A DNA stretch of 63,998 nucleotides, taken from contig QPGO01000307.1 in assembly GCA_008632985.1 (NCBI GenBank), positions 1 to 63,998 on the forward strand, in the 5' to 3' direction. Every line of letters starts with the position of its first letter. Within the stretch, counting starts at the first letter, position 1. The position numbers and the translations under genes are program-made. Of this stretch, positions 1 through 63,998 are shown in pieces. Under the pieces are notes generated by a model. It saw only the letters and a list, made by a program, of their open reading frames with translations. It was not told the DNA's origin and did not search any database. The DNA comes from Psammoneis japonica. Lineage: Eukaryota.

Positions 1-665
1 TTCTTTTGGCTTACAAGATCAAGTACCCCGAAAACTTTTTCGTACTCCGTGGTAACCACGAGTGCGCCTCCATCAACCGTATTTATGGTTTCTACGATGA
101 GTGCAAGAGACGGTTCGGAATCAAGCTGTGGAAGACATTCACTGATTGTTTCAACTGCCTCCCTTGCGCTGCTGTTATCGATGAAAAAATCTTTTGCATG
201 CATGGCGGATTGAGCCCCGAGCTAACGAGCTTGGACCAGGTGAAACGCATTGTCCGTCCTACAGATGTTCCTGACACTGGTCTTTTGTGCGATCTCTTGT
301 GGTCGGATCCCGACAAGGATATTGATGGCTGGGGTGAGAACGATAGGGGCGTATCGTTCACGTTTGGAGAAGACATTGTGGCACAGTTCCTTCACAAGCA
401 TGATCTCGATCTCATCTGCCGTGCCCACCAGGTTGTGGAGGACGGATATGAGTTCTTTGCGCGAAGGCAACTTGTCACACTCTTTTCGGCTCCGAACTAT
501 TGTGGAGAGTTTGACAATGCTGGTGCCATGATGAGTGTTGACGAGACCCTCATGTGCTCGTTTCAGATTTTGAAGCCGGCCGAGAAGCGACAGCGTTTCT
601 CTTACACTGCTGGCGGTGGAGGACGGCCCGGAACTCCTCAGGCCCAAACCGCCGGAGGACGGTAA
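1..665 (+). CDS. PP1: Serine/threonine protein phosphatase 1 catalytic subunit (5' end outside window)
   Basis: ORF 6..665 contains PPP motifs [38 protein letters not shown] and SAPNYCGEF, with the PP1-typical ending [12 protein letters not shown]. Confidence 0.96.
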
Positions 666-2706
666 TGATGTATTCTTCTTAACAAGAAACCCGGTCTCAA
701 CCGTAGACGCTTACCGATTTCAGGAAAATCCTTTCTGGAGTCCTGTAAATGTAGCATAGTATAAGGTAGCGTAATCAATGGAACTATCGCGATTATTCAG
801 AACTTCTCTATCTATCTCTAGAATTTTTCTTCCATAAGCCCACCGGTGCTCGAATCTGCGAGTCAAAAAGCCGAAGCGCTGAGAGATTGCCCTGGGTGTT
901 GGTGTGTCCCTGCTGTTGGAGGCTCAAACTCTGACCTCTGGCCACAATGAGCGGGGCCAGAAAAGCAAGAGTGAATGCAACAGGGCAAAGAGAGGAGGTG
1001 CTTCACTGTGGCAGAGAGATGTGTTCCCGCCACACGTGAACATGCACATGAAAGAAAAAAAATGATTTTTGCATGGTTGCCAACTTGCGATGGAGGACAA
1101 AATGCCTCCCCACTTGTTTGCAATTTTTTGATGCGCCAACAAGACCTGCAACAGTGTGTGCCAAAATGAGCAGCTGCACTCCTTTCCCATTGTGTTGTGC
1201 ATCACAGCTTGAGAGTGAAGTGCCTGTGTCCTCTGTCCTTGTGAGTTGACAAATTTTGAACAAAAACTTCCAGTTGTGCAAACATTTGTCAATGGTGGCA
1301 ACAAGTTTGTGCTTTTTGCAAATTTGACAGAGCAATTTTTGTCCAGCACAAAGAGCTGATTTGAGCTGGTGGTGAAATGTTCATGCCAGGAGACATGCAG
1401 AAATGACTTCACAGTCTGAGTCATGTGCACAGAACTTGACACAGAATGATGCATCATGTTTCTTGCACAAGCCATCAGTTGTTGTGTGAATGAAATGTAA
1501 AATGGATGGTCTGTCTCAGGGGTGGGGGGATGCCCAAGGAAAGGCACATGTGTCAAAGGCAGAAGATGGAGATCATTCTTTGTCAGCCTTTTGGCAGCAG
1601 TGGGGCCAAAGAAGCTGCCATTTCAAAGACAGTGCAAGACTGCTTTCAGCACCTGGACAAGCACGACACACACATGTGAGCTCCTCCAAGCAAGACAGGG
1701 CCAGTGACTGCAGCACTCAAGAACAGGCTCAAGAGTGCACCCCAAATTGACTGAGTCCAAACCTCCAGTGAGCGTGCTTCAAAATGCAGAGACCTCCAAG
1801 AATGCCCAAAAAGCTGCACCAGCTCATGGCACCAAAACACTTTCTCAGAGAAAGAAGCAACAAGGTGGGCAGTGCTGCTGTGGACAGCAAGCAACTTTCA
1901 GCAGAGTCACGAGCAAGCTGTGCACATTGACTCAAACTCAGATTGATTGATGTCACACTCAAATTGGCTGCAGACATCCCAACAGAATCTTGAGTGCACA
2001 TGCTGGCATCACTTTCCTTGTCTCTCTTGGCACTCTGACAGCACAGATCCTGATTCTGCACTTTTGCCTTGCACCACCCTTGCTTGAGCTGCAGAAATCA
2101 AGCTCAATCAAGTTCTTGCTCCAGCTCCTCCATTGTTGGCTTTTTGCAATCAGCAGCACACTCTGCATGCTCCTGCTGAGCCAGATCAAGATCAAGGTCA
2201 AGCTCTTTTGCCTTGGCCCAGATTTTCACAAGGAACTTTGCATGATGTGAGCTGCTTTCTTCTTTTGCACTTAATTGTTTGCTGGAGCCACTTGGGTCAT
2301 GATGTCATCCTTGGAATGTTTGGAGCTGTCAAGCACCAAAGAATCTGTCAAGTCATGAAAAACTTGATCAAGAGTCTTTTGATGGTCTGGAACAGATGGC
2401 ATTGGCACAGGAATGGCTCAGAGATTTGCCACCCTGTTTGGACAGATTGGCTGGCTGAGCTCCTTGTGTGTGTGCAGCACTCCCTGGCTGGTTGCCATTT
2501 CCATTCTCCCCATGGAACAGAAGCAAAACATTCCTCAGCACATTTCCTTCTCCCTGGTTGAGTCAAAAAATTTGTCACCATTGTGTCCATGGCTGCTTGC
2601 TCCATTCTCATGCTTGGTTGCCCCCAAGAAGCCCCAGAAGCTGATGTCATCTATCCAAGCCATTGCAGGCACAAACAATGCTGTCCCCACAAGCTCTTTC
2701 AACTCA

Positions 2707-3096
2707 GACGTGTTCCAGGTCTAGGTGGGACCTCGCACTACTGAACTGTGACATCGATAGTTTTTTGAATCACGTCGTATGTCGCGCACGTAGATTTCTA
2801 CGTGATTTTTTCGATATTTTGTGTCATTTTACGGTACACTTATTGAGCGATCCGTCCAAAAACTTTTGACATTTATTGTTACAGCGCGATTCTATAATGT
2901 CTTAAGAATCGCGTAGGGCAGGTGCATTTGCAAAAACGTCGAGTGGTAAGAGGCATAATTGTACCACAAACTTGGCCGTTTATTTGATGTTGAAGATAAA
3001 TGTATCCATTAATTAAATTCTCGTACTACGGAGCTCGCACGTAGAATTCTACGGGCCCAATGTCACACGGAGTCCCACCTAGGGCTGGAACGCGTC
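2707..3096 (+). mobile_element. MITE, 390 bp, family 1 copy A (least mutated)
   Basis: TIRs GACG(T/C)GTTCCAGgtCTAGGTGGGAC ... GTCCCACCTAGggCTGGAACGCGTC. 4-bp TSD CTCA at 2703-2706 and 3097-3100. Colinear with 42690-43079. Confidence 0.92.
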
Positions 3097-4895
3097 CTCA
3101 GGCAAATCTTTGCTTGTTGTCTTTCTTGAGCACTGTGAGCCAAAGTGCCAGGCTTTGCAACAGCCACTCCATGTTTGACTGCACATGCTTGCTGAGCCAT
3201 GACCTGACATCTGTCACAGTCCACTCAACATTTTCATCATGCCACACAACAGATGGCCATTTGCCATCTTCTTCTGTGCAAACACATGAGCAAGTGTGTT
3301 GCAGATTTCTTTGTCAAGATCACTGGAACACTCCAAATCCACTTTTTCATCCCCCACAAGATTTGAGCACACTTGTGGGCATGCATCTTTGCAACACTTT
3401 CAAGGCACAGTGACGTGCAATCATCTGACAAAGCTCAGAGGATCAATCCTGCTCCAAATGGCCCACTTTGCTTTGAGTCCCACATCATGCCAAGGACATC
3501 CATTGGCCCCACATCTGACAGAAGAAAAAATGCAAACTGTTGTTCCTTCCCTTTTTGCTTGCTGAACAACAACAAAGTCTGCTGAAATGCCATGAGAAGA
3601 AATGCAACACTGGACTCAGCAAATTCAGCCAGCAACTGTGCCAGATCTCACAGGTCCAGCAAAATGTCTTGCACCTTCTCTGATTTGTGAAAGTGGCTGT
3701 TTGTGTTGTGTGCAAATGTCTCTGCTTTTTAACGCCACCTTTCATTTTTTGTGGCACCTTCACAGCTGCACTGATGAAGCAAAAGTGAAAGCAAAAACTC
3801 GCTGTTGTCAAGCTTTTGCAAGTTGGGCAAGATGACATTTAAAGTTTTTTTGTGCTGCAGGTGCGCTGCACATTTCCAAACCCTTTCGCATCAAATTTGC
3901 CTTTTGTCAGAGTGGCGCAACAAGCAAAAGAGTGAAAAGAGCTGTCTTTCCTGGTGTGTTGGAAGAGAGTTGTTCAGAGCTGATTGTCGCCAATGGTGGA
4001 AGCTCTGCAGGGAAAGCTGCGCGCCGGATTGTTCGCACTTGACATGACTGCCAACCCAACAAGCTCAGCAAAAATGGCACTCAAGGACTCTTCACTCTCT
4101 GTGTTTGCATTGCCAGTTGCACTCATGGGAACAATGGAGGAAGAAGAGTTGTGCCTCAGAGTCATCAATGAGCCACTTGGGCACACTGTTGTAAAAATGT
4201 TTGCACCTCATTGAGCGCTGGGGATTGTCAAAAAACAATTCAGCAAAGCAAATCAACTGATGAGCCATTTGGCAGAGGTTGTGCAGGTGCAGGTGCCTCA
4301 ATTTTGTTTGTGTGCTGTTTGCAGAAAAACTTTCTTGGGGTTGATGTTGCTCAGCAGCTTCTGTTGCACTTGCTCCTGTGACACACAGATGCTGTGAAGA
4401 GAAGCACATTTTTGCTTGCCACAAAGTCCAGTGAAACACTTGGCACAAAATGTGCGCACATGGGGGTTGGCACTGTTGTCCTCTGCATTGTCTGTTGCAG
4501 CTCAAAGCACATGCGCACCTCTTCTTTGATCTGGTTGAAACATCTTGAAGGCAGAAATCATGAAAACCCTGCGCAGCATGTTTTGTTGAACAGACAACTC
4601 TTGGTGAGGGCTGGCAGACAAGGTGACAAGAAATTGGCATGTGTCTCCATCACAATTTCCAGCACAAATGAGGAGGCAGGCAACTCCACGAGGCCAAACT
4701 CAGCAAAAAATGTCAAAGCCTCTCTTTGTGCAACAAGTCAAGTGATGAAATTGATTTGGCATGACACACTGCAAAGTTTTCCAAATGAAGCAGCAGGCTT
4801 GAAGTGACAGCAGCAAAAAAGAAGAAAAGCAAACAAAGAAAATGAAAACTCAAGCCGACAATTTCATGAAAATGGGCCATTTTCAAAAGAAGACA

Positions 4896-5155
4896 GGCCT
4901 GTCCCAGCTCCAGGTGATCCACTTTTCATCACACGAGAGGCCGATTTTCTGCGCAGTTTGGCGCAATTGGCTCTTTCAATTTTGATCGTTTCGAAAATCA
5001 AAAGGTGAGTGCACACCCGAAAACACGTGCAAAGTGCACACTCACCCTTTGATTTGGCAAAAAACGGATTTGGAAAAAGTCAATTGCGCCAAATGCACAA
5101 ATTGCCAAATGATGGGAATCGAAACCGAGCGGAGCACCTGGAGCTGGAACAGGCC
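4896..5155. mobile_element. MITE, 260 bp, family 2
   Basis: TIRs GGCCTGTCCCAGCTCCAGGTG ... CACCTGGAGCTGGAACAGGCC. 4-bp TSD GACA at 4892-4895 and 5156-5159. Confidence 0.88.
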
Positions 5156-5298
5156 GACAGACCTCGTCCAGCAAATGCCTCAGCTGCACACTGCAAACAA
5201 GAAACCAGTGTGTGAAAAGCCAGTTTTGGGCTGTTGAGTCCCAGCTGTCATGGGTCTTGTCACAAGGCCAGCAAATCAACATGAAAATTTCCCAATCT

Positions 5299-5690
5299 GA
5301 CGGGTTCCAGTCCCAGGTGGGACTTTTTGTGACACATTTGCCCCGCAGAATTCTGCGTGCGAGCTCTGCAGTTCGCACTGTGGTCAATGGATGTGCTCAT
5401 CTTTGACACAAAACAAGGCAGCCAAGTTTGCAGCACATGCATCTCTGTTCGCACTCGAAGTTTTGGGCAGTGCGCCTGCCCTGCGCCATTCTCAAGACAC
5501 TTGAGAATGGCGCAGAAGAAAAAAATGTAAAAAGTTGTTGAATGGATCGCCTGACAATTGCACCATAAAATGATGCAAAATTTTGCCAAAATCACATAGA
5601 AATGCACATGCGCGACATGTGATGCAATTTAAAAAACTGTCGATGCCACAGTTCTTCAGTGCGAGGTCCCACCTGGACCTGGAACGCATC
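5299..5690 (-). mobile_element. MITE, 392 bp, family 1 copy B (inverted, diverged subfamily)
   Basis: Ends GACGGGTTCCAGTCCCAGGTGGGAC ... GTCCCACCTGGACCTGGAACGCATC. 4-bp TSD ATCT at 5295-5298 and 5691-5694. Reverse complement aligns to 2707-3096. Confidence 0.9.
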
Positions 5691-6189
5691 ATCTTTTGTT
5701 CTTCGAGTGGGCCGGTTTCTTGACAAGAAGAAGCAAATGTGAGAGAGAGATCCAACATTTTCTTGCAGCCCCACATCATGAAAAACCCTCTGCAACGTTC
5801 GAGACACACTCGTCAACCTGATCGACAAAAACCGCACCGCCTCGATGTGCTCTGTTTGCCATGATGACAGTTGGCCATGACTTTCTCTTGAGCGTTGTGC
5901 GCCCAGTGTTGTTGTGCACAAACGAGGCCAAACTGACGACAGGTCATTGTCGTTAAATCGTTTTTTCCGTTGAACTCTTTATCATTTTCCGTTGGGCATT
6001 AATGCCAATGTCATGGTTAAATACTCACATGTTTTACAGTTCTTTTGCCTTTCCGAAAATGAGAGAAGGGCATAACATGAAGGAGAAAGGGGACTATGTA
6101 CTTTAGTCGCAACTGACATAGTGAGGCGGATAATGCCCCGTTTTATTGACAAAAAATAATGCCCACAGCTTACATGATAAAGGCATTAT

Positions 6190-6783
6190 GACCTTGATGT
6201 CCGAGCATAAATTCGATTTTTATCCCTTTCATATTGTCAAAGGTCATTTTCAAAATTTCAAACTCTGTGACCATAAACGACATTTTCTCCTGCAAACCTT
6301 TATGTATGTATGCGTGGTGTAGCTAGTATTGCCTTACTTAGATTTATGCCTACTAGAGAGTAGACACTTATGGCTGGAAAGTAACTGCCAAGGCCCAGAG
6401 CGATTTTTATTGTGGTTGCAATGACGGTGTTATGTTGTGAGTTACTCTGCCCCCCCGTACTTACAGTATCGCCCTGGTCTGGGCAGGCACGTGACCTTGA
6501 TGTCAGTTCGAGCATAAAATCTATCGATCTTTTATCCTATCAAAAGTCATTTTCAAAATTTCAAATTTTGTTTTCATAAACACTTTTCTCCCACACCTCT
6601 ATTATATCTTTTAGATTTATGCTCAGACATTTTGGCTGGAAGTGCCAAGGCCCAGAGCGATTTTATTGGGGCTGCAATGACGATGTTATTGTGAGGTGTT
6701 GTGAAAGGCCGGCATTGGAGCTTGCAAATAACACAAAAAGCGGCACTCTGTCCCATGCTGACAGTATTGCCCTGGTCTAGGCC
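6190..6783. repeat. Degenerate tandem duplication, ~300-bp unit x2
   Basis: Blocks GACCTTGATGTC, GTCATTTTCAAAATTTCAAA, TAGATTTATGC, GCCAAGGCCCAGAGCGATTTT and GCCCTGGTCT each occur twice in the same order ~300 bp apart. Confidence 0.8.
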
Positions 6784-6856
6784 CTAGGGGCTTACTGTTG
6801 ATGAACAAGTCACAAATTTTCGCACAAGGGTGATGCAATTGTAAACGACCAATAAA

Positions 6857-7468
6857 ATGAGAATGATGAAGAATGTTACCCAAATGATGGTGATTTTCGT
6901 AGTAGCGGCGACCTGTTCACAACAAGGACAGTGTCGAACACTGAAAGCTCGTCGTGAACGAAAGCATCGCCTTGGAAGAAGAAAACACAAGGCCAGGCAC
7001 AAATCTCCTTTGCCACCTTTCACGCCCACCATGTCGCCTACAATGATGCCTGCACTAGCTCCTGACATATTTTCTCCGACATTCACGCCTGCACCAACCT
7101 TTGTCGCGCTCACAATGGGTTCTCCGTGGTTGTCAACAGATCAACACTTGGAACTGAAAAAGCCGTGGAATGGACATCCCACAAAAACAAGGCTTGTCAA
7201 TGCCGGAGTAAAGGGCGATTTGTTGAATATAGTCGAGAACCAGATTCAGATCATGCGTAAATGTGAGACTGTTGATTGCATTCGTCGTTGCAGAACGCTC
7301 CTCGAGGAGGTGGCAACAAGTGCGCTTCACGAAGGTATGATTCCCAAAGGTACCATGTACGTGATTAAATCCATTACGCTGAATGAATCCATCAAAATGA
7401 AAAGGAAGATTACGCGAAAGGCTCGTAATGAAAGAAAACAAGCCAGGAGCAACGGTAACAAGACGTGA
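6857..7468 (+). CDS. Hypothetical, possibly secreted protein with Pro/Thr-rich linker
   Basis: 203-aa ATG ORF with a hydrophobic N-terminus (MMVIFVVAATCS), a basic patch and PTMSPT/PTPAPT repeats typical of diatom secreted proteins. No domain recognised. Confidence 0.5.
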   Translation: MRMMKNVTQMMVIFVVAATCSQQGQCRTLKARRERKHRLGRRKHKARHKSPLPPFTPTMSPTMMPALAPDIFSPTFTPAPTFVALTMGSPWLSTDQHLELKKPWNGHPTKTRLVNAGVKGDLLNIVENQIQIMRKCETVDCIRRCRTLLEEVATSALHEGMIPKGTMYVIKSITLNESIKMKRKITRKARNERKQARSNGNKT

Positions 7469-8299
7469 TGCATCAGCGTTCAGTCGCCAAGATGGTATTT
7501 CCGACGTTTCGATAGTTGGAGATACAGAACGAGATAATTGAAAAGGGGTGCACCAGCAAGTACGACAGATGGTGCAAAGTTCTTTGCAATGTACTGATAC
7601 TGCGCCTGCGAGTCGGTCGGGAGTGACTGACCATCGATCGAGTTGTGCTGTCACCTACTCCATTTGAGGGAGCAGAAATCTTGAATCTTGAGCCCGCTCG
7701 ACATCATTACTTCAGGTGGCTTTCTGTTGCTACAGTTGCATCCCTAGATATGAACTTCTTTCGCTGGACGATACGCATTATCGGATCGGGAGTTACTCGC
7801 CATGTGGCTCGAGTTGCTTGGCCTCGTCGATTTCGCTGACAATGTGATAGAGCAAAGCAAATTCTATGCTTGAAATTGCTCGATAACACTGCCTCAAGTG
7901 GTGTTCCCGGTACATATTAAGTAGCAAAGCTCTTACTTACTACCGCAAGTTCCAATACTTCTGAGAATCGGTCGGGAGTGTCTCACCATCGCTCGAGTTT
8001 GTGGTGTCATCGATTTGAAAGAGAGAGTCAGTCAAACTCCAAGCTTGAGCTCTATCGATATCATTGCCTCTCAATTGGTATTCCAGCTGTATTTCGAAGT
8101 AGGTAGAGATACTCCTCCTGACCGTGTCTGCACGACTTGAGAGGTATTCTCTAAATGTAGAGAGTCTCTCTCATCAGAAAAAGCTTACACCGATTGAACG
8201 GTTTGATATGCTCTGAACTTCCTCCTATTCAATTAAGGTACTAGTACATAACCAACAATACTATCGTACACACACAAAGACTCCCCATATCTTCCCCAA

Positions 8300-9229
8300 C
8301 TACGTTTCAACCCCACTGCTTGTGTCTTGATATGCTTGATAGTCAGTTGCATCCACCGTGCCAGCAGCGTTGCCATTTCTCATTTCAATCGCCGACGATT
8401 CGTCAGCAATCACTTGTCCACGCTGCACAACCCAATACCAATGGGCCTGAAAACGTAGCCAATTTCCACCAACTGCCAACAAGGGCGTCACGCCCGCCAC
8501 CATGATCCAAAAACTCCTCCATCCACGCGAGGTTCGTTCATAATCATCCATGTCTTCCACAAGGCTCATTTGGTTCAATACATACAGGGCACTCGCAATA
8601 CAAAACACCATCCATACGAAAAAGATACAAACGAGAGCTTTTGCTTTGTTTCGAGAACCATTCGATGCTGCCAAATCGAATTCGATATCCGTCTTGGGCT
8701 GTCCCGAAAAGGGTTTGTTGGGTTTGAGAAGAATCGTGACTTGTTCTCGGAAATAGTGTTGAAAGATGCGAACCTTTTTCTGAATGGTTGCACCCGTCTC
8801 GGGATGACGATAAAAGACATGACCGTACCGTGATAGACGGGGACAAAAGCCTGTAATGGGTTCGACATTGCCAAGAACCGACTTGGAATCACTGTTCAGG
8901 TAGGATTGCATCAATTGTCGTCTCTTGGGAACAAACACCACGACATAGACCAACAGACAGGTCCATACACAGAAAAACGCCAGAAATGTCATTTCCATGT
9001 CGTACAAGGGCATCATGGGATCGGCATTGTTGCGAATATAATTCTGTAAGGTATAGTCGTCGTTGAAATTCTGATAGGGAATGTTGTAAATTGGAACATT
9101 GGGTCTCACAGCAGCTTCGTGAAGCATGTACAGCATTACAATCAACAGCGGCAGAGATGCCAGTGCAAATTGAAAAACGGAACCACTTGAGGGAGCCAAG
9201 TGGTGTTGATTATTAGAAGAAGACGTCAT
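8300..9229 (-). CDS. Hypothetical multi-pass membrane protein
   Basis: ~309-aa ORF from the ATG at 9229 with about four hydrophobic segments and normal codon composition. Confidence 0.75.
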   Translation of the reverse strand: MTSSSNNQHHLAPSSGSVFQFALASLPLLIVMLYMLHEAAVRPNVPIYNIPYQNFNDDYTLQNYIRNNADPMMPLYDMEMTFLAFFCVWTCLLVYVVVFVPKRRQLMQSYLNSDSKSVLGNVEPITGFCPRLSRYGHVFYRHPETGATIQKKVRIFQHYFREQVTILLKPNKPFSGQPKTDIEFDLAASNGSRNKAKALVCIFFVWMVFCIASALYVLNQMSLVEDMDDYERTSRGWRSFWIMVAGVTPLLAVGGNWLRFQAHWYWVVQRGQVIADESSAIEMRNGNAAGTVDATDYQAYQDTSSGVET

Positions 9230-9601
9230 GGTGGCGTGCACTGATGCTTCTTTTAGCTGTTGATGTTTCTTTTTCGACCGGCGACTCGCTCATGGCGATC
9301 TTCGCTAAAACTGCCGCCGCCGCGGAGTCGGGATTTTGGAATGTATTCTCTGTCTAATTAGTGTATCAGAGATTGAATACATTACTTAATTGACTGTCGC
9401 CAAACAAGAGGTCTTTGGAATGTCAAGACTGGTACAATTCTACGTGAGGAAGCGTTGGTTTTCATGTGTATCGCCTATTCCAAAATATTGGATCATGAAG
9501 GTAGTATTGGATCGGACCGTTGACTTGGTGCTGGTGGCACATATCCAAATTTTTTCTCGCCACATTTTTCTTTCCAAAGAAGACTGCCGGAGAAAAACAC
9601 A

Positions 9602-10039
9602 ATGGCGAGGCAACGCAGGGTGTTTGGAGTACTGCTTTTGCTCGCAATCTTTCTGTTGGATAGAGCTCAAGGCAGTCATCATCATTACAAGAGTTTGAAA
9701 AAGAAGGAATCAGAGTCGTGGCATCCGTGGGCGTTGAGACGTCACCGAGGTGCACGAAAAGCTGCAAACAACAACAACAAGAGCAACTTGAGGCAAACAC
9801 GACGAGTAGAAGATGGATGGAATTACAGAGGCTACGATGTCAACAATGATGAAGGAACGGAATACTTTGGAGACATGTTTGTGACGGCCCCAAAAGAGTG
9901 GACGCCGTTGGAGTGGGGATTGTTTGCAGCCATGATGACGACATTTGCAGTAGCTTTTTTCTGCTTTTGTATCTTGGTGATCATTCCCCGTTGTTGTGGA
10001 TGCTTTGGACCGACACTGTACGCGTTACTGGTGACATAG
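9602..10039 (+). CDS. Small protein with signal peptide and C-terminal TM/Cys-rich segment
   Basis: 145-aa ORF with signal-like FGVLLLLAIFLL and a C-terminal hydrophobic helix followed by PRCCGC. Confidence 0.7.
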   Translation: MARQRRVFGVLLLLAIFLLDRAQGSHHHYKSLKKKESESWHPWALRRHRGARKAANNNNKSNLRQTRRVEDGWNYRGYDVNNDEGTEYFGDMFVTAPKEWTPLEWGLFAAMMTTFAVAFFCFCILVIIPRCCGCFGPTLYALLVT

Positions 10040-10798
10040 TACCGTTGCAACGAAAAAGAGAAACAATTCTCCGGACAATGAATTTTAAGTAGTTACAAAT
10101 TATAGATCACACTATCACACTCAACGCATCACATATCCAACAAAGATATGCGTCGTTCCTTGTTGCTCGGTTTTCTTTTTTTATTTCGAGAGCACAAGTA
10201 AGTCGAATGACATCGCCTTTGCGTTGAGCTAGTCTATGTTTTTTGGTATTCAGGGTATCTGACGAAGCTTGGCTCTAACCACCATTTTTCCGCGTCTCGT
10301 CACATTCCGCGACATCAGCCCCCATCAAACCTTTCGTTCTATCGCCTCTTTTGTATGAAAAGCCTTGCAAACTTCCCAAATATTGCATGCGCTAGTATAC
10401 TGAGAGATGCCAGTGCTTTGTTTCAACACTGATGTTGATTGCAGCCGCGGCAAGAAAGCATGTGCATTCGGCGTACTGTACGGTCTGGCGAAGCTCGTCA
10501 TTGCAGTCGTCAAGAACAACAGTTGCGGCCGTGCCCACTCTTTTTGGTATTTCTTGATGCCTAGCGTGGGTGATGGGTTGGCAGCAAGAACAACTGGAAT
10601 CAGAACAGAGTCGAAACTGATGGATTGAATATGTTCCAAACGACAACACTTACCGGAAGCGTATGCTTTGTAAGGTTACAGCAAATCTGCTGCCGGCGGC
10701 CATTGTATCGATGCTTTGACTGATATATTTTAAGCGAAACAATACCCTACCTCCAGCTCGGGTGCTCAAAGCGATGAGTAGGTCTTGTTTTGCTGGTT

Positions 10799-12241
10799 TC
10801 ACAAAGCCGTACCGTTGTCAACAGCTAGAATGAATTTGTTGCAGGTTCTCCCGTCGTAGAATGGTCGAGCCGTTCGAAAGGCGGCAGTTGCTCCATACGT
10901 GTAAGACGGCGAGCTCGTAATGACCAAGTCCGACTCGCCAATTAGATACCAATCAATCATAGCCTCTGCAAAGTCAGCAGTAGAAGTATTTCTGCCGAGA
11001 CGGCTGTGAATACCGCGTGCGTCTGTAGTCACAATTTCTCGCGGAATGACGGTTGAATTCCATTTCCGATTCTCAACCGGTACACGTAGATTCGCATCTT
11101 GGTCATGATAAGAGTCGATGAACCATTGTTTGAAGGGTGGTAGATCCGTAACCACCATCCACAGAATCTTGGTAAATGAGATCTCGTTATCTTCGCCACC
11201 TTTAGAGAGATACTTGGCTTCGAGACTGAGAGCACAATCCACTGCCGGCTGCACCATAGAGGTACGGCGGGGACTCACTCCCTCGTTGATATTCACATTC
11301 TTTTTACCCTTCTCCGCCTTGGCAACTTTGTCAGTTTGCCCCGTTCGAACATAAATCGCCATGACCAAGGCATTCTCATCTCGCAGAGTTGGAAGGATTC
11401 TCGAGAACAAGTCTGGCTGAAACTGTGAGGCTGTGGGAGCTAAATCAAACAGTCCACCAATGGCACACGCCATTCCTGTCTCTAGCTGAAAACCTGGAAG
11501 CGCCTGCTGCAACTCTCGAAGCTTACTCTGATTTTGTACATCTCGGTGAAGCCATCGAAAATTCGGAATACGAAGCCCATTAGGAAAGTTGGGGTATTTG
11601 GCAAAGGTTTTCAGTCCACTCGTGGACCTTGTACAGTGGTTTTCACCATTACAGGAGAAATTATACGGCACGGTCCAATTCATGGGGGTCGTCTTTGATA
11701 TTGGATCCGAACCTGACAGTGGCTGAAGAACGTTTCCAATTTCAACGTTTTCTCCATAATCAAACAGAATGCGACAACCTGCCAGAGTTGCGGAGATAAA
11801 TTCCGATGCTACTCGAGCTGTCCATGCTGAGACGCCTTCGTTCCAGGCATTTTGAGGGCGGTATAACAGTATACAGTCCGTTTCTTGTTCTCTTGGTTCA
11901 GACAAGGTCCAGCTGCAGTTCTTCGCAAACTGCTCTGACCCGTATCTTGGGAAGCGGTGAGAGACATGGGAAGAAGTTTTCTGCTGCTGAACCTGAGGAT
12001 CAACTTGTAGACGAGTGCGGAGCGATGATTTCGTTGAGAGAAAGAGAGATGCTCCCGCCAATAATAGAAGAAGAATAACGTGATTCGATGTTGAATGAAA
12101 GCATGATGGTGTCACCCGAGCCTTTTCTGCTTGGTTTTTTCTTTCCTTTACAAGAGGATTATTCACGCTCCTTCTCCTTAGGCGTACATTGTGCCGAGTC
12201 TTCTCTTGAAGAACAAGGTTGGTATCTTGTTTCGTCGTCAT
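10799..12241 (-). CDS. Type II membrane protein, putative fucosyltransferase-like glycosyltransferase
   Basis: N-terminal TM anchor. Motifs MAIYVRTG, WMVVTD and AMIDWYLIGESD...YTYG resemble motifs I-III of alpha-1,2/1,6/O-fucosyltransferases. Confidence 0.7.
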   Translation of the reverse strand: MTTKQDTNLVLQEKTRHNVRLRRRSVNNPLVKERKNQAEKARVTPSCFHSTSNHVILLLLLAGASLFLSTKSSLRTRLQVDPQVQQQKTSSHVSHRFPRYGSEQFAKNCSWTLSEPREQETDCILLYRPQNAWNEGVSAWTARVASEFISATLAGCRILFDYGENVEIGNVLQPLSGSDPISKTTPMNWTVPYNFSCNGENHCTRSTSGLKTFAKYPNFPNGLRIPNFRWLHRDVQNQSKLRELQQALPGFQLETGMACAIGGLFDLAPTASQFQPDLFSRILPTLRDENALVMAIYVRTGQTDKVAKAEKGKKNVNINEGVSPRRTSMVQPAVDCALSLEAKYLSKGGEDNEISFTKILWMVVTDLPPFKQWFIDSYHDQDANLRVPVENRKWNSTVIPREIVTTDARGIHSRLGRNTSTADFAEAMIDWYLIGESDLVITSSPSYTYGATAAFRTARPFYDGRTCNKFILAVDNGTAL

Positions 12242-12532
12242 ATTCACGCGAAGTCAACACGCAAACTCAAAACGTTGTGCTCGCCCGTCGTGTCATTGGC
12301 AATCCAGAAAATCTGTCCGAATGCATTTGAACTCGAAAAATCTTCATTTCCGGAAATAACATATCTAGACTAAATTACCGCACCGGTATGTCGTGAACAA
12401 ATCTGTTGTGATGAGACAGCAACCAGCTGTCTAGAGTGCTGTAGCTAGACAACTCGCCATCTACGACGTTGCTGCTGACAATGGGCACCATTGTGAAACC
12501 GCAACTGTTGTTCAGACTTGTGGGATTCTTAG

Positions 12533-13635
12533 TTTTTGTCTTTCTTCTTTCACATGATTTGGGCCAAATCCCCACTCAAGGAGTTGAGTCTCGGACACCA
12601 CACTTCTTTTAAAAGGATGCCAAGGGAGGGCACTGGGGGGTGGCAGCTGCGACTAACAAGATCTTGCATTTCGAGGAACCCCAAGCCACTCTGGCCACAG
12701 TTTTCTTGCACCAATTTCTCTGAGCATGCCACTTTGAGAAATTCAAAAGCTCAAATTGGCAACATGTCCAGGAGTGTGTGCGCGAGAGTTGCCGCTGCTG
12801 ATCTCCCACATCATGTGACTGGCCCTCAGCAACAAACCAGGACTGTCATCACAACAAAACACAAGAAGAAGCCATGCTCACAATGTGAAAGCAGGAGTGG
12901 AGCAGGTTGAATTGATGTGCCAAAAGTGGGAGCCAATTTTTTCAGCAATGTGGGATGTCCAAATGATGGTCAGAAAAGTGACAGGCCAATGTTGCACTTT
13001 TTGTTTCGCATGTCAGGGAAGGTGCTTGCAGAGTGGTCCACAGAAGGAGACTTCTGTCTGAAACCTTGTTGTTTTGAAGAGCTCAACTTGGCATTGAAAT
13101 TCTGCAACATGATGGTTTTGCATGGCAAAACTTGTGTTCCCTGCTGTGGCTCCTGGCTGTGGCCACAGCTTTGTTTTTCTGCTTTTGTCTTTGTTGTCAC
13201 TTTTGCATGAACACTTGTCTCGTGACTGTTGCCTGTTCTTTTTTCATTGCTGAAGAGCCCATGAGAATGTGTGGCAAGAAGCAACTTGTCACAATGACAT
13301 GATCTCAGTCCGCTGTCAAGTGGCTCACTGATTTGATCCCCTTTTGCTCTTGACTCAAAGCCTCCAACTTTGGAGCAAACACCTGGAAAATTCATGTGTG
13401 CACAGCCAACTCCAACTCTGAAACTGGTCCCAGCAAGGCTCCACTCACATCCATGGTGGCCTCCTCACTTCTCCCCAGCTTTTTCAATGTTGTGACTTCA
13501 GCACAGAGAACACTGGATTTGTCAACTTTTGGTGGTTTTGCTGCTTCAACACCAGTGGAAGAGAAATCGAGATTTCAGGCTCGCATCAGGAACGTGTGAG
13601 CCGATGCCGTTTCGGAAGCCCACTCTCATGGAATG
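12533..13635. other. TpA-depleted degenerate domain B (probable pseudogene/repeat relic)
   Basis: Only two TA seen in ~1.1 kb, CpG reduced, no intact recognisable ORF. Confidence 0.8.
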
Positions 13636-14023
13636 TAGTCAAGACTGTTTGTCAAGATTGGTGGAAGCGAAAGATCGAATTCAAGCCAGCAAGTGACACG
13701 TGAACGTGTTCAGATAAGATGGAAGCTGCTTCGGAAGTTGGTTTGGTTGCTTCAGCACCAGCGGAAGAGAAATTGACATTTTAGGCTCGCGTCAGGAACG
13801 TGTAAGCCGATGCCATTTCGGACACCAACTATCAATAAAATAAAAAATGACAAACCAGCCAATGCATTGTAATTTTCAGATTATCTTTTTGTTTTGCGTG
13901 TGCTAGAACTCTTGTTGACATCGTGGTAGCCCTTCTGCCGCTTGTGCTGCGAGAACTTTTCCTCCGAGGCCTACTCTAGCTAGAGATAATAGAGGCAGTA
14001 TTTCTAGTTTGAACAAAATACAG

Positions 14024-17000
14024 TTACGCTACTGGTTGTTCCGCAGTTTCTTCTGGTCTTACGAATGCATTGCCAGTAGTCTTCTCCCATGAAAAAATGG
14101 CTTCGTTGCATCGCTGACAAGCATCGGCGTGCATCAGACCGAGCTTTCCTACCTGCTCGTCATAAAACCAACAGCGTCCACACTTTGTTCCTTGGGCTTT
14201 CTTGACACCTACAACACATCCACTTAACGTGTCGGAGGAAGAAACATATTGCTCGTCACATGCTGCTGACACCTCCTCCGCACTATCCACCAGATTCACC
14301 TGGGAGAGCATGAGAGCTGTTCGCAAATCGTCCACACCGTTGGTCTTCTCCGGTGGGTGAATAAGATTCACATCAGGAGACAGCTTGTTAAGAACTTCAC
14401 GAGTATGTTCGTCTGGAGCGTACACGACAGCTGCTGCATCTAGTGACGCACCAACGAGTTTGTCGCTACGGGCCAACTCAAGCTTTTTGTTAATGTCATC
14501 ACGAAGGTCTCGCACCAACTGCCATTGATTCCCATCGTAGTCGGGGAAATCCATCAAGTGCGTGGGCCATCCACCCTCAAAGACACTCTCCGTATCCTTT
14601 TCGTATGGCAAATTTTGCCAAATATCTTCAGCCATGTGAGGCAGGATAGAGGCTATTCCCTTGGCAAATCCTTCCAAGCAAGCGTGCAGAACCGTTTGGC
14701 AGCTTCGTCGTCGGAAGTCATCAATGGACGAGATATACAATCTATCCTTGGCAACGTCAAGGTAAAAGTTGGAAAGATCTGCTGTCGCAAAACGCAATAG
14801 CTCATTGGTGGCTCTGCTGAACTGGAACTCGTCCGTGGCTTCGTCGACTTCCTTGAGAACCGCACTGAGTCTACCGAGCATCCACTTGTCCATTGATGGA
14901 AGCTCGTCATAAGGCACTGCGTTGCTATCGGGCTGTCCTTCTGGAACAAAGTCTGCCAAGTTTCCGATAAGGTATCGAGCAGTGTTCCGAAGCTTGCGGT
15001 AGCTTTCAAACGTTTGCTTGATAATGCTGTTTCCAATACAAACGTCGCCGGAGTAGTCCACAGAGGCAACCCATAATCTTAACACATCTGCCCCATAGGC
15101 TGGTTCTTGCTTCTTGTTGTTACCACCTTCAATGACTTTGAGTGGGTCAACCACGTTGCCAAGAGACTTGGACATTTTGTAGCCTTTCTCGTCCAACACA
15201 AAGCCGTGTGTCAGCACTGTCTTGTAAGGCGCCTTGTTGTTGGCAGCCACACTCGTCAAGAGACTGCTCTGAAACCAACCTCGATGCTGGTCACTACCCT
15301 CCAAGTAAATGTCTGCAGGGTACTCGAGTTCGTCTCGTGCATTCGCAACACCAGCCCAACTGGATCCAGAGTCAAACCACACGTCCATGGTATCTGTTCC
15401 TTTCTTCCACTTATCTGCTTGGTCCTTGTACATGTCTGGCAGCAAGTCTTTTTCATCCATGGTCCACCACGCGTCACTACCGTGCTCCGCAAACAACTTT
15501 TGGGTATGTTCTAGAGTATGCTCGTCTAGCAAGACTTCCTTACCAGTTTCCTTGTCGTAAAACACGGGAATGGGGACACCCCAGGATCGTTGGCGAGAAA
15601 TGCACCAATCGCCACGGCCCTCCACAAACGACGTGATTCGGTTCTTTCCCATCTCTGGCACCCAACGAACCTATTAAAGCAAACGAGAGTAGAACGACCC
15701 AAAAATGAGCTTTCCGGTAGGCGCGAAAATCCAATCTGTTCTGGTTTCTTTGGGCGTCAGGGTTAAAAAGCTCGATACATTTTAAGCAGCAGTCGTAGTG
15801 CTTACTACGCTCAGACCCTCAGGATAGAATGATTTTTTCGTCACTCGCCCGCATTTTTACATACAACCACACTGCACACTGAAACGGTGCACTTACCGTA
15901 TCAACAGCCTCCAGTGCGGCATCTCTGAATCCCTCCACACTAGCAAACCACTGATCGGTCGCACGAAAGATCGTTGGTTTCTTGGTACGCCAATCATATG
16001 GGTACTTGTGTCCATAGTCCTCCGCTTTCAAGAGAGCCCCGGTCTTTTCCAATGCATCGACAACAGCTTGGTTACCCTCTCCCAAGACTTTGAGTCCAGC
16101 AAATTCTTCTCCAGCTTCCTTTGTAAACACGCCCAAGTCATCCACGGGGCTGAGCAATTCCAAACCATTTTTCAAACCCGTCTGATAATCCTCCTGACCA
16201 TGTCCGGGAGCGGTGTGTACTAGACCTGTTCCTGATTCAGTTGTAATGTAGTCGCCCCCTGCCAAAACCGGTGACGTTCTGTCGTACAGAGGGTGGACGT
16301 AGTTCGTACCAATCAAGTCGTCTCCCTTTAGATTCGCCAGTACCTCAAACTTCTCTCCCTCTGGTAAGCCAAACTTTTCCTGAAACGAATAAGGGCAACA
16401 ATATATGTATTGTAAGATGAGAAGAAGACTCGATTGGCAAGACATGTTGCTACGAGTGCACATACCGCCAGCGATGACGCCAAGTCTGTAGCCACTAACA
16501 ACTTTCCAGTCTTCTCGTGGGTAACTACAGAGTATCCAAGATGAGGATTGATTGCAACGGCCAAGTTTGCAGGCATGGTCCACGGCGTGGTTGTCCAAAT
16601 GGCAACCTTGAGTGGCTCTTCCTCGGAATGGTATTCCGCAAGTGCCTCTGACGGGGTTGTAACTTCCATGGCAACATAGATACTTTTCGAAACATGTCCC
16701 TCAGGATACTCCAATTCAGCTTCAGCCAAGGCCGTTTTCGAACTCGGCGACCAATGCACAGGTTTGCGACCACGAAAAATGTAACCCTTCTTGTACATTT
16801 CACCAAAGACTCCAATCTGAGCCGCTTCAAAATCGGGTTGGAGTGTCAAGTAAGGATTCTCAAAATCCCCAATCACGCCATATCGTTTAAAGGACTCGGC
16901 CTGCTTTTCCACTGTTTCCATGGCAAACTTTGCCGCCCTTTCTCTTAATTTAATGGGCGTCAGTCCCTGCCGTTCCTTGGATTTCATTTTCTGAAGCACC

Positions 17001-17589
17001 TTCAATTCAATAGGCAGTCCGTGACAATCCCAACCGGGCACATAATGAACTTGTTTGCCTTTCAGAATGGCTTTGCGATTAATAAAATCCTTCAACAACT
17101 TGTTGAGCGCATGTCCAATGTGCAAATCACCATTGGCATAGGGCGGTCCATCGTGAAGAATAAACTTGTCTGTTCCGCGCTCGGCCGCTTGATCCGACAA
17201 TTTTTGATACAAATTGTAATCCTTCCAAAATTTCTGCAGTTCTGGTTCACGCTTTATCGCATTGGCCCGTTGACTGAAATCTGTTTCGGGAAGCAAAATG
17301 GTAGAAGCAAAGGCATTCTTGGGTTTCTTTTTTTGTTGTTGCTTGCCACCGCCTTTTCCTTTTCCTAGCAAAGAACAAATAGATAAAAACATGAATGAGG
17401 GATAAATATGCTTCAGATAGACAAAGATACAGTAAGATACTCACCTTGTGCTGCGAGAGACGTGGTTGTTGCCGTAACCGATCGAACTTGTCTCGCTATT
17501 GCGGTCCTTGGCGCTGTAAAACATGCCACCTTTCCTCCCAGCGACGCCATCACCGAGAGGAACACCATGATGGAGGGCTCAATTTTCAT
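14024..17589 (-). CDS. ileS: Isoleucine--tRNA ligase, organellar/bacterial type, 4 exons (17589-17445, 17364-16466, 16379-15897, 15670-14024)
   Basis: DGPPYANGDLHIGH, GWDCHGLPIE, WTTTPWT, GTGLVH, WCISRQRSWG, EGSDQHRGWF, KMSKS and a C-terminal CGRCW...CQRC zinc finger. GT-AG introns restore the frame. Confidence 0.96.
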
Positions 17590-18196
17590 TCTTCAAGCGA
17601 TTGTACAGGACCAACAGGAACAAAACAACCTCGATGAGAACAATAATGATGGGTAGGCTAGGGTGATTCAGAAAAAAAATGGTCCGTTCCGACAACGAAA
17701 TCCCAATCCCTTCGTCTGCGATGCATGATGATGTGTGAGATGCGATGCGCCGCGTGGTCGGTGTGCGTCAGTCCACGAAAACTCATGACCCATTTTCAAT
17801 TTCTACAGCGACGCAAGCAAACAACGGCTTCATGAGAGCTCAATACGACTGCGCAAAAGAGATCGTCATCGCTTAGCATATATCTTCATCTTGATCCATT
17901 TTTGGAATGGTCAGTAACTTGTACTGCATGTTTCTGACGAGATACGGCTTTTTGTTTGGCTTTCTCAGCCGCAGTTCGTCATGGTGTTCTGCGCACTCAG
18001 TATTTACTCAGCACCCGTGACTCACGTCACAATCGAGTCACGCATGCTGATGCCTCCGCTCACATTTTCTGTGTTTCTCTTTCTGATCTTTCGACTTGTT
18101 AACCGGATAGGTGCAAGTCAATGAATCATCTTGAATAAGGTTTCCCTGATATGTCAATGAACCAATGAAAGGGAGATCGACAAAGAATAGATAATC

Positions 18197-19183
18197 ATGG
18201 GTGATACCATGAAGAAGCAAGACAACCCGTTGTTGTCGAATGCTTCTTCTGTCCACGAAACGTCGGCATCCAACAGTGTTAGTCGTCAAGTTGTAAATTC
18301 TCTTTTAGCCGGATCCATGGCTGGAATTACATCGACGCTCATGGGACATCCCTTTGATGTGCTGAGAACCAAAATGCAGTCGCATGATACGACCGGGAGT
18401 AGTCGACAACAAGTGTTGAGTAGAACCATTCGTTTTGGTGGTGGAGTTCGGGCTCTGTATACTGGCTTGTCTCTTCCATTGGCGGCGCAAGCTGTTTACA
18501 AGGCAACGGTATTTACCGTAAACAAATCGTGTCAACAATTTCTGTTGAGTTGGCAAGGGCCTGACTATCAATTGTCACTCTTTGACTTTTTTGTTTGCGG
18601 TGCCATGGGTGGCGCTGTGAATGCGGCACTCTTTGTCACGCCCGTCGAGTTTGTACGCAACCAGCTGATTGCGCAGCATTCCAAATTAACTCATGACGCG
18701 GCTGCTGCAAAGAACACTTCTGTTTCGCCTCTGTCCCAATTGTCGAGTCCACGAGACGTGTTGCGCAACACGTTTGTTCGAGAAGGCCTGTCTGGATTGT
18801 GGCGTGGAGCAAGTGTAACTGTTGCTCGCGATTCTCTGGGCTGTGGTCTTTTCTTTTATGCCTTTCATTCTTCTCAGCAATTTTTACAAGACTCTTCCCA
18901 GAAACCAAAGTTTGGATATACGTTAATCTCCGGAGCGATTGCCGGATTAGGATTTTGGGTGGCGGCCCTGCCCCTCGACACGGTCAAGACGCTGGTTCAA
19001 AACGGATCAGCACCAACCGCTCGAGCAGTAATAAGAGACTCGCTTGAAACCGTGGGTTTCTGGCAAACCCTGTTGAGGTCTTGTCGTGGATGGCAATTTG
19101 CCTTTGGACGAGGTGCTCCCGCAGCAGCCGTTACCTTGGGTACCTATGATATTTGCTATCGAGCTCTGGAAAATGGACAATGA
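18197..19183 (+). CDS. Mitochondrial carrier (SLC25) family protein, paralog 1
   Basis: Three carrier signatures PFDVLRTKMQ, PVEFVRNQL and PLDTVKTLVQ, plus LYTG/LWRG motifs. Confidence 0.92.
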   Translation: MGDTMKKQDNPLLSNASSVHETSASNSVSRQVVNSLLAGSMAGITSTLMGHPFDVLRTKMQSHDTTGSSRQQVLSRTIRFGGGVRALYTGLSLPLAAQAVYKATVFTVNKSCQQFLLSWQGPDYQLSLFDFFVCGAMGGAVNAALFVTPVEFVRNQLIAQHSKLTHDAAAAKNTSVSPLSQLSSPRDVLRNTFVREGLSGLWRGASVTVARDSLGCGLFFYAFHSSQQFLQDSSQKPKFGYTLISGAIAGLGFWVAALPLDTVKTLVQNGSAPTARAVIRDSLETVGFWQTLLRSCRGWQFAFGRGAPAAAVTLGTYDICYRALENGQ

Positions 19184-19802
19184 CATGGCTACGTTGATCA
19201 TCGCAACTTATTGGGTCTAGTGATTGAAGATTGTCCTGTGGCACTTTCACGATTTTCAAGCGATTCCCAAAGTGAAGTCAGCTCGGACTAGCTACATGCA
19301 TTTGTTTGGACAGTCTCTTACTTGTAAGGCAACTTTCCGATTGTTGAATCCGGGAAACACCAGCTACAGTACTTCAATGGGTCAGATGACTAACAAGAGA
19401 TTGTCAGTGCTCCGACATGTCCCATAACATCGGTACGCGGAGCACCGCTCCTTCACAGAAACGACAAAGTGCAACTCACAGTAACTCTCACACAGCACCA
19501 CCTGTTAAACGAAATTTATAAGACCTCGTTTGGTCAGAACATTGACCTGTGTATGTGTTCGTCGCGGGGTTGCATGTAGGATGGCACCATCATAATTGGC
19601 CCGTGGACCCTTAGTTTGCGAATCAGTCCGAAGGGGTGCCTTCCTCTGCTCCTGCACGATGTGTTTGTTGTTTGGATGTTAAATCGACAGGAGTCTGGTG
19701 CTTGATGCGACATCCGTTAGTGAAGATTCCCCGAAACGTCTGTGTGAGCACATGTAGTTTTGTCACGGCTTTCCAAGGGACTCAAGCCTTCAGCCACATT
19801 TA

Positions 19803-21657
19803 TTCTTCCCCACCCACCCACCCACCAGGCTGAGATGGTGCCTTGGGTGCAAGGGTGTCATGGACAGAGGCCTTTGTTGCCCACCTCTTTCATTGTGTCC
19901 TTCTTGACCGATCGGGGCAAAACTCTGTTGCTCTTTTGCATTTTGCCACTGGGTCGTTTTCACTGGTGAGAATGAAGCAGCAGCACAGGGCACCCATGAT
20001 TGGAGAAGTTGTGTGCAGTGCATGGGACCCCGCCAACTTCCATTTGCACCCTCCTGGGCACCTCTGATTTTGACAGACTGGCGCAATCAAGATTTTCTGA
20101 GGAGGAGTGTGGAGCATTTTCTTTGCTGACAGCCAAAGCCACAGCTTGGGGGGTGGCAGGCCACAGCAAAAGGCAACCCCACCATGCCACAACCACACAC
20201 TGAGATCCCAAATGTCCAAATCAGAGAGGAGGCACACTTGTGTCACAGTTTTTTTGCTGTGTGTGTGCTCCCTTGCATGTTGTGCAATGCTTGACAATCA
20301 CTCATGCTGTGCAATGGCTGACCTGTCATGCAACTGACTGCCAGCAGCAGCCATTGAACAAAACAAGAAGCAGTGGTGCACAAGAGCAGAAGATGAGCAC
20401 CAGAGGCAAAGGTTTTGTGGAGATTTCAAAAAAACACTGAGAAAGAGCCCACATGGAGCAAAAGGAAGCAGTGAGAAAATTTGACCCAAAAAGTCAGTGA
20501 TGAAGCCATCAAGCAAAGAAAGGGAAGGGCAGGGGGCAATGACAAAGGCAAAAAGGAGGGTTGGCAAATGACGGCAAAACTGTGATTTGATGTTTGGCCA
20601 ACTTTGGTGGTGGTGCAGCCTGTGAAAAATTGGCAACTGTGTGTGCATCAGCTCCAAGAAGCAAATTGTGCCAATTGAAAGTGCCAAGAGCAAACAAAAA
20701 TGTCTGCACAGTCAAAAACAAAGAAAGGTGTGTGTGCAAAAACAGACTGGCAACAAACTGTGCAAGGATGCCAACCATCAGTCACTGAGAGCAAACTGCA
20801 ATTTAATGAAAAGATCAAAATTGCATGGACAGCACCAAATTTTTGTTGTGTGGGCAAAGTTGGCCCTCTGTTGACAGACAGCTGATTGTCAAGAAATGAT
20901 GAGAGATGTTTGGGGCGATGCGTGTGAGCAAATCGAGCAGTCAGAGACCTCATGGAATGTTGGGGGGCACTGATGTTGACCAGTTGCACACAGACGTGCA
21001 TGGCAAAAAACTGCTGCACATGAGTGTGTGCAGCACCTGATTTGGACATTTGGGGAGATGACCTTGAGATGTTGGAGGGAAAAACAGGGCCCCGCAGACT
21101 GTGCGCAGCTGTGGAGGCATTTTTCACTGCTGCTGCTGCTGTGCTGCTTGCATCTCTGCCTGCTTGCAAGCCAAAAGAGGGCTGGCACAGATGGGCTGCA
21201 AGCAACAATGACACATGCATGGCTCGCTGCCACTCACAGAGTTTGCACACCGGCGCTGTCCTCTCTCAACGCCCCAGGCTTGGATGCACGGCCAACTTTT
21301 GGAGCTCGCTGGAAGATGGTGTGCTGGTTGTGACTTGGAAAACAAAGTGTTGCATGCCATGGTGGTCACATGTCAGTGAGCTGTCTCAAAGCCACTTCAA
21401 AGTGGGTGTTTCCCTGTCGAGGTGTCACGGCCCTTGGCTGGCACTGACGAAAGACTCGCGCGCCACGCACACACCCCTTTCCCACCTGCTTGACCCAAAC
21501 CATCTCAACCATTGGATCGAAATGGTCACAGAGATCAATGCTGCTCAACTCAATGATGGTTCAGTTGAGAGAAACACACGCAGCCAGCCGCCGGCAGCCA
21601 CCGTGTTGGGAAACCATGTGGAATGAATCATTTTTTTCTTTTTTCCATCAGTGTGCT
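19803..21657. other. TpA-depleted degenerate domain C
   Basis: Essentially one TA (20804, in AATTTAAT) in ~1.85 kb. TG/CA-rich. Confidence 0.85.
20207..21054. mobile_element. Non-autonomous TIR element, ~850 bp, decayed
   Basis: CCCAAATGTCCAAATCAG ... CTGATTTGGACATTTGGG with imperfect inverted similarity extending ~65 bp. Flanked by GAGAT at 20202-20206 and 21055-21059. Confidence 0.78.
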
Positions 21658-21893
21658 GTACAGCACCTGGCTGGTGCGGTAAGTCAGTCACGGAATGAAA
21701 TCAGTCATTTGCAGTTTTGTCGATTTTACACATTTCACCGTATTACAAAGTCGCGGGTCATTTTTACGTGATCAACTTCCAGTCGCTTCCAGTCCCGCTT
21801 GAAACTCAACACCAAAAAATGCTTCCATCTTGTTGCACCTTTGAGGAGGTTTTCACCTCAGTTTCGAGCTTTGACTGTTCCTTATTCATCAGT

Positions 21894-23000
21894 ATGATGG
21901 TCTTCCTCATCTTGCTCTTCTCCTCCCTTCTGGCCTCGATAGCATCTGCCCAGCAGAAGTACATTCTACAAGCTGAGGATGCTCCACACGAAGCTACTTG
22001 GCTCAGTTGGCCTCATCACTATACTTACGGGAAACGCTATCGAAAAGAGATTGAGAAGACTTGGCTTCAAATGACTAAAGCCCTCGCGCAGAGCGAAAAA
22101 GTCTATATTGTGGCATACAAACGTCGAGAGCAACGTCGCATCACGAAACGACTAAGAAACAGCAAAATTCCACTTGAGAGCATCAATTTTGTGATACAAC
22201 CTACCGATGATACATGGATTCGTGACAACGGCCCAATGTTTGTTGCGAATGCAGAAACAGGTGCGCCGGCCATTATTGATTGGGGATTCAATGGATGGGG
22301 AGGGGATGCACCATATAGCACGGACGACAAGCTTCCGGAGGGCGTGTCGAAGCAACTGAACGGATTAGCTTATGAGAATCTCAACTCTGTTGTTATGGAA
22401 GGAGGGGCAATTGAAGTGGATGGTAAGGGTACAGTCTTGGCCACCAAGAGCTCCGTCTTGAAGAATGGGCGAAATTCGAGGCTTTCCAACTCTCAAGTGG
22501 AAGAAGCCATGATGAAGTACTTGGGTATTGAGAAGTTCATTTGGCTGGATGGAAGGTTTGGCGGTAAAGGGGATATCACGGACATGCACATTGATGGATT
22601 TGCCCGATTTGGGACGGTCGACACAATCGTCACCATGTCGCCTGCTGACCTCCGATACTGGCAACTATCCGAGTCGGATATCGACAAGCTAATGTCAGCC
22701 AGCGACAAAAACAACAAGCAATACAAGTTTGTCTACCTCCCCTTGACAAAGAGCAATGTCAAGACCACCTATGGGAAGAGCTTGGGCTACAAGGGTTCGT
22801 ATGTCAACTTTTATGTGGCCAACACGGTGGTCCTCATGCCAAGCTATAATGATCCTAACGACGGCATCGCACAGAGGCAACTGAAAGCTCTCTATCCAAA
22901 CAAGCGTGTGGTGAAAATTGACGTGCGCAATCTCTACAAAAATGGCGGCATGGTTCATTGCGTAACGATGCAGCAGCCCAAGGATCCTGGAATGCAATAA
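21894..23000 (+). CDS. aguA: Agmatine deiminase (PAD_porph family) with N-terminal signal peptide
   Basis: Motifs HEATWLSWP, DDTWIRDNGP, WGFNGWG, MEGGAI, TDMHIDG, SYVNFY and GGMVHCVTMQQP (catalytic Cys). Intronless, with hydrophobic leader MMVFLILLFSSLLASIASA. Confidence 0.92.
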   Translation: MMVFLILLFSSLLASIASAQQKYILQAEDAPHEATWLSWPHHYTYGKRYRKEIEKTWLQMTKALAQSEKVYIVAYKRREQRRITKRLRNSKIPLESINFVIQPTDDTWIRDNGPMFVANAETGAPAIIDWGFNGWGGDAPYSTDDKLPEGVSKQLNGLAYENLNSVVMEGGAIEVDGKGTVLATKSSVLKNGRNSRLSNSQVEEAMMKYLGIEKFIWLDGRFGGKGDITDMHIDGFARFGTVDTIVTMSPADLRYWQLSESDIDKLMSASDKNNKQYKFVYLPLTKSNVKTTYGKSLGYKGSYVNFYVANTVVLMPSYNDPNDGIAQRQLKALYPNKRVVKIDVRNLYKNGGMVHCVTMQQPKDPGMQ

Positions 23001-23196
23001 GCAATACCAGGTAATAGTCATATTCTGAGTAAGGCGGAGGTCAGTCTTTGCGATTGTCATGATTTCGTTCTTTCTTCTTCGTTGTGGTCAATTCCGAGCG
23101 CAAAACGCCTGCTCGCTCGTCATCTTATCGCTTTTTCGGATAATTCGTACGCAACTCTAGACTAGGTATGGTAGTAGTAGCAGTCGAGCCCAGAAG

Positions 23197-24216
23197 TTGG
23201 ACGACTTTAACCCATTTGGTCAACAAGCCTGGCTGAATACAACCTTCGCCGACTTGATACGATCAGACAGACGAGTATATATCAGTGGTCACATTCCTCC
23301 CATGCTTCAGTGCTTTCAAATTGCACTCGGGCGGTCGCTTGTCTATCCACAGCACGCAGAGCGGTATTACGACACAATTGCTCGCTATCAATATTCTGTA
23401 GTGGCGGGTCAAATCTTTGGTCACGTCCACACCAATGAGTTGAGGCATTTGCCACAAATGGACAACCACTATCCGCCAAAGGTGGTTTCAGGATCAATGT
23501 CGCCGTGTTGTCATTCAACGCCGTTTTATTCATTTGATAAAACACTTCCTATCCGACGAACCTTGTCACGCACAACACCGATTTAGATGATGCGAGCGAC
23601 AAAGATACAATCTTTCCTTTCAACCCATGTTTGAATCTTTGGTAGACTACTTTACTTGGGCATGGCCAAGCTGACGAACGGTCAGGTGGCCTGACTCTCG
23701 TCTCGATTGGCACTTTCGGCGGCGGCGGCTGAAGAGGAGGGCTCGACAAACAAAGGAAACCTATGGCAGAAATACTGGAATACGTGGCGCAAGGGCATGC
23801 CTCAGCCTGAATGTAATTCCCAATGCCAATTGCAGGGAGCGTGCGGAACTCACACCAACTTGTACGAGGGTTGCCTCTCCAGCAACAATCCAGAGTGCGT
23901 CCTTCTGGATGAAGCGTATGCTTTGACAAAGGCTTTATCTGAATGGCGTCAACCAAGTTTCGCTTGGATTGGAATTGTAGGTTTTGTTATATTCTTAATC
24001 TTTGTCTCATTCAAGGCTATGCGTACATGCCGGAGGCGGCGAAGCGGTCGGGTTCCACTTCCTGATATCGACGAGACTGTGATGGAAGCGTCAATCCCCA
24101 ACACGGAGATGAATGGCGGTCGCGGTCGTTGCATAGAGCAAAAGATCAGTCATGACGGTAGAGCGAGAATTACGAATGCTTCTCTCGAGTCCATTTTGGG
24201 GGGCTCAACTCTTTAG
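23197..24216 (+). pseudogene. Acid sphingomyelinase-like metallophosphoesterase, 5'-truncated and frame-broken
   Basis: DDFNPFGQQAWL, VYISGHIPP, GQIFGHVHTNE and SGSMSP motifs, then WQKYW...C...C...C and a TM helix in a separate ORF. The N-terminal metal-binding motifs and an ATG are missing. Confidence 0.72.
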
Positions 24217-24695
24217 GTATCATCTTGATCTGAAATAGAAAAATCTAGTTTTTCAACATCAATGCCCACTGCTTGAAGCTTTCGTTGGAATCCAGAAGGA
24301 GTGTTGAGAGTATGAACGTAGCGTGCGTTTTCATCTTGTCCGCAGCTGCTCTTTTCGCTTTTGACATAGGTGATGAGACCTTGCGTTTTGGATTTGTTCA
24401 TGGGCAGCACAACAATGTCATCGAGACGGTCTGGTAAACAGAGCCTCTGCTCGGCAAACATGGTTTGTACTCCAGCCCTCGTCAAGAATTCCGCTGGCGG
24501 CAATTTTGAAGCTGAATGATTGCGACACGTGTAGCGACCCGTGCAGTTCACAATAGGCTTCCAAGGATAGTAGCGATACAATTTCAACAGCTCTCCTCCA
24601 ATGGTTTCTTCCACATGCCCTTTGCTGCCTCCGACGGTTGCAATTGCTGCTGTTTCTGCATCACCTGCTTCAGCGTGCTCCGACCTTGTTCCCAT
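24213..24695 (-). CDS. Hypothetical protein (~160 aa)
   Basis: Globular-looking ORF (WKPIVNCTGRY, GLITYVK, YVHTLNTPSGFQRKL) with normal composition. Confidence 0.72.
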   Translation of the reverse strand: MGTRSEHAEAGDAETAAIATVGGSKGHVEETIGGELLKLYRYYPWKPIVNCTGRYTCRNHSASKLPPAEFLTRAGVQTMFAEQRLCLPDRLDDIVVLPMNKSKTQGLITYVKSEKSSCGQDENARYVHTLNTPSGFQRKLQAVGIDVEKLDFSISDQDDT

Positions 24696-25244
24696 CGTCA
24701 ATCTTGAAGATGAAGAGTGCGATAGACAATGGCAATTTCAAATCGCTGTTCCCTTTTCTCTCATTGAATCAATCATCGATCTATTTCATTGGTTATTTAA
24801 ACTATAAGTGAAGACTTTAAGAGCCTATAATGAGAAGTGTGAGGGACATAATGAGGGGCAGCAGAAGCATGCAGGAAGCAGGCATAGTACCGGCATCGTC
24901 TCACTCCCGCGCGGACCGTAACATACTATTCTATTTTAACTGGCGCACAGACAGATTTCTACGCGATTTCTACGTACCTCGTACAAATCACGTAGCCCTA
25001 CTAGTACAAAACGTCTGCCCTCCACCCCAATGTGAAGTGTTACGGCTGATGATTTTCATTCTCTCAATTTCGGGAAACTCGGTGCAAGTAAGGAGTCGAC
25101 ACCGTACTTGTAGGGGCCCTAGGACTGAAGTCAACAGCTTGTCAAAAGGACGTCCGTAAGATGACAGAACAAACAAAGAGCTAAGCCCAGTGTCAAAGAA
25201 TTGTGACAAAACTGTCAAAAGACACCAGACTTGTTCCAGACTTA

Positions 25245-26575
25245 GGCACGTTCCCACCCTGATAATTTCGGCCGTAAAATAAATATAATTTGGCCAAATT
25301 TACGTATTTACGGGCGTCAGGCTGGGAACGGATTCGATCGGTAAAAAAGATCAAAATCTCATGTCGAGCTCGGTGAGGACGCTACACGCTACAGTACCAC
25401 GCTACAGCACTGTTTACACTACTACTCTCTACTGCTAGTAGTAGCTAGCTCTAGAGAGCTGCTAGCTATTAGGACTAGAGAGTCACCATAACATTGTCAG
25501 GGACAATCGTTGTCCATTTTGCGATTGCTCTACGGTAACCCAAGACTAATGATAACACCAGTGAAGGACAGAAGAAACACACCAACATTCAATCCTCTGT
25601 TGATAGCAAGAGTTGCAGAGCGAGCATGAAAAAGCACGAAACATTGGCGTGCAGTAAGACCACAGCATGCAAAACTATTAAATGAAATTTCTACAGAATG
25701 TTAGGTGCTAAAAGGCACTGTTCTTAACTCTTGCGGTTTGCCAATGGCCTAAATCCATTTCAAAGAGCAACAGAAGGGCTGCAGACAATGGAGCCAACGA
25801 CGTTGTGCAAAACATTGACCCCCACCAGCATCATTGTCCAAACTTACGACAAGATTAATGAAATGAGTGCACACAGCCTTCTTCATAGTCATGTTCCATC
25901 AAAACGGAGCACAAGCCTTGCTGTTGTCGTCGACGTGACCAAAATTCTTGCATTCTTGACTCTTGACAGTCCATCAAGTAACAACCTCGAGCATGCACCA
26001 AAGAACCCCCTCAATGTAACATCAGATCATATGTTGCTATGAAGATTCGGCCTCAAGTCTGTAGACTTATGGTTTGTGAAGAATCCCAACGCGAAATCTG
26101 AACAAGAGAAACAAAGACATCAAAAATGCTGTTAGTCGACACGGTCGTCATAAGCCACAACAACAACGAAAAATCATAATTCTGACAACTTGATCGCATC
26201 AAGCGTAGTATTATTAACCTGTCTCTATATTCTTACCTTCGTAGACAGGACGGTCGTTCGTGTATGAACGGGTCCGTTCATCGCAGCAGCCATCATGGTT
26301 GTTGTGCGATCGGAGCGGAGAAAGAAAAATGGGGAGCTTGTGACGTGGCACGTTCGAGCTCCCAAAACGCCGAATTTACCGTGAAAATTATATTTACGGG
26401 AGAGAATTTACGACGACCGACACCTGTCGTCGTAATTTGCTGATAATTACGGCTGTAAATTGAAGGATGGAAAACAGACGTGCGATTTTTCTTGTACGAG
26501 AGTTTCTACAGGAATTTTGTGTAGAACGAAATTATATTTATTTTACGGCCGAAATTATCGGGGTGGGAACGTGCC
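25245..26575. mobile_element. Non-autonomous DNA transposon, ~1.33 kb, ~46-bp near-perfect TIRs
   Basis: GGCACGTTCCCACCCTGATAATTTCGGCCGTAAAATAAATATAATT ... AATTATATTTATTTTACGGCCGAAATTATCGGGGTGGGAACGTGCC. Flanks CTTA/TTTA (imperfect TSD). No transposase ORF. Confidence 0.88.
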
Positions 26576-27629
26576 TTTAGGTGGCGCGCACATGCCCCTT
26601 TTCGCAGAAAAAATAATTTTTTAATGCTTTATTGAACACCGTACATATTTATTAAAATTGATCACATCAATGGCTTATAAGTAAAATAAACAGAATAAAC
26701 TCGAACAAAAACAAACAGCCAAACCGGCCATGGCTTTCAGTGACCATGACGGCCCACTTTTTTCAGCCTTATGGAAAATTGAATGTCATGACCAGGATCT
26801 CCGTATTTGATATAGTCTGTGTCATCAACAACAATAGTGAAAATGCTTGTTGAAGGCTGCAGCGCGGCACAATAATGCCAAATCTGTCAGCAACAACAAT
26901 TGAGCCTCTATTCACTCACAATTTGCCTCTAAGGACCATTTCTTTTCTATTACCATGTGTGTTTCCTCAATATATTCGACTGATTCAAGTGTATCAATCG
27001 TTTATGCCTTTTAAACCGTGAAAAATGGTCCGAAGTCGACGCCATTGCGTGGGCTGAGCTACGTACACTTCTTCTCACGTCGTCCTAAACTTATTAATCA
27101 ACGAATGCTTTATTCGATCCGTTGAGTGTAACTCGTATACGCGTATGAAAACAAAATATTAATTATGCTATGTTAAAGACTTAATTTATATATATTAATA
27201 ATATTTTATATGTTTCTTGTTACATTAAGGCATATATAAATCGCTCATCGGAAAATTCGAGCTCCCAACTTACGGTACAATTTAGCGACTAATAACTGAG
27301 TCCATCAACAGTTTCGAATACATGGGTACACGCACAAGACAATTCTGTATGTACCCATAACAACACATTTGTAAATTGTTATGTTTTTACTATCGAAAAT
27401 GGTGCCGCAAGTGTGGACCGCGCGTTTCATGCAAAAAGGGTCATTTTTTCGCGCGTGAGTGCACCCAAGTCTGGAACAAGTCACCAGCTCGATTCCGAGG
27501 TGACGGTGACCAGATGCAAAAAATCGACACTGCTCATCGAATGGAGTGCGCTGTGCAACGAAACCCCGGCCAGTCGCACGCTGCTTTGCACCTCCGACAA
27601 GAACAGCATGAGACATGCAGTTTGCCTTG

Positions 27630-28100
27630 ATCTGGAGGTGGGCCACCACGCACACCATCAGAGTTGCAAGCACGTTTGAAAACTCTGGTGGCCGACTCCA
27701 CCGCAGCAGCAGCAGCAAGAAAGCAAACGGCAAAAATCCAAACGATGTCCCAATCGGCAAAGGTCCTGGGAAAGGTTTTGATCCACCGCATCTTGACAGT
27801 GCTCAGCCTCATGCTGACAGATTTGGCTCATTCCCACGTCCCAGACTTTCCCACCTGCACATTCCTTGAAGCCAACTGATCCACCATGAGTGCCATTGTT
27901 GCAACCCACAAAGACATCCTCCGAGAGATTGACACCTTTTGAGGTCTTGCTGATGCCACCATGAGAAATAAAAAAAGGGCTGTCAGACAGATCAGGGTGT
28001 CCACAATGTGAGCGGGTGCAGAGAGGTCTTGTCAAAACCCTTTGTCCCAGCATGACGAAAGAAACCAATGCCATGAAGTGTGGCAGAGAAAACTCAAAAT
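27630..28100 (-). pseudogene. 1,3-beta-glucan (callose) synthase, GT48 catalytic-region fragment
   Basis: SFVMLGQRVLTRPL..RSHCGHPD...GGISKTSKGVNLSEDVFVGCNN...DVGMSQI...RLDFCRLLS matches the GT48 consensus (GQRVL, HYGHPD, RGGISKASK, NLSEDIFAG, GRDVG). Continues after a frameshift as FSNVLATLMVCVVAHL. Confidence 0.88.
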
Positions 28101-31100
28101 CCCTGCATGCATGTGATCCACGAACACCACGGCTGGCATCATCAACATGTTCAACAAAGTAAAACATCAGGCCATTTTGCGGGGAAGAATCTGCTTGTGG
28201 ACCGAGAAACAAGCAGAACACGTGCCGGGCTGCTAACGTCTGTTTTGGAAACACACCGAACACGCACCGCGACGTCCAGAGCTCGTCTCAAACACGCCAA
28301 AGGTGTCCCACACATCAGCCCCTTTTATCCACATTTATTGTGAAACGATTGAGGCACAGGTCAAGGGATGAGAGGAGGGAAACAACAACAAACTCGACGA
28401 AACACACCGGAATGACGACAACAGCAGCAGACTCACACACCGAAGGAATCGAAATCGATGTTCTTGCGTGGAGTGGCACTTGTAAAAATGGCGCCAACAC
28501 GTCATGGCACTGCAGACAAATGCCGACAACATCCCGAGTGACTCACCTTGTGAAAAACGGGGACAACGATGGTGGACGCGACGCAAATTCGCCATGGTGG
28601 CTGCGCAAATTCTGCGTGGAATTTCTCGTTTTTGTGCCAGCGACCAAAAAAATCGCACAGTGCGATTTTTTTAAGCTGTGCCAGTTGGCCTGGTGCAGCG
28701 ACATGTTGCGATCTGTGGGAGGTCTTCTCTGTCTTCTTCCGTGCCACTTGCAGACCTCCCAGTTGGGAGTGGCATCGTCTTGCCACATGTGTGTCCCGGG
28801 TCTTGCACAGATGCCCCATCGCGGTTGATCCACAGCATCCGTCAATCATTGCATGCATTGATCACATGACTCACATCACAACATTGCAAACTGCACAATG
28901 GTCGATTGTTGTCAGTGTGACATTGGCATCTTTCAACAACATTTGCACAGCAGCACCACCAAAGTGCTCCCATCATCAAGGATGTCATGTTCCAGGAGCT
29001 CCAGGTGGGACCTGGCAAAGCAGCGCCTGCTCTCAGCACACAGAAGAGAGTTGGCTGTGTGTCATCTGGTCAGGGGGGCATCTCTTGAAGTTGTGTGGAT
29101 GGTGTGAAGAAACAAGAGTGTGCACTCAATGAGCGCTGGAAACTGTCTGGGAAGCTTGGAGAGTGTTGAGATCTTGGCTCCTCAAGGTGACGAAGCAGGC
29201 ATCGAAGTGGATGCTGGAGTCTGGGCATCAACTTTGAAGGGGGCAGTGTCAACAAGGCCCCAGCTGTCGCACCTCAGTTGGGTTCCTGGGCAGAAATGGA
29301 GGTGGTTGGCACCAACAGCGATGATGACAGCATCTTTTTTGGCATTGAAAGCTGTGGCCATTGCTTTCAAAAGTGACTGTTGTGTCTCAGACATTGCTCA
29401 CGGCTTCTCTGGGCATGGGCTTGGAGAAAGCAGCTTGATCTGTGAAGGGTCCAATGCGTTTCAGGTCCACGGCAGTGTTTGCCTGTGGCTTGATGACCTT
29501 GTCAATGAGCCAATGGTGCAAAATTGTGCTGACATTGTTGTGGAGACAGGGTGGTGTAAATCCATCTGGTGTGGCTGATGTGCCCAGGATGGCATCAGAG
29601 TGCATGCCATTCGGGCAAGCATGTGCATCTTTGCATGCAGAGTTGAGGCTGTGTTCAAAAAACGATGACATCTTTGTCTGAAATCAACAGCTTTGGTTGA
29701 CTTGTTGGTCATGGCAGTGTGGTGCAAAAAATGCTGTGCAGAGCTCTGGTGTGTGCTCTGCAATGCGCTGTTGGCTGGAGCCACAGACAGTGGGAAAATT
29801 GGCAAGACGGAGGCAGTCATGGTGTTTTCTCTCAATGAAAAAAGGAGCTCTGCAGCTGGCACAAACTTTGCTTTGCACCGGCACTTCAATGACAGAGGAA
29901 TGGCATGGTGATGAACAGACAGAGGGTCTGTCAGCACAATTCAATGCACACTGGGACAAAGATGATGACACAGTGCTGGTCAGAAAGAAAGCGAGTGGAA
30001 GCAAGAGAGGTCTGATGAGACCTTCTGCAATCTGTGTGTCCTTGTGTCTGTCCATTGGGTGTGTGACTGATGTGCATCACTGGCACACACTGCTCATGAC
30101 TCAGTGGGCTGACAGGCAGGAAGATGATGGCACAAAAGAAAAGCTTTTTTTCGACTTTGTTCTTGTTGACAGCTGGCCACTGTGCCTTTTCCATGAGTTT
30201 GTGTTTCAGTTTCCTGCCTGGTGTCTTTTCTTTGAGAAGGTGACCAGCAAGCACTTTTGGTCTGCCTGAGTTTGCTCTCGCTGCATTCTCAGATCATGTG
30301 CTTTTGTGTCACATCACCACTCAAACACAAACTGCAAGGGCAAGCACCCAGCTGGTTTGTGGCTTGCCTGTCACCCAAGTCAAGTGCTGGCAACATGGCA
30401 ACAAAACACCAAGAAGCCTTGAAAAGGTCTGAAAACAAGTTGTCCAGGGATGAAGTGCAGTGTGATTGCATCAAATCTTTGGGCAGTGCTGCTGGTTTCT
30501 GAAGGGTGAAAGAGATTGGCATTTTGTCAATGATTGAAGATGATGACTCTGCAGGTTTGCACGATGAACTCAAGGCCAGTTTGCAACAGCCCTTGTTGAA
30601 AGGTCAACCTCAATCTGCGTTTTGAGCAATCGCAGATCATTGTCACATTCTTTGCCAGTGCAGTGCCATGTTGTTGGACTCTTGAGGGACAATGACAAGC
30701 TGTTGAACTTGTGGCTGACATTGGAAGATCCAACAACACCATGTTTGTTGTGCCATCAAGGGCAAGTCCTCTTGCTGTCTGGTGTGCTGGTGTTTTTCTT
30801 CTTTTCTGTTGCTTTGCTCCAATGGTGTGCTTTCTTTTCCTTGAACACTTGTTGGCAATTGCAGGCAACAATGCATTGCAGCTCTCAAGACTCTCTCCCT
30901 GCTTGCCATTCTGGCAGCCCCAACTCAGGCATGTCCAGCTTCATTTCACATTTTTGGTTCTTGTGAATTGGAGGAAAGCGAATGTCTCCAGTTTTTGGAT
31001 TGACCCCCTTTTGCCACAGGCAAAAAAGAAACTGCCGCGTGGGAGCTGGGGGGAGTGGCTGCATGTAGAAGCTCACCTTCAAGGTCAATTTCTGTCACAA

Positions 31101-31349
31101 AAAGGCCTGTGTGGACTCAGTCACTTGACGGACACCAACTTCAATGAACATTGGCTTTTTGACTTGATGGAGGGCAAGGAATTGAGTGTTGCCCAGGACA
31201 ATGGCGCCCCAGTCAACTCCAACAGAAGCAGGCTTCATTGACAGCATCATGATGGGCTCAATGTGGACAAGATTCCTTGCAATCAAAAAGATGCTGTGAG
31301 CTTTTCCTGGAACCTTTTAACAAGGATGCCAAATTGCTTGCAGCTGGTG

Positions 31350-31960
31350 ATCCGGGACTCTGGACCATCAACAATTTTCCTCAGTGAGGAAGAGGTGGAC
31401 AGGATGACAGAGTTGATGCACGGGGTTGGTTGTGATCAAGGCATGTTTGGTCCATGTGCTGTCAGTGACCGAATCCCCAGATCATGTTCATTGTGAGAGC
31501 AACACCAAGGTGTGCTTCAAGATCTCTCTGGAGAGCATGATTTGTGAAGGTCCTTGCCAGTTCTCCACTCACAAACACGAGCCAGACCCCCAAAGATGCA
31601 ACCTCAGTGGCCGAAATCAGGGCTGGGTTCAAGAGCTTGTGGTGAACTGAAGTTGAACCTGAAGAACACCTGCAATTCCAGCATGCTTTGAAAGGCAGTC
31701 CTCCTGCATCTGCCTTCACAGCAATGACAACCATGCCATCTTGCTGGTGTGCTCTGTCGCTCAGATGGTGGCACATTGCTCTTCTTTCCAAATCTTGACA
31801 TTTTGATCACCCCCAAGAAAGGGACAGCGGCAACATTCCTCAGTTTGTGCAAGGATGGAAGTTGCAACACCTGGCCAACCATGCAGATCAGGCCCATCCG
31901 GAAAAGTGCTGGAGACTGCACCATGGCACTTTTTTCTGCAAAGAAGAAGTCCTTGGAAGT
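31350..31960 (+). pseudogene. Prolyl 4-hydroxylase-like 2OG-Fe(II) oxygenase relic
   Basis: Frameshifted fragments in the expected order: INNF/LSEEEVDRMTEL, QELVVN, ILLVC, DGG..FFPNLDILITPKKGTAATF.SL.KDG. Confidence 0.55.
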
Positions 31961-33965
31961 GTGGTCTTGTTGGAGGTGGAAGTGCAGGAGAAAGCACAAA
32001 GATCACTGTGATTTGGCTCAGCATCACCGGCTACATTGCCTGCAACAGCTGCATCACTGCCCGAGCTGTTTTTTGGCAGAACACCATGGTCAAGAAAAGG
32101 CTGCTGCCATGAAAACAATGGGGTTGGCATGCCCAATTCATGTGGGCAATTGTTTGGCATGTTGACTCTTGGAGAACAGGAGATCTTGAAATGGCTTGCA
32201 AAACTTTGAGCCCAATGACAAAACATGTCCACCAGAACCAAAGCATGAAGAAACAATGAGATTTTGATGTGGAGAGGGGTCACAGTGGGCCCAGCATCTG
32301 CTCAGAGAAGTTGAGATGATGGGGGGTGGACAAGGTTTGTTCGAAAGAACACAGCTGGACAAAATTTGCAATTTCAACCTTTGGTCTCATGCTTTGTGTT
32401 GGAAATTGGTGCTGTGTTGAAAGCAGGCAGGAAATGCACACTGGCTACCTTCATTTGAGCAATGTGTCAAATGGCATTTTTCTGTCTTCAGGTCCAACAA
32501 TGTTGCCAAAAGCTGACATGCTCACAACATGTGCAAGCATGAGAAGATGGAAAGCAGCAAGGCTCAGCAAGCCATTTTTCCAGCTTGAGTCACAGCCACC
32601 TTGGCAGCATCTCTGCCACAGTGACCTTGGCCAAGGGCTCCAAGCTCCAAAGTGACAGCAACACGGAGCAAGATCCAGCTCCACAAGAATCAGTGTTGAC
32701 AACAAGCACACATGCACTTGCTGCACAAAATGCTTTGCTGGTCAACAAAGCCAAGCTTCAGACTGCCATCCAGGAGCTCAAGTTTGCAGCTGCAGATCTT
32801 GAGCCAACCAGCACTGTGCTGGTGTGTTGGAAAAAATGAGGGCATTGTCAAAGTGCCAGCTGCAGCAAAAAACAAAATTGCCATGCTCCAGATTGTTGTC
32901 TTGCAGCAGCTGGCAAGGAGAACTTGGAATTTTGCATTGTGCACACAAGTCACTTTCTGAAGTGAGTGCTTGCATTGACTGCCATGGCCAGTCTCTTTCC
33001 AGAAAGAACAAAAAGTGCTCTGGAGCAAAATGAGAAAAAAGGAAGCTTGCTTCTCAAGTTGTGAACCTTGCTGAGTTGCAACTTGACAGCGCCACCACCT
33101 TGACCAATCAAAGCCAAGAGCAGGAGATTGGCAAAACAAAGAGCAACAGATCTGACACCTCAATGATGCTCTGGCACAAGAAGTGCAAGTTTCAAATCAA
33201 ACTCTGAGCATTGATCTCAGTCAGTTGTGGCTGCACAAAGTGCAGCTGCCAGTCATGTCAATTGGTTGAATGAGCAGATTTGAGACTTCAGAGAGGAGAA
33301 AAGGAGCTGCAGGTGTGTGTGCAATGGGGGGTGCTGTTCTTTAGATTGAGTCATGGGGTGGTCTTTTCTAATCACAGTTCACCAGCATTGATGGTTTGCT
33401 GCACCGCAATCCCATGGATGCATGAAGTGAGGTGTGCAGCACATTGCCACACTTTCATCTTTCCAACACCGTCACATCCGTCGCACATGTGTTTGGGTGT
33501 TGATGGGAGCTGATGTGCGGACGTGTGCACAACACATGCATGACTTTGCATGTTTGAGCACCATCATTCAGACAGCATTGTTGCCCTTTTTGTTGTGCAC
33601 AAACAGGGCACATTTTCAAAGAATGTTGCAAACTTTTTGATGGCATTGTCTGGTGTCATTCTGCACAACAAGTGTGGCACAGCAGCACACTGTCTTGATG
33701 CCAATTGGTGATCAGGGAATCACATCCTGGCATCAAACACAATCTCAACCAACCAGCCATGATGAATCCAGCAATGGCAGCATTGGAAATCACACCCAGT
33801 GGGTGCAGACAACTCCATGCTGTGACACCCAGTGCCAGGGGAGATTATTCAAGAAATCTGGACGAAACCTCTGCCTCCAAGCGCGCGTTGCCTGATCGTA
33901 CCGTACGCACTGTAGATGCCCTCTTTTCGACTTCTTCAGTTCCCGGAACTATGACGTGACACGCA

Positions 33966-36900
33966 ATGCCATCAGAGACCAAATATAACGTTATGGACCT
34001 TCCTAATATCGATCATCTTGTAGTGGGCCGGGAGAAAGAGCTGGGACGTTTAAGGCAGTTGTTCCAAGGGGTTGCCGGTGATGATGAGGGTGCATCATGT
34101 CAGACCCGTCTCTGCCTAGTCCATGGCCTGGGCGGCAGTGGCAAGACAAGTCTTTGTGAACGAGCGGCCGAGGAATCACCCTCCACGCTTTTTCTTTCAG
34201 GCAAATTCGATCAATTTCAAGACCACGCATCGACGCCGTACAAAGTGATTGTCGATGCGTTCAATCCGCTAGTCCCACTTTTGGAACGAAGAGGAGATGC
34301 GAAAACCCTGAAACACCTGCGTGGCATTTTACAGAATTCAGAGGCGAGTATCTTATTGCGATTAGTTCCTTCCTTTGTCGGTTTGGTTACGGAAAATTCA
34401 AACGTTTCATCCAAAGAAGCCGAGAATACGAGTACGAGCCATAGTCATCGATCGTCGTTAAATCTTGCCTCGGAACGAATCATTGTAGGCTTTCAAACCC
34501 TCCTGAGGCGACTCTGTTCGAAGGATTGTCCACTGGTCCTGTTGATGGATGACTTGCAGGTCAGTTCGTGTATGACATGACGAATATTAATGGATTTTGG
34601 TTCTTGCTAACCGCCTGCTATTGTTGCAGTGGAGCGATGCAAATTCACATCGACTGCTCTCCGCAATCCTAAGCGACTCGGAACTGAAGAGTTTTATGCT
34701 GGTTGGATGCTACCGGGATGAAAATAACGGGGAATTTGAACTATTGAGAGTTGATAATAACGATCAAAGTGGAGAGATGCTGGTGGATATTGCAGTGGGC
34801 CCACTTTCCCTACTTGGAGTCCAAGAAATGGTCGAGCGCATGCTTCGAAACAATGACATGGTCGACTTGTCGGAATTGATCCATCGCAAGACCCATGGTA
34901 ATCCCTACTTTGTCATTCAGTTCGTCAAAATGCTTTGCTCTCAGAAACTGGTCAAGTACAACTTTGGTATGAATCGATGGGAGGTATCGTCTTCTTTAGA
35001 AGAAATTTCAGCCAGAACGGACGTGTCAGACAATGTGGTTGGCGTACTGACTGCTCGTATCAAAAGTCTGGACCCAAATGTCCAACACGTGTTGACAGTT
35101 GCGTCATTTATTGGATACCAGTTTGAGTTGCCCCTGCTACGAGACCTGCTTTTAGATGGGGTGGGACAGGACGAGCAACACCAGGATGTAAAAGAGACAG
35201 CCTCGACTCAAAACGAGCAATTCGATCTACGGGATGAGATGGACGTTGCCGCCAGCGAAGGCCTCATTGAGTCAACTGATGGGCATACCTACAAATTCAG
35301 TCATGATCGCATCCAGGAAGCCCTGTACGATATGGTTCCGGCGGAATCACCGCGGAGTAAGCTCCATTATGAGATTGGCATGAAAGTTTGGAATCGATAC
35401 AAGGACACCAATCCATCCTACGTCTTCTTGGTTGCCCGCCAGCTCAATCGAGGTACAGCCATCATGAAAGACTCGAACGACCGACTCTTTCTAGTCGAAA
35501 TAAATTACAATGCGGCTTTGTTGGCGAGACAGCGGGCTGGCGTTGAAACGGTGTCGCTTCTTCTTAGGAGCGCCGCCAAGGCTGTAGATATCGGTTTGTG
35601 GGAGAGCAAGTACGAGCTGCTTATTGATCTCTACAGCCTTGCAGCGGAAGTTGCTAGCAACCGAGGCGATTTCGAAACCATGGAGGCCAGCATCAAAGTG
35701 GTCGAGGACCATGCTAAAACAAAGCGGGATTTGGTCCGAGTGTGGATGGCTCGAACCTTGGCACATGGAGTGACGCGTGAGTTTGCAAGGGGAATCCGAG
35801 AAGAACGAAAGATTTTGCAGGTTTTGGGTGAGCCACTGCCACGAGCATCCACCATTAGCTTTCTGTCGGAGCTACAGAAAACTAAAAAGGTTCTCAAGGG
35901 CAAGACAGATGAGGACCTACTTGGCATCAAGGCCATGAAATGCGATGACAGGAAAACCGTAATGACAATCTTGCAACAAGGGTCTGTTTTTGGGTGGAAT
36001 AGCGATAGCACCTATGGAGCTATTTGTTACCTTCGGATGACTCGACTCACGGTCCAAGAAGGATGGTGCGAAGTGACTCCCTACGCCTTTTCTGGCTACG
36101 CGTTCATGCTGGCAGCTTCTGGAGATACCAAGGAGGCTTTTCGCTTCTCGCAGCTAGCGCTACGCTCCTGCAGAGGAGAAGAGACCGAGCCAGGAACTTG
36201 CATGATGGTTCATGGATTTGTGTCCCACTTTGAGTTACCTGCAGCGCAATCGCTTGATCCGCTACTGAAAGGTTACCGTTCAGGTCTAGAAACGGGCGCG
36301 ATGTTTTTCGGAACTATCTGCATGGCAGCCTACTCCTGCTTTTATGTTTTTGCTGGCCTTCCACTTGAATCGTTTGCCGGGGATATGCAGCAGTTTGCAC
36401 AGCAACTACATCTCTGCCACCAAGAGCTATCCTTGGCGTTTCTTCTTCCTTGGTTGCAGTTTGCGTTGAATCTTACGGGAAAGAGCAAAGATGCTTTGGA
36501 CATTTCAAGGAAATCCCTTTCCAACCTCGTCGGGTACACGGACAAAATGTGGTTGGACAAAGTCCGTGATGCTTCAGTTATCGTGAAGGATTATGCACAA
36601 GCATACAATGCCTACCTACTCGATCAGGTGGATCTCGCCGAAAGAGCCATTGGTGTCGGTGGACGAAGACTTCCTGGAACACAAATTTTGAACCTTCTCT
36701 TCATCTTCATTGATGGCCTAATCGCGTTTGCCATTCTAAAGAAAGAACGATCATCTCTTGGCAAGCGCCTACGATTTTCCAGGGTCGCAAGGGGTGCTGT
36801 CAAGAGTCTCAAAGATCTTGCCAAAAAACGTTCGATCAACTCCTGTGGCATTTATGCATTGTTGCTAGCGGAGAAGGCGGCAGTCCGGATGTGGAACAAG

Positions 36901-37242
36901 AGGCAAGAATTATCGAAAGATGACGCCGTGAAAAAGCTGTATGACAATGCCATTTCTCAGCTGACCCGCAGTGGATTCATTCATTTTTCCGCAATCGCCA
37001 ATGAATTGGCAGGGACTTGGATGCTTCATCGAGAGGATGTAGCACGGGCGGAGAACTATCTTTCTCGAGCAACCGAGTGCTATGCCGAATGGGGAGCTGT
37101 AGTCAAAATCGATCAGCTGCTATCCAAGTACGGTAATGTTGTCAGGTTTGAAAAGAGCAAAGCGTCGCTGTTGGAAGATGTCAATGCTCAGTCGTCGCTT
37201 CGTGGGCGTGCACAGTACGATGCGTCTATTGATAAGAAGTAA
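33966..37242 (+). CDS. STAND/AAA-type predicted ATPase (COG3899-like) with C-terminal TPR-like helical region, intron 34560-34629
   Basis: VVGREKE, Walker A GLGGSGKT, SGKFDQ, Walker B LLMDDLQW across a GT-AG intron, THGNPYF, FSHDRIQEA and C-terminal YAEWGA. Confidence 0.88.
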
Positions 37243-38141
37243 CTCGCTTTATCCTTTCATCGGGAAGACGCCCGGTGCGTTTGTTGCAGCAGAGGATTCG
37301 ACGTGGTGCAGCTTCGCAGGTCAAAGGATTGGTGCCGACATTATGATTTGAATCAAACTGAATCCCCAACGGATGGTTTGACTGTTTCAATGGTGTTTGA
37401 GGCGCCATCATCAAGTCCAGTTGGGTCGTATTGCTGTCGGAAAAACAGGAGTACGCGGAGACCGCTACGCAAAGCATTGTGCATCAATATCTTCTCGGCG
37501 AAGGTCACCTCCTGTAAGGCTCAAATCAGAATGGTCCATCAATGCACGGAAAGCTCGTGAAGGATTGGAGCTTTGTTGTCAGAAGCACAGCTTCGCCACG
37601 AAGCCAACTTCTTAAGAAAAGAGGCTCCCCAATTCTTCCTCAGTGTATCATTTGAGATGGCTTTGATTCGTTCGTGGTTGGTTCATTCCTCGGTATGACT
37701 CGGACAGCATTGTTGACCAAGGGATATCACATTGGTTTGCGTCTGTGTCTTGCGTTGCCTCTTATAAGCTTGCAGAGTGTTGCCTGATATAACGTTACGA
37801 CGACTTGTACGAGAAGAATCGCCCCCGCGTTCTCCGACTGAGCTAAAGCTGCGTCTGGAAGGTGCAGCAACTGCTCTTGTTGCCTTCGACACCACATTGA
37901 CCTGGTTATGTTTTAACGAATGAGGATACTTTTTGAAACTCTTGTACATCGAAAACATGGGAAATCGAGGAAGAGACTGCGCAGTTGGAAGACACCGGAG
38001 CAACGCGATCATCCTGAAAATGAAGAGTTGCAATTTTATTGCTTATTTTATGCTTCTTGCTCGTCTTTTGATTGGTGGGTGATATAGGCTTGTACGATGC
38101 GAGTGTAGCGACCGCATCACAGACCAACTTGGCGCCTTACT

Positions 38142-38336
38142 TTACCAATCGTCATCGTCAGTTTTCATTGCAGCCGGTAATATCACGAGGATCCCAACAA
38201 AGACGGCAATGCACCAGAGCAGGCACACGCAGAGGTAAATGCACTTTTGCTTGTCGGTGCAAGTCACAATGTGAGCTCCCGGCACCCATCCCTCCCCCGC
38301 TCTATTCAATTCTTCAATGGTCGGTGGCCTGCTCAT
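38142..38336 (-). CDS. Small single-pass membrane protein (64 aa)
   Basis: ATG at 38336, MSRPPTIEEL..., one clear TM helix and acidic tail TDDDDW. Confidence 0.5.
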   Translation of the reverse strand: MSRPPTIEELNRAGEGWVPGAHIVTCTDKQKCIYLCVCLLWCIAVFVGILVILPAAMKTDDDDW

Positions 38337-38445
38337 TCTAAAAAAGTATGGTTTTGGATGCGGCGACTTGTCGATGACAACACAGCTGATGAGATGACTG
38401 TAAAGGCAGCCAGCAGAGATGGCAACAAGGATGTTTGTAAAATAC

Positions 38446-38564
38446 GAATGGGATGCACGAAGAAGAAACCGAAAGTGTGTCGATGCAGATGACACACGAA
38501 TGGCATGCACGAAAAAGAAACCGAACGTGGGTTGATCAAGATGACACACGAATGGGATGCACGA
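38446..38564. repeat. ~52-bp tandem repeat x2.3
   Basis: CGAATGG(G/C)ATGCACGAA occurs three times, with GAAACCGAA and AGATGACACA repeated between. Confidence 0.7.
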
Positions 38565-38982
38565 ATCATCATCTTTGCCGGTAGTGGCAACTTAGCTACA
38601 ACTAATCTCTAAGCTAGAGCTCTCTCTACTAGAGTAGAGCTTTACTCTAGAGTAAATAGTAGTAGAGAGAACATATTACTTGTAGCAGCTTGTTAGTACC
38701 GGCACCGTAACACCGAAGGTTAGACTGAAGACGCGCAGACAGATTGACATAGTTTTATTCAACCCTTACATGACGGTATAAAAGTATTTATCTGAGTCGT
38801 GCGTGCGTTTCGAGCCGATCTTTCGCGCAAAAAACGCGCGAAATTCTCGCAACAGAATTCTTTCTCACAAAACAGAACGAATCGTCAGCCAGCAGCTTCT
38901 CACTTTTCGTGTGGAAGCAAAAAGAAACAGGCATGATTGGAGTTGACAAGCTGTTGATTTGTTTCTCTATTGACCCATCGTC

Positions 38983-39981
38983 ATGGAAAACAAGTCGATA
39001 ATTCCGTTACGTCAGCCTCCGACAAGGAGAGTGACAATCACTCGTCACATCACGGCGGCGGCAGCACATTCGAATCATCATCATGCTCGTCATGCTGGTA
39101 TTGATGCATACAAGAGAAACATTATGGCTGGAAGCATGGCTGGAGTAACATCCACGAGTTTGTTTTATCCATTGGATGTGCTTCGTACCAAAATGCAGTC
39201 TTCTGGTAAAAAACGTACGCCGCTACGAGAATTCTTTACCAAGACGATTCGACGTGGCGGCGGTCTCCAAGTGTTGTATACGGGCCTGTCTCTGCCACTG
39301 TCGGCACAGGCCGTGTACAAGGCGACGCTCTTTACAGTCAATGGTGCTTCCAAGACGCATCTGTTGGAATACAAGCGGCAAGTGCATGGCAAGGATTATC
39401 AATTATCACTGCAAGACGAATTCATGTGTGGAGCTCTGGGTGGTGCCGTGAATGCTGCGCTCTTTGTCACGCCCGTGGAGTTTGTACGCAACCAGCTAAT
39501 TGCTCAGCAACCGCGTACTGTAGCATCTGGTCCGATTCAGGTGGTAAAACGCACCCTATACGAGCAAGGAATTGCGGGTTTGTGGCGTGGAGCCGCCGTT
39601 ACCGTCACGCGCGATGCGTTGGGATGGGGCTTTTCCTTTTATGTCTATCATTCGTGCCGTGCCCATCTTGAATCAAAATACAGGGATGCGGTGGATCCAA
39701 ATGCAATCACAATAGTTTCGGGTGCCATTACGGGTATTAGTTTCTGGTTGGTAGCCTTGCCCCTGGATACAGCCAAGACGTTGGTTCAGAATGGATCTGC
39801 TCCGTCGGCAAGGGTTGCCCTTCAAGAATCGTTGCGTGCCAGGGGTCCGTGGAGAACCATGCTTCGGTTCTGTCGAGGATGGCAGTTTGCGTTTGGGAAA
39901 GGAGCACCCGCTGCTGCAGTGACTTTGAGTACATTTGACGTTTGTTCTCGGACGATTTCAGAATATAGATGGATAGAGTAG
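38983..39981 (+). CDS. Mitochondrial carrier (SLC25) family protein, paralog 2
   Basis: PLDVLRTKMQ, PVEFVRNQL and PLDTAKTLVQ. Clear paralog of 18197-19183. Confidence 0.92.
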   Translation: MENKSIIPLRQPPTRRVTITRHITAAAAHSNHHHARHAGIDAYKRNIMAGSMAGVTSTSLFYPLDVLRTKMQSSGKKRTPLREFFTKTIRRGGGLQVLYTGLSLPLSAQAVYKATLFTVNGASKTHLLEYKRQVHGKDYQLSLQDEFMCGALGGAVNAALFVTPVEFVRNQLIAQQPRTVASGPIQVVKRTLYEQGIAGLWRGAAVTVTRDALGWGFSFYVYHSCRAHLESKYRDAVDPNAITIVSGAITGISFWLVALPLDTAKTLVQNGSAPSARVALQESLRARGPWRTMLRFCRGWQFAFGKGAPAAAVTLSTFDVCSRTISEYRWIE

Positions 39982-41059
39982 TTGACAGTAGAAATGAATG
40001 GTTCGTATGATGTTTGTGGATACGTTTGTGCGTATGTTTCAGTTTACCAGTGAAGCAGCAAGTCGTTTTCACAGCCGTCCATTATAATTGTATTGATTCA
40101 ATTTAACATAGCATCCATGCAAGCCTTCCACTGAAACCTCCATCTGCAGCCGATGGCATATGCATCAGTAGTTTTCAGGTTGAGCTCATGCGAGGAATCC
40201 ATCTTGAGATTTTTGGATCTGCTTGCCGCTATCAAACCAGAGCTGAATATGTGCGGACTCAATGGTAGTCATCGCTTTGCTTTTGAAGCGCCGAGACCTT
40301 GTCTTGATTCGGCGAGTCGAATAGCTCGTAGATGCTGTTTGTTGGGCGCACACCCGGTCGCACACTATCAACAGATGCTGTGTGGCTGCTGTTTCTCCTC
40401 CACAAAGCAAGTTCGGATCTTTCTGCTCGAGCACACTGCCAGATCAAATGACTTGCAAAGTCTGGGAGTTCTCCCATCACTTCCACCCGTAGTTGGTCAA
40501 GCCTCGCACCCCTAGTGTCATTTTGACACGGGGAAGCACGTGTTGCCGAGGTGATTCGCATGTCCTCGCACACGGTTGCCAAAGTTTGACAGTTGCGCTC
40601 CCCGTTACGAACAAGCGACAACACACCCCGTGGAAGAGAGTCTGGTTAAAAACTGCCAGGATGGCCACTGGACAAGGAAACGTGTCATTTTTATTACGTT
40701 CATGCAAGGAAACCAAAAGACAGCCCACGGCCATTCCCAGATGCCAACTGTTTGAGATAAAATGCAGAGACTGCATGCACCATCCTGATCTTGAATTCTG
40801 CCATGTAACGTCTGGCACCACCAAGCATGCCGGGATCCCCAATCCTGAATTTTCATCTGCCATTCTTGGCCATGTGCTTCATGGTGCCACCACACACACC
40901 AGTGGCATCCAAGGCGCAGTTTGATCCCAGCTTGCTAACATGCACCAACTGTGGGCCACTTCCTTCATCATCTGTTTCTTCCGTGCATGAGTGCTCTGCC
41001 TGAATCTTCAACACGAGTTTGCCACCAGCAGCACTTGCTGCTTTCTCATGCTCTTTGTG

Positions 41060-41200
41060 GTCAGGTGGTTGGGAACCAAAGGGCAGCTGTCGCAAGCATC
41101 TCCAATGCGCCATTGCCATTGCTGTCAGCCTGGTCAGGATTCAAAACCAAGGGGCAGTTGTCCCTGTCATTAAGAACGCCATCACCAGCAGCGTCCCTGA
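41060..41200 (-). pseudogene. Thrombospondin type-3 (Ca-binding) repeat relic
   Basis: DAAGDGVLNDRDNCPLVLNPDQADSNGNG, then after a frameshift IGDACDSCPLVPN. Confidence 0.7.
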
Positions 41201-42236
41201 GCTTCAAAACAAAAAGACACCGCAACCTCCATTCTGCCCCTTCATCATAAAAAAGAGCATTTTGCTGCAAAGCTTGCACGCAGCATTCTGCAGGCCCAAT
41301 GTCACAGGGAGTCCCAACCAGGATTAAAGCCCATCAGCCGCACGAATTTTTCAACATGCCCTGACAGCAATCACAATTTTGCTGAAGTTTTGAGCTCTTC
41401 CAAAAAATTGCACCACTCATCACTGGGAATTTGTCAATTTTTTAAGAAGTCCCCACGAACCCCAATGTCCTCAATGGCCATTCTCAGAATGCAAACAACA
41501 TGTGTGTGCCAAATGAACCATGCTGATTTGTTCTCTGAGGGACACACTTTCAATTGCCGACCAGCCGACCCGCCGACCCGCCAACCCACCGACTCACTGA
41601 CCTGCCGACCCACTGACCCACTGACCCACCGACCCACCAACACACTGACACACCAACACACTGATTGACTGACTGACTGACACAAAAAAGTCTGCAATCA
41701 CCAACCACCGAGTGGTCAATCACAGTTAATTTGTTGATTTTTTAGGAAGTCCCCACGAACCCCAATGTCCTCAATGATCGTTCTCAGAATGCAAACAACA
41801 TGTGTGTGCCAAACAAACCATGCTGATCCGTTCTCTGAGGGACACACTTTCAATTGCCGATCGGCCACCTGACCGACCCACCAACCCGCCCACCTGCCAA
41901 CCCGCCAACCCGCCCACCTGCCGACCCGCCGACCCGCCAACCCACCGACCCACCGACCCGCCGACCCACCAACAGACTGACACACACCAACACACCAACA
42001 CACTGATTGACTGACTGACTGACACAAAAAAGTCTGCAATCACCAACCACCGAGTGGTCAATCACAGTTAATTTGTTGATTTTTTAGGAAGTCCCCACGA
42101 ACCCCAATGTCCTCAATGATCGTTCTCAGAATGCAAACAACATGTGTGTGCCAAACAAACCATGCTGATCCGTTCTCTGAGGGACACACTTTCAATTGCC
42201 GATCGGCCACCTGACCGACCCACCAACCCGCCGACC

Positions 42237-42326
42237 NNNNNNNNNNNNNNNNNNNNNNNNNNNNNNNNNNNNNNNNNNNNNNNNNNNNNNNNNNNNNNNN
42301 NNNNNNNNNNNNNNNNNNNNNNNNNN
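42237..42326. other. Assembly gap (N run)
   Basis: Run of n. Confidence 1.
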
Positions 42327-42689
42327 GCACAAATGACACACAGAGATTGTGTTTCCATGTCTGCACATGAAATCTTGATCGTTGATTTAAAAGCAACCAA
42401 CCGACCCACCAACCTGCCGACCCGCCGACCTGCTGACCAACTGACCCGCTGACCTGCCGACCCGCTGACCCGCTGACCCGCCAACCCACCGACCCACCGA
42501 CCCGCCGACCCACCGACCTGCCGACCCACCGACCCGCCGACCTGCCGACCTGCCGACCCGCCGACCCGTTGTTCTCAGAATGCAAACAACATGTGTGTGC
42601 CAAACAAACCATGCTGATCTGTTCTCTGAGGGACACACTTTCAATTGCCGACCGGCCGACTGACCGACCCACCAACCAACCCACCGACT

Positions 42690-43079
42690 GACGCGTTCCA
42701 GGTCTAGGTGGGACCTCATGCTGCTGAACTGTGACATCGACAGTTTTTTGAATCACGTCGCATGTCGCGCACGTAGATTTCTACGTGATTTTTTTGATGT
42801 TTTGTGTCATTTTACGGTGCACTTGTTGAGTGATCCGTCCAACAACTTTTGACATTTTTTGTTACAGCACAATTCTACAATGTCTTAAGAATCGCACAGG
42901 GCAGGTGCATTTGCAAAAACGTCGAGTGGCAAGAGGCACAATTGTGCCACAAACTTGGCCGTTCATTTGATGTTGAAGATGAGTGCATTCATCAATTAAA
43001 TTCTCGCACTGCGGAGCTGGCACGCAGAATTCCATGGACCCAATGTCACACGGAGTCCCACCTGGGGCTGGAACGCGTC
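42690..43079 (+). mobile_element. MITE, 390 bp, family 1 copy C (partly hypermutated)
   Basis: Same TIRs and colinear interior as 2707-3096. Flanks GACT/AACC are explicable as a GACC TSD after CpG decay at each junction. Confidence 0.92.
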
Positions 43080-43974
43080 AACCCACCAACCCACCAACAC
43101 GCCGACCACCGACCCGCCAAAACCGTCCCGCTGACCCACCTGCCCACCGACCCACCAACACACCGACACACTGATTGACTGACTCACTGACACAAAAAGT
43201 CTGCAATCACCAACCACCGAGTGGTCAATCGCAGGGAATTTGTCAATTTTTTAGGAAGTTCCAACGAACCCCAATGTCCTCAATGCTGATTGACTGACTG
43301 ACTGACACAAAAAAGTCTGCAATCACCAACCACCGAGTGGTCAATCGCAGGGAATTTGTCAACTTTTTAGGAAGTTCCCACGAACCCCAATGTCCTCAAT
43401 GATCATTCTCAGAATGCAAACAACATGTGTGTGCCAAATAAACCATGCTGATCCGTTCTCTGAGGGACACACTTTCAATTGCCGACCCGCCGACCCGCCG
43501 ACATGCCGACACACCGACACACTGACACACTGACACACTGACTGACTGACTGACTGACACGAAAAAGTCTGCAATCACCAACCACCGAGTGGTCAATGAA
43601 AAGTCTGCAATCACCAACCACCGAGTGGTCAATGAAAATCCTTATATGATGATGATGTTGTTTCTTGTTTCTGACGACTGACGACAGACGTACCGGTGCT
43701 AGTTGATACGTCTATGACCGACCAATGACTGAATGACTGTCAGCAGTCACTCTTGACAGGGCATAAGAATACACAATGTCTCTTCCTAAGTAGTGCAATG
43801 AATGTCACAAATTCAAAATGCGCAAATAATAAGCCCCACTGAAGCACGTTTTCCACAACGCATTGCACGATGAAAAATTTTGTAGTCTTCGAATAGTCGT
43901 CGTCTCTTCGTGCTGTTTCTCTATCGCAGTTTCCTCTCCGCAATCAAAATCAGACGAGCGGAAGAAAAGACGAC

Positions 43975-44745
43975 ATGAGATTTGGGCACCAGCTTATCGA
44001 CAAATGGTTGTGCCTTTTAGCGCTTGGGCTATTGTGCGAGCCGACTAGCGGCAAGAACGAAATGTTGCACGGACTGCGCGGCGACAGAAAGAACGACGCA
44101 ATTCTTGTAAGTCACGACGCGAGGCTTTTGAAGGACTGCGAGTATTGTGATGCATTGAAGCCCACTGGAATTACAGATTCTCTAGCGGTAATGGTATCTG
44201 ATGCACTTGGAAGCTTGGACAAATGTGAGAATGAATCCTGCGTCTCGGACATGGCAAGCTTTGTAGAAACGATACGAATGAGTGAAGAAAAGTACAAGAA
44301 GATTACGCCCGATCAAAGCGCGTTGTTGAAGGATTTTATCAAGGAAGTAAAGAATGAATGCGAAACCAAGATCCGTGAAGAGCAAAAAGCCAAGGCGCAA
44401 GCGGAAAAGATAAAGCATGGTTTCAAAGAACCAGGCCCATCAAGCAACGCCGATCCTCCCTGTACCTATTGTCCAATGTTTGAGGAAGCGGAATTCCCAG
44501 AAAAAGCCATCCATCGGCTTCGAGTTAAATTTGCTGAGCTTGACAAATGTTGCAAAGTGTTGTGTGCGCGTAATGCGTCTCGGGAGCTGGATAGGACGCG
44601 TCTGCATCTCGAAGAGAAGAACTTGCTTGATGAACACCAGAGCGAGTTTTGTAAGGATGCAATCAAAGAAGCTCTGGATAACAAGGTGGCCGACATTGAA
44701 AAAGCCGCAGAGGAAGAAACCAAGAAAGAGAAGAACAATGACTAA
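43975..44745 (+). CDS. Secreted protein with a duplicated Cys-containing helical module
   Basis: 256-aa ORF with a signal peptide and two copies of CxYC...LDKC....C...QS...KD.IKE. Confidence 0.78.
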   Translation: MRFGHQLIDKWLCLLALGLLCEPTSGKNEMLHGLRGDRKNDAILVSHDARLLKDCEYCDALKPTGITDSLAVMVSDALGSLDKCENESCVSDMASFVETIRMSEEKYKKITPDQSALLKDFIKEVKNECETKIREEQKAKAQAEKIKHGFKEPGPSSNADPPCTYCPMFEEAEFPEKAIHRLRVKFAELDKCCKVLCARNASRELDRTRLHLEEKNLLDEHQSEFCKDAIKEALDNKVADIEKAAEEETKKEKNND

Positions 44746-45061
44746 CCGAAGCTACGAAGACTTCTCTCGATTCAGTTTGTCCATCCGTTCTTAGAACTAG
44801 TTACACGTGACCCATGCGACGAATAAATTCTAGCTTGTTTTCAAGTCATCACGTCCAAAGTTTGTTCAAACTTGTTGGTTGTATCTCCTTTAGAGTGAGA
44901 GTGCATGTCCTATGAAATGAAAGTATCTGATAAAAACAAACTAGTCAAACAGCCTCTTCCGATCCACTCGTTGTGCTTTTGTCAGAGAATAACGAGAACG
45001 AAATAGGAGAAACGACTCTGTCATATTACATTGGCGATTTCTAAATAGAAGTATATTTTTA

Positions 45062-46345
45062 CTAATGAACACGCCCGACAGCTGCTTCTGATCCGCTGGT
45101 GGCGTTACCTTCAGAATACGAGTGTGCTCCAGTTCCAGCGAGTTTGCCGCCAGACACGATTTGATACTCTTCGCGAATCGGTTTGCCAGCCATGAAACAC
45201 TCGAGAATTTCCCGCACACCAGCCGCATACCTTGCTTGGGCGCTCAAGGTTGTTCCTGATGTGTGAGGCGTCATACCGTGCCAAGGCATTTCCCTCCAAG
45301 GATGATCCGCGGGAGGCGGTTGTGGAAACCACACGTCGCCGGCGTACCCAGCGAGCTTTCCATCCTTGAGTGCCTTGGCAATCACATCGCGGTCGCACAG
45401 CTTACCACGTGCCGTGTTGACCAAGTAAGCACCTTGCTTGAAGAGATCAATGGTATCCGAGTTGACCATGTGCTCCGTCTCGGGATGAAGAGGACAGTTT
45501 AGCGTAACGACGTCCATCTCTTGAACCATGTCGGTCCAGTTTTCCCAGTAGGTGAGATTATACTTTTCCTCGACATCCTTGGGAAGGCGATGACGATCCG
45601 CATAGTGTAGTTGACAGTCAAACGGATGTAGTCGTTTGAGCACCGCAAGTCCAATACGGCCAGCAGCAACCGTCCCCACCTTCATCCCTTCAATGTCGTA
45701 GGCACGCTGGACACAATCCGCAATGTTCCATTTTCCATCCTTGACAACATGGTAGGACGGAATGTAGTTGCGTGCCAAGGACAAAATCATCATGACGACA
45801 TGTTCTGAGACCGAAATGGAATTGCAATACGTCACTTCGCAGACATCAACATTGTGCTTCATGGCTGCCTCCAGATCAACATGGTCGGAGCCAATGCCCG
45901 CCGTGATTGCAGCTTTTAATTGAGGAGCCTTGGACAAGCGTTCTGCCGTCATGTAGGCCGGATAGAATGGCTGTGAAATGACATAAGAGGCATCAGCCAA
46001 ATGAGCATCGAATTCCGAGTCGCTGCCGTCCTTGTCTGCCGTCACGACGAGTTCGTGTCCAGCTGCCTCGAGAAACGAGCGCAATCCTAATTCGCCAGAG
46101 ACACAACCGAGCAACTCTCCCGGATTAAAGTCAATACTCGAAGGCGTGGGTGTCGTCTGGCCATCAGGATAGACGGAAATGTCTGGAATGGAGTCTCGAG
46201 CATACTTTGGGGGGTATCCAGTGACTGGATCCGGGTAGAGCACCGCGACTATTTTGTCTTGCAAGACCGTCGACGTGCGGAAGCCACGACGAAGACTCAA
46301 AGCGGTCGAAGCCTTGGTACGAAGAAGAGCACAGCGAGACAACAT
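45062..46345 (-). CDS. fdh: NAD-dependent formate dehydrogenase with mitochondrial-type presequence
   Basis: ISQPFYP, AGIGSDHVDL, NSISVSEH, AAGRIG, NTARG, GDVWFPQP and MTPHTSG motifs. Arg/Ser-rich leader MLSRCALLRTK...RRGFRTS. Confidence 0.96.
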   Translation of the reverse strand: MLSRCALLRTKASTALSLRRGFRTSTVLQDKIVAVLYPDPVTGYPPKYARDSIPDISVYPDGQTTPTPSSIDFNPGELLGCVSGELGLRSFLEAAGHELVVTADKDGSDSEFDAHLADASYVISQPFYPAYMTAERLSKAPQLKAAITAGIGSDHVDLEAAMKHNVDVCEVTYCNSISVSEHVVMMILSLARNYIPSYHVVKDGKWNIADCVQRAYDIEGMKVGTVAAGRIGLAVLKRLHPFDCQLHYADRHRLPKDVEEKYNLTYWENWTDMVQEMDVVTLNCPLHPETEHMVNSDTIDLFKQGAYLVNTARGKLCDRDVIAKALKDGKLAGYAGDVWFPQPPPADHPWREMPWHGMTPHTSGTTLSAQARYAAGVREILECFMAGKPIREEYQIVSGGKLAGTGAHSYSEGNATSGSEAAVGRVH

Positions 46346-47013
46346 GTTGACCGTCAACGGAAGCAGAAAGAAGTGAAGCACTTATCGCAGTGAAACAAAA
46401 AACAGCCGACGCAAGTAAGATCTGAAAAAGGGTTCTCTCAACGGATGAAGGTGTCACCTCTGGATCTTTTCGTTCATATTTCGCGACCAACGAACTGATT
46501 CCACGACTGAAGCTCCCCCCGACGTCTGACCGACCTTTTGCCGTTGCTTTTAATAAATCCTGCCAATGCCCAAAACGTTTATGCTGATCAAATGGGGGGA
46601 ACTGCCGTATTGGAGAAACTTCAAAGTCGAGAAGACTTGTACTAGTCAGCCATACAATGCTCATTACTTTTCTGGTAGAAGAACATTGATGAAATTGGGT
46701 TCTCCTGCGCCAAAAAAGGCTTCTCATTCTCAGCCAGACTTGAAAACGTGAGAAAGCGTCGAGGAGGATGGGAAAGCAGGCACAGCCCAAATCTCAGATG
46801 GTCAGGGTCAATGTAATACTCCCAGCATATCTGTATCTTTAGGGTCTTTGTACAGTGTGTTCAAAGCCCGTCTTGTTTGACAAGCAGCAAGGTGTGTGGT
46901 AATAGGGCCTTGTGCATGGCCTAAATAGGCTCTTCGTCGTTTTGGGGTTATGGGTAAAGATTTCATGCTCGTGGCTGGTTAACGACAAGCCCATAGCCCA
47001 ATCTCTTTGTCTG

Positions 47014-47146
47014 ACTTCGAGCCAAAGTAAGCTAAATGGTTAGTGTAAATCGTTAAGTGTCATTTCCACTTCGACACAAAGAAAGCTAAATGGTTAGTGT
47101 AAATCGTTAAGTGTCATTTCCACTTCCATACAAAGACAGCTAAATG
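47014..47146. repeat. 54-bp tandem repeat x2.5
   Basis: AAGCTAAATGGTTAGTGTAAATCGTTAAGTGTCATTTCCACTTC occurs twice exactly, plus a partial third copy. Confidence 0.85.
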
Positions 47147-47292
47147 CTTAACGGTAGTGGTCAGATTTCAAAATCTGAGCAATACAGAAATGTCAATGAT
47201 GAATAAGGATTTTAGATTGCTTCTGCCGTAAATATCATTACGCCAATGCCACTAATGAATACACAAATGAATTTGTATTCCATCCTTTTCCT

Positions 47293-47569
47293 NNNNNNNN
47301 NNNNNNNNNNNNNNNNNNNNNNNNNNNNNNNNNNNNNNNNNNNNNNNNNNNNNNNNNNNNNNNNNNNNNNNNNNNNNNNNNNNNNNNNNNNNNNNNNNNN
47401 NNNNNNNNNNNNNNNNNNNNNNNNNNNNNNNNNNNNNNNNNNNNNNNNNNNNNNNNNNNNNNNNNNNNNNNNNNNNNNNNNNNNNNNNNNNNNNNNNNNN
47501 NNNNNNNNNNNNNNNNNNNNNNNNNNNNNNNNNNNNNNNNNNNNNNNNNNNNNNNNNNNNNNNNNNNNN
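47293..47569. other. Assembly gap (N run)
   Basis: Run of n. Confidence 1.
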
Positions 47570-48705
47570 GACAGCACTTTCTGCTGTCAGCAAAGAGTGT
47601 GAGCTGGCTGGACTGCCCAACCCCACACTTCACAGTTCCTTGGCAGTCACTCCAAATCAAGTGCCAGCTTGGGACCAACTGCACCTGGCTGGTTGCAATG
47701 CAAAGACAGCTGTGACAGCAATTTGTGACAACAAGAGAGTGTGAGCTGGCTGGGCTCCTGACCCCAGCACAGCCACTTCACAGCCCCTCAGCACTGGCTC
47801 CCAATCAAATGCCAACTTGGTGCCAACAGCCACAAAGCCATTGTTGCAGATCTCTGCACCTGGCCCCTCACACAACATGTGTGGCCTTTGCAAAATGGGC
47901 CCCTGGCCAACTGCAGACTCCTCATGGCTTGCAACAAGCCACCACAACACAGAGCATTGTGGGGTGAATGCAGCACAGCTTGAGCAAGCAAGCCATGCTG
48001 GAAGCACTGAGAGCTGGCTGCTGTCCTGGAGCTCCATTCAAAGCTGAGCTGGGCTGCTTGGCTCCTTGGTGGGTGGCACATGCTTGCTTGGCATCACATT
48101 GTTGCCAAGCAGAGCCACATGGCATGTGCCCACCATTTGTGCCTGCAACAGTGATCCCTGGCCACAAAAAAGCCAACAAAAAGTTGAGCCTGCTTTTGTG
48201 GTTGAAGGGTGAAGAAATTGTGAGTGAGGTTGGGTTCAAGAGTTTGTTGGCAATGCCAAGTGGGCAGCCAAAGAGAGGCACCAAAAATGACTGTGTGAAG
48301 TGTCTCTCACTCATTTCTCAAGAGGAGCTTGTGCTCATGATGCGGGGTCTGAAGCAAGCACCAGTCAAGAGGACAACAATTCTTTCCCTCTCTGTTCCAC
48401 CCAAAACACAGCCTTTGAGTCAATGTGGTGCTCCTTCAACAATTGATGCACACACTGGGAGGAGCAGCTGTGGAGCCAGGGCAGCAGGCCTGGCAGGGCT
48501 TGGCTCACAACCAAGCTGGGCTTCTCAGCTTGGCAGCACACACTCAGAGTCACATTGTTGCCCTCCTGCAGCTGCAATGTGCCCCACTCTTTGCACCTGC
48601 AGCAACCACCCTGGACCAAAAGAAGCCAGTGCAACTCTGGCCCTGGTTGCATGGTCAAATTGTGTGTGTGTTCAATTGTCGGAATCCCCTCCTTTTTTCC
48701 CTTTT
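47570..48705. other. TpA- and CpG-depleted degenerate domain F
   Basis: No TA seen and almost no CG in ~1.1 kb. Internal ~140-bp duplication starting GAGTGTGAGCTGGCTGG. Confidence 0.85.
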
Positions 48706-48894
48706 CCTTTAAACCGGCCACGAATATGAAAAAATTGCCGAAAGAGGTGCGAGGAGACGAAGACGCCACAGCACCACCGCAACTAACTACTGTAACATCG
48801 GAACTTGCGTTAGAGCTTATAAACAGGCTTATGCTACCGGTATAGATTGATTGAACTTTCGGATAGATAGATTCATAACAGACTCCTACATAAA

Positions 48895-49556
48895 ATGGTG
48901 AAACCGACTCCAGATAATGTCAAAGAGGTGCTAAGCCAACTGACTTCTTCGCAGCAGGTGGTGCTGCGAGCTTACATTGCCTCACTCAAGGAAGAGATCA
49001 AGGAGGCCGAGACTGCTCTTCGTCAAGCTGAGGACGGAGATCCACATGCTCATTACCATGGACACGAGAAATGCACTAGTGGTATGTTATGAACGTGTGT
49101 TGTTTTGATTTTTTGTTTGATAACTTTACTTTTTTTTCTCATTCACTCCTTCCGATTTTCTTTTTAAATCTTCGCTCTTCAGATCATTCCCACGGACACG
49201 AACACCACGGTAAGGAAGAAGTTCACAAAGATCATGATCACGCACACGAGCATCATGCCGAAAACGAGGGACACTCACACGGGCATGAACACCACGCCGA
49301 AAAAGAGGAACACGCTCACGGGCATGACCATCAAGCCGAAAAGGAGGGACACTCGTCGCATGGGCATGAACACCACGCCGAAAAAGAGGGACACTCGCAC
49401 GGGCATGAACACCAGAAGGATGACGACGTTCCTGCGTGGAAAAAGAAAGCCTTAGAAGCAGGCGCATCCGCCGATCCAATGGCCGCTCCGTTTGGCGGCT
49501 CTTGGAATACAGAGGCAGTAGTGAGTGCCAAAGACGATGATAAAATGGAAGAATAA
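48895..49556 (+). CDS. Histidine-rich repeat protein, 2 exons (intron 49082-49182)
   Basis: GT-AG splice joins CTS-D-HSHGHEHH. About five HGHEHHAEKEGHS-type repeats, an N-terminal coiled segment and C-terminal DVPAWKKKAL...PFGGSW. Confidence 0.85.
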
Positions 49557-49643
49557 GCCATAACAGATTCCCATAATCATGTGCTACTGTTCTCGTCGGC
49601 ATACACTACTACTACTGCTTTCCCATCAATTATCGTCCTGTAC

Positions 49644-50837
49644 TCAATCCAACTCGGGCATCTCTTCATCTTCATCACCTTCCAAATCGGGCATCTCGTC
49701 GACATCGGAGTCATCACCCATGCCGCCGGCCGCTGCACCTCCCATGCCTGCACCCATACCTCCCATGCCACCAGGCATTCCTCCGCCCATCATTGGTCCA
49801 AGCTTGGCCATTATCTTTTGCATGACGGGGCCAACTTCAGGATCACTCATAACCTCCTGTACCTTTTCTCGATTGGACATGAGTTCCATGGGATTTGACA
49901 TGAGTTCTTCAAGCGCAGCTCGAACCTTTGGATTCTCCAATTCTTGAGCAATTTCCGGATCCGACGCAAGCATCCCCAAGAATGCGTCCGCCATGCTACC
50001 ACCACCTCCTGGCATACCTCCTGGCATGCCACCCGGCATACCACCGGGCATGCTGCTACTAGCAGAGGCACGCGCCTCGGCTTGTTCCTTGGCGGCTTCT
50101 TCTTGCGCCTTTTTGATTTCCGAGGCACGCTTCTTGAGTTTTTCTTCGTGCGCCAGTTTCGCCTTGACTTGTTCGTGTTCAATCTCTGCCATTTTGGTCG
50201 TGGCCAGCTTCAAGTCCTCCACAGTGCCCTCATCAAAGTCCACTTGCTGCGCTTCCGACAAGTCGTGTCGAGCATCCTTCCACTGCTCCAATTCAATATA
50301 AGCCTTGCCGCGCGTCCGCAACGCCTTGGCGGAATCGGGATTCTTCTTGAGCGCCTCGTCACAATCGTGTTTGGCCGCCTTGGGACGTCCCAATTTCAAG
50401 AGACAAATGGCACGATTGGCCAACAATAGTGCGGACGGCTCTGCTGCCAAGACAGCTTGGGTGTACTCTTCCAAGGCCTCTTCCCACTTGCCGTCAGATT
50501 TGAGATCTGCCGCCTTTTGTTTGTGCTCGGCAGCCTTGTCGAAATCTTCGCCTTCCGAGTACATGGGAGGAAAGTCGGCCTCCTTCTCGCCGTCATCCTC
50601 CTCCTCTTCTTCTTCAACTTTAGCCTCAGGGAACTCTTCTCCAGAAAGTTGGGAAATGTAATCCTTAAGCACAGCTTCAGTATGGGAACAAACAACAGCA
50701 GCGTAAGGTGTGAATCGTGAATAAGGATTCTTATTCTCGAGCGGAATGTCGCTCGCGAGTTGCATTTCTTTTCTCTCACCTTGATCAGACACTTCCAACT
50801 TTTCAATCACATCCAATACCTCTTGTGGGATAGTCAT
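49644..50837 (-). CDS. ST13: Hsp70-interacting protein (HIP/ST13-like), probable in-frame intron 50675-50779
   Basis: Acidic linker, three TPRs (ANRAICLLKL, NPDSAKALRTRGKA, AQQVDFDE), coiled coil, GGMP repeats and an STI1/DP domain. Confidence 0.9.
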   Translation of the reverse strand: MTIPQEVLDVIEKLEVSDQGERKEMQLASDIPLENKNPYSRFTPYAAVVCSHTEAVLKDYISQLSGEEFPEAKVEEEEEEDDGEKEADFPPMYSEGEDFDKAAEHKQKAADLKSDGKWEEALEEYTQAVLAAEPSALLLANRAICLLKLGRPKAAKHDCDEALKKNPDSAKALRTRGKAYIELEQWKDARHDLSEAQQVDFDEGTVEDLKLATTKMAEIEHEQVKAKLAHEEKLKKRASEIKKAQEEAAKEQAEARASASSSMPGGMPGGMPGGMPGGGGSMADAFLGMLASDPEIAQELENPKVRAALEELMSNPMELMSNREKVQEVMSDPEVGPVMQKIMAKLGPMMGGGMPGGMGGMGAGMGGAAAGGMGDDSDVDEMPDLEGDEDEEMPELD

Positions 50838-51234
50838 GATTCGTATTGTCCTTGTATGATTGACTTGACGATTGCAGCAACGCTTGTGGTCGTTGTGATC
50901 GAGATCTTTTCGTGTCTTCTGTCTTGCTCGTCTCAGTGAAAATATTTCTTCGGATCTGTATGTAAATCAATATACGGAGCTTGGAGGGAGTTGTTCTGTC
51001 CATCCCACCGTGTCGGAGGGAGATTTTGAGGTGGCACGAGGGACGACGCGCGACGAAAACTCGCGCGAGATCGATCCGACAACGAGACGCGATAGACGCG
51101 CGAGGCACAACGACGGCAAAAAAACAAGACGCCACTACACGTCTGAAGAAAGGCGACCATGTTTCGTATCCAACAAGCCACTTGACTGCCATCAAAACTG
51201 CTACAAATCATACTAAAGCATTTCAAGACTCATC

Positions 51235-54200
51235 ATGGAGCAATTTCTCGTAGAGCTACAGCAGGAACGAGATCGAGAGGCAGATGAATCAACTGCTCAC
51301 TTTTCTCCCAACAATCTATACCAGCAAGCCTCACGAGACTTGTTGGAAGCTCTTTTGAAAGCATCAGAGGAGCAAGAGAAAGAAGCTACGCAAGAACAAG
51401 TCGTTTCAGATGCACAACAGTCAGTTTCAGTACAGTGGCTTTTGGATTTATGTTCCAAAACATCCTCTGCTCAACTCTTGGGCGGTCCGTCTCAATTGGC
51501 GATTCAAATTGTACGTGCTGCGAATTTAAACGACGAAGCTCAGCAACAGGCTGCTCTGTTTGATGCATTGGGAGAAGACGGTATGGAAGTCATGTTTGAA
51601 ATTGTACCTCATTTACAAAGCATTCGAAAACAAATTGCAGAATCATCCATTCCTCAAGACAATAGCACTTTTGCTACTACTCAAAACGAGACCTTGTTTG
51701 ATCCAGAGGAACAATTACGACAACAACTGTTACAAGAAGCGCAGGATGCATCTCATGTTGCCGAGCTGACAAGAATAGAAGCAGACGCACTGCTACAGCA
51801 AAACAATAGCAGTTCGCTAGCTACTCACACGGTGGTTCGTACCAAGGATGTTCAAAAGGCGCAAAAGGACGCCAAAAAGGCAGCCAAACGTGCGGCAGCG
51901 GCGTGGGCGGCAGCACGAGAAGCGGGGGTCGTGGATGAACAAGACTTGTATCTACAGGCACCTTCTGCAGAAGGATTTGGTAGTGGTGGTCTTATGAATC
52001 GTTCCCGAGAAGAGTTGCAAAGCATGCAATTGTCGCTCGCTCGAGAAGGCACGAGGGAGTACCATCAAGAAAAGGGATTGCCGGCCGGAACCGAGCGAGA
52101 AATGACGGATGGATACGAGATTGTCACCATTCCTGCACCGGTACGAGAAGCGCAGAATTTACCGGCGAGGTTGCGCATTGACGACACTTTAGACAGTGCG
52201 TCTGCCAAGAGAGCCTTTGCAGGAACAACTAGTTTGAACCCCATGCAGTCCAAAACCTTTGACATTGCCTATCACACTCGCGAAAACATGCTGGTTTGTG
52301 CTCCAACTGGAGCGGGAAAGACCAATGTAGCAATGTTGACGGTTGTCGCGCATTTTCGCAATGTCGGTCTCTTGCCGGATGCAACGCCACAAATGGTGGA
52401 TACGGGAAAGAAAGTTGTGTACATTGCTCCCATGAAGGCATTGGCACAAGAAGTAGTTTCCAAGTTCTCGTCCAAATTGAATCCATTAGGCTTTGTCGTC
52501 AAGGAACTGACGGGTGACATGCAACTGACACGAGCCGAAGCGGATGCCGCACACGTTCTCGTGACGACACCGGAAAAGTGGGACGTTGTTACACGAAAGA
52601 GTTCCAACGATGACAACTCGTTGGGAAACAGTTGTGGCTTGCTCATTATTGATGAGGTTCACTTGCTGGCTGATGAACGAGGTGCGGTTATTGAAAGCGT
52701 CGTGGCGCGACTACACCGTCTTGTGGAGAGTCGACAGCGACAAGTCAGAATTGTCGGCTTGTCAGCGACCCTTCCAAACTACAAGGACGTGGCTGAATTT
52801 CTACAAGTCCAACCGGATCGCGGTTTGTTTTACTTTGGACCCGAGTACCGTCCCGTTCCACTACAACAGCAATTTATTGGTTGTATTACCCACAGCAATG
52901 ATCGATATGTAAAGGAAAACAAAATGAATGAAGTTTGTTACGACATCGTTGTGGACTCCTTGCGTCGGGGCCACCAAGTATTGGTCTTTGTGCATTCGCG
53001 AAAGGGCACGGGTGATACAGCCACGGCGCTTACGGAAATAGCACAACACAATGAAGAATTGGAGAGCGTCTTTTGTACTCAAGGCAAAGAGGGAGCCGCA
53101 GGTGACGCGTATAAGCGATACGTCGAACGTGTGCGCAAGTCACGAAACCGCGAAGTTGGTTTGCACTTTGAAAATGGCTTTGGCATTCATCACGCAGGTA
53201 TGCTCCGTGGTGATCGAAAACTATCGGAGCAAATGTTTGCCGATGGAGCAATCAAGGTCTTGTGTTGTACTGCAACCTTGGCGTGGGGAGTGAACCTACC
53301 CTGTCACTCGGTCGTTATCAAGGGAACGGAGGTTTACAATCCCGAAAAGGGAGGAAACGTCGATTTGAGTATATTGGATGTCCAACAAATTTTTGGTCGT
53401 GCCGGTAGGCCGCAATTCGACACCTCGGGCGAGGCAACGCTCATTACAAACCACAAGGCTCTGGCTCGGTATCTTGACAAACTTGTGCGAGCTGTGCCTA
53501 TCGAAAGCAACTTCATAAAGCAACTCCCCGACCATTTGAATGCCGAGATTGTAGGTGGAACAGTGGCTAACATTCGCGAGGCCGCCACCTGGTTGACATA
53601 TACCTATCTTCATGTTAGGATGCTTCGTAATCCTTTGGCGTATGGGATATCAGCGGACCAAAAAGACGATGATCCGATGTTACGGGGACGGAGTAAGGAA
53701 CTGGTTGAAGAAGCCGCCAAACTTCTAGCAGGCAACCACATGATTCGTTATGAGCCAGCAAGCGGTAATCTTTCTTTCAGGGACCTTGGTCGTGTGGCGG
53801 CTCACTTCTATCTTCAAGCCGAGAGTGTTGCGACTTTCAATGAAATGCTGGGACACAATAGCGACCCAACAGATGTTCAGTTATGCCATGTTATTTGCTG
53901 CGCCAGTGAGTTTGAAAATGTTCGAATACGTCAAGAAGAACTCAAAGAATTGGATGGTCTTGTTGAAAAGGCATGCCCGCTCCCAGTAGAGCCGCCAATT
54001 CATGAGTCTTCTGACAAATGTCTTGTGTTGATGCAAGCTTTTATATCCCGGTACGCTGTCCGTAGCTTCACACTAATCTCGGACACAAACTACATTGCTT
54101 CCAATGGCGGACGGGTGGCGCGGGCCATGTTTGAAATGACACTGAAAAATAGCAAAGCTAGGCCTGCTCTCAAGCTTTTGCGTATTGCAAAGAGTATCGA

Positions 54201-57200
54201 CAAACGAGTGTGGTGGTTTCAAAGTCCTTTGAGACAGTTTGAAGGTGAGCTACGCCATAATGTATTCAATGCTCTCGAGAGCAGAAAAGTCGGTGCAGAG
54301 ACTGGGTACACCGCCTTCGAGTCAACGCTTGCCTTGTTGGATATGCATCCCAAGGAGGTTGGTCAGCTCTGCCATTGGGCAAAAGGCGGCGACAAGGTGC
54401 AGAGACTGGTGAGGATGCTACCGCGTGTCGAGGTGGCATGTATGGTAAAGCCCATCACAAGGAGTATCATGCGCTTTCATGTCACTCTAACGCCAGCCTT
54501 CGAATGGCACGGGCGTTGGCATGGTGGAGCAGAGTCATTTTGGTTGTGGGTCGAAGACGAAAACAATGACAGAATGTGAGTATCGGAAGGATTGAAAATC
54601 TCACAGCTTGCTGAATCGTCTCACCTGTGGCTTAATATTGCTTCTGATAGATTTCATCAAGAACACGTGATTTTTTCTCGACGCACGCACCCCGAACCCG
54701 TCACACTGGAGCTTGTTATACCTCTTTTTAGTGACATCCCCAGTCAGTACTTTGTTCGAATGGTGTCCGATTCATGGGTGGGGGTAGAAACGGTAATTCC
54801 AGTGTCCTTTCGACACGTACAGATACCGTCACAGACGACGCCTTTCACGGATTTGCTGGACTTGACTCCATTGCCAACAACAGCGCTACAAGAGTCGAAA
54901 TATGAACAGCTGTATAGGTTTGATACGTTCAATCCCATTCAGACTCAACTGTTCCATGTATTATATCACACAGATTCACCCGTGCTTCTAGGAGCGCCCA
55001 CTGGCTCTGGAAAGACAATTGTTGCTGAGCTTGCTCTTCTCGTAAGTACTTTTTGAAGCATTAGTTGATATCCAGTACTCCAGCTTGATCTGAATCACAT
55101 CTTGGTGTATTGCAGAGAATGAAACGAATTCATCCGAAGGGCATTTGTGTGTATATTGCTCCTTTGAAGTCACTTGCCAGAGAGCGACTGAGGGAGTGGC
55201 GCCGAAGCCTTGGATCTCCTCCATTGCGATGGACGGTTCTCGAGCTCTCTGGTGACACGCACCATGACAGAAGTGCATTGAACAAGGCCGATGTGCTTGT
55301 GTGTACCCCCGAAAAATGGGACCTCATATCTCGTGGATGGCAAGGAAGAAAAGACTCGAGTGGTGAAAGCAACATCATTCATGGTCGCGGTTTCGTGAAA
55401 AGGGTCCGTCTCCTGGTCATCGATGAAATCCACTTGCTTGGTGAAGAAAGAGGTGCGGTGCTGGAAGCGATAGTCAGCAGAACCAGATTCATCTCGAAAC
55501 ATATAGAGAATGAGAGGGACACAAGCAAAACGGAAGCCCAAAACGATTCTGAGTCTGGGGCGAATGAAATCACTCGCATTGTCGGGCTTTCAACTGCTCT
55601 TTCTAATCCTTTTGACCTTGCAGATTGGATTGGTATTGACACTTCCACAGACACCGTAAAGGCAAGAAGGGGCCTGTACAACTTTCGTCCATCAGTGCGG
55701 CCAGTACCCATGACTATCCATATGCAGGGTTTTGCTGGCAAGCATTATTGCCCACGGTAAGTAAACACTGCTGGTATAAACATGTTGTTGTTTGCTTTGA
55801 CTTCTTCAATCCTCTGATCATTCCTCCCCTCTCGAAACTTCAGCATGGCGACAATGAACAAGCCGTGCTACAGCGCGATAAAGCATCACTCGCCCTCGAA
55901 ACCTGTCATCATCTTTGTAGCTTCAAGACGGCAGACTCGGCTCACCGCCATGGACCTCATCAGTTATGCTGCAGCTGATGAAAACCCTCGGGCTTTTCTG
56001 GGCTGCCCGGATGAATACATCAGATCAATTGCTGAGACACTATCTGACGAGGCTCTTCGTCACACAACTTCGTTTGGAATTGGCCTTCATCATGCTGGAC
56101 TGTCGTCTAAAGACAGAGAGACGTAAGTTGCCTATTTTTTTTTGTTGAGATCTACATTTTTCCTTTGTCTCATTTCTTAAGATTCATTTTCGTGAAGTGT
56201 TGAAACGCTGTTTCTAAATGGGGAAATCCAGGTGCTGGTGGCAACAGGTGGGTCCCTGTCCTACGCGTGACCGAGGACGAAGTAATTTGCATTCTAACTT
56301 TCTGCTCATCGTCTGCACCAATAGCAACCTTGGCTTGGGGGGGTCAATCTTCCTGCCTCTTTTGTAATTGTGAAGGGGACAGAATACTTCGATGGAAAGA
56401 CATCTCGTTATGTCGACTACCCCCTTACGGACGTCCTTCAAATGATTGGACGTGCTGGAAGACCCCAGTTTGATACTGAGGGAGTGGCTCTAGTGATGGT
56501 AGCTGAAGAGAAGAAGCCATTTTACAAAGTACGTTGGCATCAATCTAGTGTCACGGAGAAACGTTGTCGAGCGTGTGGACGCCACTAATACCATCATTGT
56601 CCGTGTGTCGTTTCCTTTCAACAGAAATTTCTATATTCTCCCTTCCCTGTCGAGTCCTGCCTACGTGAACGACTATGCGAGAATATCAATGCCGAAATTG
56701 CTATTGGTATGATTAATTCCGTTGACGATGCTGTAGGATACTTGAAATGGACGTTCTTTTATAGAAGGGTGAAGCAGAATCCTTCGTTTTTATGGAGTAG
56801 AATCTAACATCGACGAAGATGTCCCAGAAGTATCTTGTGACTGTTGTTCAGGGGACGACGTCAAAACTGCATGAACACGGTTGCATCCGCATGGAGGATG
56901 ATTCTAGTTTGATATCGACCCATTTAGGTCAAACCGCGTCAGACTACTACCTCGACCATCGCACGCCGAAGCAGATGCAAATGGGTGTGCGAGAAACTAG
57001 AAAAGTTCTAATGAATTGTCTTTCAGATCCGGACGAGAAGCTTGCTTCAAAGGACATCAATGGTGCAGTCGGTACGTCCCAGTCAACCGGCATGCCTTTC
57101 TTTCGATCGTCAGAAGTAGATGAGGTTTGTTTTGCTTTGCTTGCATATTATCTGTCGACAACGCACGAGTTCGACGAACTTCCTGTCCGGCACAATGAAG

Positions 57201-58271
57201 AATTCTTGAATCTTGAACTCAGCAAACGACTGTCCTGGGGAGCCGACGCACGCACTACCTTTGCTGGGTCGAACCGTGATACGAAGGATGATCTCGACAT
57301 AATGGCGGATCCGCACACCAAGTGAGTACCTTGCAGCAGGTTGGAATTGGTCATGCGTAGGCTGAAGAAAGCCCTGGCGCTAACGCAGTTACCTTCTCGT
57401 ATACAGGTGTTTCCTTTTGATACAGGCTCACATGGTACGAGCAAAGCTACCAATGAGTGACTATGTGAATGATACAAGAACTGTCTTAGATCAGCTTCCC
57501 GACTTTTGGCCGCATTGCAACATGTGGCAAAAGACGACAAGCAAGCGGAAGGAAGTTTTGAGCTGATGTGTCAGCTTTCCAGGACCAAGCAGCTTGTTCA
57601 ATCACGAACGATGGTAAGAACGCTGTGTTCCATTGTTTCGTGTGGAAAACTTGCGCTAACTGTTGTTTGTTTTGGACGTTACTTATAGCCTGACACTGAT
57701 CCATTATGCCAAATCCCTGGCATTACTCCAGATTCCCTTCGAAGGTCGAAGAAGAACGGAAAGCACAAGAAGGCGTTGGCATCATTTTCACATTGCGCCT
57801 CAATGGACAATCAGAAGCCATGCCTGTGATTCGCGGGGTGTTGCAATCCAATAAAGGGGGCGTCGATCGAGCACTGAATTTCCTTTTCTCCGTTCCCGCG
57901 GTTTCGGTAAAGAACTTGGCAGTATCACATGCTGTTGACAAACAAGATGGCAGAAGCACCGGCAAATTGTCATTCACGGTATGTGCAGAGTACAGCGCAA
58001 GCTTCAATCGCGAATCTGAAACCAGTACGGTTTGTTCTTTTTCGGCCATTTTGGGAAGTCTGAAGCGCCGAGCGCTCTTGAGTCACCGAGCCGTTGCGAT
58101 TTCAAGAGAGAATCGAAACGGAAGCGAATCTTCTACCAAGGACGTGATAATGGAATTTGACTGGGGCAAGCGAATGCTGATGGGGGCGAAGACGGTGGAT
58201 CCATGGTTCTGCGGGTAGTATCTGAAGACTTTCGAGGTATCGACATAGAAATGAAAGTGGCGCTCGTATAA
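51235..58271 (+). CDS. ASCC3: ASCC3/Slh1-like Ski2-family helicase with tandem helicase-Sec63 cassettes, multi-exon
   Basis: Cassette 1: [35 protein letters not shown]. Cassette 2: [33 protein letters not shown]. Several GT-AG introns (first 54576-54650) and three apparent single-base homopolymer indels. Confidence 0.92.
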
Positions 58272-58376
58272 ACGCAAGAGTCATTTCAACCATCTGTTCG
58301 TTGTGAACTTTGTACTCGAATCACGAGAGAATTCTTTCGTAAATAACTTGTTTCTAATAATGAAGGTTTCTAATGA

Positions 58377-58790
58377 TTATTGTTCGTGGTACGTAAACTC
58401 AATCCTGTTTCCAGACGGCTCGAAGACCATAGCATGAGTCAGAGGTGTACCCGGTAGCTCCTGGGGTGCGAAATCGCTCGTCACTCCGTCGAGTGCCGTC
58501 ACAATGTCATAAACTTCCTTCAGGGCATCTTTGGAAGGGACTTTAATGGCCAGGTGATGCAGGCCTACATTCTTGCGTCTGTCAAAAGGAGTTGCACCTT
58601 CATCCGTTTGCCACAGAGTGACTAGAGATGAGCCGTCGGAGACGAAATACGAAGGGTAGGATTCGCTGCCGCCAACCTTGGAATATCCAATGGATTCGAA
58701 GAACTTGAAGGAAGCTTCAAGGTCGGAGACTGAGAGGCCGACGTGAGAAACTCCGGAGGTAAGGCTTTTATTTGCGCTTGGGATAGACAT
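58377..58790 (-). CDS. VOC (glyoxalase/bleomycin-resistance) family protein
   Basis: SHVGLSVSDLEAS..FF, GLHHLAIKV and EPSGNRIEF metal-ligand motifs. Intronless. Confidence 0.9.
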   Translation of the reverse strand: MSIPSANKSLTSGVSHVGLSVSDLEASFKFFESIGYSKVGGSESYPSYFVSDGSSLVTLWQTDEGATPFDRRKNVGLHHLAIKVPSKDALKEVYDIVTALDGVTSDFAPQELPGTPLTHAMVFEPSGNRIEFTYHEQ

Positions 58791-59218
58791 GTTGACGAGG
58801 TTTAGATTAGCGTTGTTCTTTTGGTTGATGTTTTCTTGATTTTGTGAGCACCCTCATTGTTCCTTCTCCCCCAGACCTGTTGACTGCACTGTGCTTCGAC
58901 GAAGTTCTTGCTTTTGGCGCGCGAAAGCTGCACACGAAGGAATCGATAAAAACATATCCAATCACGAGGAATATAAATTTTAATATTAATCCGACCAATC
59001 AGAGATCGCCCATACCACGAATTATTGCCCTCCTACAGTGTATGGTGTACTGCCCTTGCGACCTTCACCTCCTCATTTTTTCGCCCAAGCCATTTTCGCA
59101 TCTCGTTTGTCGAAGATCCCACACCCTCATTGATCATGACATCAGACGCAGGTTGATCTCACAAAACAGAGAAATATCTAAAACAACTACATCAAATAAT
59201 CGATAGCAAGCATTCAGT

Positions 59219-61063
59219 ATGGCTATTGCTTCTTCCCCAGCAACTCCCTTCCACAGAGGTGAAACTTCAGTGCAGGATCGGCTTGGCGTTAGTTCACACG
59301 TCATGTCTTACGGTGCGTTTTCAACATGGTCAATTACCGAAAATGTTATCATTTCCTCCCGGCATAACTTACATAATAAAAACTATGGCTTTTTATCGTC
59401 ATTTCAACAGCTCCAAAGGTCATTCGACCCTACATGCCGATTCAACATCGGGAATTTTTCGAGGCACAACCATTCCTGGCTGTTGCGGCTCGAGATAGCG
59501 AGAACAGAATGTGGTCGACACTCCTCACACATCCCGACGGAGAAAATGATTTTGTTACGAGCCCGACCTCCAAGTCTCTTCTAGTTAGGGGGCTTCCAGT
59601 CCCAGGTGATGCATTGCAAGATTCATTAAAGCCTGGATCGGACCTCGGCATCTTAGGAATTGAATTTGCTACGAAACGTCGAAACCGTGTGAATGGCCGT
59701 ATAGCTGCGGCATATCCAGAGATCTCATTGGACGGAGAAAAACAAGCAGCAGGCATTGAGTTTGCAGTAGATCAGAGCTTCGGTAATTGCCCACAGTACA
59801 TAAAGCCGAGAAAGTGGTGGTCTGCAACTTCGAAAGAGAATAGCAATGCCCAGAACGGACTTATTCAAGGGGAGAAGCTATCCTCGGTATCGAAAGAATT
59901 ATCCTCGAGTCAAATCGACCGCATCAAAAATAGCGAAACTCTCTTTATTGCTACGGGATATCGAGGGCAAGGAGAAGACCCTCGATGGGGTAATGACGCT
60001 TCGCATCGTGGTGGACCTAAAGGCTGGGTCGGTGTTAGGGACAACAAGACTTTGTTACTTCCTGATTTTTCAGGAAACAATCATTTCAACTCAATCGGAA
60101 ACTTGATGATGGATAATCGTATGGGTGTCACCTTTCCTTTATTTGAAACGGGAGGGATGATTCAGCTCACAGGTACCGCCACGGTCGACTTTGACGAAGC
60201 CATGGCTGCAAGCTTCTACCCTGGAGCAAAAAGGGTCATCGAGTTCTCGATTGAAGAGGTGTAGAACTACCTGAAGGTCTCTTCCTCTTCGATGGACAAA
60301 CGACGACTTGGAAAACCAAGAACGAACCTTAGAAGTTGTCCGCAAGGAGAAGGAAAGCGAAGATGTGACCAGTTTCTACTTGATGCCGCGCGATGGAGAC
60401 CGACAAGATCTATGGAAGTTTAGCCCTGGACAGCACCTCCCCATAACAATCGAGGCAGACAAAGAAAAAACCCTCGACCGAACCTATTCACTTTCGGGAA
60501 GCACCGATTGGATAGGTTATCGCATATCTGTGAAACGCGAACCTTTTGGAGCGGCGTCGACCCTTCTGCATGACAACATTCACGCTGGCGACACAATTCA
60601 GGTACATCGGCCTGCCGGAGATTTCGTTCTTGAAGGCAGTAGTAATAGAGAGAACACGCTGGTGCTTGTCAGTGCGGGTGTCGGTATCACTCCCATTCTG
60701 TCTATGCTGCATGCCGTGGTTCGCTCTAACCAAAGACTACCAAAAGCACAAAGAAGAGAAGTACTTTGGGTGCACGGTGCAAGAGATGGCGCACACCATC
60801 CTTTTCAGGAAGAAGTTAGTGAGCTGGTTGAACTCGGAAATGGTTTTGTGAAGACGCACGTTGCTTATTCGAGACCAAGGGAATTTGATACAGAACACGA
60901 TTCGGAGGGCCGTATTAGTGCAAAGCTCCTAGAAAACTTGGTACCAGACGTTCAAAACGCTGACTTTTATATGTGTGGAACGGGTTCTTTCATGGCTGAC
61001 ATTGAATCCGGGCTTCAAGAACTTGGTGTCGATCCCAAAAAAATAAAATTTGAAACATTCTAA
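59219..61063 (+). CDS. PNPOx-like FMN-binding domains fused to an FNR-type FAD/NAD(P)H oxidoreductase (intron 59313-59410, two apparent 1-bp deletions near 60260-60280)
   Basis: FHRGE..VQ, RRNRVNG, SFGNCPQYI, DASHRGG and GNNHFNSIGNL, followed by PGQH, RTYSLS, GVGITP, YMCG and terminal FETF. Confidence 0.88.
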
Positions 61064-62265
61064 ATCGTAATCCATAGAGACTTCAGTGGTACCAAGACTT
61101 TTGTCATCGTCTCGAGCTCCCTTTTATTTGTTTTGCGTCTCGTCATTCGCACACTCAACTCGTAGACTCGCTCCGTGCACTCGTGTCCCCAGAAATGTAA
61201 TAGCCGTAGTAATAGGGCTAGAGAGAATCCCAACAGCAAGTAGGAGTGTAAGATTGATGTATCGCTACCTTCGTAAATCATCAAACCGCCATTCGATAGC
61301 TGCCAAAAATCAACCCCTTGACACCATTCGGGAAAGAACTGTAACAAGTTTGTCAGCGCCCGTGTGTGTGGCTCACGAAACAGAAAAACGCCTTTACCAT
61401 CCAACAAATCGAGCAACAACGGTGGAGGCTTGCCGTGGGATCCCATAACTTCACTCAACACGTAAACAAAGGTAAACACAAGTAATCCAGATGTAGCGTG
61501 GTCGTCATGTTGTAGTCGCAAGTGCCGGTGAAACTCAGCGTTGGTTTCGTGATGCAGGGGAAGACTCAAATCGGTAGTTTGGAATGCAATGTCTTGCCCA
61601 GACAACTCGCTAACTCGTGATACGATGGGACCCCAACCCGCGGCATAGTCTGCTACAACAAGTTGAGCATTGTGTGCGCCGGGTGTACCATGATACTTTC
61701 GAAATAGCATATAACCAAACATGTCGTTTCCGGGGCCACCTCCAATCGACATTACGGAAGATGGAGTTTCCAACGACACTCGGGACTCCGAATCTAGCAA
61801 CGCTTGTTGCGCACTCCTCCATAGCTCAAAGGCAATGACGGCTCGCATGGAAAATTTACGTTGTGCGTAGCCCCAGAGTCCCCCCTCTATGTTTTCAAAG
61901 TCGTCTTTGACTTGGAGCCCCTTGCGCATTTTCTTTTGCAACGCCGTGGTTTGTTCCAAACAATTCAGCTTGTCGCCAACAAAGCATTTGTTGGACTCGA
62001 CCAAACCCTGAACGACAAACCTAACATCAGATTGGAGTCGTTTTGCTAATCTTGTTGGTAGCCTGCATATTATGTTGGAGTTTTCATCTTTGAATTCTGT
62101 AACTTCGTCGGATCCTTTGTCCGTGTCGTTCCACGTTCGGACCGAAGGCGCGATCGAATTGCAATCGGTGCCAAAACACTCATTTCTGAATGCACGGTTC
62201 ACCATACCACAGCTGACGCACGTCCATCGTCCATGTCTTTCTTGCAGCGGTCCTGGGAACGTCAT
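61060..62265 (-). CDS. Protein with RanBP2-type zinc finger and SAM-methyltransferase-like domain (C-terminus uncertain)
   Basis: WTCVSCGMVNRAFRNECFGTDC fits the W-x-C-x2-C-x3-N-x6-C pattern. SVMSIGGGPGND resembles SAM motif I, followed by VVAD and FVYVLSE. Confidence 0.65.
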   Translation of the reverse strand: MTFPGPLQERHGRWTCVSCGMVNRAFRNECFGTDCNSIAPSVRTWNDTDKGSDEVTEFKDENSNIICRLPTRLAKRLQSDVRFVVQGLVESNKCFVGDKLNCLEQTTALQKKMRKGLQVKDDFENIEGGLWGYAQRKFSMRAVIAFELWRSAQQALLDSESRVSLETPSSVMSIGGGPGNDMFGYMLFRKYHGTPGAHNAQLVVADYAAGWGPIVSRVSELSGQDIAFQTTDLSLPLHHETNAEFHRHLRLQHDDHATSGLLVFTFVYVLSEVMGSHGKPPPLLLDLLDGKGVFLFREPHTRALTNLLQFFPEWCQGVDFWQLSNGGLMIYEGSDTSILHSYLLLGFSLALLLRLLHFWGHECTERVYELSVRMTRRKTNKRELETMTKVLVPLKSLWITI

Positions 62266-63383
62266 GGTGATAGCAATAGAATATCGAATAAGAGCAACGT
62301 CGAAACGTGTGAACGCAACGAGAACGAGAAAGGAAATGAGTGGAGGAAGACAGATTTTGGAAAACAGACATGGTATCGACCTGGCTCGTGACCTACTGCG
62401 TTCTACACAGAAACCTACGGGGTTTTGAAATTTTTGATTTGGCTGGCTCAACCCATTGTAATTCTTCATTGTTCGATATATAAATAATGAATGAGGTCAT
62501 TTCATGACGCGCGACTGAGGAGTGAGTCGTCGTCGCATCAACAATAGAGTGNACAGATCATGACACGGTCGCTTCGCGTTCGATAAAATTAGCCGAACCC
62601 TGACGTCATGAGAAAAAGGAATCTTTTTCGGTGGATTCACATCTCGCTCGAATTTCAAGTCGTTTGAGTCAGTGCGAAAACAAAGATTCCTTTTAGAGTT
62701 GTTGCGACGAGCTGATCGCTGATCGACAGTAAAGAACGATCGAGATGGCGGCGATTAAGCTTATTCAATGCAAAGTTCTTTCCTCCACGCTCATATGAAA
62801 ATTTAATAAGAATATGTATTGAAAAGAGTGAAACTTTGAATGTATTCTACAGAAAGTATCGCCGGTAAAGCAGTGCGACGACACGGAGCACAGAACCACA
62901 GTTGTTGTTGACGTCGTGCGTTGGTTTTTAGGATTTGGGGGCACTAAAAAGCCCAAAAAGGACAAGAACGTAGAATAAAAATCGTAATTACGTATTTTAT
63001 GGGTATAAGAGCATCTCGTGTATGTTATCGTCGCTTCGGTTGTAACGAGTAGCGTGGTGAATGACGCCGTCGTTCGTGGCGTGTGCTCGTCTCGTCGAAT
63101 TGATTTTTTGATGGAACGTGCGTTGCGGTGTGAAGACCTATAGTACATTATTTACGTAGATTTCTACACCGCGTTCACTTGCGAAAAAGCTGAGTGAAGC
63201 CAAAACAGCACCCGGATGTGGCTTCACTGCTGTGTTCGCCGACGTCATCTCGGAAAGTAGTGCACGCCAGCATGACGTGGCGAACGCGAAGACGGTCGCC
63301 TTCACTCGTGATCTGTCACTCTAATAACAGCGGCGGCGCGCGGCAGCTGTTCATTTTCTGCTCCATCTGCAACTAAACTGACG

Positions 63384-63998
63384 ATGGTGGTGAAAGGGCC
63401 GAAAGCACTGTTAGCCGAGTCGATTGCAGCGGCTCTTAGTGAGTATTTCGAAGTAGAAGCAGATAACATACAATCTAACCTCTTGAAAAATACAAAGATC
63501 GTGTTGAACGACACCAAGCTCCGCCCGCAGACAAACTATGTCCCTCTGGTACGAATTCTTTGCAGGCTCTCACGACAGGCGCGGTGGATCAGGTAGAATT
63601 TTCCTGGGAATGGTCAATTGGAAGTGAAACTATAGTCAAGGATGCAACTCTTACGATTCGAGGACTGAAATTCAAAGCTGAACTCTCTTTTGCTAAAGAC
63701 AACCCGGAACCCAACAATGTGCCTCTCGACAGTAAACCAACGAGACGAAAGAGCGAATTGCAGCAAATTAAGAAGGAAGGCAGGGTGCAAGCTTACATTC
63801 GTCGTCAAGTCGAACAGATCATTAACGCCCTTACCCTTAACGTGACCGACTTTGAGTTTAGTCTGCTACTCCCACCCGAAGGAGGTGTTGTTGGTGGGAT
63901 TTCAGTCGGCGGGCAATCCGTAGAGCTCAAATCGCTCCTTAATCAAGCAGGAAAGGACGAATTGTCCCTGGATGGAAAGCACCATTTGAAAAATCAGC
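63384..63998 (+). CDS. Chorein-N (VPS13/ATG2-like) domain protein, 5' part, runs off window
   Basis: LAESIAAALSEYFEV...IVLNDTKLR. After a 1-bp shift in the C-run near 63542 the frame continues open (GAVDQVEFSWEW...LTIRGL...QIINALTLNVTDFEF). Confidence 0.6.

Follow-up and report, generated by a model that had tools for sequence, protein, structure and literature searches.

In the chlorarachniophyte Bigelowiella natans, the main text of a recent report (Mettrop et al., bioRxiv 10.64898/2026.01.13.699255) describes two integrated viral regions that acquired 231 single-nucleotide mutations de novo. Of these, 230 were A>G or T>C and lay without exception on TpA; they arose in only some of the mutation-accumulation lines. 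The same text (bioRxiv 10.64898/2026.01.13.699255) counts 124 genomic clusters that are depleted in TpA and enriched in CpA and TpG, puts forward an ADAT2-like protein as the candidate agent, and cites a few ADAT2 proteins as the only ones with a reported natural activity on DNA. The diatom blocks described below resemble this system, as presented there, in having A>G or T>C changes at TpA only, yielding TpG or CpA by strand, in delimited regions beside normal DNA. Further likenesses are TpA-depleted clusters as the long-term trace, seemingly episodic activity and an adenine deaminase as the proposed agent. However, B. natans is a rhizarian, whereas the host here is a diatom (stramenopile), and its targets are viral, whereas no viral genes were seen in those recognised here, which comprise elements with inverted repeats, a satellite and a repeat that carries a gene fragment. 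Depletion reaches saturation here (observed/expected ratio, o/e, 0.00-0.03), compared with a Rho of 0.45 for the giant-virus region of B. natans (bioRxiv 10.64898/2026.01.13.699255). In addition, CpG is also lost in the diatom blocks and a 3' pyrimidine preference can be inferred, whereas the main text on B. natans (bioRxiv 10.64898/2026.01.13.699255) mentions neither. The B. natans events are de novo, whereas the diatom evidence is historical and known from sequence traces. In the diatom literature, no report of TpA>TpG/CpA hypermutation was found. An earlier note on this DNA had known of no described system with such a signature; given the B. natans report of 2026, which covers the same hypermutation of delimited regions, the signature is not undescribed.

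Ascomycete RIP changes C to T, for the most part at CpA, and so gives rise to TpA. Its likeness to the diatom process lies in block-wise, near-saturating transitions in mobile or duplicated DNA, destruction of coding capacity, a single dinucleotide as target and a tie to DNA methylation. However, the diatom process destroys TpA and raises G+C, and RIP depends on duplication and a sexual cycle, whereas the diatom blocks are now mostly single copy. Diatom DNMT4 enzymes are described as grouping with the RIP factor RID (PMC9998398). Decay of methylated CpG to TpG/CpA accounts for the CG deficit of the blocks and for part of their TG/CA excess, but it cannot remove TA, which goes faster than CG and also where CG is intact. 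TadA and ADAT2, whose natural substrate is an anticodon-loop A preceded by U, and the TadA-derived base editors convert A to inosine, which is read as G; unlike the process considered here, natural TadA and ADAT have tRNA as their substrate.

TA-depleted blocks in the window

The window (the whole 63,998-nt stretch of Psammoneis japonica DNA that was analysed) contains seven sharply bounded TA-poor blocks, with borders set by the spacing between consecutive TAs, which make up 17,864 of its 63,630 non-N bases (28%) and leave 45,766 nt outside. The o/e of TA is 0.04 in the blocks (45 sites) and 0.58 outside (1865 sites), and that of CG is 0.34 and 0.98, respectively. The only dinucleotides raised in the blocks are TG (1.86 vs 1.17 outside), CA (1.66 vs 1.18) and, less so, GC. 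AA (1.24 vs 1.15) and TT (1.29 vs 1.17) are at or above their outside values and are therefore not depleted. In 200 first-order Markov simulations with dinucleotide frequencies taken from the window itself, TA-free gaps were at most 411 nt long and gaps of at least 300 nt averaged 0.17 per sequence (maximum 2), compared with 21 such gaps in the real window, the longest of 1509 nt and one including a 277-N run. Environmental diatom contigs totalling 688 kb yielded no TA-free block. All six TA-depleted domains of the earlier note are present at the positions it gave, and its accompanying features were confirmed as three inverted-repeat element copies, a satellite and a glucan-synthase relic; its domain restriction likewise holds, the TA loss being confined to sharply bounded blocks that contain these features. 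A Pfam scan of 139 ORFs left 137 without a significant family.

The leftmost block comprises a left part at 836-2651, which is also CG-poor (2 TA, o/e 0.02; CG 0.12, TG 1.87, CA 1.73) and whose ORFs gave no Pfam match, and a right part at 3081-5953 (7 TA, o/e 0.03; CG o/e 0.41). The two form a single block, 836-5953, interrupted at 2707-3096 by a 390-bp element with normal TA content. In the right part, CG is gone at the left and partly retained at the right, with a CG o/e of 0.4-0.96 from 4500 on, where TA is still 0. The block at 12655-13635, flanked by two genes, contains no TA (CG o/e 0.24), and that at 19802-21658, which fills the interval from a mitochondrial-carrier gene to an agmatine-deiminase gene, contains one (CG o/e 0.26). 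The largest block, at 27392-33845 (14 TA, o/e 0.03; CG o/e 0.32), consists of a repeat family member in its left 1.7 kb and of single-copy DNA in the remainder; over 27392-28700, TA has been lost though the CG o/e is still 0.6-1.06. A weaker TA-poor block at 40810-43642 (21 TA, o/e 0.13; CG o/e 0.72) holds a second copy of the 390-bp element and a satellite (41419-43640) with tandem units of 300, 342, 116 and 8 nt. The 8-nt CCGACCCA-type units natively lack TA, so part of the depletion of this block need not be mutational. The last block, at 47570-48709, whose left edge is concealed by an N gap (47293-47569), has no TA and only 2 CG (o/e 0.02; TG 2.02, CA 1.81).

Direction of the changes

For most of the block DNA no ancestor can be recognised, so that polarity could be read only from a gene relic, the copies of the 390-bp element and a single 96-nt duplicate. 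The relic, at 27485-28089 on the minus strand, is what is left of a gene for a callose-type 1,3-beta-glucan synthase (Pfam Glucan_synthase, E 3.8e-26 and 2.7e-8; blastx). Its pieces at 27688-28089 and 27485-27640 match approximately residues 1120-1254 and 1341-1392 of the best hit (P0001, 1801 residues); diatom homologues are about 1700-1800 residues long. Among 82 full-length diatom homologues used as reference, 162 positions reach a conservation of 80% or more. The relic keeps 112 of these 162 but none of the nine Tyr (Fisher p = 1.5e-5), which are now six Cys, one His, one Gln and one Phe. T precedes the A in 13 of 15 unambiguous single-step A>G changes, against 15.3% expected (p = 1.9e-9), bearing out the A>G excess at TA that the earlier note had anticipated; the three non-TA events of the relic lie at CAC, AAC and GAC. 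Paralogous contigs show 13 listed transition differences from the window over 27528-28332, every one G/C in the window and A/T in the contig, and TA is restored at 10 of them (8 from CA, 2 from TG). In addition, the stretch 13533-13628, at the right edge of block 12655-13635, is duplicated outside the block at 13739-13834, and the two TAs of the outside copy read CA and TG inside.

The 390-bp terminal-inverted-repeat element provides a three-copy series. Copy A (2707-3096, plus strand) is pristine, with 0 mismatches in the inverted-repeat motif at both ends, and sits as an insertion in a TA-free block with CTCA at each flank. Its 29 TA and 28 CG (401 aligned nt) show that the element is not natively TA-free. 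Copy B (42690-43079, plus strand; 90.8% identity to copy A) is half-way hypermutated: its 36 differences comprise 8 TA>TG, 12 TA>CA, 7 CpG transitions and 9 others, leaving 8 of the 29 TA sites and 22 CG. Copy C (5298-5691, minus strand; 75% identity to copy A) is old and fully hypermutated, with 16 CG and 2 of the 29 TA sites left, the other 27 having become TG (13), CA (7) or something else (7). At four sites lost in both, copy B shows CA and copy C shows TG, so the ancestor must have had TA, and homologous copies thus carry TA opposite CA or TG as had been claimed. Per-nucleotide divergence between copies A and B is 0.585 at TA, 0.144 at CG and 0.033 elsewhere, making TA loss in this pair about 18 times as fast as change at other sites and about 4 times as fast as at CpG. 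Since TA is already absent where CG is near normal, at 27392-28700, and copy B has lost most of its TA but few of its CG, TA loss is distinct from CpG decay, and the assertion that it exceeds 5mC decay stands. Copies B and C share the identical change at 13 of the 17 sites altered in both, which could reflect common descent from a mutated copy rather than context preference.

Strand symmetry and sequence context

TG and CA follow each other in random order in the seven blocks (runs tests, z from -1.99 to +0.87). Together with the polarity of the relic and paralogous contigs and with the copy series, this interleaving upholds the strand-symmetric A-to-G change at 5'-TA proposed earlier. The 45 TAs surviving in the blocks comprise 0 RTAY, 21 mixed and 24 YTAR contexts, compared with 540, 1032 and 298 outside (chi-square p = 1.3e-11); leaving out the satellite block gives 0, 14 and 10 (p = 2.5e-4). 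As no survivor lies in RTAY, a pyrimidine after the TA seems to belong to the target (5'-T-A-pyrimidine). Resistance is greatest in TAA and TTAA, and TAG is also among the survivors. Of the A>G events in the element copies, 17 lie outside TA; a 3' pyrimidine follows in 14 of these (base rate 54%, p = 0.015), and 6 are at CAC (base rate 9.8%, p = 0.004). A direct test of 3' preference on polarised TA events was not significant (pyrimidine on the edited strand in 14 of 20 informative cases, p = 0.12); in the relic alone, the base after the edited A is T in six cases, A in two and C in two. By composition, the largest excess in the blocks is that of TGC/GCA, measured against a genic baseline that may not match the block ancestors. 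Overall, the pattern looks like an A-then-pyrimidine preference, in which T-A-Y would be favoured, C-A-C would be a weak secondary target and T-A-A would be most resistant.

Read support and copy number

A 5722-nt contig from a public run (X1) covers 18101-23821, including the whole of block 19802-21658 and its flanks; it differs by 3 letters and 3 gaps and has a single-copy depth of 59. The TG/CA alleles are thus carried by public-run contigs; however, this run and a second one (X2) come from one sample, possibly the very one from which the assembly was made, which leaves the read support tied to the same sequencing platform. Over 27173-29173 the X1 depth is 750-1985, and it falls to 47-80 over 29174-33842; most of the blocks are at single-copy depth today.

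The largest block abuts a young element of high copy number and normal TA content (25228-27482), identified by the motif of its 19-nt inverted terminal repeats and enclosing a nested element with 48-nt inverted repeats (25244-26576). This young element lies outside the hypermutated DNA and exemplifies what escapes: its X1 word depth reaches 3978, compared with about 57 for single-copy DNA, its TA o/e is 0.45-1.0, and a single X1 contig connects 25222 with 27482. Two young high-copy elements in or beside the blocks show no hypermutation. As young insertions are unmutated, the process cannot act at all times on all the DNA within a block. With the single-copy depth and these untouched elements, the earlier suggestion that the process acts on repeated DNA is not supported.

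Explanations for the loss of TA

The scarcity of TA in the blocks is the result of a mutation process and not of native composition, and the sequence supports a process that works in one direction and alike on both strands, with A>G (T>C) changes centred on 5'-TA in sharply bounded blocks. We regard it as likely that this process converts TA to TG or CA, is restricted to TA, acts on the strands independently, has sharp edges, is not continuous and prefers T-A-Y. The blocks would be silenced, largely mobile-element-derived diatom DNA, in which a context-specific mutator would turn the A of 5'-TA into G on either strand, to saturation, while methylated CpG would decay in the ordinary way within the same blocks. 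The agent may be an enzyme with its own sequence preference, the leading candidate being a DNA adenine deaminase of the TadA/ADAT2 type, which would make hypoxanthine that copying reads as G; this step, taken by itself, falls a little short of an even chance. The engineered TadA-8e A48E is described in a review as preferring 'YAC' (PMC13109818), which resembles the T-A-Y plus C-A-C pattern of the diatom blocks. No deaminase gene is encoded in the window, so the mechanism rests on inference.

A palindromic TpA mark in silent chromatin, such as N6-methyladenine, might instead be deaminated or miscopied as 5-methylcytosine is at CpG. TA, like CG, equals its own reverse complement, the independently mutated strands fit a symmetric mark, and TA and CG losses coincide block by block; however, TA is lost in places where CG is still intact, and the events outside TA, at CAC and further N-A-Y sites, fit a graded enzyme preference better than a strict palindromic mark, which makes this route unlikely. 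The same co-occurrence of TA and CpG losses could come from error-prone patch repair: mismatch repair and a Pol eta-like polymerase would be drawn to the T:G mismatches that 5-methylcytosine leaves on deamination, and the polymerase would make A>G errors at WA in methylated blocks. Pol eta errors are rich in A>G at WA, but AA is undepleted although it falls within WA, TAA and TTAA resist change the most, 27392-28700 has lost TA with CpG nearly intact, and copy B has 20 TA changes against only 7 at CpG. Such repair is therefore rather more doubtful still, and Pol eta, a candidate of the earlier note, fits poorly because AA is undepleted and TAA most resistant.

ADAR hyper-editing of double-stranded RNA also gives A>G changes with a 5' U/T preference and targets repeats and viruses, but ADAR is a metazoan RNA enzyme that prefers a 3' G. 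If an ADAR-like activity had edited element transcripts that were then copied into DNA, its 5' U preference (quoted in the main text of bioRxiv 10.64898/2026.01.13.699255) would agree with the 5' T preference seen here. However, the favoured 3' base here is a pyrimidine and not G, TAG survives, and the strand-coordinated TG or CA runs expected of such editing are not seen. Moreover, the targets include a satellite, inverted-repeat elements of the cut-and-paste type, and unbroken, heterogeneous blocks of up to 6.5 kb, and the Pfam scan of window ORFs found no reverse-transcriptase relic in the mutated DNA, all of which renders this route very improbable. Least probable of all is that no mutation process operated and that the blocks owe their scarcity of TA to foreign DNA that had this composition from the start, to selection against the dinucleotide, or to an artefact of sequencing or assembly. 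The natively TA-free satellite units, the small share of block DNA with an identifiable ancestor and the chance that the supporting runs are the assembly's own data lean that way. Against it stand the polarity from Tyr loss, paralogous contigs and the copy series, decay graded with age, context-dependent survival and a public-run contig matching a whole block, by which this reading is already largely refuted.

Implications

Collectively, the observation that underlay the earlier interpretation is confirmed, and the interpretation as a whole is partly supported. The TA-directed mutator proposed for the diatom would be aimed at silent or foreign DNA, would be active in episodes and may be the same kind of system as the de novo TpA hypermutation of B. 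natans. The shared signature in an unrelated alga points to a possibly widespread DNA-editing defence against mobile DNA.

Extent and contents of the TA-depleted blocks

The gaps between successive TAs delimit seven TA-free or TA-poor blocks, at 836-2651, 3081-5953, 12655-13635, 19802-21658, 27392-33845 (the largest), 40810-43642, and 47570-48709, in agreement with the kilobase-scale domains of almost complete TA loss described in the earlier note, an observation that is confirmed. The blocks make up 28% of the window and contain 45 TAs in 17,864 nt (observed/expected ratio, o/e, 0.04), compared with 1865 in 45,766 nt outside them (o/e 0.58). In a 500-nt sliding window, the o/e values of the low-TA stretches were 0.00-0.1 for TA, 1.6-2.0 for TG and for CA, and 0.0-0.6 for CG. 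Inside and outside the blocks, respectively, o/e was 0.34 and 0.98 for CG, 1.86 and 1.17 for TG, 1.66 and 1.18 for CA, 1.20 and 1.04 for GC, and 0.79 and 0.93 for AT. AA (1.24 and 1.15) and TT (1.29 and 1.17) are not depleted, since their ratios inside the blocks are at least as high as those outside. The G+C content inside the blocks is 0.47-0.53, and the block edges are sharp to about 100 nt, with normal TA spacing up to them. In 200 first-order Markov simulations based on the window's own dinucleotide frequencies, which served as the chance test, the longest TA-free gap was 411 nt and gaps of at least 300 nt averaged 0.17, compared with 21 such gaps in the window, the longest being 1509 nt.

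The ORFs surrounding the blocks are ordinary eukaryotic nuclear genes, including those for a Brr2-type helicase, a class I tRNA synthetase with short introns, two mitochondrial carriers (18197-19183 and 38983-39981), an agmatine deiminase, a 2-hydroxyacid dehydrogenase, a TPR/STI1 protein, a metallophosphoesterase, and an FAD/NAD reductase; no deaminase was found among the ORFs of the window. The two carrier genes are paralogous, lying 20 kb apart on the same strand with 65-67% DNA identity. For one mitochondrial carrier no almost identical entry was found: the best match reached 60%, and the best named relatives, at 36-42%, come from Seminavis, Leptocylindrus, Nitzschia, Mayamaea, and Fistulifera. 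Outside the blocks, short tandem repeats with units of 39/81 nt (His- and Glu-rich in translation) lie at 49251-49414, and others with units of 52 nt at 38444-38565.

Most of the block DNA has no recognisable origin. The Pfam scan covered 139 of the 146 stop-to-stop ORFs of at least 70 aa in the blocks, the other seven lying in or beside N runs and the satellite; 137 of the 139 gave no significant family, the only two exceptions being pieces of a glucan-synthase gene, and no viral or transposase domain was detected among them. Three weak Pfam matches below the cut-offs (TSP_3, Glug, and PT) all fall in the satellite, and a 221-aa ORF at 28163-28825 gave a single weak match (E 3.4e-5) in an exhaustive search. 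The recognisable part comprises inverted-repeat elements, the satellite, and a repeat that carries the gene fragment. A search in purine/pyrimidine code, to which transitions are invisible, revealed no hidden repeat family linking the blocks beyond the 390-bp inverted-repeat element and the satellite. The satellite (41419-43640) is built from 300, 342, and 116-nt units of CCGACCCA-like 8-mers, shows a strong C-over-G strand bias (GC skew to -0.27), and hosts copy B of the 390-bp element as an insertion.

Direction of the TA changes

Four independent lines, namely a gene relic, its paralogous contigs, the copies of the 390-bp element, and a 96-nt duplicate, show that TA was the ancestral state, and the mutational reading proposed in the earlier note holds. 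The relic comprises two pieces of a 1,3-beta-glucan synthase gene identified by Pfam on the minus strand (27485-28089) of the largest block. Its nearest relatives are diatom proteins, those named being from Cylindrotheca, Chaetoceros, Bacillariaceae sp., and Eucampia at 59-63% identity. Together with the carrier matches, they place the window in a diatom and not in Bigelowiella. In a comparison with 82 full-length diatom glucan synthases, the relic keeps 112 of the 162 positions at which at least 80% of the set agree, but none of the nine conserved Tyr (p = 1.5e-5), which have been replaced by Cys (six), His, Gln, and Phe (one each). Among 15 unambiguous single-step A>G changes, T precedes A in 13, with 15.3% expected from the window's genes (p = 1.9e-9).

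Paralogous contigs with at least 90% likeness to the relic were found in two public sequencing runs from one sample, X1 and X2. Across 27528-28332, the 40 listed differences of a total of 335 include 13 transitions, all of which have G/C in the window versus A/T in the contig; the contig restores TA at ten of these 13 (eight from CA and two from TG). The glucan-synthase fragment repeat at 27636-28328 has an X1 depth of about 750, corresponding to some 13 copies that are at least 90% alike, and a TA-intact relative of it occurs in the cDNA-like run X2 as a 798-nt contig with 43 differences and 10 gaps. The multi-copy state of this gene piece and its TA-intact relative in X2 suggest that a mobile element captured and dispersed it; the parent gene was not found.

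The three copies of the 390-bp element form a graded series. Copy A (2707-3096) has 29 TAs and 28 CGs; copy B (42690-43079), with 90.8% identity to A, keeps eight of the 29 TA sites and 22 CGs; and copy C (5298-5691), with 75% identity to A, keeps two TA sites and 16 CGs. The 36 differences between A and B comprise eight TA>TG, twelve TA>CA, seven CpG transitions, and nine others. From A to B, 23 of the 36 are A>G or T>C, of which 8/10 A>G and 12/13 T>C fall at TA, and the remaining transitions are mostly at CpG. Four sites read CA in copy B versus TG in copy C, so that a TA ancestor is required at each. Likewise, a 96-nt duplicate spans the edge of block 12655-13635, and the two TAs of its outside copy appear as CA and TG inside.

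Rate and timing of TA loss

Per-nucleotide divergence between copies A and B is 0.585 at TA, 0.144 at CG, and 0.033 elsewhere; loss of TA has thus run at about 18 times the rate of ordinary sites and about four times that of CpG. At 27392-28700 and 4500-5950, TA is gone while CG is near normal.

Copy A, flanked on both sides by CTCA, is untouched within a continuous block (836-5953). Adjoining the largest block, a 2255-bp element (25228-27482), bounded by 19-nt terminal inverted repeats and flanked on each side by ACCA, also has normal TA; nested in it is another element (25244-26576) with 48-nt inverted repeats that are 98% complementary. The X1 word depth of the 2255-bp element rises to about 3978 versus about 57 for single-copy DNA, and one X1 contig joins 25222 straight to 27482, as expected of an empty site. 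The ends of the 2255-bp and 390-bp elements share GTTCCAG, and the two may accordingly belong to one superfamily. The unmutated state of copy A and the 2255-bp element shows that the mutator does not act constantly on all the DNA within a block. Either both elements arrived very recently or mutation comes in episodes, and the untouched young insertions suggest the latter.

Strand and sequence context of the target

Inside the blocks, TG (1921) and CA (1999) occur in random order in every block, with runs-test z values of -1.99 to +0.87, like those of control regions. Each site and each strand is thus hit independently, with no long one-strand tracts. Kataegis-like and one-strand RNA-editing models were dropped because strand-coordinated clusters are absent.

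The 45 surviving TAs include no RTAY (the context that places a pyrimidine 3' of the A on either strand), 21 mixed contexts, and 24 YTAR, compared with 540, 1032, and 298 outside the blocks (p = 1.3e-11). When the satellite block, whose repeat units are not independent, is left out, the counts are 0, 14, and 10 (p = 2.5e-4). TAA and TTAA form the bulk of the survivors, and TAG is also present. In the element copies, a pyrimidine follows the changed A in 14 of 17 non-TA A>G events (base rate 54%, p = 0.015), and six of the 17 lie in CAC (base rate 9.8%, p = 0.004). CAC is the commonest non-TA event, and the relic's three such events are CAC, AAC, and GAC. Polarised TA events run in the 3' pyrimidine direction in 14 of 20 cases, which is not significant alone (p = 0.12), so the 3' preference is claimed from the surviving TAs and the non-TA events rather than from these. 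Among TGN trinucleotides, TGC/GCA shows the biggest excess in the blocks. From these contexts we infer that the target preference falls from T-A-Y through T-A-G to T-A-A, and that C-A-C is probably a weak secondary site. GCGC is the only undepleted CG tetranucleotide in the blocks (22.5 versus 23.4 per 10,000), the others being down three- to five-fold, which reflects either escape from methylation or CGC/GCG newly made by A>G at CAC.

Read support

One X1 contig of 5722 nt spans block 19802-21658 and its flanks with three differing letters and three gaps, at a depth of about 57. The X1 contigs that cover the single-copy stretch of the largest block are short (420-984 nt). Between X1 and the window, 32 of 2797 letters differ (1.1%) in 29174-33842 and 18 of 9957 (0.18%) in 14500-23821, which covers genes and block 19802-21658; allelic or strain diversity may be higher in 29174-33842. 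X2, labelled 'DNA?', appears cDNA-like: its contig on the tRNA-synthetase gene (14500-17784) aligns in four pieces and skips 226, 86, and 80 nt in an intron-like manner. X2 cover is absent over 19836-21169 and 29174-33842, which is not taken as a sign of silencing, and no RNA data set was listed for 12001-22000. Because X1 and X2 may be the assembly's own data, this read support is compatible with an artefact of the sequencing platform; such an artefact would not readily account for decay that is graded and depends on context, or for the polarity seen at the protein level.

Candidate mechanism and comparison with known processes

The restriction to A>G, the strong 5' T, the 3' pyrimidine preference, the independence of the strands, and the sharp edges are what would be left by an enzyme that acts on marked DNA and has an intrinsic sequence preference. 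In the simplest chemistry, adenine would be deaminated to hypoxanthine and then copied as G, and TadA-family enzymes would be the natural candidates for the deaminase; a route through a modified adenine is a possible alternative source of the A>G changes. Native TadA acts at U-A-C-G of tRNA-Arg. The engineered TadA-8e A48E prefers 'YAC', according to a review (PMC13109818), and the likeness of the present signature to TadA/ADAT2-like deaminases lies in the Y-A-Y/C context only. Loss of CpG in the same blocks suggests that targeting may operate via methylated, silent chromatin.

Methyl-CpG decay, considered as the whole cause, was rejected, as TA loss (o/e 0.04) exceeds CG loss (0.34) and TA is gone without CG loss at 27392-28700; it accounts for one component only. 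Pol eta-type mutagenesis at WA, which the earlier note listed among its candidate mechanisms, would convert A to G at both TA and AA and fits poorly: AA and TT are not depleted, and the resistant survivors are mostly TAA and TTAA. ADAR-type hyper-editing would likewise act through A>G, but strand clusters are lacking (z -1.99 to +0.87), TAG survives, and a 3' pyrimidine is favoured rather than G; moreover, the targets include cut-and-paste-type elements and a satellite, which argues against ADAR-like RNA editing. Fungal RIP changes C to T at CpA, creating TpA and lowering G+C, whereas the blocks show the opposite, with TA lost. RIP is also triggered by duplication; here, the largest block is multi-copy in its left 1.7 kb, X1 depth is single-copy at 19802-21658 and 29174-33842, and young high-copy elements are unmutated.

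The earlier note knew of no described system with this signature, a statement made outdated by a 2026 preprint on Bigelowiella natans, the one description of the signature returned by a full-text literature search, which yielded none for diatoms. The preprint reports that 231 of 302 de novo single-nucleotide mutations lie in integrated giant-virus and virophage regions, that 230 of these 231 are A>G or T>C, all on TpA, and that the hypermutation occurs in some lines only, at about 1000 times the background rate. It further describes 124 genomic clusters depleted in TpA and enriched in CpA+TpG, and puts forward an ADAT2-like protein as the candidate; its main text does not deal with diatoms, CpG, or trinucleotide context. 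Shared with the present window are the A>G/T>C transitions, the position of the changed A after T (bar a minority at N-A-Y, mainly CAC), the striking of both strands with TpG and CpA products, and the delimitation of affected regions beside normal DNA. As described for B. natans, the targets are foreign DNA (integrated viruses, mobile elements); those recognised here are inverted-repeat elements, a satellite, and a repeat bearing a gene fragment, most of the block DNA being unidentifiable. As judged from sequence, the blocks carry the features expected of the B. natans phenomenon and lack those of RIP, which runs in the reverse direction. New here are the diatom host, the saturated TA loss, the mobile-element, satellite, and gene-relic targets, the putative T-A-Y target, and a CpG decay that co-occurs with TA loss yet is independent of it.

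Distribution and significance

Among 688 kb of metagenome sequence from 75 loci that surround diatom glucan-synthase genes, no TA-free block was present, a weak negative, as much of this DNA is the glucan-synthase gene itself or transcript-like contigs. Only four TA gaps, of 253-386 nt, occurred there, in two G+C-rich loci, and the loci are not close to the relic (best 74-77% over 145-278 nt).

A tentative proposal, which we regard as plausible though short of probable, is that diatoms and chlorarachniophytes share an A:T counterpart of RIP, in which a TadA/ADAT-like deaminase with a T-A-pyrimidine target would act episodically on silenced mobile or foreign DNA and erase every TA quickly, before CpG decay. 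If this is true, such a shared adenine-editing defence would erase Tyr codons, TAA/TAG stops, TATA-like motifs, and TA target sites, and comparing genomes with and without the signature should pinpoint the enzyme, which would be a naturally occurring adenine editor of double-stranded DNA. Such an editor would be relevant to base-editing work. The graded series of element copies offers a means of measuring rates, the motif of T-A-Y, weaker C-A-C, and resistant T-A-A can be compared with the B. natans mutations and with candidate deaminases, and TA-free runs with doubled TG+CA provide a simple genome scan for the trait across protists.

To our knowledge, no cellular process removing TpA from DNA was known before 2026, and such removal has so far been reported only in the preprint on one rhizarian alga. 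The same signature, at saturation, in a diatom, where it affects mobile elements and a satellite instead of viruses, would show that the process is no oddity of a single strain and that a large share of non-genic DNA is shaped by it, and would point to machinery that is probably common to distant algal lineages.

Follow-up and report, generated by a model that had tools for sequence, protein, structure and literature searches.

The window analysed here, a stretch of 63,998 nt, contains three copies of one short transposon that differ strongly in their content of the dinucleotide TA. The locus thereby raises the question of what removed TA from two of the copies, in which direction and order the changes ran, and why the third copy was left almost untouched. 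Most likely, two directional processes, hypermutation of TpA and a slower decay of CpG, acted on the copies to different extents.

An abundant transposon with unequally decayed copies

Copies A, B and C belong to a TIR transposon (MITE) that is non-coding and very abundant. MAFFT together with nhmmer recovered three full copies and one right-end fragment, D, within the window. A, B and C are real TIR elements of 390 bp, with TIRs of approximately 25 bp (that of fragment D reads CCAACCAGG) and 4-bp target duplications, which are perfect around A, B and the related element E; an intact target duplication was not found at the ends of copy C, where the flanks read GACT/AACC. TIR, target duplication, small size, non-coding sequence and many copies were all found in this family, whose summed contig depth of about 270,000, as against 72 for unique DNA, corresponds to roughly 3,700 copy equivalents at a likeness of at least 80%. 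Copy B represents a divergent subfamily with 76-77% identity to A and C. Element E, present at about 450 copy equivalents in the run, has no TA in its window copy and carries CA/TG in place of the CG of its family majority at 4933, 5000 and 5050.

Table 1. Coordinates of the transposon copies, TA-depleted regions and other features of the window.
Feature	Position	Strand	Remarks
MITE copy A	2707..3096	+	essentially unmutated; 29 TA, 28 CG
Target duplication of copy A	2703-2706 and 3097-3100		CTCA
MITE copy B	5299..5690	-	near saturation; 4 TA, 16 CG
Target duplication of copy B	5295-5298 and 5691-5694		ATCT
MITE copy C	42690..43079	+	intermediate; 8 TA, 21 CG; sits in short-period satellite
Fragment D, right end of a fourth copy	41256..41339	+	nhmmer E = 1e-11
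Element E, second related MITE-like element	4896..5155	.	TIR GGCCTGTCCCAGCTCCAGGTG; target duplication GACA
TA- and CG-depleted island	835..5954	.	contains A, B and E
Small TA-free island	12654..13636	.	edge divides a local repeat pair
TA-free island	19801..21659	.	stops 40 bp short of agmatine deiminase reading frame
1,3-beta-glucan synthase fragment	27395..28287	-	two HSPs, different frames
Largest TA-free island	27391..33846	.	low-coordinate edge over the putative pseudogene
TA-poor satellite around copy C	41443..43252	.	CG normal, o/e about 0.6-1.1
TA-free, CG-poor stretch	47276..48710	.	with N gap
TA/CA variant sites in unique island DNA	4192..4322	.	window vs one run contig

Aligned over 390 sites, copies A and C differ at 36. 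The comparison revealed TA in A and TG or CA in C at 20 of these differences (8 TG, 12 CA), and CG in A and TG or CA in C at seven, in agreement with the initial annotation, which had counted about 20 of about 29 TA and about 7 of about 28 CG as changed. Its further count of about six other changes was too low, the actual number being nine: five other transitions, three transversions and one reversed difference (TG in A, CG in C) within the left TIR of A. Even if every substitution were a transition, the probability of finding 20 or more of the 36 differences at TA bases would be below 2e-8. As had been proposed, TA was lost from C faster than CG (20/29 vs 7/28; Fisher p = 0.0014). Of 117 windows of 500 bp, not one combines low CG with normal TA, and some TA-free windows retain CG; our data support the view that TA goes before CpG. 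The TIR reads as described earlier, with CTAGG in each arm of A; in C, the left arm also has CTAGG, and the right arm has CCTGG (+ strand). The order of TG and CA outcomes along copy C is random (11 runs vs 10.6 expected), and the hits therefore do not form strand-coordinated clusters.

Copy B had rightly been called more TA-poor still, with 4 TA as against 8 in C and 29 in A; stated as losses, about 93% of TA has been stripped from B and about 70% from C, and A is almost untouched. With respect to the family majority, B carries private CG to CA/TG changes at 5596, 5608, 5620 and 5623. The composition of A is unbiased (o/e TA 0.93, TG 0.91, CA 1.07, CG 1.53). The copy is not pristine, as it bears a CG to TG change within the left TIR, TG at 3001/02, and private letters at 2860 and 2875, where 95% and about 100% of the family depth, respectively, supports a different letter.

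TA-free islands, a gene fragment and the flanks of lost sites

The islands hold 18 TA in 11.8 kb overall (TA o/e 0.02, CG o/e 0.19), with TA o/e of 0-0.03 and CG o/e of 0.04-0.3 at 29-33 kb. TA o/e below 0.1 was recorded in 24 of the 117 windows of 500 bp, and all 24 lie in gene-free islands; depletion is a regional feature of an otherwise ordinary window. At the edge of the island 12654..13636, one member of the local repeat pair (13533-13628) has no TA and the other (13739-13834) has three. Within the island around A, B and E, the unique part (3070-4920) is single copy, with a contig depth of 72. Since the satellite unit beside C lacks TA by itself, C cannot be said to sit in mutated DNA. 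No TE or viral Pfam domain was detected among the 103 reading frames of the islands, and no TA-enriched DNA was found anywhere in the window. Compared to normal DNA, TA is lower in the islands by 0.0386 and CG by 0.0438, and TG+CA is higher by 0.081, so that the TA and CG lost equal the TG and CA gained and the sum of YR dinucleotides is 0.2396 vs 0.2410.

Besides the transposon copies B, C and E, a putative host pseudogene is hit. The 1,3-beta-glucan synthase fragment, which judging by its homologues is most likely a pseudogene, covers only about residues 1476-1914 of homologues of 2000-2300 residues and retains 0 of 95 homologue tyrosines (8 homologues, which are not independent). The 16 tyrosines of homologue P0254 align to 9 Cys, 1 His and 6 other residues, and the six consensus-Tyr columns to 4 Cys, 1 Phe and 1 Gln. 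Accordingly, no Tyr and 15 Cys occur in 154 residues of the fragment, compared with 5.1% Tyr and 0.9% Cys in the homologues, whereas control genes in normal DNA retain 14-19 of 17-21 homologue tyrosines. Taken together, the mass balance and the replacement of Tyr by Cys indicate that pre-existing sites were converted.

The sequence around residual TA sites points to the base that is hit. The class Y-TA-R makes up 9 of the 18 residual sites in islands and 263 of 1684 sites in normal DNA (p = 8e-4), and the class R-TA-Y 0 of 18 and 501 of 1684, respectively (p = 3e-3). The gains of TG and CA per flank class agree with a T-A-Y rule, and at R-TA-R/Y-TA-Y sites this rule was right in 22 of 28 cases (p = 0.004), i.e., 9/12 in C, 8/11 in B and 5/5 in the family majority. 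The rule places the hit on the A of T-A-Y or, equally, on the T of R-T-A; a target T, with oxidised thymine mispairing with G, matches the symmetric signature as well as a target A does.

Timing, inheritance and direction of the changes

The three copies had initially been read as a time series of a cumulative and probably ongoing process. Copy A is indeed embedded in TA-free DNA, the sole TA outside A in 2272-3730 being that at 2652, and its later insertion is likewise borne out: B (4 TA) and E (0 TA), which share the island with it, are mutated, unlike A, hence A post-dates most of the TA loss of the island. The graded loss among copies stands as well, but its reading as a series in time is only partly right. 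Polarised with B as outgroup and with the family pile-up, background changes since the A-C ancestor amount to about 3-4 in the A lineage and about 5 in the C lineage, whereas TA losses amount to at most 1 in A vs 20 in C. With background change alike and TA losses so unequal, the process is not clock-like, and A and C differ in exposure (place, episode, time since insertion), not in age. The claim of ongoing activity is unsupported as stated, its basis being two TA/CA variant sites, which lie within 1.85 kb of island in one sample, with the window compared to one run contig: site 4192 has TA in the window and CA in the run contig, and site 4322 has CA in the window and TA in the run contig.

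The source copy of C may already have been mutated and have passed on part of the TA losses, given that C shows the majority state of the family at 4 of the 7 changed TA sites with rows; the pile-up, taken as the best-supported 40 of 152 variant rows, covers 7 of the 29 TA sites of A. If most losses of C and some of B had been inherited in this way, there would be no series in situ and the copies would sample subfamilies. We regard this account as unlikely, though it deserves serious attention: the matches of C to the majority (2740, 2758, 2895 and 2956) involve single states reaching 83-88% of depth, the A and C lineages are alike in background change, and, apart from the lack of TA that the satellite has by itself, nothing in the flank of C points to local hypermutation. 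However, three sites show three states (2815/16, 2962/63 and 2997/98), with TA in A, TG in C and CA in the family majority (64, 55 and 64% of depth, respectively), and B carries private CG and TA changes relative to the pile-up. Moreover, the flank rule drives independent copies to converge, so that a match to the majority is weak evidence of inheritance.

Another explanation dispenses with targeting: a genome-wide bias would remove TA and CG, selection would keep the genes, and the islands would be old unconstrained DNA. All islands are gene-free, and the sole gene piece within an island is dead, as this account would have it. It is nonetheless quite improbable, since A retains its 29 TA within an island, genes have o/e of 0.98 for CG and 0.57 for TA and show no sign of depletion at silent sites, and the ORF-poor stretch at 25.2-27.3 kb has normal TA. 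In addition, windows of intermediate TA content have a normal mix of flank classes, and the island edges are therefore sharp.

The direction TA to TG/CA is supported by the Tyr to Cys/His replacements of the pseudogene, the mass balance, the three-state sites and the unbiased composition of A. The reverse polarity, in which a RIP-like C to T change at CpA on both strands made the TA of A and the TG/CA majority is ancestral, is very improbable, despite several observations that would suit it. Among the best 40 of 152 rows, the family majority reads TG/CA at all 7 TA sites of A with rows (55-88% of depth). The initial annotation had named such a consensus as the outcome that would speak against its polarity; although it was found at 7 of 7 sites, the test is itself flawed, because directional hypermutation turns the majority into the derived state. 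Copies B and C have an identical derived state at 12 of the 16 sites derived in both (expected 8; two-sided p = 0.08), at which A would be the derived copy under plain parsimony rooted on B, and a perfect palindrome, CGCAGAATTCTGCG, occurs in B and fragment D where A has CGTAGAATTCTACG. The flank rule, which was partly learned on those very copies, accounts for the B-C agreement and yields the palindrome-preserving outcome. Derivation of A is further disfavoured by the missing RIP skew in A, by the pseudogene and the surrounding unique DNA, which run the opposite way, by the lack of TA-enriched DNA in the window, and by sites with CA in the majority and TG in C and B, which require a TA or CG intermediate. 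At 3001/02, TG is present in A and C, CA in B and TA in 43% of the family.

Finally, selection keeping the islands free of TA and CG for some function, e.g., avoidance of a nuclease or insertion target, would fit the near absence of TA but is scarcely credible, as the mass balance and Tyr to Cys replacement reflect conversion of existing sites, the decay of transposon copies is graded, and the residual TA obey a mutational flank rule.

Proposed process and comparison with known systems

The process that we propose would be a regionally targeted hypermutation that turns TpA into TpG or CpA, an A:T to G:C transition on either strand, with preference for the A in 5'-T-A-Y-3'. Alongside, a slower decay of CpG to TpG/CpA, presumably by deamination of 5-methylcytosine, would take place. 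Both processes would have taken nearly all TA and most CG from the gene-free islands of 1-6 kb that hold the copies and changed Tyr codons of the dead glucan-synthase fragment into Cys or His codons, and copy A would have entered its island once the island was already stripped. The signature, its direction, its confinement to islands and the flank rule are established by the sequence. The cause would be enzymatic, with a TadA/ADAT-type DNA adenine deaminase as the most likely agent, as proposed for Bigelowiella natans; it may be aimed at silenced or selfish DNA, and may still be active.

In a broader and tentative proposal, which we consider conceivable but short of probable, diatoms would possess a dedicated DNA-editing defence, chromatin- or RNA-guided and most likely TadA/ADAT-like, that hits T-A-Y and, whatever the CpG methylation, removes every TpA from silenced islands, transposons and dead genes. 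Bigelowiella would share this system, which would then date far back in the SAR supergroup and have been overlooked in published algal genomes. If this is true, the MITE family with its thousands of copies would serve as internal calibration of rate, flank rule and targeting, and the question could be tested in a group for which genetic tools and many genome sequences exist. With the T-A-Y rule, the search for a responsible enzyme becomes narrower. Transposons, dead host genes and anonymous intergenic DNA are likewise eroded by the process; genes that are hit have Cys or His in place of Tyr, and because TA-free DNA is devoid of TAA and TAG stops, long spurious reading frames arise in the islands.

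Fungal RIP likewise introduces directional transitions at a specific dinucleotide, degrades repeated or selfish DNA and leaves compositional islands beside normal genes. However, it changes CpA to TpA, raising TA and lowering CA/TG, the exact reverse of the pattern here; RIP was rejected, as islands, B and C are skewed oppositely and A has no skew. The islands are single copy at a likeness of at least 80% (depth 72), so duplication is not evidently the trigger. Decay of CpG through 5-methylcytosine resembles the change of CG to TG/CA in islands and in B, C and E, and diatom repeats are CG-methylated; such decay would account for no more than the smaller and slower part of the pattern, and TA loss without CpG decay was observed around copy C and at 28501. 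Editing by ADAR, APOBEC or AID in animals shares the deaminase-type clustered transitions against foreign or repeated nucleic acid. APOBEC, however, alters C, not A, and ADAR acts on double-stranded RNA, whereas the changes here are in DNA. The preferred 3' neighbour of ADAR is G, unlike the pyrimidine that follows the hit A here; ADAR-type editing was rejected on this 3' preference and on the changes being fixed in single-copy DNA and a DNA transposon.

The window looks diatom-like by homology, and our literature search found no report of TpA hypermutation in diatoms. The one account of TpA-specific hypermutation to date is a 2026 preprint on a single chlorarachniophyte, B. natans, where it affects integrated viruses (Mettrop et al., bioRxiv 10.64898/2026.01.13.699255). 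In mutation-accumulation lines, A:T to G:C changes occurred only at TpA in two integrated viruses, about 1000-fold over background and in some lines only, and the Discussion states that ADAR favours U before the edited A (10.64898/2026.01.13.699255). A term search of the main text returned no 'CpG', 'context', 'trinucleotide', 'MITE' or 'diatom'. As far as that text goes, the two cases share the change of TpA to TpG/CpA (20 of the 36 A-C differences here), confinement to particular regions of an otherwise ordinary genome, long-term TpA depletion with CpA+TpG gain (there in clusters of 1-kb windows) and selfish DNA among the targets. They differ in host, a chlorarachniophyte there and a diatom-like one here, and in targets, an integrated giant virus and a virophage being proven there, as against unique gene-free islands, MITEs and a pseudogene here. 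Rates were measured in B. natans, whereas the signature here was read from the sequence of one sample. According to the preprint, depletion in B. natans is partial (TpA rho 0.45), whereas the islands here have hardly any TA left (o/e 0.02), with CpG lost after TA and a flank rule, T-A-Y, in evidence. A signature near completion in a diatom-like genome would show that TpA hypermutation is not the curiosity of one alga.

TA-free islands and a probable glucan synthase pseudogene

The window is eukaryotic and carries genes with long exons, among them those for a Brr2-type helicase, a class I tRNA synthetase, mitochondrial carriers and a formate dehydrogenase. Among named organisms, the formate dehydrogenase is closest to those of the diatoms Pseudictyota (80% identity) and Attheya (78%), with no identical match, and two Atlas clusters of another open reading frame occur most often in Bacillariophyta. 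By this homology the host is probably a diatom or a near relative of diatoms, and not Bigelowiella. The composition of the window is bimodal: observed/expected ratios (o/e) in genic DNA are 0.57 for TA, 0.98 for CG and 1.17-1.18 for TG and CA, and those in gene-free islands of 1-6 kb each are 0.02, 0.19 and 1.82-1.83, respectively.

Features of the window
Feature	Coordinates	Strand	Remarks
Island	835-5954		contains A, B and E
MITE copy A	2707-3096	+	target duplication CTCA
MITE-like element E	4896-5155		between A and B; TIR similar to A/B/C; duplication GACA; no TA
MITE copy B	5299-5690	-	divergent subfamily; target duplication ATCT
Island	12654-13636
Local repeat pair	13533-13628 / 13739-13834		85% identical
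Mitochondrial-carrier paralogues	18191-19183, 38974-39981		20.8 kb apart
Island	19801-21659
Agmatine deiminase gene	21699-23000	+
Island	27391-33846		largest
1,3-beta-glucan synthase fragment	27395-28287	-	low-coordinate edge of the largest island
Right-end MITE fragment D	41256-41339	+
Satellite array	41300-43600
Satellite region, TA-poor	41443-43252
MITE copy C	42690-43079	+	no target duplication (flanks GACT/AACC)
Island	47276-48710

The stop codons TAA and TAG both require a TA, so that every frame in the islands stays open for 80-250 codons, and 119 stop-free frames of at least 80 codons were counted in about 20 kb scanned. These long open frames are composition artefacts, not genes. A Pfam search of 103 stop-free island frames returned a glucan synthase fragment as its only accepted match; matches to L71 and TSP_3 fell under the curated cut-off and were disregarded.

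The 1,3-beta-glucan synthase fragment (Pfam E = 4e-26) consists of two pieces in different frames, which correspond to approximately residues 1476-1914 of homologues 2000-2300 residues in length, and judged by its sequence it is most likely a pseudogene. Comparison by tblastn with eight full-length homologues revealed that none of 95 aligned tyrosines (which are not independent) faces a tyrosine in the fragment; the 16 tyrosines of homologue P0254 face nine Cys, two Phe, one His and single Val, Asn, Met and Gln residues. When the fragment is aligned by MAFFT with 20 homologue segments, it has four Cys, one Phe and one Gln in the six consensus-Tyr columns. No Tyr and 15 Cys are present in its 154 residues, against 5.1% Tyr and 0.9% Cys in the homologues, and conserved Arg of the homologues is represented by Cys, His, Trp or Gln. 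The motif HYGHPD of the solved yeast enzyme reads HCGHPD in the fragment, following the pattern seen with the other homologues. As a control, two genes in normal DNA retain 14-19 of 17-21 homologue tyrosines. Protein conservation thus polarises the changes as TAY to TGY/CAY and CGN to TGN/CAN. Gene callers could mistake such frames for Cys-rich proteins. A CCCCC run lies opposite F/Y-rich homologue sequence.

Several neighbouring features were also recorded. The top matches of the agmatine deiminase gene are of bacterial type with identity of at most 61% (Lysobacter and others), and on this sequence similarity the gene may have been acquired from bacteria; the TA-free island stops 40 bp upstream of its frame. 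The two mitochondrial-carrier paralogues, 72-80% identical at the nucleotide level in pieces, both sit in DNA of normal composition. The local repeat pair straddles an island edge; its inner copy has no TA and its outer copy three, and two of their 14 differences are TA versus CA/TG.

MITE copies and the direction of the change

Repeat finding, MAFFT and an nhmmer profile revealed three full copies (A, B and C) and one right-end fragment (D) of an element of 390 bp with terminal inverted repeats (TIR) of about 25 bp. The target duplications of 4 bp around A and B are perfect. Both C and D lie within the satellite array, which combines a sub-period of 8 bp with longer units of about 300-340 bp; on its plus strand the o/e of TG is about 2.1 against about 1.3 for CA, and CG is normal. 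Contigs of a single sample were aligned to 2600-5800 at a likeness of at least 80%; the summed contig depth was about 270,000 on copy A and 72 on unique DNA, which corresponds to about 3,700 copy equivalents of the family of A (5,083 contig pieces) and about 450 of element E. All three runs came from that one sample, X2 contributing one piece and X3 13, every one on the MITE. The A/B/C-type elements are MITEs, and E is MITE-like. No joint skipping 2707-3096 occurs among the 15 of 25 joints listed, which are uninformative on an empty allele. A strict TIR pattern had no match in metagenome contigs, and a looser one picked up 83 stretches in metagenomes and 27 in prokaryote genomes, judged chance matches because the nhmmer A/B/C profile matched none of the retrieved loci.

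The differences between the copies are as the initial annotation had described them. TA numbers 29 in A, 8 in C and 4 in B, and CG 28, 21 and 16, respectively. Between A and C there are 36 differences over 390 sites, comprising 20 with TA in A and TG/CA in C, seven with CG in A and TG/CA in C, one of the reverse kind, five other transitions and three transversions; the excess of TA-type differences is far beyond chance (p < 2e-8). TA has been lost faster than CG in C (20/29 vs 7/28, p = 0.0014), and the reading of the TIR arms as CTAG, with CTGG in the right arm of C, is correct. TG and CA outcomes showed no strand-coordinated clustering along copy C (11 runs vs 10.6 expected).

The copies alone leave the direction unsettled, and polarisation was hence sought outside the element. 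Plain parsimony would make TG/CA ancestral at the sites shared by C and the distant subfamily B; both carry TG/CA at 16 sites, and their states coincide at 12 of these. The family consensus likewise counts against the proposed loss of TA: among the best supported 40 of 152 variant rows, seven of A's TA sites are represented (2740, 2758, 2815, 2895, 2956, 2962 and 2997), and TG/CA is the majority at all seven, with 55-88% of depth. Nevertheless, the direction TA to TG/CA holds, on the pseudogene and three further lines of evidence. In a mass balance, the pyrimidine-purine dinucleotides TA, CG, TG and CA together reach a frequency of 0.2396 in islands against 0.2410 in normal DNA, islands having lost 0.0386 of TA and 0.0438 of CG and gained 0.081 of TG plus CA. 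Three sites carry TA in A, CA in the family majority and TG in C (B also having TG at two of them), and 3001/02 is TG in A and C, CA in B and TA in 43% of the family; CA or TG arises from TA in one step, whereas passage between CA and TG takes two. Finally, copy A is compositionally neutral and lacks the TA-rich and CA/TG-poor skew expected of a RIP-like product. The left hairpin palindrome of the element (CACGTAGA...TCTACGTG) is preserved in A and C but disrupted in B, which favours TA and CG as the ancestral states; its right counterpart is perfect both in A (TA form) and in B (CA/TG form) and was discarded as a polariser.

Flanking preference and order of loss

Leftover TA in the islands is biased by its flanks: nine of 18 are Y-TA-R and none is R-TA-Y, compared with 16% and 30% in normal DNA (p = 8e-4 and 3e-3), and the counts are 13/20 and 0/20 across the 24 windows of 500 bp with the strongest depletion. 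Broken down by flank class, the gain of TG/CA is consistent with the A of 5'-T-A-Y-3' as the target. Once the part of the gain expected from CG loss is removed, R-TA-R becomes R-CA-R and Y-TA-Y becomes Y-TG-Y almost wholly, an estimate that is only approximate, since genic DNA served as a proxy for the ancestral islands. The rule is right at 22 of 28 R-TA-R and Y-TA-Y outcomes (p = 0.004; C 9/12, B 8/11, family majority 5/5), and TA loss in C follows the classes R-TA-Y (6/6), R-TA-R (7/8), Y-TA-Y (5/10) and Y-TA-R (2/5). Under such a rule independent copies converge on one state, Tyr codons (TAY) turn mostly into Cys, and the palindrome of the element can stay symmetric after mutation, as in B. 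The altered base may be the A (TAY) or the T (RTA). TadA naturally acts on U-A-C in a tRNA anticodon loop, and Y-A-C was the preferred context of early adenine base editors, both of which would suit T-A-Y. An identical symmetric signature would result from oxidised thymine (5-formyluracil), which can pair with G.

The precedence of TA over CpG extends beyond the copies, as none of 117 windows combines a CG o/e below 0.4 with TA above 0.35, and TA-free windows with a CG o/e of 0.7-0.8 are present. The losses of TA and CG are therefore two separable processes and not one mutation with two rates.

The three copies had been read as a time series of a process probably still ongoing. Judged against the outgroup B and the pile-up of the family, the lineage of A shows two private transversions (2860 and 2875, where 95% and about 100% of the family depth carry another letter), a possible transition and a single CG to TG change, and that of C about five background changes since their common ancestor. 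Over equal time and with similar background, TA losses were at most one versus 20, so that TA loss depends on exposure and not on time alone. Part of the losses of C may have been inherited, as C has the family majority at four of the seven sites listed, and its flank is uninformative because the satellite is itself without TA. The copies form a time series only in a loose sense. Inside one island the order is clear, with 0, 4 and 29 TA in E, B and A; either A came after the stripping or the island is no longer a target. The sole hint of current activity comes from a 1,852-bp contig that differs from the window in unique island DNA at two sites, both TA/CA and in opposite senses (4192, TA in the window; 4322, TA in the contig). 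These variants may be allelic; about 23% of possible transitions there are of the TA/CA kind, and the chance of two out of two is about 0.05. The interpretation in the initial annotation is thus partly supported: the direction and the order of loss stand, but neither a clock-like accumulation nor present-day activity is demonstrated.

Comparison with Bigelowiella natans

Full-text searches of the literature returned one paper on TpA-specific hypermutation, in Bigelowiella natans (Mettrop et al., bioRxiv 2026), and none in diatoms. In mutation-accumulation lines of B. natans, an integrated giant virus and a virophage together took 231 mutations, 230 of them A:T to G:C, at a rate of about 6e-7 per site per generation, and every GC-biased mutation there fell on TpA according to the text; 124 TpA-poor clusters are described in the genome, and an ADAT2-like deaminase is the proposed agent (Mettrop et al., bioRxiv 2026). 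A term search of the preprint's main text for CpG, flanking context, MITEs and diatoms gave no match.

As far as the preprint's main text allows comparison, the two cases have in common the TpA signature and its regional restriction, and the exposure-dependent loss of TA observed here matches the episodic, region-bound process of B. natans. The present case differs in its host lineage, in its targets (unique islands, MITEs and a dead host gene), and in near-complete erasure, a trailing loss of CpG and a visible T-A-Y rule. Measured against that text, the process in the window is a further instance of the very recently described TpA hypermutation.

What the first reader, a model, noticed from the sequence alone, without database searches (positions are those of the whole stretch)
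27630..28100. Glucan-synthase relic with Tyr converted to Cys or His: protein-level evidence for direction
Seen versus the GT48 consensus as I recall it: HYGHPD reads HCGHPD, GYNN reads GCNN, KEY reads KEC, QIY reads QIC, D.YR reads DLCR, YYGG reads CCGG, and VYVVVYL reads VCVVAHL (TAY to TGY/CAY). Arg and Thr changes (RGG to HGG, GRD to VWD, SRD to SQD, VTL to VML) fit CpG decay. The HYGHPD Tyr is highly conserved from fungi to plants, so TA is ancestral. It also shows that duplicated host-gene fragments, not only TEs, are targeted.
Basis: partly seen in the sequence, partly recalled or inferred. Interest (0 to 1): 0.85.

Follow-up and report, generated by a model that had tools for sequence, protein, structure and literature searches.

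The report
Diatom gene relic stripped of TA
A broken copy of a diatom's own glucan-synthase gene has had almost every TA step rewritten to TG or CA, which shows the direction of a block-wise mutation process so far reported only in one unrelated alga.

Summary
Window 27485-28089 (minus strand) is a frameshifted, internally deleted GT48 glucan-synthase fragment (Pfam PF02364, E 3.8e-26). Against 113 diatom-type homologs, 0 of 11 conserved Tyr survive (8 Cys, 1 His, 1 Gln, 1 Phe; p=8e-7). A-to-G changes hit 16 of 21 ancestral A's that follow T, against 3 of 67 elsewhere (p=1e-10).

Contigs from a sequencing run of the same organism hold undeleted, parent-like copies. These carry TA at 25 of the 40 best-supported places where they differ from the window, and the window has CA or TG there. 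TA is therefore ancestral.

The relic sits in a 6.45-kb block (27392-33846) with 14 TA where 263 are expected. Six further such blocks lie in the window. In each block measured, the missing TA plus missing CG equals the excess TG+CA.

The host is a diatom. The same TpA-to-TpG/CpA signature was shown experimentally only in Bigelowiella natans (bioRxiv 2026), and my searches found no diatom report.

The claim that host-gene duplicates are targeted independently of repeats is not shown: the fragment is multi-copy and lies among high-copy sequence. The enzyme is unknown; adenine deamination is inferred.

The parts
27687..28089 (-). Relic piece 1. It corresponds to about residues 1120-1255 of homolog P0001 and holds HCGHPD, GCNN, KEC, QIC, DLCR and CCGG. 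It has a 2-codon gap, a 1-codon gap and a (TGC)5 run.
27641..27682 (-). Relic piece 2, shifted by one frame from piece 1. It reads FSNVLATLMVCVVA opposite FSNVLTILTVYVV of the homologs.
27485..27640 (-). Relic piece 3, about residues 1341-1392 of P0001. It is joined directly to piece 2, so about 70 codons are deleted between them. Homology to other copies ends at 27482-27484.
   Evidence: Loose ends at 27482/27484 appear in 13+5 (X1) and 2 (X2) contigs.
28090..28328 (-). Upstream extension. It is collinear at DNA level with a parent-like contig, but I found no convincing protein homology. A 2-base difference at 28089 breaks the frame.
   Evidence: record 10 covers 27636-28328 with 43 other letters and 10 gap letters; 'left out 2' at 28089. 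(best local scores 20-29).
27392..28785 (.). Unit A: TA-free but CpG-normal, and covered by many diverged contigs. TA 7 against 56.9 expected; CG 74 against 75.5 expected.
28786..33846 (.). Unit B: TA-free and CpG-poor, with low contig depth in the part laid (28786-29000). TA 7 against 206 expected; CG 49 against 274; TG+CA 1172 against 743. No Pfam match in six frames.
836..2652 (.). Another TA-free, CpG-poor block: TA 2 against 74 expected, CG 13 against 98.
3081..5528 (.). Another TA-free, CpG-poor block: TA 3 against 100 expected, CG 44 against 133.
12655..13636 (.). Another TA-free block: TA 0 against 40 expected, CG 13 against 53.
19802..21659 (.). Another TA-free block: TA 1 against 76 expected, CG 30 against 101.
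47630..48710 (.). Another TA-free block next to an assembly gap: TA 0 against 44 expected, CG 2 against 59.

Best explanation
The window comes from a diatom nuclear genome. The feature is a dead, rearranged fragment of about 200 codons of the organism's own GT48 beta-1,3-glucan (callose/chrysolaminarin-type) synthase gene, and it exists in several diverged copies. In this copy nearly every TpA dinucleotide has been converted to TpG or CpA by A:T-to-G:C transitions. Other sites have changed only a few percent. The conversion is confined to sharply bounded blocks: 27392-33846 here, and six more in the window. It is separable from CpG loss and faster than it. The relic part is TA-free yet still CpG-normal, whereas the other blocks have lost both.

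Shown: the direction (TA ancestral), the TpA specificity, the block structure, and the balance between lost TA+CG and gained TG+CA.

Inferred: this is the same kind of locally targeted hypermutation measured in mutation-accumulation lines of Bigelowiella natans. It probably acts on silenced repeated or foreign DNA, and its chemistry is probably enzymatic deamination of adenine that follows T (A to inosine, read as G) on either DNA strand.
For: Identity and host:
- Pfam and PDB matches to glucan synthase.
- The named relatives of the relic are diatoms.
- All named relatives of a neighbouring HOP/Hip-like ORF are diatoms.
- The window has long, intron-poor ORFs.

Direction and specificity:
- Tyr kept in 0 of 11 conserved columns; 8 became Cys, 1 His, 1 Gln, 1 Phe. 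Two less conserved Tyr columns are also Cys.
- The 49 mismatches at conserved columns split as 16 TA>TG, 2 TA>CA, 6 CpG transitions, 8 other transitions, 9 transversions, 4 multi-step and 4 ambiguous.
- A>G occurred at 16 of 21 A's after T against 3 of 67 after non-T (p=1e-10).

Same-organism contigs:
- Of the 40 best-supported differing places, 25 are window CA/TG against others TA.
- 5 are window TG/CA against others CG, and 1 is window CG against others TG.
- 5 are other transitions and 4 are transversions.
- X2 contigs run on in frame into the deleted part. My hand translation of three loose ends fits the homolog consensus.

Blocks:
- 14 TA in 6455 bp against 263 expected.
- TA deficit plus CG deficit matches TG+CA excess in unit B (424 against 430) and in five other blocks: 157/140, 186/176, 80/66, 146/150 and 101/98.
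- Copies of a 390-bp repeat differ mostly at TA against TG/CA.

Precedent: bioRxiv 10.64898/2026.01.13.699255. I read the outline, Results and Discussion and ran a term search of the main text. In the two hypermutable viral regions, 230 of 231 de novo mutations were A>G or T>C, and these all fell on TpA.
Against: - No whole genome is held. The parent gene was seen only through a difference table, of which 300 rows were not shown, and through short loose ends. It was not seen as a full alignment.
- The runs come from one sample, which may be the source of the assembly, so they do not independently confirm the sequence itself.
- 21 of the 49 protein-level mismatches are transversions, other transitions or multi-step. 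Some of these may be the parent's own residues rather than decay.
- Nothing in the window identifies an enzyme. Because TpA is its own reverse complement, adenine deamination and thymine-based routes give the same product.
- The conversions around the relic are strand-biased, which a simple both-strand DNA process does not predict. On the + strand they split 21 CA to 4 TG; at the protein level, 16 TA>TG to 2 TA>CA.
- Not all repeats are hit. The high-depth left flank 27200-27391 is TA-rich.
Confidence: 0.85

Rival explanations
1. The phenomenon is the same but the chemistry differs. Thymine in TpA is enzymatically oxidised or otherwise modified (the 5-hydroxymethyl- or 5-formyl-uracil type, made by TET/JBP-like dioxygenases). 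The modified base mispairs with G and gives T-to-C, which is seen as TA>CA or, on the other strand, TA>TG.
For: The product is indistinguishable from adenine deamination because TpA is palindromic. From my own knowledge, not from any call: thymine-modifying dioxygenases exist in several protist lineages, and 5-formyluracil is known to mispair.
Against: No such enzyme or modification was examined here. The B. natans preprint proposes an ADAT2-like adenine deaminase, on structure similarity alone. There is no direct evidence for either route.
Confidence: 0.15
2. RNA-level editing followed by reverse transcription. A transcript of the relic was hyper-edited A-to-I in a UA context and then copied back into DNA, so the changes sit mainly on one strand.
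For: There is strand bias around the relic. 21 of the 25 polarised TA conversions are A>G on the relic's sense strand. At the protein level the split is 16 TA>TG to 2 TA>CA. CA exceeds TG on the + strand of 27392-28900, 170 to 131 (p=0.028).
Against: Conversions occur on both strands here (4 of 25). TG and CA are about equal in the other blocks. The TA-free state runs on across non-genic flanks and into unit B. The relic is collinear with a parent-like contig for 240 bp upstream of the last recognisable coding match. No reverse-transcriptase or other Pfam domain was found in the block (0 hits in 6 translations). The near-absolute need for a 5' T is stricter than what I recall for ADAR-type editing.
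Confidence: 0.06
3. Reverse polarity. TG/CA is ancestral, and the other copies gained TA through a RIP-like C-to-T change at CpA.
For: Among three copies of the 390-bp repeat, two share TG/CA where one has TA. Naive parsimony would read that as a gain of TA.
Against: The Tyr codons are conserved in 113-120 diatom-type homologs and in yeast FKS1/GSC2. The TA-bearing contigs are the ones that keep an open, undeleted reading frame. The TA-bearing copies have ordinary TA density, not an excess.
Confidence: 0.01
4. Artefact or selection. Either a base modification at TpA causes systematic miscalls in the assembly, or selection removes TA, for example to avoid TA-targeting transposons.
For: Block-wise modified DNA could in principle mislead some base-callers (my own knowledge). 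The best holder run may be the source of the assembly itself.
Against: 60% of the sampled 31-letter words of 27392-29392 occur in contigs of a public run, and 83 laid contigs are 99% or more alike. The relic also has indels, a frame shift and a 70-codon deletion. Selection on dead, non-coding DNA cannot explain the replacement of conserved Tyr or the one-for-one balance.
Confidence: 0.03

Closest known systems
TpA-specific hypermutation of integrated viral DNA in Bigelowiella natans (Mettrop et al., bioRxiv 10.64898/2026.01.13.699255; I read the outline, Results and Discussion and searched the main text for six terms)
   Same: Transitions occur only at TpA and give TpG or CpA. They are confined to blocks. 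TpA depletion goes with CpA+TpG enrichment. The affected sequences are mostly unannotatable.
   Different: The host here is a diatom (stramenopile), not a chlorarachniophyte (rhizarian). Conversion here is close to saturation (rho TA 0.00-0.18), whereas the NCLDV region there has rho 0.45. The target here includes a fragment of a host gene, which gives an internal proof of direction. Here it co-occurs with strong CpG loss in most blocks; the preprint's main text has 0 occurrences of 'CpG'. No de novo mutations were observed here.
Repeat-induced point mutation (RIP) of ascomycete fungi
   Same: Block-wise, dinucleotide-specific transition hypermutation that destroys repeated DNA, duplicated gene fragments included.
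   Different: RIP is C-to-T, mainly at CpA, and creates TpA. Here TpA is destroyed and G+C content is not lowered (block GC 0.47-0.53 against a window background of about 0.47). Dependence on duplication was not shown here.
CpG decay through 5-methylcytosine deamination in methylated repeats
   Same: CG is depleted 2- to 30-fold in six of the seven block units measured, with a matching gain of TG/CA.
   Different: It cannot remove TA. The relic unit has lost its TA but not its CG, so the two processes are distinct.
GT48 beta-1,3-glucan synthases (FKS1/GSC2, callose synthases; Pfam PF02364)
   Same: The relic aligns to the catalytic-region motifs: 70% identity at conserved columns and 61-63% to the best database hits.
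   Different: It covers only about 200 of about 1,700 codons. It has a frame shift, a deletion of about 70 codons and the loss of every conserved Tyr, so it cannot encode an enzyme.

Membership tests
GT48 glucan synthase (PF02364) | Significant match to the family profile | tested here: met
   92 bits against a cut-off of 37.2, E 3.8e-26. Yeast FKS1/GSC2 chains match at E 1.6e-09.
GT48 glucan synthase (PF02364) | Full-length open reading frame covering the 819-position domain | tested here: not met
   Only profile positions 365-480 and 592-648 are matched. There is a frame shift, a deletion of about 70 codons and small gaps. No other part of the gene is in the window.
GT48 glucan synthase (PF02364) | Conserved HYGHPD-region residues intact | tested here: not met
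   Tyr is replaced by Cys at 28005; 120 of 120 homologs have Tyr. 0 of 11 conserved Tyr are kept.
TpA-to-TpG/CpA local hypermutation (B. natans type) | Substitutions are A>G or T>C and fall on TpA | tested here: met
   A>G at 16 of 21 A's after T against 3 of 67 after non-T. 25 of 40 contig differences are TA against CA/TG.
TpA-to-TpG/CpA local hypermutation (B. natans type) | [quoted passage not shown] | tested here: met
   In the 2-kb windows from 28001 to 34000, rho TA is 0.01-0.09, rho TG 1.70-1.86 and rho CA 1.78-1.88.
TpA-to-TpG/CpA local hypermutation (B. natans type) | Elevated de novo mutation rate in the blocks, observed in real time | not testable with these tools
   It needs mutation-accumulation lines or time-separated resequencing. 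Only contigs of one sample were available.
TpA-to-TpG/CpA local hypermutation (B. natans type) | Targets are of viral or other foreign origin | tested here: inconclusive
   The only recognisable content is a host-type gene fragment. 0 Pfam matches in 6 + 30 six-frame translations of the other TA-free DNA.
Fungal RIP | C-to-T at CpA producing a TpA excess and AT enrichment | tested here: not met
   The direction is the opposite. TA is nearly absent and GC is unchanged.
Fungal RIP | Acts on duplicated sequence only | tested here: inconclusive
   The relic is covered by many diverged contigs. But unit B shows low depth in the part laid, and a TA-rich, high-depth repeat lies next door.
5mC-driven CpG decay | CG depletion balanced by TG/CA gain | tested here: met
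   Unit B has CG 49 against 274 expected. Five other blocks are depleted 2- to 30-fold. Not met in unit A (74 against 75.5).

The most novel reading that the evidence does not exclude
Diatoms have a fast, TpA-directed editing defence that marks silenced or duplicated DNA, fragments of their own genes included. It erases TpA well before methylation-driven CpG decay becomes visible. Its presence in both a stramenopile and a rhizarian would make it an old, SAR-wide counterpart of fungal RIP with the opposite chemistry (A:T to G:C).
Probability: 0.35. Interest if true: 0.85.

Novelty: new member of a known kind. Interest (0 to 1): 0.7.

Why it matters
A TpA-specific, locally targeted A:T-to-G:C hypermutation has been reported once, in a 2026 preprint on a chlorarachniophyte. 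That report gives no enzyme and no CpG analysis.

This window shows the same signature, driven to near completion, in a diatom. Diatoms are a different major lineage, ecologically dominant, and have genetically tractable members.

The glucan-synthase relic gives three things that composition alone cannot:
- Proof of direction, from conserved Tyr codons and from parent-like copies in the same organism.
- A rough clock: TA conversion is about 88% complete while CpG is still intact and other sites differ by only a few percent.
- A case where the substrate is host-derived DNA.

If the signature is general, three consequences follow:
- It explains why such blocks defeat homology-based annotation.
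- It shows that TA-free DNA produces long false ORFs, because only TGA stops remain.
- It opens the search for the responsible enzyme in organisms that can be transformed.

Tried and rejected
- First translation request: wrong coordinates, gave a stop-codon error. Corrected.
- First MAFFT alignment: it mis-registered two stretches, and for a while I scored KEY->KEC and VYVVVYL->VCVVAHL as unsupported. Relaxed tblastn and realignment to a 113-homolog consensus reversed this. For that consensus I dropped 7 of 120 homologs that did not span the 291-residue segment. I also dropped two codons beside a gap (27858, 27855) and the segment 28090-28131.
- Taxon search with the agmatine deiminase ORF: best hits were only 51-61% identical, and every hit that carries an organism name is bacterial. 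It was uninformative about the host.
- Pfam on six-frame read-through translations (stops as X): 0 matches in 6 translations of 28100-33801 at E<=0.1 and 0 in 30 translations of five other blocks at E<=0.05. Also 0 matches for ORFs of 110 aa or more inside the blocks. The kind of element remains unknown.
- Terminal inverted repeats around 27392-28785: none convincing.
- Protein homology upstream of 28089: local scores of only 20-29.
- Strand-coordinated patches of TG against CA: runs tests gave z -1.67 to +0.95 in the blocks, against -2.74 to +0.24 in normal DNA. Bin heterogeneity was no larger in the blocks. No support.
- Sequencing runs: no RNA holder listed. X3 and X4 laid nothing.
- Earlier notes of this scan: none for this genome or sequence. 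Three notes sharing the words concern phage genomes and do not bear on this.
- Literature: 0 papers hold TpA+TpG+CpA+diatom. Three further searches returned only the B. natans preprint for this signature, and a fifth listed no paper on it. Subscription journals are not covered, and bioRxiv supplements (its tables S2 and S6-S11) could not be read.

Full report
WHAT IS THERE. Translating the minus strand of 27300-28400 gives a stretch that Pfam assigns to Glucan_synthase PF02364. The main piece scores 92 bits against a cut-off of 37.2 (E 3.8e-26, profile positions 365-480). A second piece in another frame scores 32.9 bits at positions 592-648. The same stretch matches the solved yeast FKS1/GSC2 chains at E 1.6e-09, across the HYGHPD region.

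tblastn with five full-length homologs finds only two pieces of the gene in the whole 64-kb window. A relaxed search adds a third, short piece between them. The anatomy on the minus strand is therefore:
- Piece 1, 28089-27687, about residues 1120-1255 of homolog P0001.
- A one-base frame shift.
- Piece 2, 27682-27641.
- Piece 3, 27640-27485, about residues 1341-1392, joined directly to piece 2. About 70 codons are missing at this join.

It is a dead fragment of roughly 200 codons from a gene of about 1,700 codons.

THE HOST. No genome is held for the window. Three lines point to a diatom.
- The best 120 relatives of the relic are 58-63% identical. Those with names are diatoms: Cylindrotheca, Chaetoceros, a Bacillariaceae MAG and Eucampia.
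- A neighbouring intact HOP/Hip-like ORF (49647-50966, minus) has only diatoms among its named hits, at about 46-57% identity. They include Skeletonema, Fragilaria, Epithemia, Fistulifera, Nitzschia and Seminavis.
- The TA-normal parts of the window carry ordinary housekeeping genes in long, nearly uninterrupted ORFs. Examples are a 1,120-codon Brr2-type helicase piece, a class I tRNA synthetase and mitochondrial carriers.

This is not Bigelowiella natans, the organism of the one paper that describes this signature.

Every listed substitution is present. The pairwise matches show KEY and VYVVVYL in the closest homologs. The contig data show a Tyr codon at 27861 in other copies. The realignment therefore supersedes. 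The His in VCVVAHL lies on the deletion junction and is ambiguous, so it is not counted.

STATISTICS AGAINST HOMOLOGS. The consensus comes from 113 of 120 homologs that span the segment. 195 relic codons align, 162 fall in columns conserved at 90% or more, and 113 of those are identical.
- Tyr is kept in 0 of 11 conserved columns (8 Cys, 1 His, 1 Gln, 1 Phe). All other residues together are kept in 113 of 151 (Fisher p=8e-7).
- Two further Tyr-majority columns (77% and 59%) are also Cys.
- The 49 mismatches split as 16 TA>TG, 2 TA>CA, 6 CpG transitions, 8 other transitions, 9 transversions, 4 multi-step and 4 ambiguous.
- At first and second codon positions with a determinable ancestral base, A>G occurred at 16 of 21 A's preceded by T and 3 of 67 preceded by another base (p=1e-10).
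- T>C occurred at 3 of 12 T's followed by A against 4 of 69 otherwise (p=0.06).
- CpG transitions occurred at 6 of 36 sites against 3 of 116 (p=0.006).

SAME-ORGANISM COPIES. One public run (X1) holds 60% of the sampled words of 27392-29392, and a second run of the same sample (X2) holds a small share. I laid their contigs on 27200-29000 at 80% likeness. X1 laid 443 contigs: 83 at 99% or more, 111 at 95-99%, 123 at 90-95% and 126 under 90%. X2 laid 13, none above 95%. At single places up to 14 distinct contigs carry an alternative letter, so the region exists in several diverged copies.

I classified the 40 best-supported differing places; 300 more were not shown:
- 25 are window CA or TG where the others have TA.
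- 5 are window TG/CA where the others have CG.
- 1 is window CG where the others have TG.
- 5 are other transitions.
- 4 are transversions.

The 25 include the middle base of five Cys codons (28004, 27860, 27818, 27758, 27528), which read TAY in the other copies. They also include the first base of Val, Glu and Ala codons that read Ile, Lys and Thr, as in the homologs.

In X2 every covering contig has the alternative letter. Three X2 loose ends, reverse-complemented and translated by hand, read ITGGPLHFMF before piece 3, VVVLAIFDL after piece 2, and LANYMALQEI at the start of piece 1. They continue in frame into sequence that the relic has lost, and they fit the homolog consensus. These contigs therefore represent an undeleted, parent-like gene. 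One of them (record 10, 798 letters) covers 27636-28328 with 43 other letters and 10 gap letters. The relic is thus only about 6-8% diverged from it. Of the 26 listed differences in that span, 17 are of the TA type.

One caution applies: the runs are one sample, possibly the assembly's own source, and only a difference table was available.

THE SURROUNDINGS. TA is not merely rare in the relic. The last ordinary TA is at 27391, and from 27392 to 33846 there are 14 TA where 263 are expected from 39.7 kb of normal window sequence. Five further blocks have 0-3 TA each: 836-2652, 3081-5528, 12655-13636, 19802-21659 and 47630-48710. A tandem-repeat region at about 40.9-43.6 kb is partly depleted.

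In every block measured, the deficit of TA plus the deficit of CG is recovered as excess TG+CA. For unit B the figures are 199+225=424 against 430. For the five other blocks they are 157/140, 186/176, 80/66, 146/150 and 101/98. That is what single transitions at both kinds of step would give, and G+C stays at 0.47-0.53.

The block holding the relic has two parts.
- Unit A (27392-28785) is TA-free but has normal CpG (74 against 75.5 expected). Many contigs cover it.
- Unit B (28786-33846) is TA-free and CpG-poor (49 against 274 expected). It shows low contig depth where it was laid.

TA loss and CpG loss are therefore separate processes. In a young copy, TA loss is about 88% complete (7 left of 57 expected) while CpG loss has barely begun.

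Three copies of a 390-bp repeat with inverted ends (2707-3096, 42690-43079, 5299-5691) differ mainly at TA against TG/CA. This shows the same process at other loci. It also shows why parsimony among copies cannot give the direction: saturating conversion hits the same sites independently. This is why the protein relic is valuable.

MECHANISM. Shown: direction, TpA specificity, block confinement and independence from CpG decay.

Inferred: a locally targeted enzymatic process, like the one measured in B. natans mutation-accumulation lines. There, 230 of the 231 mutations in the two viral regions were A>G or T>C, these all fell on TpA, and the rate was about 1000-fold above background. The authors suggest an ADAT2-like adenine deaminase. 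From general knowledge, the tRNA adenosine deaminases act on an A that follows an invariant U, which fits the context. Thymine modification would give the same product, and nothing here separates the two.

One point is unexplained. Around the relic the conversions are strand-biased: 21 CA to 4 TG on the + strand, and 16 to 2 at the protein level. Other blocks show TG about equal to CA and no patchiness beyond that of normal DNA. An RNA-editing-plus-retrocopy route is therefore kept as a minor rival.

What selects a block is also unknown. A high-depth repeat directly left of the block (27200-27391) is TA-rich, so repetition alone is not sufficient.

COMPARISON AND NOVELTY. The signature meets the composition criteria and the mutation-spectrum criterion of the B. 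natans phenomenon. The real-time criterion cannot be tested here, and the foreign-origin criterion is open. It is the opposite of fungal RIP in chemistry and in its effect on TpA.

Searches for this signature in diatoms found nothing. They cover open-access PMC and bioRxiv only. I rate it a new member of a known kind, meaning a second and phylogenetically distant host. It adds three things: proof of direction from a host gene, near-saturation, and the temporal order relative to CpG decay.

The fragment is multi-copy and embedded in repeat-like DNA.

Noticed in passing
All TA-free blocks: 836-2652, 3081-5528, 12655-13636, 19802-21659, 27392-33846, 47630-48710: The number of missing TA plus missing CG equals the excess of TG+CA within about 10-20% in every block. 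For example, 424 against 430 in 28786-33846.
   Followed up: yes
27392-28785 versus 28786-33846: CpG density drops about five-fold at roughly 28786-28900, the same place where summed contig depth falls from thousands to 41-121. Two different units appear to abut here, and both are TA-free.
   Followed up: partly
27200-27391: This sequence directly left of the block has high contig depth (1,450-3,980) but the highest TA density in the window (rho about 0.97). So not every repeated sequence is converted.
   Followed up: no
27392-28500: Strand bias of the conversions: 21 CA against 4 TG on the + strand among the polarised contig differences. Only the 40 best-supported of 340 rows were visible.
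   Followed up: partly
27392-33846, the 15 residual TA listed: Residual TA often sit in T-run or A-run contexts (TTTA, TAAA). The base before the T is T in 6 of 15 residual sites against 1 of 21 converted sites. This hints at a wider sequence preference.
   Followed up: no
2707-3096, 42690-43079, 5299-5691 (reverse): A 390-bp repeat with inverted ends (MITE-like). The three copies are at different stages of TA conversion. The first and third form an inverted pair around the TA-free block 3081-5528.
   Followed up: partly
41400-43650: A tandemly repeated region with strong TG-over-CA skew (rho TG up to 3.1), partial TA depletion and an assembly gap.
   Followed up: no
21699-22997 (+): An intact agmatine deiminase ORF. 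Among its best database matches (51-61% identity), every hit that carries an organism name is bacterial (Lysobacter and others). It may be a gene of bacterial ancestry in the diatom.
   Followed up: no
TA-free blocks generally, e.g. 28100-33800: TAA and TAG are gone and only TGA stops remain, so all six frames carry long spurious ORFs of 110-250 codons. Gene finders could mistake them for genes.
   Followed up: partly
28646-28672: A perfect 13+13 palindrome, separated by one base, inside unit A.
   Followed up: no
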